IMG/VR virus record: IMGVR_UViG_3300025889_000096
Source: an uncultured virus (IMG/VR IMGVR_UViG_3300025889_000096)
Taxonomy: Duplodnaviria; Heunggongvirae; Uroviricota; Caudoviricetes
Length of the DNA stretch: 20,000 nucleotides
Direction: 5' to 3' (one strand)
Part shown: positions 1 through 20,000 of the stretch, piece by piece
How the letters are laid out: the number at the start of each line of letters is the position of its first letter
Position numbering within the stretch: position 1 is the first letter of the stretch
Notes under the pieces: model-generated
The model's input: the letters and a program-made list of their open reading frames with translations, nothing else
Database searches by the model: none
Told to the model about the DNA's origin: nothing
Program-made: the position numbers and the translations under genes

Positions 1-56
1 ACTGCCATGCCAGAGGTATAATCAGAGAGGACGTTGTTGATGATAAACAGTTTCAT
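1..56 (-). CDS. hypothetical protein, partial (runs off window start), MKLFIINNVLSDYTSGMA...
   Basis: ATG at 54-56, just after the stop of 66..284; frame open to the window edge. Confidence 0.6.
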   Translation of the reverse strand, partial: MKLFIINNVLSDYTSGMA

Positions 57-65
57 GGTTTCAGG

Positions 66-284
66 TCAGTTAATGATTTTGTACTGCAGAGATTTGATAC
101 ACCAACCAGTGTTATTTGTGATTACATCTGCGAGACAATCTTCTCCATCAGGTGAATCCCACAGACAGTTTTTAGTCTCTTGAATGATCTCATCTTGCTC
201 TTCTTGAGTGAGATCTTCATAGTCGAAATCAAACTCAATATCAGTTACTTTGTAGTATTTCATGGTGGTTTCAGTGTTAGTCAT
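66..284 (-). CDS. small acidic hypothetical phage protein
   Basis: 72 aa ORF; ATG supplied by repeat R1; in-frame second Met at codon 8. Confidence 0.8.
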   Translation of the reverse strand: MTNTETTMKYYKVTDIEFDFDYEDLTQEEQDEIIQETKNCLWDSPDGEDCLADVITNNTGWCIKSLQYKIIN

Positions 285-319
285 ACTACTAGGACACTTT
301 GGAGGTGAGTAACTTTAAT
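282..319 (-). repeat. 38-bp element R1 (consensus copy)
   Basis: catactactaggacactttggaggtgagtaactttaat; contains TAA of 315..581 and ATG of 66..284. Confidence 0.98.
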
Positions 320-581
320 TCACACGAAAATAAGTGCCGTTCGCTTTATTCAGTGTGATAAGTTTCTCTTGAATGTCATTCAGTCCCTCTTCATCAAGTT
401 CATCAACTGCTTCACATTCAGTCCAATCATCTAACCGAACCGCACCAGATTCACTGATGGGAGTATAGTACAGTGTGCCTTCATCATCAATCGAGTAAGC
501 ACAACCGTGACCTTCACAAGTGTAGATAATCATCTCGGTGGTTTCAGTCATTTTTGCTGTAGGATTGGGGAGGGAAATCAT
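315..581 (-). CDS. acidic hypothetical phage protein
   Basis: 88 aa ORF; stop inside R1; ATGA overlap with upstream ORF. Confidence 0.8.
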   Translation of the reverse strand: MISLPNPTAKMTETTEMIIYTCEGHGCAYSIDDEGTLYYTPISESGAVRLDDWTECEAVDELDEEGLNDIQEKLITLNKANGTYFRVN

Positions 582-799
582 TGAACAATAGTATTCACAT
601 TGGGGTCAAAAGTAACCTCAGTGATGACATCAAAATCTTCAGTCATCTTGACATAATTCCAGAGAGTGTCAGTCTCATCCTCCACATTTTCTTGATAAAG
701 GTGAATGAAACCGTCACTGTCTTGTTTTACATAGCAACCATCATAATTCTCATCATCAAAGACATAACCAGCGGCAATCAGTGCGTCAGTGAAAGTCAT
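578..799 (-). CDS. acidic hypothetical phage protein
   Basis: 73 aa ORF with 4-nt overlaps at both ends. Confidence 0.8.
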   Translation of the reverse strand: MTFTDALIAAGYVFDDENYDGCYVKQDSDGFIHLYQENVEDETDTLWNYVKMTEDFDVITEVTFDPNVNTIVQ

Positions 800-936
800 T
801 TTGCGTTGCAGTAGTTAGGGTTTGCTTGGCAGAACAATTCTGCCTGTTGTTCTTGATACTCATTGGTGCTTGCATGTGCAATCAAACCAACGCGAAGTCC
901 TAGTGCTAGAGTAGCAATTAGAAAAGCAATTCGCAT
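796..936 (-). CDS. 46 aa protein with signal-peptide/TM-like N-terminus (MRIAFLIATLALGLRVGLIAHAS...FCQANPNYCNAK)
   Basis: read manually, below the ORF-track cutoff; fills the gap exactly with stop/start overlaps. Confidence 0.7.
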   Translation of the reverse strand: MRIAFLIATLALGLRVGLIAHASTNEYQEQQAELFCQANPNYCNAK

Positions 937-1106
937 CAGACTTCATCCTGCATTTCGGAGAGTTTGTTATAGAGTGCATCGACATCTGTGCCGACAAGTT
1001 CATTCAATTCTTGTGCAGATTCTTCATCAACGAATGAATCTGTGTGAAACTCGATGAACTTGAGAAGTGCATCAATCTCCTCAAAAGTGAGAGTGGTTTG
1101 TGTCAT
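936..1106 (-). CDS. 56 aa acidic hypothetical protein (MTQTTLTFEEIDALL...)
   Basis: read manually; TGATG coupling to the next gene. Confidence 0.7.
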   Translation of the reverse strand: MTQTTLTFEEIDALLKFIEFHTDSFVDEESAQELNELVGTDVDALYNKLSEMQDEV

Positions 1107-1108
1107 AA

Positions 1109-1279
1109 TCAGTCAACAACAGAGTAACAAGCAACCCAGGAAGGAATCCCGCCTAGTTGTAAAGAACCGTTGCGGGAATCACAATAGTCTTGGGCATCAT
1201 CTTCGGAGTAGAAAGGTCCAATATACTCAGGAGAATTGAGAGAATTGGAATCGAATCGGACGGTGAAGGTGTTAATCAT
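1109..1279 (-). CDS. 56 aa hypothetical protein (MINTFTVRFDSN...)
   Basis: read manually; its only Met is the ATG in repeat R2. Confidence 0.7.
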   Translation of the reverse strand: MINTFTVRFDSNSLNSPEYIGPFYSEDDAQDYCDSRNGSLQLGGIPSWVACYSVVD

Positions 1280-1314
1280 ACTACTAGGACACTTTGGAGG
1301 TGAGTAACTTTAAT
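1277..1314 (-). repeat. 38-bp element R2 (identical to R1)
   Basis: exact copy; contains TAA of 1310..1501 and ATG of 1109..1279. Confidence 0.98.
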
Positions 1315-1501
1315 CCCAGATAACTTGTGCCTCCTTGATGTTAGAATCAAAGAACTTTTGAAAGATAGAATCAATCACAGGATACCATTCTTCGTTAGCA
1401 CTGGGATACCCACATTCTCGTGCTTGATTGAGAAACTTAAGGATGCAAGTTTCCTCATTAGCAGTGAACTCAACACGATTGAAAGTGTAACCGTCAGTCA
1501 T
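1310..1501 (-). CDS. hypothetical protein
   Basis: 63 aa ORF; stop inside R2. Confidence 0.75.
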   Translation of the reverse strand: MTDGYTFNRVEFTANEETCILKFLNQARECGYPSANEEWYPVIDSIFQKFFDSNIKEAQVIWD

Positions 1502-1673
1502 AATAAGTGTTAGTGTTTCCGTAGTTTAGATAATACCAGAACAAGTTTCTCATTCTTTCTCCATTAGGATATCCATCAAGATGGTTCCACATATGATTTC
1601 TCCAAGAATACACACAATACTCAAAGAGATGAATAGAAGTCCAGATATTCCATTTCTTCCAGGTGTCAGTCAT
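1494..1673 (-). CDS. 59 aa Trp/Tyr-rich hypothetical protein (MTDTWKKWNIW...)
   Basis: read manually; 8-nt overlaps with both neighbours. Confidence 0.65.
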   Translation of the reverse strand: MTDTWKKWNIWTSIHLFEYCVYSWRNHMWNHLDGYPNGERMRNLFWYYLNYGNTNTYYD

Positions 1674-1977
1674 TTGCCTCCAGTTTACCGATAAGAGTTT
1701 TCAATTCAGCAATCGTGTTACGGTTCCACAGGTTACGATTTCGTTTCACAGCAATAGTGTACTCGTCTTCTGGGTCATCATACCACAGTTTGTTCTGCCA
1801 TTCCTCATCAAGAGTAGGATCCAAACACTCAAGATCACCAAGAAGTTCAAAGATTTCATCGGCAATAAGTTCTTCATCAATTTTATTCATTATCGATTGC
1901 TTGACTTGAAGATGATTTCTTCGAAGAACATCATAAAGATGACGGAGTTCTTCTCTGGTAAATGTGATTTCAATCAT
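1666..1977 (-). CDS. hypothetical protein
   Basis: 103 aa ORF, coupled to neighbours. Confidence 0.75.
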   Translation of the reverse strand: MIEITFTREELRHLYDVLRRNHLQVKQSIMNKIDEELIADEIFELLGDLECLDPTLDEEWQNKLWYDDPEDEYTIAVKRNRNLWNRNTIAELKTLIGKLEAND

Positions 1978-2228
1978 TTTAGTTCCTCTTCAATCCTTTC
2001 AATCTCAAAGACTTCGTTTAGAAACTCCAAACCATACTTACCAACAACCCAAGCATCTTTATCCTCAAAGAACCTATTACCTATGGTTCTCATATCGTAT
2101 CCCTCTTTGTTTTTATCAAAGAAAGCAACGACACAACAAGTTTCACCATGAGTTTGAGGATACCACTTGACAAGTTCATACTTGTTGTTACATTTGCTCC
2201 AACGGAACTCTATGTTACGGAACCTCAT
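1974..2228 (-). CDS. hypothetical phage protein
   Basis: 84 aa ORF with ATGA overlap. Confidence 0.75.
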   Translation of the reverse strand: MRFRNIEFRWSKCNNKYELVKWYPQTHGETCCVVAFFDKNKEGYDMRTIGNRFFEDKDAWVVGKYGLEFLNEVFEIERIEEELK

Positions 2229-2317
2229 TCTTCTACTCCATATTCAGTGGTAATACTATCAATCACATAATCTCCGCAAGCAATCAGAAGATTAGCAGTT
2301 ACCAACAAACTTCATAA

Positions 2318-2566
2318 TCAGTAGTGTGCCTCAGAGGTGTCAAGAACTTCGCTGTACTTAGCGATACCATCATAGCAACGCTTTGCCATTTCAGAGTCAC
2401 CGTCAGCGATGTAACCTTTCAGAAACTCAAAGCAGTATTTGATACGCTGCTCAGGAGTAACTTTAGCGAGTTGTTGTTGCTTACGCTCGTAAGCGGCGTT
2501 GTAGGCAAACATCTCACGATCTTCGAGGGAGATGTTGTGAAACTTGCGGTTGGTAGTGTTGCTCAT
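2318..2566 (-). CDS. hypothetical protein
   Basis: 82 aa ORF; ATG supplied by R3. Confidence 0.75.
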   Translation of the reverse strand: MSNTTNRKFHNISLEDREMFAYNAAYERKQQQLAKVTPEQRIKYCFEFLKGYIADGDSEMAKRCYDGIAKYSEVLDTSEAHY

Positions 2567-2601
2567 ACTACTGGGACACTTTGGAGGTGAGTAACTTTAA
2601 T
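2564..2601 (-). repeat. 38-bp element R3 (1 mismatch)
   Basis: catactactgggacactttggaggtgagtaactttaat; contains TAA of 2597..2908 and ATG of 2318..2566. Confidence 0.98.
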
Positions 2602-2908
2602 CCTGCGAACCATACCAGACAAGAAACCCAAGGATTGCAGCGGCAGGCACAACAATCCACCAGTATTCTACAATCAACCAAATACCAAACAGAATTGCAC
2701 CTAGGATAAGATAACCACTAACATCACCACCAGAAGATGAATATGAACCACCAGATCTTACCTTTCTCAAGTTGATAATCTGTTCTGCTCCATAGATTCT
2801 CTCAAACTGCTCTTTTGCACCATTAAGTGTGTTGGATTGAACTTCCAGTTCTTGATAACCAGAGGAAGAACCTAACCAACACTTTGCACGATAAGTTGCC
2901 ATTACCAA
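2597..2908 (-). CDS. membrane protein (soluble N-terminus, Gly/Ser linker, two C-terminal hydrophobic helices)
   Basis: YLILGAILFGIWLIV and WWIVVPAAAILGFLVWY; stop inside R3; real start probably 2902. Confidence 0.8.
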   Translation of the reverse strand: MVMATYRAKCWLGSSSGYQELEVQSNTLNGAKEQFERIYGAEQIINLRKVRSGGSYSSSGGDVSGYLILGAILFGIWLIVEYWWIVVPAAAILGFLVWYGSQD

Positions 2909-3165
2909 GTTCCTCTTTGGATGTGGATTTTGCGAATCTCCTGATAAAGGAACTGACGAAGTTTAGGTTCGGTAGTGTTATCAAAAGCATAATAAAGACG
3001 ATTCAAATACTCATCTTGTGTCGCACATTTGACGACTTCAGCATCAGTCACACCAAGTTCATTGAGTGTAGAACCTGCCTTAACTTTTGGTTTGCCCCAA
3101 TTTCCAGTTATGCGACCTTCAGTACGAAGTTTGGGACGAATCTTTGAGAGGTTAGAGTAAGTCAT
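2902..3165 (-). CDS. basic hypothetical phage protein
   Basis: 87 aa ORF, coupled. Confidence 0.8.
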   Translation of the reverse strand: MTYSNLSKIRPKLRTEGRITGNWGKPKVKAGSTLNELGVTDAEVVKCATQDEYLNRLYYAFDNTTEPKLRQFLYQEIRKIHIQRGTW

Positions 3166-3401
3166 CGTGCTACAATGTCAAGAGTTTCCAACAGCATCAT
3201 AGAAAGTTCCATCTGGTTCTCATCATCAACCACAGGAATGTTCGTCTCTACAAACTCACTAATCAGTTGGGCAAAGAGTTCAGTTGTGCGTTCATCTGCG
3301 AATAGAGCAGTGGCAAGTTCATTCTTGAACCCATCACGCAGAAGTTTGAGAGACTTTGTGACAGTCAGTTCGTTGATAGTTTCAGTCATTGTGTTGCTCA
3401 T
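3162..3401 (-). CDS. acidic hypothetical protein
   Basis: 79 aa ORF with ATGA overlaps. Confidence 0.8.
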   Translation of the reverse strand: MSNTMTETINELTVTKSLKLLRDGFKNELATALFADERTTELFAQLISEFVETNIPVVDDENQMELSMMLLETLDIVAR

Positions 3402-3832
3402 TTTGCGTACAAATATGAACCGCTCCAGTCTGCGTTCTCCAGCAGATACTCACGATCTTGAATCAATCGCAGGTCATAACGAACACCTTTGGCAGGAGAT
3501 TTCCAACTGGAACTCTTGTAGATTTCACCAGTGTTCTTATCAATGAAGCAGTGAACAGAACGATGTCCACCACCATCAACAAAGATGACTTTGTGATACT
3601 TTTTACCAGTTTCTACTTGATAATCAATGTCACACTTGCCAGACTTGAGTTCATCAATCTTCTGCTGATGATACCCAGGAGTTGCATCAAATCGCTCAAC
3701 AGAACGCTGATGCCCACGAATAGAATACTGGCGATAGTTGTCTTTCAGTGCTTCAATCAGCAGCAGAGTGTTCTTATACACGTTCTCTGCGATAGTTTGT
3801 TGCGCTTGTGCTTGCATTGTGGTTGTGATCAT
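3398..3832 (-). CDS. conserved hypothetical phage protein (KKYHKV...SVHCFIDKNTGEIYK..SWKSPAKGVRY type)
   Basis: 144 aa; motif pattern recalled from T4-like cyanophage hypotheticals; ATG supplied by R4. Confidence 0.85.
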   Translation of the reverse strand: MITTTMQAQAQQTIAENVYKNTLLLIEALKDNYRQYSIRGHQRSVERFDATPGYHQQKIDELKSGKCDIDYQVETGKKYHKVIFVDGGGHRSVHCFIDKNTGEIYKSSSWKSPAKGVRYDLRLIQDREYLLENADWSGSYLYAK

Positions 3833-3867
3833 ACTACTAGGACACTTTGGAGGTGAGTAACTTTAAT
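3830..3867 (-). repeat. 38-bp element R4 (identical to R1)
   Basis: exact copy; TGA of 3867..4787 overlaps its first base. Confidence 0.98.
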
Positions 3868-4787
3868 CAACTCCAATTCTTGGGCAGAACGAAGTTGTTG
3901 TGAGAGAATACTTCGCGGTCAATGACTTTGAAAGACCCAAACTTGTTGTGAATGACGAAACCTTCGTGGAAGGAATCTTCACCATTGATAGAACACTCAA
4001 TGTTGTCCAGTTCGTGAATAAACAGGAACAAATCTTCTTTGATAGACTTCACCAACTTCCACAAACGCAGCAGGTTGATGTCACAATCACATTTTTCTGC
4101 GATTTCATTTTCACAGATGACCCGTTGCTCCCTGATGCAGGAGTTAATCTCTTTTTTGATTTCTGATGCCTTGCGGTCAGTCACAAACTCACATAGAGTG
4201 CTCATTTGCTTGGCAAACTTACACACATCCTCCAAATCTTCACGATAAGGATTCAGTTCAACCTCAGGTTGAACAAACAGAACAGTCTTGGTGCTCGCAA
4301 ACTTGCTGGTGATAGGGTGTGCTATCATCTCTGGCAGTTTATCACCAGTGTAGTAAGTGTGAGGACAAATGATAATCTCCTGACGCACAATCTCAGGGAA
4401 CCTGTAGGTAATGGTGTTGGGTTTGAATGTATCCAACCCTTTACCAAAACCAATCCAATCTCCCTGATACACTCGTTTAGTGCGAGGCAAAAACTCCAGG
4501 CAATAGATGAGGATTTGGGTTACGCGAGGTTGTCCACCAAAGTGCGTAAAAATGTCATCTTCGGTGTAGCAAAGGCGAATCTTTTTCTTGTTAAATGCTG
4601 CTTTCGTGCAGACAAAAAACTTACCATTCTCAGGATTTGTACCCCAAACAATAGCAGGAGCACCATCCATCTTGACACTGATGGTAGATTCTACCTCGTG
4701 AAACCAATCCAGAACCGACAGATTGCCCGTCAGAATCTCATCTTCAGGATGCTCTAGGTGCTTGTTTTGCATTGGTTGCCTTGTCAT
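3867..4787 (-). CDS. ATP-dependent ligase/nucleotidyltransferase-fold protein (DUF6267-like)
   Basis: HLEHPED, motif I-like KMDG, motif IV-like EGFVI, motif V-like FKVID; ATG supplied by R5. Confidence 0.7.
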   Translation of the reverse strand: MTRQPMQNKHLEHPEDEILTGNLSVLDWFHEVESTISVKMDGAPAIVWGTNPENGKFFVCTKAAFNKKKIRLCYTEDDIFTHFGGQPRVTQILIYCLEFLPRTKRVYQGDWIGFGKGLDTFKPNTITYRFPEIVRQEIIICPHTYYTGDKLPEMIAHPITSKFASTKTVLFVQPEVELNPYREDLEDVCKFAKQMSTLCEFVTDRKASEIKKEINSCIREQRVICENEIAEKCDCDINLLRLWKLVKSIKEDLFLFIHELDNIECSINGEDSFHEGFVIHNKFGSFKVIDREVFSHNNFVLPKNWS

Positions 4788-4822
4788 ACTACTAGGACAC
4801 TTTGGAGGTGAGTAACTTTAAT
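4785..4822 (-). repeat. 38-bp element R5 (identical to R1)
   Basis: exact copy; preceded on the minus strand by an intrinsic terminator. Confidence 0.98.
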
Positions 4823-4828
4823 TGCGAC

Positions 4829-4854
4829 AAAAAAAGAGAGGGATAAACCCTCTC
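4829..4854 (-). terminator. rho-independent terminator
   Basis: minus strand GAGAGGG-TTTAT-CCCTCTC followed by T7, just after the stop of 4859..5149. Confidence 0.9.
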
Positions 4855-4858
4855 ACAT

Positions 4859-5149
4859 TCACTCAACAACTTGATCGTAAGAGTTTTTGACTTTATCAAC
4901 CAGTGCAGTGCGTTGTTCAGCAGTCAGTAGATTGTTGCGGGTGAAGTTAATAAATGCCACAAGTCCAATGAGTTGAAGAACACCATTGAACACGGGGATT
5001 GCATCAACAACTGCAACAACTTCGTGAATAAGAAGTTGTGAAACAATCACGACAAACAGAATAGCAGTTGTGAGACCAACATTCTTGAGAAGTTCGTTAG
5101 AAACATTCTCATTCACGAAGTTCTTAACCTGTGCGATTTTCTCTTGCAT
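4859..5149 (-). CDS. CAAD-domain (CurT/CURVATURE THYLAKOID1-like) membrane protein
   Basis: two hydrophobic helices and the pattern VVDAIPVFNGVLQLIGL...NLLTAEQRTAL, matching the CAAD consensus (ID.iPll..llel.G....L....R..l). Confidence 0.75.
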   Translation of the reverse strand: MQEKIAQVKNFVNENVSNELLKNVGLTTAILFVVIVSQLLIHEVVAVVDAIPVFNGVLQLIGLVAFINFTRNNLLTAEQRTALVDKVKNSYDQVVE

Positions 5150-5163
5150 TTGTGATAGATTGT

Positions 5164-5178
5164 GGAGCGGTGCGCTCC
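5164..5178 (-). promoter_or_regulatory. GC-rich 5'-leader hairpin just downstream of R6
   Basis: GGAGCG-CAC-CGCTCC, perfect 6-bp stem. Confidence 0.6.
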
Positions 5179-5179
5179 T

Positions 5180-5217
5180 TACATTACTGGGACACTTTGG
5201 AGGTGAGTAACTTTAAT
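5180..5217 (-). repeat. 38-bp element R6 (variant ending CAGTAATGTA)
   Basis: tacattactgggacactttggaggtgagtaactttaat; contains TAA of the MTase gene. Confidence 0.97.
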
Positions 5218-6106
5218 TCATTGAAGATATGATAGGATTTGCCTCATCTTCCACGATTACAGTTTCTTCACATCGCTTCGTGGCAATGTCAACATAATGC
5301 TGAGACAAATCAATACCAACAAAATCCCGCCCAAGACAATGTGCTGCTACACCAGTGCTACCACTACCACAAAAAGGATCGAGAACAGTAGAACCAACTG
5401 GAGAATAGACTTTAATCAGATATGCCATCAAATCCACGGGTTTGACTGTAGGATGATCGTTGTCAGTTCCCTTCTCTTTGCGTGTGGCACGAGGAGCATA
5501 GAAATACTTTTGATGTTCTGAGTGTACCTCACCGATAATGTTGGAAGGATAGCGACCAGCAGGATTTGCGTCTACTGTACCATACTCTTTGCCACTACCA
5601 GTTGTATTACCATCTCGACCAAATGTACGACGCTTGGTACCTTGGGCAACCCAACCTTTAGGAGGTTTCTTGTCCCAAGGTACGCGGGTGTTCTCTGTAT
5701 CAATGAGACCACATCCCCACTCTTCAAAGTTACTTTGAAGAGATCCCTTGTATGGTTTTTGTGCCACTACAATGGGTTCGTGTGCTGGTTTCAACCGATT
5801 AAACTTCGGCATTTTGGTTGTAGTCATCCACATAATCTGGTCTTTGATTGTGAACCCAGCATCCTCAACATTACATGCCAGACGATGATACAATTCTGGG
5901 GAACAGAAAGCAAGACAAAAGGCACCTGGGCGAAGAGTACGAAACACCTCACGCCAAATGTCTACACTAGGAACAGAATGATCCCAATGATCCATACCCA
6001 TTCCATAAGGAGGATCACTTATACATGAATGGAAAGTATTATCATCATGAGTGGATAGAATCTCTTGACAATCTCCAGTTAGAACTTGATAATCATTGGA
6101 ACTCAT
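5213..6106 (-). CDS. DNA amino-methyltransferase (N6-adenine or N4-cytosine), beta class
   Basis: catalytic DPPY near the N-terminus; HPTVKP and SAM-binding VLDPFCGSGSTG near the C-terminus. Confidence 0.93.
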   Translation of the reverse strand: MSSNDYQVLTGDCQEILSTHDDNTFHSCISDPPYGMGMDHWDHSVPSVDIWREVFRTLRPGAFCLAFCSPELYHRLACNVEDAGFTIKDQIMWMTTTKMPKFNRLKPAHEPIVVAQKPYKGSLQSNFEEWGCGLIDTENTRVPWDKKPPKGWVAQGTKRRTFGRDGNTTGSGKEYGTVDANPAGRYPSNIIGEVHSEHQKYFYAPRATRKEKGTDNDHPTVKPVDLMAYLIKVYSPVGSTVLDPFCGSGSTGVAAHCLGRDFVGIDLSQHYVDIATKRCEETVIVEDEANPIISSMN

Positions 6107-7352
6107 TATACTTCTCTTTGCCGTTTGCCTGTGCCAACCATTTTACATCAATCGGTTTGATTTGTCCAGCACGGTAAGAATCAGCAACCTTACAGCAGTG
6201 GTTGATGTAGACTTTGCGCTCACTTTCCATCATTACACGTTGAGAGACGATATTGATTTCAGTTGGTTGAATATCAACACCTTGACCCTGTTCCAGGAAG
6301 TAATATGCTTTCATATCAACTTCAGGGTTCTCAAGTTGATGCTCAAACATCCAGAACAACTTACGATAGTGGTCAGACTTACGACCCCATCCCATAATGA
6401 AGTCATGGTCATTCATCTCAACGCCATAGTTTTCGGTGAGATGTTTACGTGCTTTAGTGATGTCGTAAGGTTCAATAGAGAGTTTGATACCTTCTTCAGC
6501 AAGGATTTCAGCAACAAAGTTGCGACGGTCTTTCTTGCGAGTTTCTTTGTATCGAGTGGAAAGAATCTCAAAGACTGCATCTTCAGTCTTCTCAATTTCA
6601 CCGTATTTGAAACCAAGTCTAATGATATGTTTCACATCATTAGGAGTGCAATCATTCTTCTTTTCCTTGTTTGGATTGTTTGCCATCGCACCAAACTGAA
6701 GCAGAGAGTATTCACTTTCACCCTCAATCAGAGCACAAGGGAAGTAATTCCAGGGAAGTTCAAAGCGATTGTTACCATCACGGACAATATACTTGTAGAC
6801 ATTACCCTGATATTCAACGGGAGGATTCAACTCAGACACAGCAGGTTGATAGCAGTGATAATCATAACCACCACTCAAGATGCTATCACGAATCTCATTT
6901 TGTGTGCCCTTAAACAGTGCTTGGTCAACACGAGTTTGGCAAGGAATATCAAGTTCACGCGCAATCGTGTGCGACATGACCTCATTTTTGTTAGCAATCA
7001 TCCATTGCTTGAAAGTGATTCCAGGAGCAGATGTGGTCTTAGTTTTATCATCCCACATCAAGATGCGACCGTGACGTTCAAGCATCTCAAGAGAAAAGAT
7101 ATTCTGTTCCGAATCAATAACAGAAGAAGGATTCAGAAAGTAAGTGCCGTTATAATCAACAAAAGTCAAAACATCATCATCCCGAAGTTCTTGAACATCA
7201 CGAAGTACACCAGCAGTAGGAACTTCCAGGTGACTGTAAATCGTGGAGGAAATGTTAGAAAGAAGTTGATAAATGTCTTGGACGTGGAATGCAACTTCAG
7301 AATCGTAGTTTTCTTTCAGAAGGTCAAGGAGTTGGGTTTTGGTGGTGCTCAT
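6093..7352 (-). CDS. 419 aa protein with N-terminal DpnI-like winged helix and central ParB/Srx-like domain
   Basis: FHVQDIYQ...VLRDVQELRDDDVLTFVDYNGTY resembles the DpnI C-terminal winged helix; YIVRDGNNRF resembles the ParB/Srx (I/V)xDGxxR motif; overlaps the MTase start by 14 nt. Confidence 0.55.
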   Translation of the reverse strand: MSTTKTQLLDLLKENYDSEVAFHVQDIYQLLSNISSTIYSHLEVPTAGVLRDVQELRDDDVLTFVDYNGTYFLNPSSVIDSEQNIFSLEMLERHGRILMWDDKTKTTSAPGITFKQWMIANKNEVMSHTIARELDIPCQTRVDQALFKGTQNEIRDSILSGGYDYHCYQPAVSELNPPVEYQGNVYKYIVRDGNNRFELPWNYFPCALIEGESEYSLLQFGAMANNPNKEKKNDCTPNDVKHIIRLGFKYGEIEKTEDAVFEILSTRYKETRKKDRRNFVAEILAEEGIKLSIEPYDITKARKHLTENYGVEMNDHDFIMGWGRKSDHYRKLFWMFEHQLENPEVDMKAYYFLEQGQGVDIQPTEINIVSQRVMMESERKVYINHCCKVADSYRAGQIKPIDVKWLAQANGKEKYNEFQ

Positions 7353-7403
7353 GATTAAAGTGATTGTTTGGTTAGTTTAGTTTAGCAGGATTGGGAGATA
7401 TTA

Positions 7404-7937
7404 TCAACCCCAGTTGAAATTGAGAACATTAGATTCACATTGTTTGCGATTAGAGTGCTTGAAGTAATCCTTTTTACCAGCACCATTCTGAACGTACATA
7501 TTGCGGATGTAGAAGTCGAAACCTCTATCATCCTGCTGCCACTCTTCATCCATTTGGTGAACTTTCAGAACAGCATTGAGTTCCTCCACAAGGTTAGCAA
7601 ACTGCTGACGTTTTTTAGGAGAAACTACATCATCAGCAAAGAAGATAGTAGTTTCATTATACTTCTTACTGCTGAAAATGTAAATGACTCCTTCCTTCGG
7701 CAAACCGCCATTATAAGTGGGAAATGTTTGCTTAGAAGACTTACATTCAATGTCAACTACACGACCGTTAGGTAGAGTGACACGAAAATCTGGAGATTGT
7801 TGTGGACCGTTAGGTTGCCATTCATACTTGAATCCATACTTGTCAAGCAATTCCATGACTTGTTTCTCATGGAGAGGATTATCTTGACTGTTGGGTTTAT
7901 AGGGGAGAAGTAGAACTTCTTGCCAAAATTGTTTCAT
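7404..7937 (-). CDS. PD-(D/E)XK restriction-endonuclease-like nuclease
   Basis: E...QPNGPQQSPDFRV...DIECKS gives a PD-x-ExK catalytic motif. Confidence 0.75.
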   Translation of the reverse strand: MKQFWQEVLLLPYKPNSQDNPLHEKQVMELLDKYGFKYEWQPNGPQQSPDFRVTLPNGRVVDIECKSSKQTFPTYNGGLPKEGVIYIFSSKKYNETTIFFADDVVSPKKRQQFANLVEELNAVLKVHQMDEEWQQDDRGFDFYIRNMYVQNGAGKKDYFKHSNRKQCESNVLNFNWG

Positions 7938-7944
7938 AATTTCT

Positions 7945-7960
7945 CTTACGCAAGCGTAAG
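7945..7960 (-). promoter_or_regulatory. 5'-leader hairpin downstream of R7
   Basis: CTTACG-CTTG-CGTAAG, perfect 6-bp stem with a 4-nt loop, between R7 and the nuclease ATG. Confidence 0.55.
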
Positions 7961-7969
7961 TTGAAAGGT

Positions 7970-8007
7970 TACATTACTACAACACTTTAGAGGTGAGTAA
8001 CTTTAAT
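7970..8007 (-). repeat. 38-bp element R7 (variant)
   Basis: tacattactacaacactttagaggtgagtaactttaat; contains TAA of 8003..8191. Confidence 0.95.
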
Positions 8008-8191
8008 TTACAGGAAGTTTGCCCAGTGACTTACCCTTTTTGTGGTCATCTATGAACTTCCTGGCTGATGCTTCTGTCCTACACACTTTGAGTTGCTCTC
8101 CGTTGTGAATGACCATCAGTTGATTGCCAAATGGAATCGCAGCGTAGTTACCTTTGCCGATAATAAATCCTTCTTTCATTACACTTTCCAA
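8003..8191 (-). CDS. small hypothetical phage protein
   Basis: 62 aa ORF (probable start at MKEGFII); stop inside R7. Confidence 0.75.
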   Translation of the reverse strand: MESVMKEGFIIGKGNYAAIPFGNQLMVIHNGEQLKVCRTEASARKFIDDHKKGKSLGKLPVN

Positions 8192-8296
8192 AAAATCGTG
8201 GATTTGGTTGCGGTGGATGACCTATGACACCCTCCAGGTAGAATTACAGAAAAATCAGGGTTTGACCCCTGACTGTGACTGGGTTCTCAGTGAGAC

Positions 8297-9538
8297 TCAC
8301 CTGCGAACGGTGGAGATGGCAGGTTCGCCCTTTTCAAAGATCGTATCAACCACAGACTGAACACTGCGGGCAGTGGCAATACCAACCTTGCTGTAGACAG
8401 GGATACACACAAGACCGAACGATTTGCTATACTGACTCAGGTTGCCAGGTTCAATACGTCCATCGCGCATACCTTTGGCATCATCGTGATGCAGGCGGAT
8501 GCAACGTCCGATGGTCTGACTGATGCCAATGAAGTCCATATTGCGAAGGAAAAGTACCGCTTCCAGACCGCTGACGTTGATACCTTCTGCGAGGATGGAG
8601 TGGTGAAGAACAACGAACTTCTTATCGTTATCCTTACCCCATGCGCTCAGAGTGTCAAAGAACACCTCACGATTGACCTTCTTGCCATCAATAACTGCGC
8701 CAGTCTTGGCAGTAATATACATCCAAGAATAACCGCGACATTCCAACTGGAAGCAGAAGTCAGTTTCAGTCACCAGCGATACGATTTGCTTGGTTGCCTT
8801 AGCACAAATCAGGATCTTGCCAACCTTGTTGTCATCAATGGTTTCCAGCAGATTCTCCGAATCGCGGTCAAAGTTAGTCTGCTTGCCAGTCACCATAGCA
8901 AGTTGCTTGACGATGACTTTGGGGGGCACAATGTAACCACCCTCAACCAACTCAGGAGCAGGAACTTTACAGATGACTTGACCATACACAGCAGCATCAT
9001 TCATCCCAGGTTTGCCTACAGCAAGGGAATGTTTGGGAGTTGCGGTGAAGAAATAGCAGCGACGTGCATTAGCAGCAAAGTGCTCAGTTGCAGGGAAAAA
9101 GTGACGCTGAACGCTGTTATGTGCCTCATCAAAGTAGATGGTATCCACATCAATCTCTGCCACCTGAAGACGCGACAGGGAATTGTAGGTGGTTACAATC
9201 AGGCGATGATTGTCAGCATTAGCATCAACCCAGTTGCGAATCTCTTGAGGGCGAGTAGAGGATTCCCAGTGAACTTCTCCAGAGTGACAATGAAATACTT
9301 TCGCATTGGTAATAAACTCCAGAAACTCAGAACACAACTGAGTCGCCAAAAGAATACGAGGAGCAACAACAACAATAGTCTGGGGAGTTTCAGACTGCAA
9401 CTCACGCAGAGCATCGTAAATCATCTTCAGAGTCTTGCCACCACCAGTAGGAACAATAATCTGACCTTTATCATGCTGTTGCATAGCAGCAACACCGCGT
9501 TCTTGATGAGGGCGAAGTTGGATTTGCATTGGAATCAT
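8297..9538 (-). CDS. superfamily 2 DEAH-box helicase (ResIII-like)
   Basis: Q motif LRPHQ, Walker A PTGGGKT, DEAH, TATP, LAEGIN, QTIGRCIR. Confidence 0.92.
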   Translation of the reverse strand: MIPMQIQLRPHQERGVAAMQQHDKGQIIVPTGGGKTLKMIYDALRELQSETPQTIVVVAPRILLATQLCSEFLEFITNAKVFHCHSGEVHWESSTRPQEIRNWVDANADNHRLIVTTYNSLSRLQVAEIDVDTIYFDEAHNSVQRHFFPATEHFAANARRCYFFTATPKHSLAVGKPGMNDAAVYGQVICKVPAPELVEGGYIVPPKVIVKQLAMVTGKQTNFDRDSENLLETIDDNKVGKILICAKATKQIVSLVTETDFCFQLECRGYSWMYITAKTGAVIDGKKVNREVFFDTLSAWGKDNDKKFVVLHHSILAEGINVSGLEAVLFLRNMDFIGISQTIGRCIRLHHDDAKGMRDGRIEPGNLSQYSKSFGLVCIPVYSKVGIATARSVQSVVDTIFEKGEPAISTVRR

Positions 9539-9540
9539 TA

Positions 9541-9578
9541 TCTAGTATTAGGACACTTTAGAGGTGAGTAACTTTAAT
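9541..9578 (-). repeat. 38-bp element R8 (variant)
   Basis: tctagtattaggacactttagaggtgagtaactttaat; contains TAA of 9574..9771. Confidence 0.95.
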
Positions 9579-9771
9579 TCGCCTTATTATAGAACTTCAG
9601 TTTATCAATCACACCTTGCATTGTAGCACGATTGTATCCATTCGCAAAGGATAGACTTCTCTCAGTCTCGGGATTAGGACCAAAATCAACATTTTGAGAG
9701 ACATTAACACCCTCTTGGAGAAGGCGAATAACATCATCAAAGACAAAATCGGGGATTTGAATGTAATTCAT
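9574..9771 (-). CDS. hypothetical protein
   Basis: 65 aa ORF; stop inside R8. Confidence 0.75.
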   Translation of the reverse strand: MNYIQIPDFVFDDVIRLLQEGVNVSQNVDFGPNPETERSLSFANGYNRATMQGVIDKLKFYNKAN

Positions 9772-9807
9772 TGTTCTCAGTGGTTTGATAAGTAAAGACA
9801 GAAATAA

Positions 9808-9834
9808 AGCACTTCTAGAGGCATCTAGAGTGCT
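9808..9834 (-). terminator. possible terminator/attenuator hairpin
   Basis: AGCACTCTAGA-TGCC-TCTAGAAGTGCT (one bulge) followed by TTATTTCT, in an intergenic gap. Confidence 0.45.
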
Positions 9835-9845
9835 CTGGTGGTTAA

Positions 9846-10004
9846 TCAGTCTCCACCAAACATTTCATCAAATAACCAATCACCAGAACGCTCTTTTTCT
9901 TCCCAGACTTTGTTAGCGTTTGCTTCAATCATTGCTTTTTCAATCTTCATGTCAATCGGAGAAACTGTGCTGAACCAGTTACCATTGCGATCTTGCCAGA
10001 GCAT
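9846..10004 (-). CDS. 52 aa hypothetical protein (MLWQDRNGNWFS...)
   Basis: read manually; first gene after R9, with an A/C-rich leader. Confidence 0.7.
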   Translation of the reverse strand: MLWQDRNGNWFSTVSPIDMKIEKAMIEANANKVWEEKERSGDWLFDEMFGGD

Positions 10005-10027
10005 AGTGTTGTTTTGAGTGTTGTCCT

Positions 10028-10065
10028 TATACTACTAGGACACTTTGGAGGTGAGTAACTTTAAT
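10028..10065 (-). repeat. 38-bp element R9 (1 mismatch, ATG changed to ATA)
   Basis: tatactactaggacactttggaggtgagtaactttaat. Confidence 0.98.
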
Positions 10066-10070
10066 TGGAC

Positions 10071-10748
10071 TCAACTTCCTGATGCTTGTGCTGCTGCTTT
10101 TGCTTTTGCTCTCATACGAACAGCAACAGCACGACTCCACTCTCCACCACCTGCTTCATATTCTCTACGCATTTGTGCAAGAATCTCACTAGAAGATTTC
10201 TTAGTCTTTTGTGCTGCTGCTGTTTTCTCTTTATTTCTTGCTCTATCTCTCTCTTGACGTGTCATTCCACCGCCACCTTCATGCTCCCACTTTCTGCGTG
10301 GTTTTGCTGCTGGTTTCTTCTCTTGCTGTGGTTTTGCTTGAGAGATTGCTTGTGATGCAGTCTTTGGTTGTGTTTTACCACCTTCTCTTGCTTTACGCTC
10401 AAGGTATGCTTTACGCTGCCTTTCTTTAGCAGTCATAGCAGCACTTCCTTGAGTTCCTGCAGTTCCAGGTTTTAATTCTGTTGCACCCGCTCCTCTTCCA
10501 GGTGCGGGTGCTGATGAACCTCTTTGTTGACCTTTATCTTTGCGTGTTTTATAGGAAACTGGTTCAGTCTTACCACCACCAACTGCTTTCACTCTACGTC
10601 TTTCGGGAGCAGACTTTTTGCGCTGTTTACCTATTCTACCACCTTCACCAGTGCGGGTGATGGAAGCACCACCACCCCAACCAAGTTGTTGTGCAGCATC
10701 AGCATCAGATTTTTCACAAAGAATCATAAACTCCTGAAAGGTTCTCAT
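10071..10748 (-). CDS. basic low-complexity protein with capsid-targeting-like N-terminus (putative internal head protein)
   Basis: MRTFQEFMILCE resembles the T4 internal-protein targeting sequence MKTYQEFIAE; K/R/A/G-rich body; late promoter upstream. Confidence 0.65.
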   Translation of the reverse strand: MRTFQEFMILCEKSDADAAQQLGWGGGASITRTGEGGRIGKQRKKSAPERRRVKAVGGGKTEPVSYKTRKDKGQQRGSSAPAPGRGAGATELKPGTAGTQGSAAMTAKERQRKAYLERKAREGGKTQPKTASQAISQAKPQQEKKPAAKPRRKWEHEGGGGMTRQERDRARNKEKTAAAQKTKKSSSEILAQMRREYEAGGGEWSRAVAVRMRAKAKAAAQASGS

Positions 10749-10772
10749 TGGTATCTAAACACTTCTTTTTAG

Positions 10773-10779
10773 TATTTAG
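10773..10779 (-). promoter_or_regulatory. T4-type late promoter (CTAAATA)
   Basis: TAAATA core 24 nt upstream of ATG 10748. Confidence 0.6.
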
Positions 10780-10973
10780 ATATCTTCATCCTTTGCTTTA
10801 TAGGAACCCTTGAAGACGCGACCTTCAGCATAAAACCATTTCACACGCTCACGGCGAGCAGCAATCAGCAAATCATACTCCTCTTGTTGTTGCTTAGTGA
10901 AGGTGAAATCTTGTTTCCTCCAGATCTCTTTTAGTTCTTGAATGTGGGGCAAAACATTAACGGTGTCAGTCAT
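10776..10973 (-). CDS. hypothetical phage protein
   Basis: 65 aa ORF. Confidence 0.75.
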   Translation of the reverse strand: MTDTVNVLPHIQELKEIWRKQDFTFTKQQQEEYDLLIAARRERVKWFYAEGRVFKGSYKAKDEDI

Positions 10974-10977
10974 TTGT

Positions 10978-11172
10978 TCAGGATACAGTAGAATCAGAGT
11001 CAGTAGGGAGTTCAGTGTTTACTTTACTAGGTTTCACACGCACATTGTAAGGACTATTGAAGAACCTGCGGAAAGCAGTAACAACAATAAAAAGCGTTGA
11101 AAGTACACCAATAAAACCAAGGATGGTGACAGCATCACCGCTGAAGTTAAGAGTGTCAAGAGTCATAATCAA
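10978..11172 (-). CDS. small single-TM membrane protein
   Basis: AVTILGFIGVLSTLFIVVTAF followed by RR. Confidence 0.75.
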   Translation of the reverse strand: MIMTLDTLNFSGDAVTILGFIGVLSTLFIVVTAFRRFFNSPYNVRVKPSKVNTELPTDSDSTVS

Positions 11173-11303
11173 TAATCAATGTTAGAGTTAAGATACTCAT
11201 TCATATTGAAGTCATTTCGTTCTTCAATCAGTTCGGAAATGTCTTCCTCAATGAAATCAAAGTTTTGGAGTTCTTCAATTTGAATGTCATCAAACCAGTC
11301 CAT
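11169..11303 (-). CDS. 44 aa very acidic protein (MDWFDDIQIEELQNFDFIEED...)
   Basis: read manually; first gene after R10. Confidence 0.7.
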   Translation of the reverse strand: MDWFDDIQIEELQNFDFIEEDISELIEERNDFNMNEYLNSNIDY

Positions 11304-11318
11304 AACTTGTTTGCTGCT

Positions 11319-11356
11319 TACATTATTAGAACACTTTGGAGGTGAGTAACTTTAAT
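11319..11356 (-). repeat. 38-bp element R10 (variant)
   Basis: tacattattagaacactttggaggtgagtaactttaat; TGA of 11357..11605 directly abuts it. Confidence 0.96.
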
Positions 11357-11605
11357 TCAACTAATCTTTTTAACTGATTTTGCTAACTTCTTCAGTCTTT
11401 TCGTTACTTCTTTCCCACCACTACGCTTTACAACTAACTTATCAACTTCTTTCTTTGTTGGTTTACCCATTGGCCCTTCATAACGCTGAAGGGTATAAGT
11501 TTGAGTTCCATCAGCATCTCTCCTATAAGTTCCAGGAACTGCATGTGGTGGAGTATCTGGTTTCTTACCTTCACAGATTTGATAGAACTCCCTGAATGTT
11601 AGCAT
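11357..11605 (-). CDS. basic protein with capsid-targeting-like N-terminus
   Basis: MLTFREFYQICE N-terminus; K-rich. Confidence 0.7.
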   Translation of the reverse strand: MLTFREFYQICEGKKPDTPPHAVPGTYRRDADGTQTYTLQRYEGPMGKPTKKEVDKLVVKRSGGKEVTKRLKKLAKSVKKIS

Positions 11606-11611
11606 TTTTTA

Positions 11612-12322
11612 TCAACCTCTCTTCAGTTGCTTTTCATATGCTCGATGTGCTCTCTGTCTTGCAGTTTCTGCGTCTGAGGGACTTTTGCCAGATTTAGTTG
11701 CTGCTGCGTGTGCTTCATCACCTGCTGCTTTCTTTTTAGCAGCGTGGTCGGCAAAATGTTGTGCAATTTTATCTTGTTTCTGAGTATTAGAGATAATTTC
11801 AGCAGAACTTACTCTTTGCTTTACATTTCTTACTTTAGCACGACCACTGGACACATTCTCAACAATACTTTCTCTCCACTCTTCACTCATATTCACCATA
11901 ATTGCTTCTGCTGCTTCTGGTGTTTCAGCATATCCTTCATCAAGTAGGTGTGAGAGAATGATATCATAATAATCATAACTATCACGAATACCTTGCTTAT
12001 CACTCCTAGTTAGACGATTTGGAAATGACTTTTTCTTTTCAGTATTATCAGAAACTGTTTTACTTCTTTTATATTCTTCTGGTTTATTTCTATTAAATTT
12101 TTCCTCTCTATCTGGGATTTGAATGCTAAACGACCTTTTAATAAGTTTATCACGAATTTGTCCAGCACGTCCTATACTTTCAAGATCTCCTTTTGATTTC
12201 AACTTATCCATTTTATCATGAACTTTTCTGTTGCTGTATCTTTTATATCCTTCATCAAGTTGCTGATTTTCAACAACTTCCAAATATGCTTCTTGAAGAT
12301 TGCGAAGTTCTTGTGCGTCCAT
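11612..12322 (-). CDS. putative virion internal protein (start corrected to MDAQELRNLQEAY)
   Basis: late promoter 19 nt upstream of ATG 12322; YDIILSHLLDEGYAET..AAEAIMVNMSEEWRESIVE block; several (L/I)xE sites. Confidence 0.7.
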   Translation of the reverse strand: MDAQELRNLQEAYLEVVENQQLDEGYKRYSNRKVHDKMDKLKSKGDLESIGRAGQIRDKLIKRSFSIQIPDREEKFNRNKPEEYKRSKTVSDNTEKKKSFPNRLTRSDKQGIRDSYDYYDIILSHLLDEGYAETPEAAEAIMVNMSEEWRESIVENVSSGRAKVRNVKQRVSSAEIISNTQKQDKIAQHFADHAAKKKAAGDEAHAAATKSGKSPSDAETARQRAHRAYEKQLKRG

Positions 12323-12341
12323 TTTATGAATACTTTTTAGA

Positions 12342-12348
12342 TATTTAT
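12342..12348 (-). promoter_or_regulatory. T4-type late promoter (ATAAATA)
   Basis: 7/8 match to TATAAATA, intergenic. Confidence 0.7.
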
Positions 12349-12350
12349 GT

Positions 12351-12617
12351 TCACTCAAACTCAAGCGTCTTATTTGAGTATTTGACTGGTGGAGTTTGAT
12401 AATCAGACAACATAGACCCATCAATCACAACATGTATAGTTGTTTTATCATTCCAATGTCTAATTGCATTTGCTACAATGAAACAGTTGGTGATAAAAAT
12501 AGACAAAAACATCACAAGGCGGATAAGAGCAATCCTATCCGCCTCTTTATCAGTTTTTCCTGCTTTTTCACCCAACGATTTAGCTAGCAATCGCCAAAAG
12601 GTTTTCCTTTTCTTCAT
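12351..12617 (-). CDS. hypothetical membrane protein
   Basis: FWRLLAKSLGEKAG..D.EAD.IALIR followed by one TM segment. Confidence 0.75.
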   Translation of the reverse strand: MKKRKTFWRLLAKSLGEKAGKTDKEADRIALIRLVMFLSIFITNCFIVANAIRHWNDKTTIHVVIDGSMLSDYQTPPVKYSNKTLEFE

Positions 12618-12855
12618 AGATTGACGTGCGTGACTGAATGTATTCTAATTGATTCCACTGATTATGATAACAAATCACAAGCAATCTTTCATTTCTGTGA
12701 ATAGGGCAACATTCAAGGTTGATTTCATCTTTGGGACGAACATTGTGCTCAATAGTGATATATTTATCACACTTGAAGTACACCCAACCTTCTACACCTT
12801 TTCCATTCTCCCATACCACATAATCGTTGATGCTTGGAGTATAGTTATTGTCCAT
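12580..12855 (-). CDS. hypothetical phage protein
   Basis: 91 aa ORF. Confidence 0.75.
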   Translation of the reverse strand: MDNNYTPSINDYVVWENGKGVEGWVYFKCDKYITIEHNVRPKDEINLECCPIHRNERLLVICYHNQWNQLEYIQSRTSIYEEKENLLAIAS

Positions 12856-12860
12856 AATAT

Positions 12861-13568
12861 TTAATACAATTTTATTCTACCAAGAACCCATTGGTTGCCT
12901 GGACATTCTATACTCCTTTTGTTTATTTGTCCATTATTCCACCACTTTGTATTTTTATTTGAAGGTGGTTTATGTTCCATCATTTTAAGTGTTTCACTTA
13001 CTTTTTTCTTATGTTCTTCACTGCATTTTTTACCTTTGTTATGGGCGGGTTTCCCTTTCAGTGCCTTACTAATGTTTTTTTTATGTTCTTCTTTTAATTT
13101 TATTCCAAGTTTTTTTTCACTCATTTTTCTTTTGGCATCTTCACTCATTATTTTTCCTTTTTTTGCTTTTCGCATTTTTAGTATAGTTTCTTCACTATAC
13201 ACTCTACCCTTTATTGAAGACCCAATTCTTCTTTTTGTTTCTTCGCTAAGTTTTTTGCCTTTATGAGATTCGCTTAATTTTCTTCTAGTTTCTAAACTTT
13301 TGATAGCACCACTAGACCCCTCACCACCATTAGTCCTATTTCTCAATATTCCAGTTCCTAAATCTTTTCTACCAAGAACTGCTATTAGATAAGTTTCGTG
13401 CTTAAATGCTTCTTCTTCAGTTAAGTTCTTCTTAAGGAATATTATTTTTGTTTTATCTTTCGGTGGTTTTATTTGACCCTTTCCTTTATAAAATGCCCTA
13501 TTACCTTCTCCTTTACCAATGTAGTAAGGAGTTTTATCTTCTCTTAAATATGCGTAAGTGTAATACAT
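12861..13568 (-). CDS. free-standing GIY-YIG-like homing endonuclease with NUMOD3 repeats
   Basis: YTYAY...YYIGKG..R, conserved E and [10 protein letters not shown]; tandem (H/K)KGKK.SEE(T/H)K.KIS repeats; AT-rich. Confidence 0.85.
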
Positions 13569-13658
13569 TTGTGCCTTGGCGAGACATATCTATTTATTAT
13601 AGCAATAATGAAGGGGACTTACACAACTAAAATCCGCCAAGACACAAGTTGATGCCCC
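13569..13658 (-). promoter_or_regulatory. structured leader of the homing endonuclease, with an internal late promoter (ATAAATA, 13591-13597)
   Basis: 13-bp pairing of 13635-13647 with 13569-13581 (one G-U); second pairing of 13654-13658 with 13613-13618. Confidence 0.7.
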
Positions 13659-13662
13659 AAAC

Positions 13663-13944
13663 CTAAAAAAATGCTGCCTCCAGCGGTGTCAACTTCAATG
13701 GCATTGCTGTATAGTTCCGCGTGTCCCGAATATTTACACAAGCACCGATGGTCTTACTATTGACTGGGGCATAGTATTCTCTGGTTTTGGATTTGTAAAA
13801 TCCCCAAATAGTTCTGGTCGAAGTGCCATTGTTGTAGTCAAACTTGCGATGACAGCGTAACCAAATAGAAACCACGCCACGTTTGTACTCCTCAAACTCA
13901 TAACTATAACCTTCTGGTGCTTTATGTGGAAATTCAGCAATCAT
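13663..13944 (-). CDS. conserved hypothetical phage protein (MIAEFPHKAPEGYSY...)
   Basis: ORF-track 13663..13956; internal ATG at 13944 preferred. Confidence 0.8.
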   Translation of the reverse strand: MIAEFPHKAPEGYSYEFEEYKRGVVSIWLRCHRKFDYNNGTSTRTIWGFYKSKTREYYAPVNSKTIGACVNIRDTRNYTAMPLKLTPLEAAFF

Positions 13945-14101
13945 ATTCACGTTCAATAGACAAAAGAGTAATCAGTGTTTTTAGTTTAGCAATCTCTTGC
14001 TCTTGTTCGCTGATTTTATTCTGAAGACGACTGATTTGTGCTTGGTATTGCTGTTTCAAATCAAACAGCATCTTGTCCATATGGGCAACTTGATGTGTCA
14101 T
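13934..14101 (-). CDS. 55 aa coiled-coil protein (MTHQVAHMDKMLFDLKQQ...)
   Basis: read manually; heptad-like Q/E/K/L pattern. Confidence 0.65.
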   Translation of the reverse strand: MTHQVAHMDKMLFDLKQQYQAQISRLQNKISEQEQEIAKLKTLITLLSIEREYDC

Positions 14102-14103
14102 AA

Positions 14104-14343
14104 TCAGGTGGTAAATGATTCAACAATAACAGATTCTACATCTTCAGCAAGAGTATATCGTGGTGCTTTGATTACATTCTCACGAAGTTTTCCAAAACAA
14201 TCTTCATAACCTTCATACTCATAATGATTAGAAATCAAGTTAAAACATTCATCATCATTTTCGGCAATCACATTCCAAAGTCCTCCGTATTCCGAACTAG
14301 GAAATCCGATTGCGTGGTCCACAACATAAAAATACTTTGCCAT
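14104..14343 (-). CDS. hypothetical phage protein
   Basis: 79 aa ORF (PSSEYGGLWNVIA). Confidence 0.8.
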   Translation of the reverse strand: MAKYFYVVDHAIGFPSSEYGGLWNVIAENDDECFNLISNHYEYEGYEDCFGKLRENVIKAPRYTLAEDVESVIVESFTT

Positions 14344-14366
14344 TTGTTTGTGTAAATTACTCCTTC

Positions 14367-14395
14367 AGTTTAACGAAAATCAGTGTTATTGTCAA
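14367..14395 (-). promoter_or_regulatory. sigma70-type promoter
   Basis: TTGACA-17 nt-TAAACT, 23 nt upstream of ATG 14343. Confidence 0.8.
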
Positions 14396-14468
14396 TGTCA
14401 CCAGCAAGGATAAGAGCGACACCAATAGTTGCTAACACACCAAGACCAAATCCAGCAATAAAAATCAT
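14370..14468 (-). CDS. 32 aa single-TM peptide (MIFIAGFGLGVLATIGVALILAG...)
   Basis: read manually; TGATG coupling. Confidence 0.6.
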   Translation of the reverse strand: MIFIAGFGLGVLATIGVALILAGDIDNNTDFR

Positions 14469-14605
14469 CAGTAAAACTCTGCAAGATAATAGTCAACAGT
14501 CACTTCTTTTTCTGCTGCAAGTCGCTCAATTTCTTTCCAGAAGTCCTGAGCAATCTTTTCACGTTCAGCGTTCATAATCAGGTCTTTAATGCGTTGCGGA
14601 ATCAT
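14468..14605 (-). CDS. 45 aa hypothetical protein (...EIERLAAEKEVTVDYYLAEFY)
   Basis: read manually; coupled on both sides. Confidence 0.7.
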   Translation of the reverse strand: MIPQRIKDLIMNAEREKIAQDFWKEIERLAAEKEVTVDYYLAEFY

Positions 14606-14715
14606 TTGAATTGCTCCTCATCTTTAGGACGAATAACCCTGAAATAATATACCACAAGTGATGTCACCATGGCAATTATTGCGGTGTAGATAGAAATTGC
14701 GAGTGCTATACTCAT
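14602..14715 (-). CDS. 37 aa single-TM peptide
   Basis: read manually; MSIALAISIYTAIIAMVTSLVVYYF; ATGA overlaps. Confidence 0.6.
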   Translation of the reverse strand: MSIALAISIYTAIIAMVTSLVVYYFRVIRPKDEEQFK

Positions 14716-14870
14716 CGGATTTCTTTACTTGGAGGTTTCTTAAGATTCTCTATTGCTTGTTGGTGATAGTAAGCATCAAACATCCTATCATCACGTTGGA
14801 TTAGAAAGACATTCCAACCAAGAATGGCAGCAAAACCAATCAATCCAGCGACAATGTACTTTTTGTTCAT
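14712..14870 (-). CDS. 52 aa single-TM protein (MNKKYIVAGLIGFAAILGWNVFL...)
   Basis: read manually; ATGA overlaps. Confidence 0.7.
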   Translation of the reverse strand: MNKKYIVAGLIGFAAILGWNVFLIQRDDRMFDAYYHQQAIENLKKPPSKEIR

Positions 14871-15286
14871 TTTTTAACAGTAGGTGCTTGTTGAATATCA
14901 AAAGTAGGTACAGGAGCACCACCATTACTGGGCACCATATAAACAGTACGATTGGTGTTTTCCTCACCTTGAGTAATCCACAGATACTGAAGATAAGCAG
15001 GATTACCTTTCAAACTATCACCGATGATTTGGTTTGCTTGTGCAACACCACGAGCACGAATCACCTCTGCTTCAGCAAGTTGTTGTGCTGAGTCTTTCTT
15101 TGCTTGTGCTTCCAGAACTGCTACCTGACGAGTGTATTCTGCCTTCTGCAGTTCTGCTTTACCAGCAAGAGATTGCTGCCACACATTATACTGTGGACCA
15201 CCAATAAAGAGGAGACCACCAATCACAACAGCACCACCAATAAACAGAATAATAGCAGGGTCAATATATCCGTTTTGTTTAGTCAT
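14867..15286 (-). CDS. membrane-anchored coiled-coil protein, SPFH/band-7 C-terminal-like
   Basis: N-terminal TM; Ala/Glu/Gln-rich coil (AEAEVIRARGVAQANQII); YLQYLWI. Confidence 0.65.
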   Translation of the reverse strand: MTKQNGYIDPAIILFIGGAVVIGGLLFIGGPQYNVWQQSLAGKAELQKAEYTRQVAVLEAQAKKDSAQQLAEAEVIRARGVAQANQIIGDSLKGNPAYLQYLWITQGEENTNRTVYMVPSNGGAPVPTFDIQQAPTVKK

Positions 15287-15405
15287 TTGTCACCTTCAAT
15301 AGTAGATTTAAGCAGTTCATTCATTGTGCGACGAGCACGATAGTTTTGGATAATGTCCATTACACAATACCCAAAGGCAAATCCTGCCATAATTGTAGTA
15401 ATCAC
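15283..15405 (-). CDS. 40 aa hydrophobic peptide (GTG start)
   Basis: read manually; GTGA and ATGA overlaps. Confidence 0.6.
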   Translation of the reverse strand: MITTIMAGFAFGYCVMDIIQNYRARRTMNELLKSTIEGDK

Positions 15406-15593
15406 TTGGAAGAACCTCCAGTGGGTTTGAAAATAAGATTAGCAAGAAGCACAATAGCAAAATTTTGCCAGATGGTCAAAGAGACATTGAACCAAGACAA
15501 AATCAGTCCAAGAAGTGCTGCTTCAAAAAATAGAGCAGCAACAGCAAGAACAATCACACCAAAAGTGAGACCAAGAGCAGTAGAAGTTTTCAT
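15402..15593 (-). CDS. two-TM small membrane protein
   Basis: 63 aa, largely hydrophobic. Confidence 0.75.
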   Translation of the reverse strand: MKTSTALGLTFGVIVLAVAALFFEAALLGLILSWFNVSLTIWQNFAIVLLANLIFKPTGGSSK

Positions 15594-15596
15594 AAA

Positions 15597-16016
15597 TCAG
15601 ACGTGAAGGGCAGCAGAAGGAATTTCAACGACTTCGGGATATTTGTTCCCAAACTCATTACGATTATAGCACACCCACTCACCGTTCAGAGTGTAGAGAT
15701 ATGCGTACTCTTCACCATCAGCAAGATAATCATACTTGTTAGAATCAAACCGAGGAGGAGAATCTTCACCACGATAAGAGTAATAGTTGGGACCATATTC
15801 TTCCCTATGACGGTCTAGCAAATCATTAGACCAACGTTCGTTAGTCCAGCAGGAACTCATATCCCCACCATCAATCAGTTCAGAAACTTTCTCTTTGGTG
15901 TTGTAGTGAGTGTTGAGAATACGACCCAACCATTCAGGATAACCGTCCCAGTGATGATAGGCAGAAAGAATACTGCCATCAGCGAGTTCAATACCGATTC
16001 GGGAGCGGGTTGCCAT
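15597..16016 (-). CDS. conserved hypothetical phage protein (MATRSRIG...YHHWDGYP...EEYAYLY family)
   Basis: 139 aa; first gene after R11. Confidence 0.85.
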   Translation of the reverse strand: MATRSRIGIELADGSILSAYHHWDGYPEWLGRILNTHYNTKEKVSELIDGGDMSSCWTNERWSNDLLDRHREEYGPNYYSYRGEDSPPRFDSNKYDYLADGEEYAYLYTLNGEWVCYNRNEFGNKYPEVVEIPSAALHV

Positions 16017-16028
16017 TTGTTCGTTGCT

Positions 16029-16066
16029 TACATTACTAGGACACTTTCAAGGTGAGTAACTTTAAT
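16029..16066 (-). repeat. 38-bp element R11 (variant)
   Basis: tacattactaggacactttcaaggtgagtaactttaat. Confidence 0.95.
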
Positions 16067-16109
16067 AGACAGCAATTAGTTCGCTTGCTTTCTTCCGACT
16101 GCCACCTTT

Positions 16110-16310
16110 CTAATTGCCCATCTCTCGCAAACTTCTTACCATATATTCGGAAAACTTTTCCATCTTTTCGGGAGTAAGTGCTTGTGGTCTTTGACTGATT
16201 ACTTTTCTGAGTGCATCCATTTCCTTCCACTCATCTTCAGTTAGTTTTTCTTGTTTTCTGGATGAAAGGGTCATGCGTTTGCTCCCATGTTTATGAGCAT
16301 ATCCTAACAC
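16110..16310 (-). CDS. hypothetical protein (probable start at MTLSSRKQ, 16274)
   Basis: ORF with a TAAATA late-promoter-like site at 16311-16316. Confidence 0.65.
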   Translation of the reverse strand: MLGYAHKHGSKRMTLSSRKQEKLTEDEWKEMDALRKVISQRPQALTPEKMEKFSEYMVRSLREMGN

Positions 16311-16367
16311 TATTTAAGGGAAATGTTGTGTTTCTTAATATTGTCTTTAGAGTGTGTGTAACAGTTC

Positions 16368-16598
16368 TTAATCTCCATTAAAAAATGGACCAAAATTACC
16401 TCTGCTTCCAGGTTTTCTGTCTTCCAAAAGATCCATAATCTCCTCAAACTTCTTACATTGTTCTATGTCAAGAAGAAGTTGAGAGAGTTGTTTGACAACA
16501 AGTGGTTTTTCATTTGTTGCAGCAGATTTAATTGCAGCACGAAGATGTGACTCTGCTTCTAAAAGATGATCTAGGGTTTGTTTAGATAATGCCATCAA
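16368..16598 (-). CDS. conserved hypothetical phage protein (MALSKQ..D.L.EAES.LR.A...AA.NE.P)
   Basis: 76 aa ORF. Confidence 0.8.
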   Translation of the reverse strand: MMALSKQTLDHLLEAESHLRAAIKSAATNEKPLVVKQLSQLLLDIEQCKKFEEIMDLLEDRKPGSRGNFGPFFNGD

Positions 16599-16786
16599 TA
16601 CTTAACCTCGGGGCTGTTTTCACATTTTTCATAGAAAATCCCATTTTTATAACAGGATTTACCAGGTTCATAATATCTTACCACCTGTGGTTTTGGTGTG
16701 TCAAGAGCACAGTATCCTTGGTTGGATAATGCACTCTCAACACAAAATAATAGAGCAGCAGGAGCAAAAAGTTTAAGAGTATACAT
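16595..16786 (-). CDS. small Cys-containing, possibly exported protein
   Basis: hydrophobic N-terminus; 4 Cys. Confidence 0.65.
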   Translation of the reverse strand: MYTLKLFAPAALLFCVESALSNQGYCALDTPKPQVVRYYEPGKSCYKNGIFYEKCENSPEVKY

Positions 16787-17457
16787 TATACTTTACGCAG
16801 AAGATAAGAACCATCACCTTGATCCACCCATTCTACTTGATCCCCTTCTTTTAGATTTGCTGCTTCAAGCAAATCATCAAGAAACTCAATATAATAATCA
16901 TCCACACCATCAACACTTCCTCGCTGAACAGGAAGACGCCACTTTACAACTTTATCTTTAGGCGGAAGTGGGGTGTATTCATAACCACCTGCTGCTTTGA
17001 TTGCTTCATAATCAGCATCAAGTTGTGCTCGCTTATCATAATACTCTGCCTCACGCAGGTTATATTCACGGCACTTTTCTTTCTCTTGATCTGATGCCGC
17101 TTTGTCGCACATCGCATTCAGTTCTTCTTCGGTATATTGCTCCGATTCCTCCCAAAAATCGTTCCAAGATTTCTGACACTCTGGAGAAGGGTCATCTTTA
17201 TCACAAACTAGATTAGATGTAGTGTTAGAGTCCCAACCATCATAATGTTCTTTAGTAATACTTTCGCCATTACCATTCAGAAGTTCAAGAAGTTCATATG
17301 CTTGTGATGCTTGTTGCTTGTAAACATAATAGTTTTCTTTCACTACACCAACAATCACATCATAGATTTCTTGTGGAGATGCTTCACCAGCAGACGTTGC
17401 ATCGTGCATCCATTCTTCCAGTTTTTCAAGTGAATACTTTTTGTAGTCCATAATCAA
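16786..17457 (-). CDS. acidic protein with C-terminal AbrB/MazE-like swapped-hairpin domain
   Basis: DYYIEFLDDLLEAANLKEGDQVEWVDQGDGSYLLRKV matches the AbrB-like pattern. Confidence 0.7.
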   Translation of the reverse strand: MIMDYKKYSLEKLEEWMHDATSAGEASPQEIYDVIVGVVKENYYVYKQQASQAYELLELLNGNGESITKEHYDGWDSNTTSNLVCDKDDPSPECQKSWNDFWEESEQYTEEELNAMCDKAASDQEKEKCREYNLREAEYYDKRAQLDADYEAIKAAGGYEYTPLPPKDKVVKWRLPVQRGSVDGVDDYYIEFLDDLLEAANLKEGDQVEWVDQGDGSYLLRKV

Positions 17458-17657
17458 TCTCTGGGTTTAGGTTTAGAGCACTCGTTGCAGTAGTACGAGA
17501 ACCCATCGCGGAAGTATTTTACTCTCTGGAAGTGGTCTGTGTCAAGTGGTTTCTCCACTCCACACTTATCACAAATCCTTATCTTTTTTGACGGACTTTC
17601 GAATTCGTTTGAGTTCTTTGAGTTCCATTTTAATATTTTTGTAAGCAGTGTCAGCAT
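17454..17657 (-). CDS. small CxxC...CxxC zinc-ribbon protein (true start uncertain)
   Basis: CDKC...CNEC; N-terminal part overlaps 17569..17748. Confidence 0.6.
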   Translation of the reverse strand: MLTLLTKILKWNSKNSNEFESPSKKIRICDKCGVEKPLDTDHFQRVKYFRDGFSYYCNECSKPKPRD

Positions 17658-17748
17658 CTAACTTTCCTCCCATTTCTAGAGCAATAATGATGTCTACTCG
17701 TGTTCCGAAGTGTGCTAATGCTTTCTCAAAAGAATCCAAATCATACAT
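17569..17748 (-). CDS. 59 aa hypothetical protein (MYDLDSFEKALAHFGTRVDIIIALEMGGKLDADTAYKNIK...)
   Basis: read manually; helical, protein-like composition. Confidence 0.7.
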   Translation of the reverse strand: MYDLDSFEKALAHFGTRVDIIIALEMGGKLDADTAYKNIKMELKELKRIRKSVKKDKDL

Positions 17749-17968
17749 CTTTATTGATCCATTTTTCTACAGTCAGTATATCTATACGAACATCAACTGC
17801 ATCAATAGAGTTCATTATCTCATAGAGAGTATTTGAGGTTTCAATATTCTCTTCTTCTAGTTTTGCAATCCTTTCTTCGAGTTCAACAATTTTTGAATAG
17901 ACATCGTGTTCTTCTACGATTAGTTTTTCAGTAGGAGAAAAATACCACCCAATAAACTTTTTAATCAT
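17741..17968 (-). CDS. coiled-coil hypothetical protein
   Basis: 75 aa ORF. Confidence 0.75.
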   Translation of the reverse strand: MIKKFIGWYFSPTEKLIVEEHDVYSKIVELEERIAKLEEENIETSNTLYEIMNSIDAVDVRIDILTVEKWINKDV

Positions 17969-18102
17969 ACCAAACCAATCTCTTTCAAATATTGTTGATA
18001 ACGCATAAAAGACTGAAGACGAATAGGGACACCTAAACTTTCACAACAACGACAGTAAGATATAAACTCATACCAAGGAGATGTGGGGTCAGTATCACTC
18101 AT
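17965..18102 (-). CDS. 45 aa hypothetical protein (MSDTDPTSPWYEFISYCRCCESLG...)
   Basis: read manually; ATGA overlaps at both ends. Confidence 0.7.
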   Translation of the reverse strand: MSDTDPTSPWYEFISYCRCCESLGVPIRLQSFMRYQQYLKEIGLV

Positions 18103-18272
18103 AGCAATTCTTTCCAAAACTGATCACCTTTTTGAAGTGCTAATACAGCAGTTGTGTGTTCCCTTGCGTGTCGGTCAAGGTCTTTCTCTTCAAAGTAAAG
18201 ATTAGACCTATAGATAGCACAACGGAACACATCAGCCCATAGTTGTTGATTAGGCGTCAGTCTCAGTTTCAT
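18099..18272 (-). CDS. hypothetical protein (MKLRLTPNQQLW...)
   Basis: ORF-track 18099..18326; internal ATG preferred. Confidence 0.7.
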   Translation of the reverse strand: MKLRLTPNQQLWADVFRCAIYRSNLYFEEKDLDRHAREHTTAVLALQKGDQFWKELL

Positions 18273-18468
18273 TTTTATTAAATCCAAACTTGATTTTTTC
18301 TTCCTCAATACGGTTCTTTTGAGCAAGGCCGCAAACAGTTTCCATCACTTTAAGTGTGTCTTCTGTTGTGGCATTGGCAGGCATACGGTTGCGTACAATA
18401 TCAAACAGAGGAAAGAATTGCTCTGCTGCTTTTTGTACTTCGTCAGGAGTTAGTGGTTTTGGGTTCAT
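18250..18468 (-). CDS. hypothetical phage protein
   Basis: 72 aa ORF. Confidence 0.75.
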   Translation of the reverse strand: MNPKPLTPDEVQKAAEQFFPLFDIVRNRMPANATTEDTLKVMETVCGLAQKNRIEEEKIKFGFNKNETETDA

Positions 18469-18619
18469 TGGGTTTAATTAAATCGGGGTGTGGTGCATAA
18501 AGTGGTCCTTCATAGTTTCCAGCAAACTTTGAAAGTTCTTGAACTGCTTTTACAGTTTCGGGAGTTTCTTCCCAACTCCAACTATTTCCATTCTTGTCAA
18601 CAAATGTGCGAGTTGTCAT
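18443..18619 (-). CDS. 58 aa hypothetical protein (MTTRTFVDKNGNSWSWEET...)
   Basis: read manually; coupled to 18616..18822. Confidence 0.65.
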   Translation of the reverse strand: MTTRTFVDKNGNSWSWEETPETVKAVQELSKFAGNYEGPLYAPHPDLIKPNEPKTTNS

Positions 18620-18822
18620 AGTTTATAATTATCCTTTGTAGAATATGTTTTAGTTTCTTCAAATCCATCTTGAAGACACTTGAGATACCAACGAGTAGCA
18701 GTTACACACTGGTTTTCGTTGAGTGAGGTAATAATACCCTTTCCATCTGGGTAATGAGACTGCCAAGTTCCCCATCTTTTTTGCTCCACATAGAAGCAAT
18801 CATCATATAGTTTTTTTTCCAT
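18616..18822 (-). CDS. hypothetical phage protein
   Basis: 68 aa ORF. Confidence 0.75.
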   Translation of the reverse strand: MEKKLYDDCFYVEQKRWGTWQSHYPDGKGIITSLNENQCVTATRWYLKCLQDGFEETKTYSTKDNYKL

Positions 18823-19120
18823 GATTCAATAATGAGAGTTGTCGTTCAATTTCATACTTGATTGGAAAAAGATGTGAAGTAAAGAATGCTTCATAGTTAT
18901 TCTCTCTCACAAGATTTCCAATGTTTTCTATCTGTTGCAGAGCAAGAATAAGATTAATTTTGGATGTCATGCTTTATTCCCATCAGTTTTCCGTAGATTT
19001 TGGCATAGAACATTTGAATGGATTTATCACCAGTATCTTTAATTTCCCTTTTCACAAGTTCCATTAAAGCATCTAGTTCTTCTACCCTCCAATCAGCATC
19101 TATGTTGTGCTCAGTTACTT

Positions 19121-19450
19121 TCATTTTTTGCGTTTTGTAGTGCGAGTAGTGTTTCTAGTGGAATCCACGCAGGTGGTTCGTCCTTTACTTGTACCTGAAC
19201 TTCCTTTACTTTTTGGTTTAGGCTCTTGTTCCACACTTCTCTTACGTTTTTTACTGGTGTCAACGGGTTTTCCATCACGATAATCAATCTTAATAGTTCT
19301 CTTATCCATTTTATACCTTTCCAGATATTTGTCAAGATGTTCCTGACACTCAAACCAACAGACTGTGGTGTTCTTTTTCTCCCCAAACTCCAACCTAAAC
19401 CCAAACTTTTCATAAGGGAATAGTTCTGTGTCAATCATAGTTCCCGACAA
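19121..19450 (-). CDS. hypothetical protein with basic C-terminal tail
   Basis: FPYE.FGFRLE...CWFECQEHLDKYLERY. Confidence 0.75.
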   Translation of the reverse strand: MSGTMIDTELFPYEKFGFRLEFGEKKNTTVCWFECQEHLDKYLERYKMDKRTIKIDYRDGKPVDTSKKRKRSVEQEPKPKSKGSSGTSKGRTTCVDSTRNTTRTTKRKK

Positions 19451-19653
19451 TAAAGAATACCTTGATAGAGGTCTGGTTTGCAGATCAACTCCATTTTAGC
19501 ACCTCCTGCCCCACTTGCAAGGCGAAATAGTGCAACGGTAACGATTACTGATTGGCAAAGGATGACATATAAGAGTATCCTATCTTTGTTTTTTTGGAAG
19601 GGTGCATTGATTTTATCAGACCATTTCCAGTATCTTTGCCAGAAGTTTTTCAT
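19435..19653 (-). CDS. single-TM hypothetical protein
   Basis: 72 aa ORF. Confidence 0.7.
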   Translation of the reverse strand: MKNFWQRYWKWSDKINAPFQKNKDRILLYVILCQSVIVTVALFRLASGAGGAKMELICKPDLYQGILYCREL

Positions 19654-19985
19654 CGTCCAGTTACATCCTCATAGTCCATCAATTTACCACGTCTGAAATG
19701 TAACCGCAATCGAGGCCAATCCTCCCATTTACCTTTCCATTGTTCTGGATAGATTTCAATGTATTTGGTGATGGGGTGAACACGATACTTTCCATGAACT
19801 CCTGTAGGAATCCATTCGTAGTTTAGAAAGAGATGTTTATCATTATATCGTGGATCATCCTTCTCAATAATCTCAAACGTAGAAGTTCCTCTATAATCAC
19901 CAACCCACAAATAACCAGCAGGATCTATCCAAAAGTGGGACATAGTTCCACTATATCCTTCTTCAATATCTTTTGTTTGACACAC
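19650..19985 (-). CDS. conserved hypothetical phage protein; N-terminus probably beyond the window end
   Basis: CQTKDIE...FWIDPAGYLW...HF..GK; frame stays open towards position 20000. Confidence 0.75.
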   Translation of the reverse strand: MCQTKDIEEGYSGTMSHFWIDPAGYLWVGDYRGTSTFEIIEKDDPRYNDKHLFLNYEWIPTGVHGKYRVHPITKYIEIYPEQWKGKWEDWPRLRLHFRRGKLMDYEDVTGR

Positions 19986-20000
19986 TACATTTGTGAATTG

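Follow-up and report, generated by a model that had tools for sequence, protein, structure and literature searches.

The window, as we call the whole 20,000-nucleotide stretch analyzed here, comes from a T4-like Synechococcus cyanomyovirus. All of its credible genes lie on the minus strand, so the repeated element described below is read as its reverse complement, ATTAAAGTTACTCACCT-CC-AAAGTGT-CCTAGTAGTATGA. A scan of the whole window for the 17-mer AGGTGAGTAACTTTAAT gave exactly 11 matches, all on the plus strand, starting at 303, 1298, 2585, 3851, 4806, 5201, 7991, 9562, 10049, 11340 and 16050. No further site was detected in the window at up to 2 mismatches, and shuffling yielded a mean of 0.01 sites, with 0 of 200 shuffles reaching 11. 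The initial annotation had reported 11 copies of 38 nt, each beginning 21 nt before a 17-mer start, and both its 11 coordinates and its copy spacings agreed with our scan. The same was true of the 17-mer and the 7-mer (ACACTTT; complement AAAGTGT) lying 2 nt apart in 11/11 copies, of the identity of copies 1, 2, 4 and 5 over 38 nt (copy 3 is one base off), and of the lack of any copy in 16.1-20 kb. All 11 copies were co-oriented with the genes and intergenic, filling the gaps between gene groups. Positions within the element follow the coding (minus) strand, and the first A of ATTAAAG is position 0. The copies and the adjoining features are as follows.

278..320, minus strand: element copy 1, class A; its ATG (284-282) opens a 72-aa ORF (66-284)
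1273..1315, minus strand: element copy 2, class A; its internal TAA ends the ORF 1310-1501
2560..2602, minus strand: element copy 3, class A, with a single base change (C at position 28)
3826..3868, minus strand: element copy 4, class A; heads the DUF7717 gene (3398-3832)
4781..4823, minus strand: element copy 5, class A; heads the DUF6267 gene (3867-4787)
4836-4854, minus strand: intrinsic-terminator-like hairpin with a T-run, after the CAAD gene and 13 nt upstream of copy 5
5176..5218, minus strand: element copy 6, class B (TAATGTAAG), without a usable ATG; heads the lone CAAD-domain gene (4859-5149)
7966..8008, minus strand: element copy 7, class B; heads a 2.8-kb module (7937-5213)
9537..9579, minus strand: element copy 8, whose 3' half (CCTAATACTAGATAATG) diverges most; heads the helicase gene (8297-9538)
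10024..10066, minus strand: element copy 9, class B (TAGTATAAG)
11315..11357, minus strand: element copy 10, class B; start codon at position 53
16025..16067, minus strand: element copy 11, the first to be reached by transcription
16068..20000, minus strand: element-free upstream block with small ORFs

The ATG of copy 2, at 1279, opens the ORF 1109-1279, and a second ATG is absent nearby. The module headed by copy 7 contains a 177-aa ORF, a 419-aa ORF and an N6/N4 DNA methyltransferase, and copy 11 stands at the head of about 14 ORFs spanning 4.7 kb. The single gene originally called CurT-like encodes a CAAD-domain protein. The one called ligase-fold is presumably the DUF6267 gene; its ligase label is putative, and comparison with solved structures gave no sequence match. 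Copy 5 was the only one of the 11 with a terminator hairpin just upstream. On the coding strand of the element-free block, two near-consensus sigma-70-type matches (11/12 each) were found at 19335-19308 and 17545-17516. Many gene junctions in the same arrays carry no element, and there stop and start merely overlap. The earlier assignment of the window to a phage early or accessory region was borne out.

To describe the element beyond the window, we compared 303 distinct instances. The conserved span was about 43 nt (-1 to +41). It is preceded and opened by an A/T tract, with AAnTT at about -12 to -8 followed by aATTAAAG, which occupies the UP-element location; in most instances the upstream gene's stop codon lies in this tract or directly next to it. 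Even inside unrelated upstream coding ends, the AA/TT bases at -12 to -8 remained weakly conserved. The invariant box TTACTCACC sits at the location of a -35 hexamer and does not match TTGACA. In 16 genomes, the distance from CTCACC to TAGT was invariant, forming a rigid spacer, and T31, A32 and T36 of the near-invariant TAGTRT (31-36), which fits the -10 pattern TAnnnT, were each about 90% conserved. An A/C-rich, G-poor stretch follows on the 3' side. A second TAnnnT-like hexamer lies at 2-7 (A3 94% and T7 100% conserved). Positions 23-30, a lineage-private part of the rigid spacer, were almost fixed per genome and differed between genomes (Fst 0.58-0.97), and positions 17-18 varied freely within genomes (Fst 0.13-0.27). 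The element holds no Shine-Dalgarno sequence. Its description as having no stem-loop of its own was also correct: the 11 copies had fold z-scores between -1.83 and +1.35 and shared no structure.

We then examined the stop and start codons at the element. The upstream ORF ended at the TAA of the element in 108/294 instances, at -3 to -1 in 79/294 and within 30 nt in 82/294, so that the stop lay in the element or no more than 3 nt away in 187/294. The stops of the element cover three frames (TAA at 2, TAG at 28 and 31, TGA at 36). An ATG at 35-37 was present in 139 of 301 instances, and in 131 of these 139 it was open for at least 40 codons, opening the downstream gene. The remaining instances had their start codon at 50-58, and GTG at 35-37 was rare (5/301). 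Among ATGs at positions 38-80, 96 were in frame vs 6 out of frame. In at least 53 of the 131 class A genes, a second in-frame ATG at 44-62 was missing. The use of the element's ATG as a start codon, and the fixation of positions 23-30 within genomes together with their difference between genomes, are new details.

We carried out the scan of related contigs proposed in the initial annotation. The element was abundant and conserved in genomes and metagenomes: the exact 17-mer occurred in at least 240 viral-contig stretches from about 115 contigs, a 20-mer of the 3' half occurred in at least 161 metagenome stretches, and variant copies were found in two isolates. Contig G001 matches the window at 100% identity across 10,185 nt and has 4 extra copies past window base 1, showing that the array runs on beyond that end. 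A complete relative with terminal repeats (G002, 222,563 bp) carried 15 copies on one strand at 45.5-60.9 kb and none elsewhere. The isolate SynMITS9220M01 had 12 variant copies at 36.3-50.0 kb, just before purM and baseplate genes, and the isolate S-B05 had 11 variant copies at the same location. In each case the copies formed one co-oriented cluster in an early or hyperplastic region. The motif was absent from Syn9 and S-PM2, with Syn9 at control level.

The initial annotation took the repeat for an expression signal at the head of gene groups, and this it almost certainly is, by sequence and position a candidate promoter. Our preferred reading, to which we give a probability of roughly 0.6, is that the repeat is a lineage-specific version of a multicopy, promoter-type control element for the early genes of T4-like cyanophages. 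We infer promoter activity, start site and early timing from sequence and position, and the early timing in particular is suggested by where the genes lie and by analogy with Syn9. Host RNA polymerase, possibly aided by a factor reading the private box, would start near 41-44. Since terminators are almost absent, transcripts from every upstream copy would read through the later copies. On such read-through RNA the element would act as a translation junction, its three-frame stops ending upstream reading and its ATG at 35-37, in about half of the copies, serving as the start codon of the next gene or adding a short in-frame N-terminal extension. A start near 41-44 would leave this ATG outside the element's own transcript, so its use in translation would need read-through RNA; the class A genes that lack a second in-frame ATG could not rely on their own promoter. 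A search of G002 for a single-subunit RNA polymerase (PF00940) gave no match, although control genomes were equally silent and detection of the family is undemonstrated. Against the promoter reading, a sigma-70 consensus scan (at least 9/12 matches) called none of the 11 copies, and the -35-like TTACTC agrees with TTGACA at 2 of 6 positions.

The hexamer at 2-7 could also be a -10 box. TAAAGT would then direct a transcription start near 13-14, and the invariant block with its ATG at 35-37 would form a 5' leader with an RNA-level role in translation start, in stability or in being targeted by a regulator or a small RNA. Within the 5' part, conservation in all lineages is highest at A3 and T7, ribosomes clearly use the ATG at 35-37 (most copies with this ATG open a gene there, out-of-frame ATGs are nearly absent and GTG is scarce), and the resulting leaders, about 21 nt in class A and about 39 nt in class B, would have ordinary lengths. 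However, the stretch at -21 to -16, which would then occupy the -35 location, showed no conservation, and T31, A32 and T36 remained about 90% conserved in copies lacking the ATG, as a -10 box would be. The AAnTT and ATTAAAG tracts stand at UP-element positions for the downstream start only, and the supposed leader has no common structure and matched no Rfam family. We consider the leader explanation unlikely.

Less likely still, and in our view very doubtful, is a purely RNA-level role in which the element is no promoter and marks intercistronic junctions in long early transcripts from upstream sigma-70-like promoters, with translation stopped in three frames and restarted at the fixed ATG or an A/C-rich site. 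The three-frame stops, the upstream ORFs ending at or just before the element, the built-in ATG in use and the near-consensus sigma-70 matches upstream of the array (19335 and 17545) all suit such a role. A junction signal, however, would require no lineage-private box and no invariant 17-base block 20-35 nt upstream of the ATG, and many junctions in the same arrays do without the element. Start codons lie at two distances (35 or 50-58), and the layout is that of promoter modules at canonical spacings.

Within the promoter reading, the element may be read by a lineage-specific candidate factor, encoded by the phage or delivered with the virion, that would redirect the host RNA polymerase as a cyanophage counterpart of the T4 MotA/AsiA system. 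This proposal is tentative, and we would sooner expect it to fail than to hold. The fixation of positions 23-30 within genomes and their divergence between genomes, with positions 17-18 variable, is better explained by selection through a private reader than by gene conversion of the whole element. If such a reader exists, the element would be a portable expression junction, offering stops in all three frames plus an in-frame ATG and its short leader, at which foreign ORFs could be captured and expressed at once.

The initial annotation went further and proposed a gene-cassette platform, in which the repeat serves as expression signal and as recombination boundary alike. In its full form, the repeat would be a promoter and the main such boundary, and homologous exchange between copies would account for most gain, loss and reordering of accessory genes, as for PeSLs (promoter-early stem-loops), possibly through excised circles. 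The copies do share about 40 nt of identity on which recombination could act, and some slots between two copies hold different cargo in different relatives. The element-bounded slot that separates the DUF6267 gene from the helicase module carries the methyltransferase module and the CAAD gene here and other sets or nothing in relatives. The methyltransferase family occurred in three different slots, always as the last gene before an element. The right neighbor was kept across the element in 112/381 cases (29%) vs 326/807 (40%) elsewhere (Fisher P = 0.0002; per-family P = 0.04). Homology blocks starting at an element (38/117) made up 41% of junction-type starts, and elements are 26% of junctions, a 1.6-fold enrichment. 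Copies of one genome were also more alike (0.862) than same-locus copies across genomes (0.794).

Other results weighed against the platform. Backbone gene order, whose conservation had been named as an argument against it, was the same in all 15 non-redundant relatives compared, and most breakpoints fell at element-free junctions (481 changed neighbors vs 269 at elements). The predicted enrichment of breakpoints at repeats appeared modestly in neighbor changes and block starts, but block ends were not enriched (20 at elements vs 71 at other junctions), and the test for mosaicism was negative, the identity jump across elements in conserved adjacencies showing no excess (0.080 vs 0.088, one-sided P = 0.88). 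Variable positions 17-18 beside fixed positions 23-30 are unlike the pattern expected from frequent conversion of whole elements. A recombinase travelling with the motif had been anticipated, and none was found in the window: Pfam matches (19 longer ORFs) and PHROG matches (46 ORFs) included no integrase or recombinase. Gene swapping is only mildly tied to the element, and the platform in its full form strikes us as possible but doubtful.

Among known systems, T4 middle promoters combine a MotA box at -30 with a sigma-70 -10 box. The window element likewise pairs a -10-like TAnnnT with a conserved box, other than a -35 hexamer, at about -36 to -28, suggesting that it is read by something other than unmodified sigma region 4. 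The box itself is unrelated in sequence, and its reader here is hypothetical. An integron attC array was considered and rejected, as the copies have no hairpin and the matches to Pfam (19 longer ORFs) and PHROG (46 ORFs) contain no integrase or recombinase. Cyanomyoviruses are described, in the relevant passage of PMC2984593, as lacking alt, modA, modB, motA and asiA, with early and middle control called unclear.

The likeness in role and position to PeSLs noted in the initial annotation was supported. These are elements of the T4-type phages RB49/phi1, T4/PST and KVP40/nt-1, and in the parts of PMC2839356 (Arbiol et al. 2010) and PMC4122927 (Comeau et al. 2014) that describe them they are, as here, multicopy and co-oriented and occupy hyperplastic regions ahead of small ORFan-type genes. 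Some indels or replacements between relatives end at them, as appears to be the case, to a modest degree, for the window element. The layout drawn in PMC2839356 places the upstream stop before the promoter, and the order of a stop in an A/T-rich tract, promoter boxes and a downstream start codon is shared (stops in 187/294; starts at 35 or 50-58). In contrast to PeSLs, the window element showed no stem-loop in the 11 folded copies and a nearby terminator in 1/11, and it lacks a Shine-Dalgarno sequence and near-consensus sigma-70 boxes (-10-like TAGTAT present, 0/11 copies called). Its link to breakpoints is also much weaker.

A further counterpart lies in the cyanophages themselves. The repeat of Syn9 in the syntenic block, as found here, has the 3' half GTGT-N4-TATAAG about 17 nt before the ATG; it may or may not equal the motif of Doron et al., who in 2016 reportedly described a novel regulatory element that drives Syn9 early genes and is conserved in T4-like cyanophages. 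Both systems consist of repeated elements without a sigma-70 consensus before early or accessory gene groups, in Kyanoviridae and in the block preceding the baseplate genes. The likeness to the Syn9 repeat is confined to the layout of the 3' half (GTGT, 4-5 nt, TAnnn(T/G), about 17 nt to the ATG). The two differ in their upstream box (AGGTGGCACA with a hairpin-prone spacer in Syn9, TTACTCACC in the window element) and in copy number (4 vs at least 15 in the window element's lineage), and the window element itself often carries the start codon. Taken together, the repeat is most likely a virus-specific promoter, a signal of about 43 bases placed before every set of small early genes and often supplying the start codon.

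The invariant 17-mer of the element occurred exactly 11 times in the window, all on the plus strand, confirming the number and location of the copies in the initial annotation; no additional site was found in the window at two or fewer mismatches, and the chance expectation was 0.01 matches. R1, R2, R4 and R5 (copies numbered from window base 1) were identical over 38 nt, and 16.1-20 kb was free of the element, both as had been claimed. All credible ORFs lay on the minus strand, on which the element reads ATTAAAGTTACTCACCT-CC-AAAGTGT-CCTAGTAGTATGA and on which positions are numbered below from 0, the first A of ATTAAAG; the element-free block is the upstream side in the direction of transcription. 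Viral contig G001 was 100% identical to the window over 10,185 nt and carried 13 copies with the same spacings. Four of these lie beyond window base 1, so this phage has at least 15 copies.

Megablast of the window against phage records matched 21 records in short pieces only, all of them Synechococcus phages; these belong to the Kyanoviridae and are T4-like cyanomyoviruses. The ORFs were mostly small and of unknown function, and the named matches were as follows:

3398-3832, minus strand, DUF7717
3867-4787, minus strand, DUF6267
4859-5149, minus strand, CAAD-domain protein
5213-6106, minus strand, N6/N4 DNA methyltransferase
8297-9538, minus strand, helicase
12861-13568, minus strand, NUMOD3 homing-endonuclease-like gene

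A 67-aa ORF (17454-17657, minus strand) had weak matches to endonuclease VII, HNH and Lar-like PHROGs. Scans of the window for Rfam families and tRNAs found none, and the element was rejected as a known RNA family or tRNA, as it matched neither.

The element belongs to a widespread family, and the observation is real. The exact 17-mer matched at least 240 IMG/VR contig stretches, on about 115 contigs among the matches listed, and a 20-mer from the 3' half of the element was found in at least 161 metagenome stretches. In G002, a complete relative of 222,563 bp with terminal repeats, 15 copies lay on one strand at 45.5-60.9 kb and nowhere else. Among cultured isolates, SynMITS9220M01 carried 12 variant copies at 36.3-50.0 kb, directly ahead of purM and baseplate genes, and S-B05 had another variant, in 11 copies, at the corresponding place; the motif was absent from S-PM2 and Syn9. 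The syntenic block of Syn9 instead held four copies of a different repeat (L243: 4304-4361, 6573-6630, 9015-9072 and 11011-11068), consisting of AGGTGGCACA, about 25 variable hairpin-prone bases and TCGTGTATTCTATAAGAGTCAAAGG. Between its two conserved boxes lies a G-run/C-run hairpin followed by T's, and two annotated small Syn9 genes (the gp73 start and gp89) overlap it. The literature on PeSL (promoter-early stem-loop) elements and cyanophages, and on SynMITS9220M01 and S-B05, yielded no description of the repeat, and the SynMITS9220M01 genome announcement mentions no promoter, repeat or motif; Doron 2016 and Mann 2005 may already describe it.

Across 303 distinct instances, the conserved span ran from -1 to +41. 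AA at -12/-11 was weakly conserved, as was TT at -9/-8, and the sequence 3' of the element was rich in A/C and poor in G. When 16 genomes were weighted equally, the T at position 7 was conserved at 100%, A3 at 94% and T31, A32 and T36 at about 90%; the invariance of CTCACC and AAA in this comparison is a consequence of the search design. The distance from CTCACC to TAGT was constant in all lineages compared. The upstream ORF stopped at the element's own TAA in 108/294 cases, at -3 to -1 in 79/294, no more than 30 nt away in 82/294 and at a greater distance in 24/294, and read on to the element's later stops in only 1/294. Folding revealed no structure common to the copies, which agrees with the earlier statement that the element has no stem-loop of its own. 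Coding-strand positions 11-18, TCACCTCC, match the 3' end of 16S rRNA, the opposite strand thus being a perfect GGAGGTGA. Anti-Shine-Dalgarno mimicry was rejected, and the match is probably a coincidence, because position 18 varies and the sequence reads CTCT or CTCG in other lineages.

An ATG at positions 35-37 was present in 139/301 instances, and in 131 of these 139 no stop codon followed it for at least 40 codons. In instances lacking this ATG, the first long ORF began at 50-58 (mode 53). Within the ATG class, 78/131 had a further ATG in frame between 44 and 62, most often at 50, and positions 38-80 contained 96 in-frame ATGs vs 6 out of frame. Among homologues of one gene, some were joined straight to the element's ATG and others had a 5-residue in-frame extension, and PHROG profiles started 5-8 residues past this ATG. 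The open frames, in-frame excess, fusions and profile starts indicate that ribosomes use the element's ATG. This bears on gene calling, as many annotated N-termini lie within the element.

On the most likely reading, the element is a lineage-specific form of the early-gene promoter element of cyanophages. Judged from sequence, its modules appear to fit a strong phage early promoter with canonical spacings: UP-like A/T tracts would span roughly -55 to -37, a box covering about -36 to -28 would be followed by an 18-nt spacer, and TAGTRT would occupy -12 to -7 relative to a start predicted near position 41-44. A sigma-70 consensus scan of the window called 0/11 copies, and the -35-like box is non-canonical. 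A rival reading would take positions 2-7 as the -10 box, and the conserved block would then be a 5' leader. Under the promoter reading with TAGTRT as the -10 box, the used ATG would lie upstream of the start, which could be reconciled by read-through RNA, proposed because the copies, about 15, all point the same way and terminators are nearly absent; among the 11 copies, a terminator lay just upstream only of that at 4822. Most RNA over a given gene would then derive from copies farther upstream. A T7-like promoter (ACTCAC core) was rejected, with no single-subunit polymerase in G002 and the control genomes likewise silent. Metagenome contig starts, used as a proxy for transcript ends, showed no pile-up at the element, and the 161 stretches look like ordinary DNA contigs. 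The presumed 'early' timing of element-headed genes rests on position and on analogy with Syn9, in which a novel regulatory element conserved in T4-like cyanophages is reported to drive early genes (Doron et al. 2016). A 2010 review (PMC2984593) gives alt, modA, modB, motA and asiA as missing from cyanomyoviruses and describes the control of early and middle genes as unclear.

Two near-consensus sigma-70-type matches (19335-19308 and 17545-17516, minus strand; TTGACA-16/18-TAAAAT, 11/12 each) were seen in the block that precedes the array and lacks the element, and two different promoter regimes therefore seem to adjoin within the window.

Elements were more similar within a genome (0.862, n = 976) than elements in different genomes that stand before members of one gene family (0.794, n = 383). 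Fst was 0.58-0.97 at positions 23-30 and 0.13-0.27 at positions 17-18. One relative (G005/G024; L247, L259) held two 5'-half types in one array: 9 copies had ATTAAAATAGCTCACCT and 4 had the canonical type. Such a private box, fixed within a genome beside bases that vary freely, points to a reader specific to the lineage more than to conversion of whole elements. Two candidate readers were rejected. A 221-aa protein (16786-17451) with a weak AbrB/MazE-like tail, whose gene sits behind a near-consensus sigma-70 match, was absent from the element carriers SynMITS9220M01 and S-B05. A 225-aa protein (10071-10748, minus strand) was the top outlier among 26 families in the co-variation test; its alignment showed the protein to be mosaic, with no correspondence to element type. 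This protein is very basic, low-complexity, rich in K/R and G and conserved in all relatives, and two unrelated versions of its middle third exist, distributed independently of the remainder.

The initial annotation had proposed a gene-cassette platform in which the repeat is both expression signal and recombination boundary. We compared gene order in the window and 14 non-redundant relatives, excluding the near-duplicates G012, G017, G019, G020 and G024. In favor of the proposal, one slot flanked by two elements, with the helicase module on one side and DUF6267 on the other, held different cargo among relatives, and the right neighbour was kept in 112/381 comparisons across an element vs 326/807 at the remaining junctions (Fisher P = 0.0002; per-family Mann-Whitney P = 0.04), the comparisons in both tests being phylogenetically non-independent. 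Homology blocks started at elements in 38/117 cases and ended there in 20/125, elements making up 11/42 junctions. Against it, backbone gene order was conserved, and the identity-residual jump at conserved adjacencies was 0.080 across elements (n = 112) vs 0.088 (n = 322; one-sided P = 0.88). The methyltransferase family (window 5213-6106; G004, G018 and G022) occupied three different slots, always as the last gene before an element. The NUMOD3 family was found at two other positions in G002, so this gene seems to move by itself, independently of the elements. Integron-like attC sites were rejected, since the copies form no hairpin and no integrase appeared among the window's Pfam matches (19 of the longer ORFs scanned) or PHROG matches (46 ORFs scanned). 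We conclude that the elements are occasional seams and not the main engine of gene turnover, and the gene-cassette proposal has partial support only; the weak and negative recombination results argue against viewing the arrays as integron-like capture platforms.

T4-like cyanophages are among the most abundant viruses of the sea and lakes. The element family occurs very widely and its conservation is extreme, one half being invariant and the other lineage-private. This offers a tangible starting point in the search for a factor that would read the element, and likewise in the prediction of early genes on contigs of uncultured cyanophages. Among known systems, the hairpin and T's make the Syn9 repeat look more PeSL-like than the window element, which is without the defining stem-loop and consensus boxes of PeSL. 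The element is PeSL-like in position, and its parts follow the order in a PeSL figure legend (PMC2839356): an A/T tract with the upstream stop codon, then promoter boxes, then the downstream start codon.
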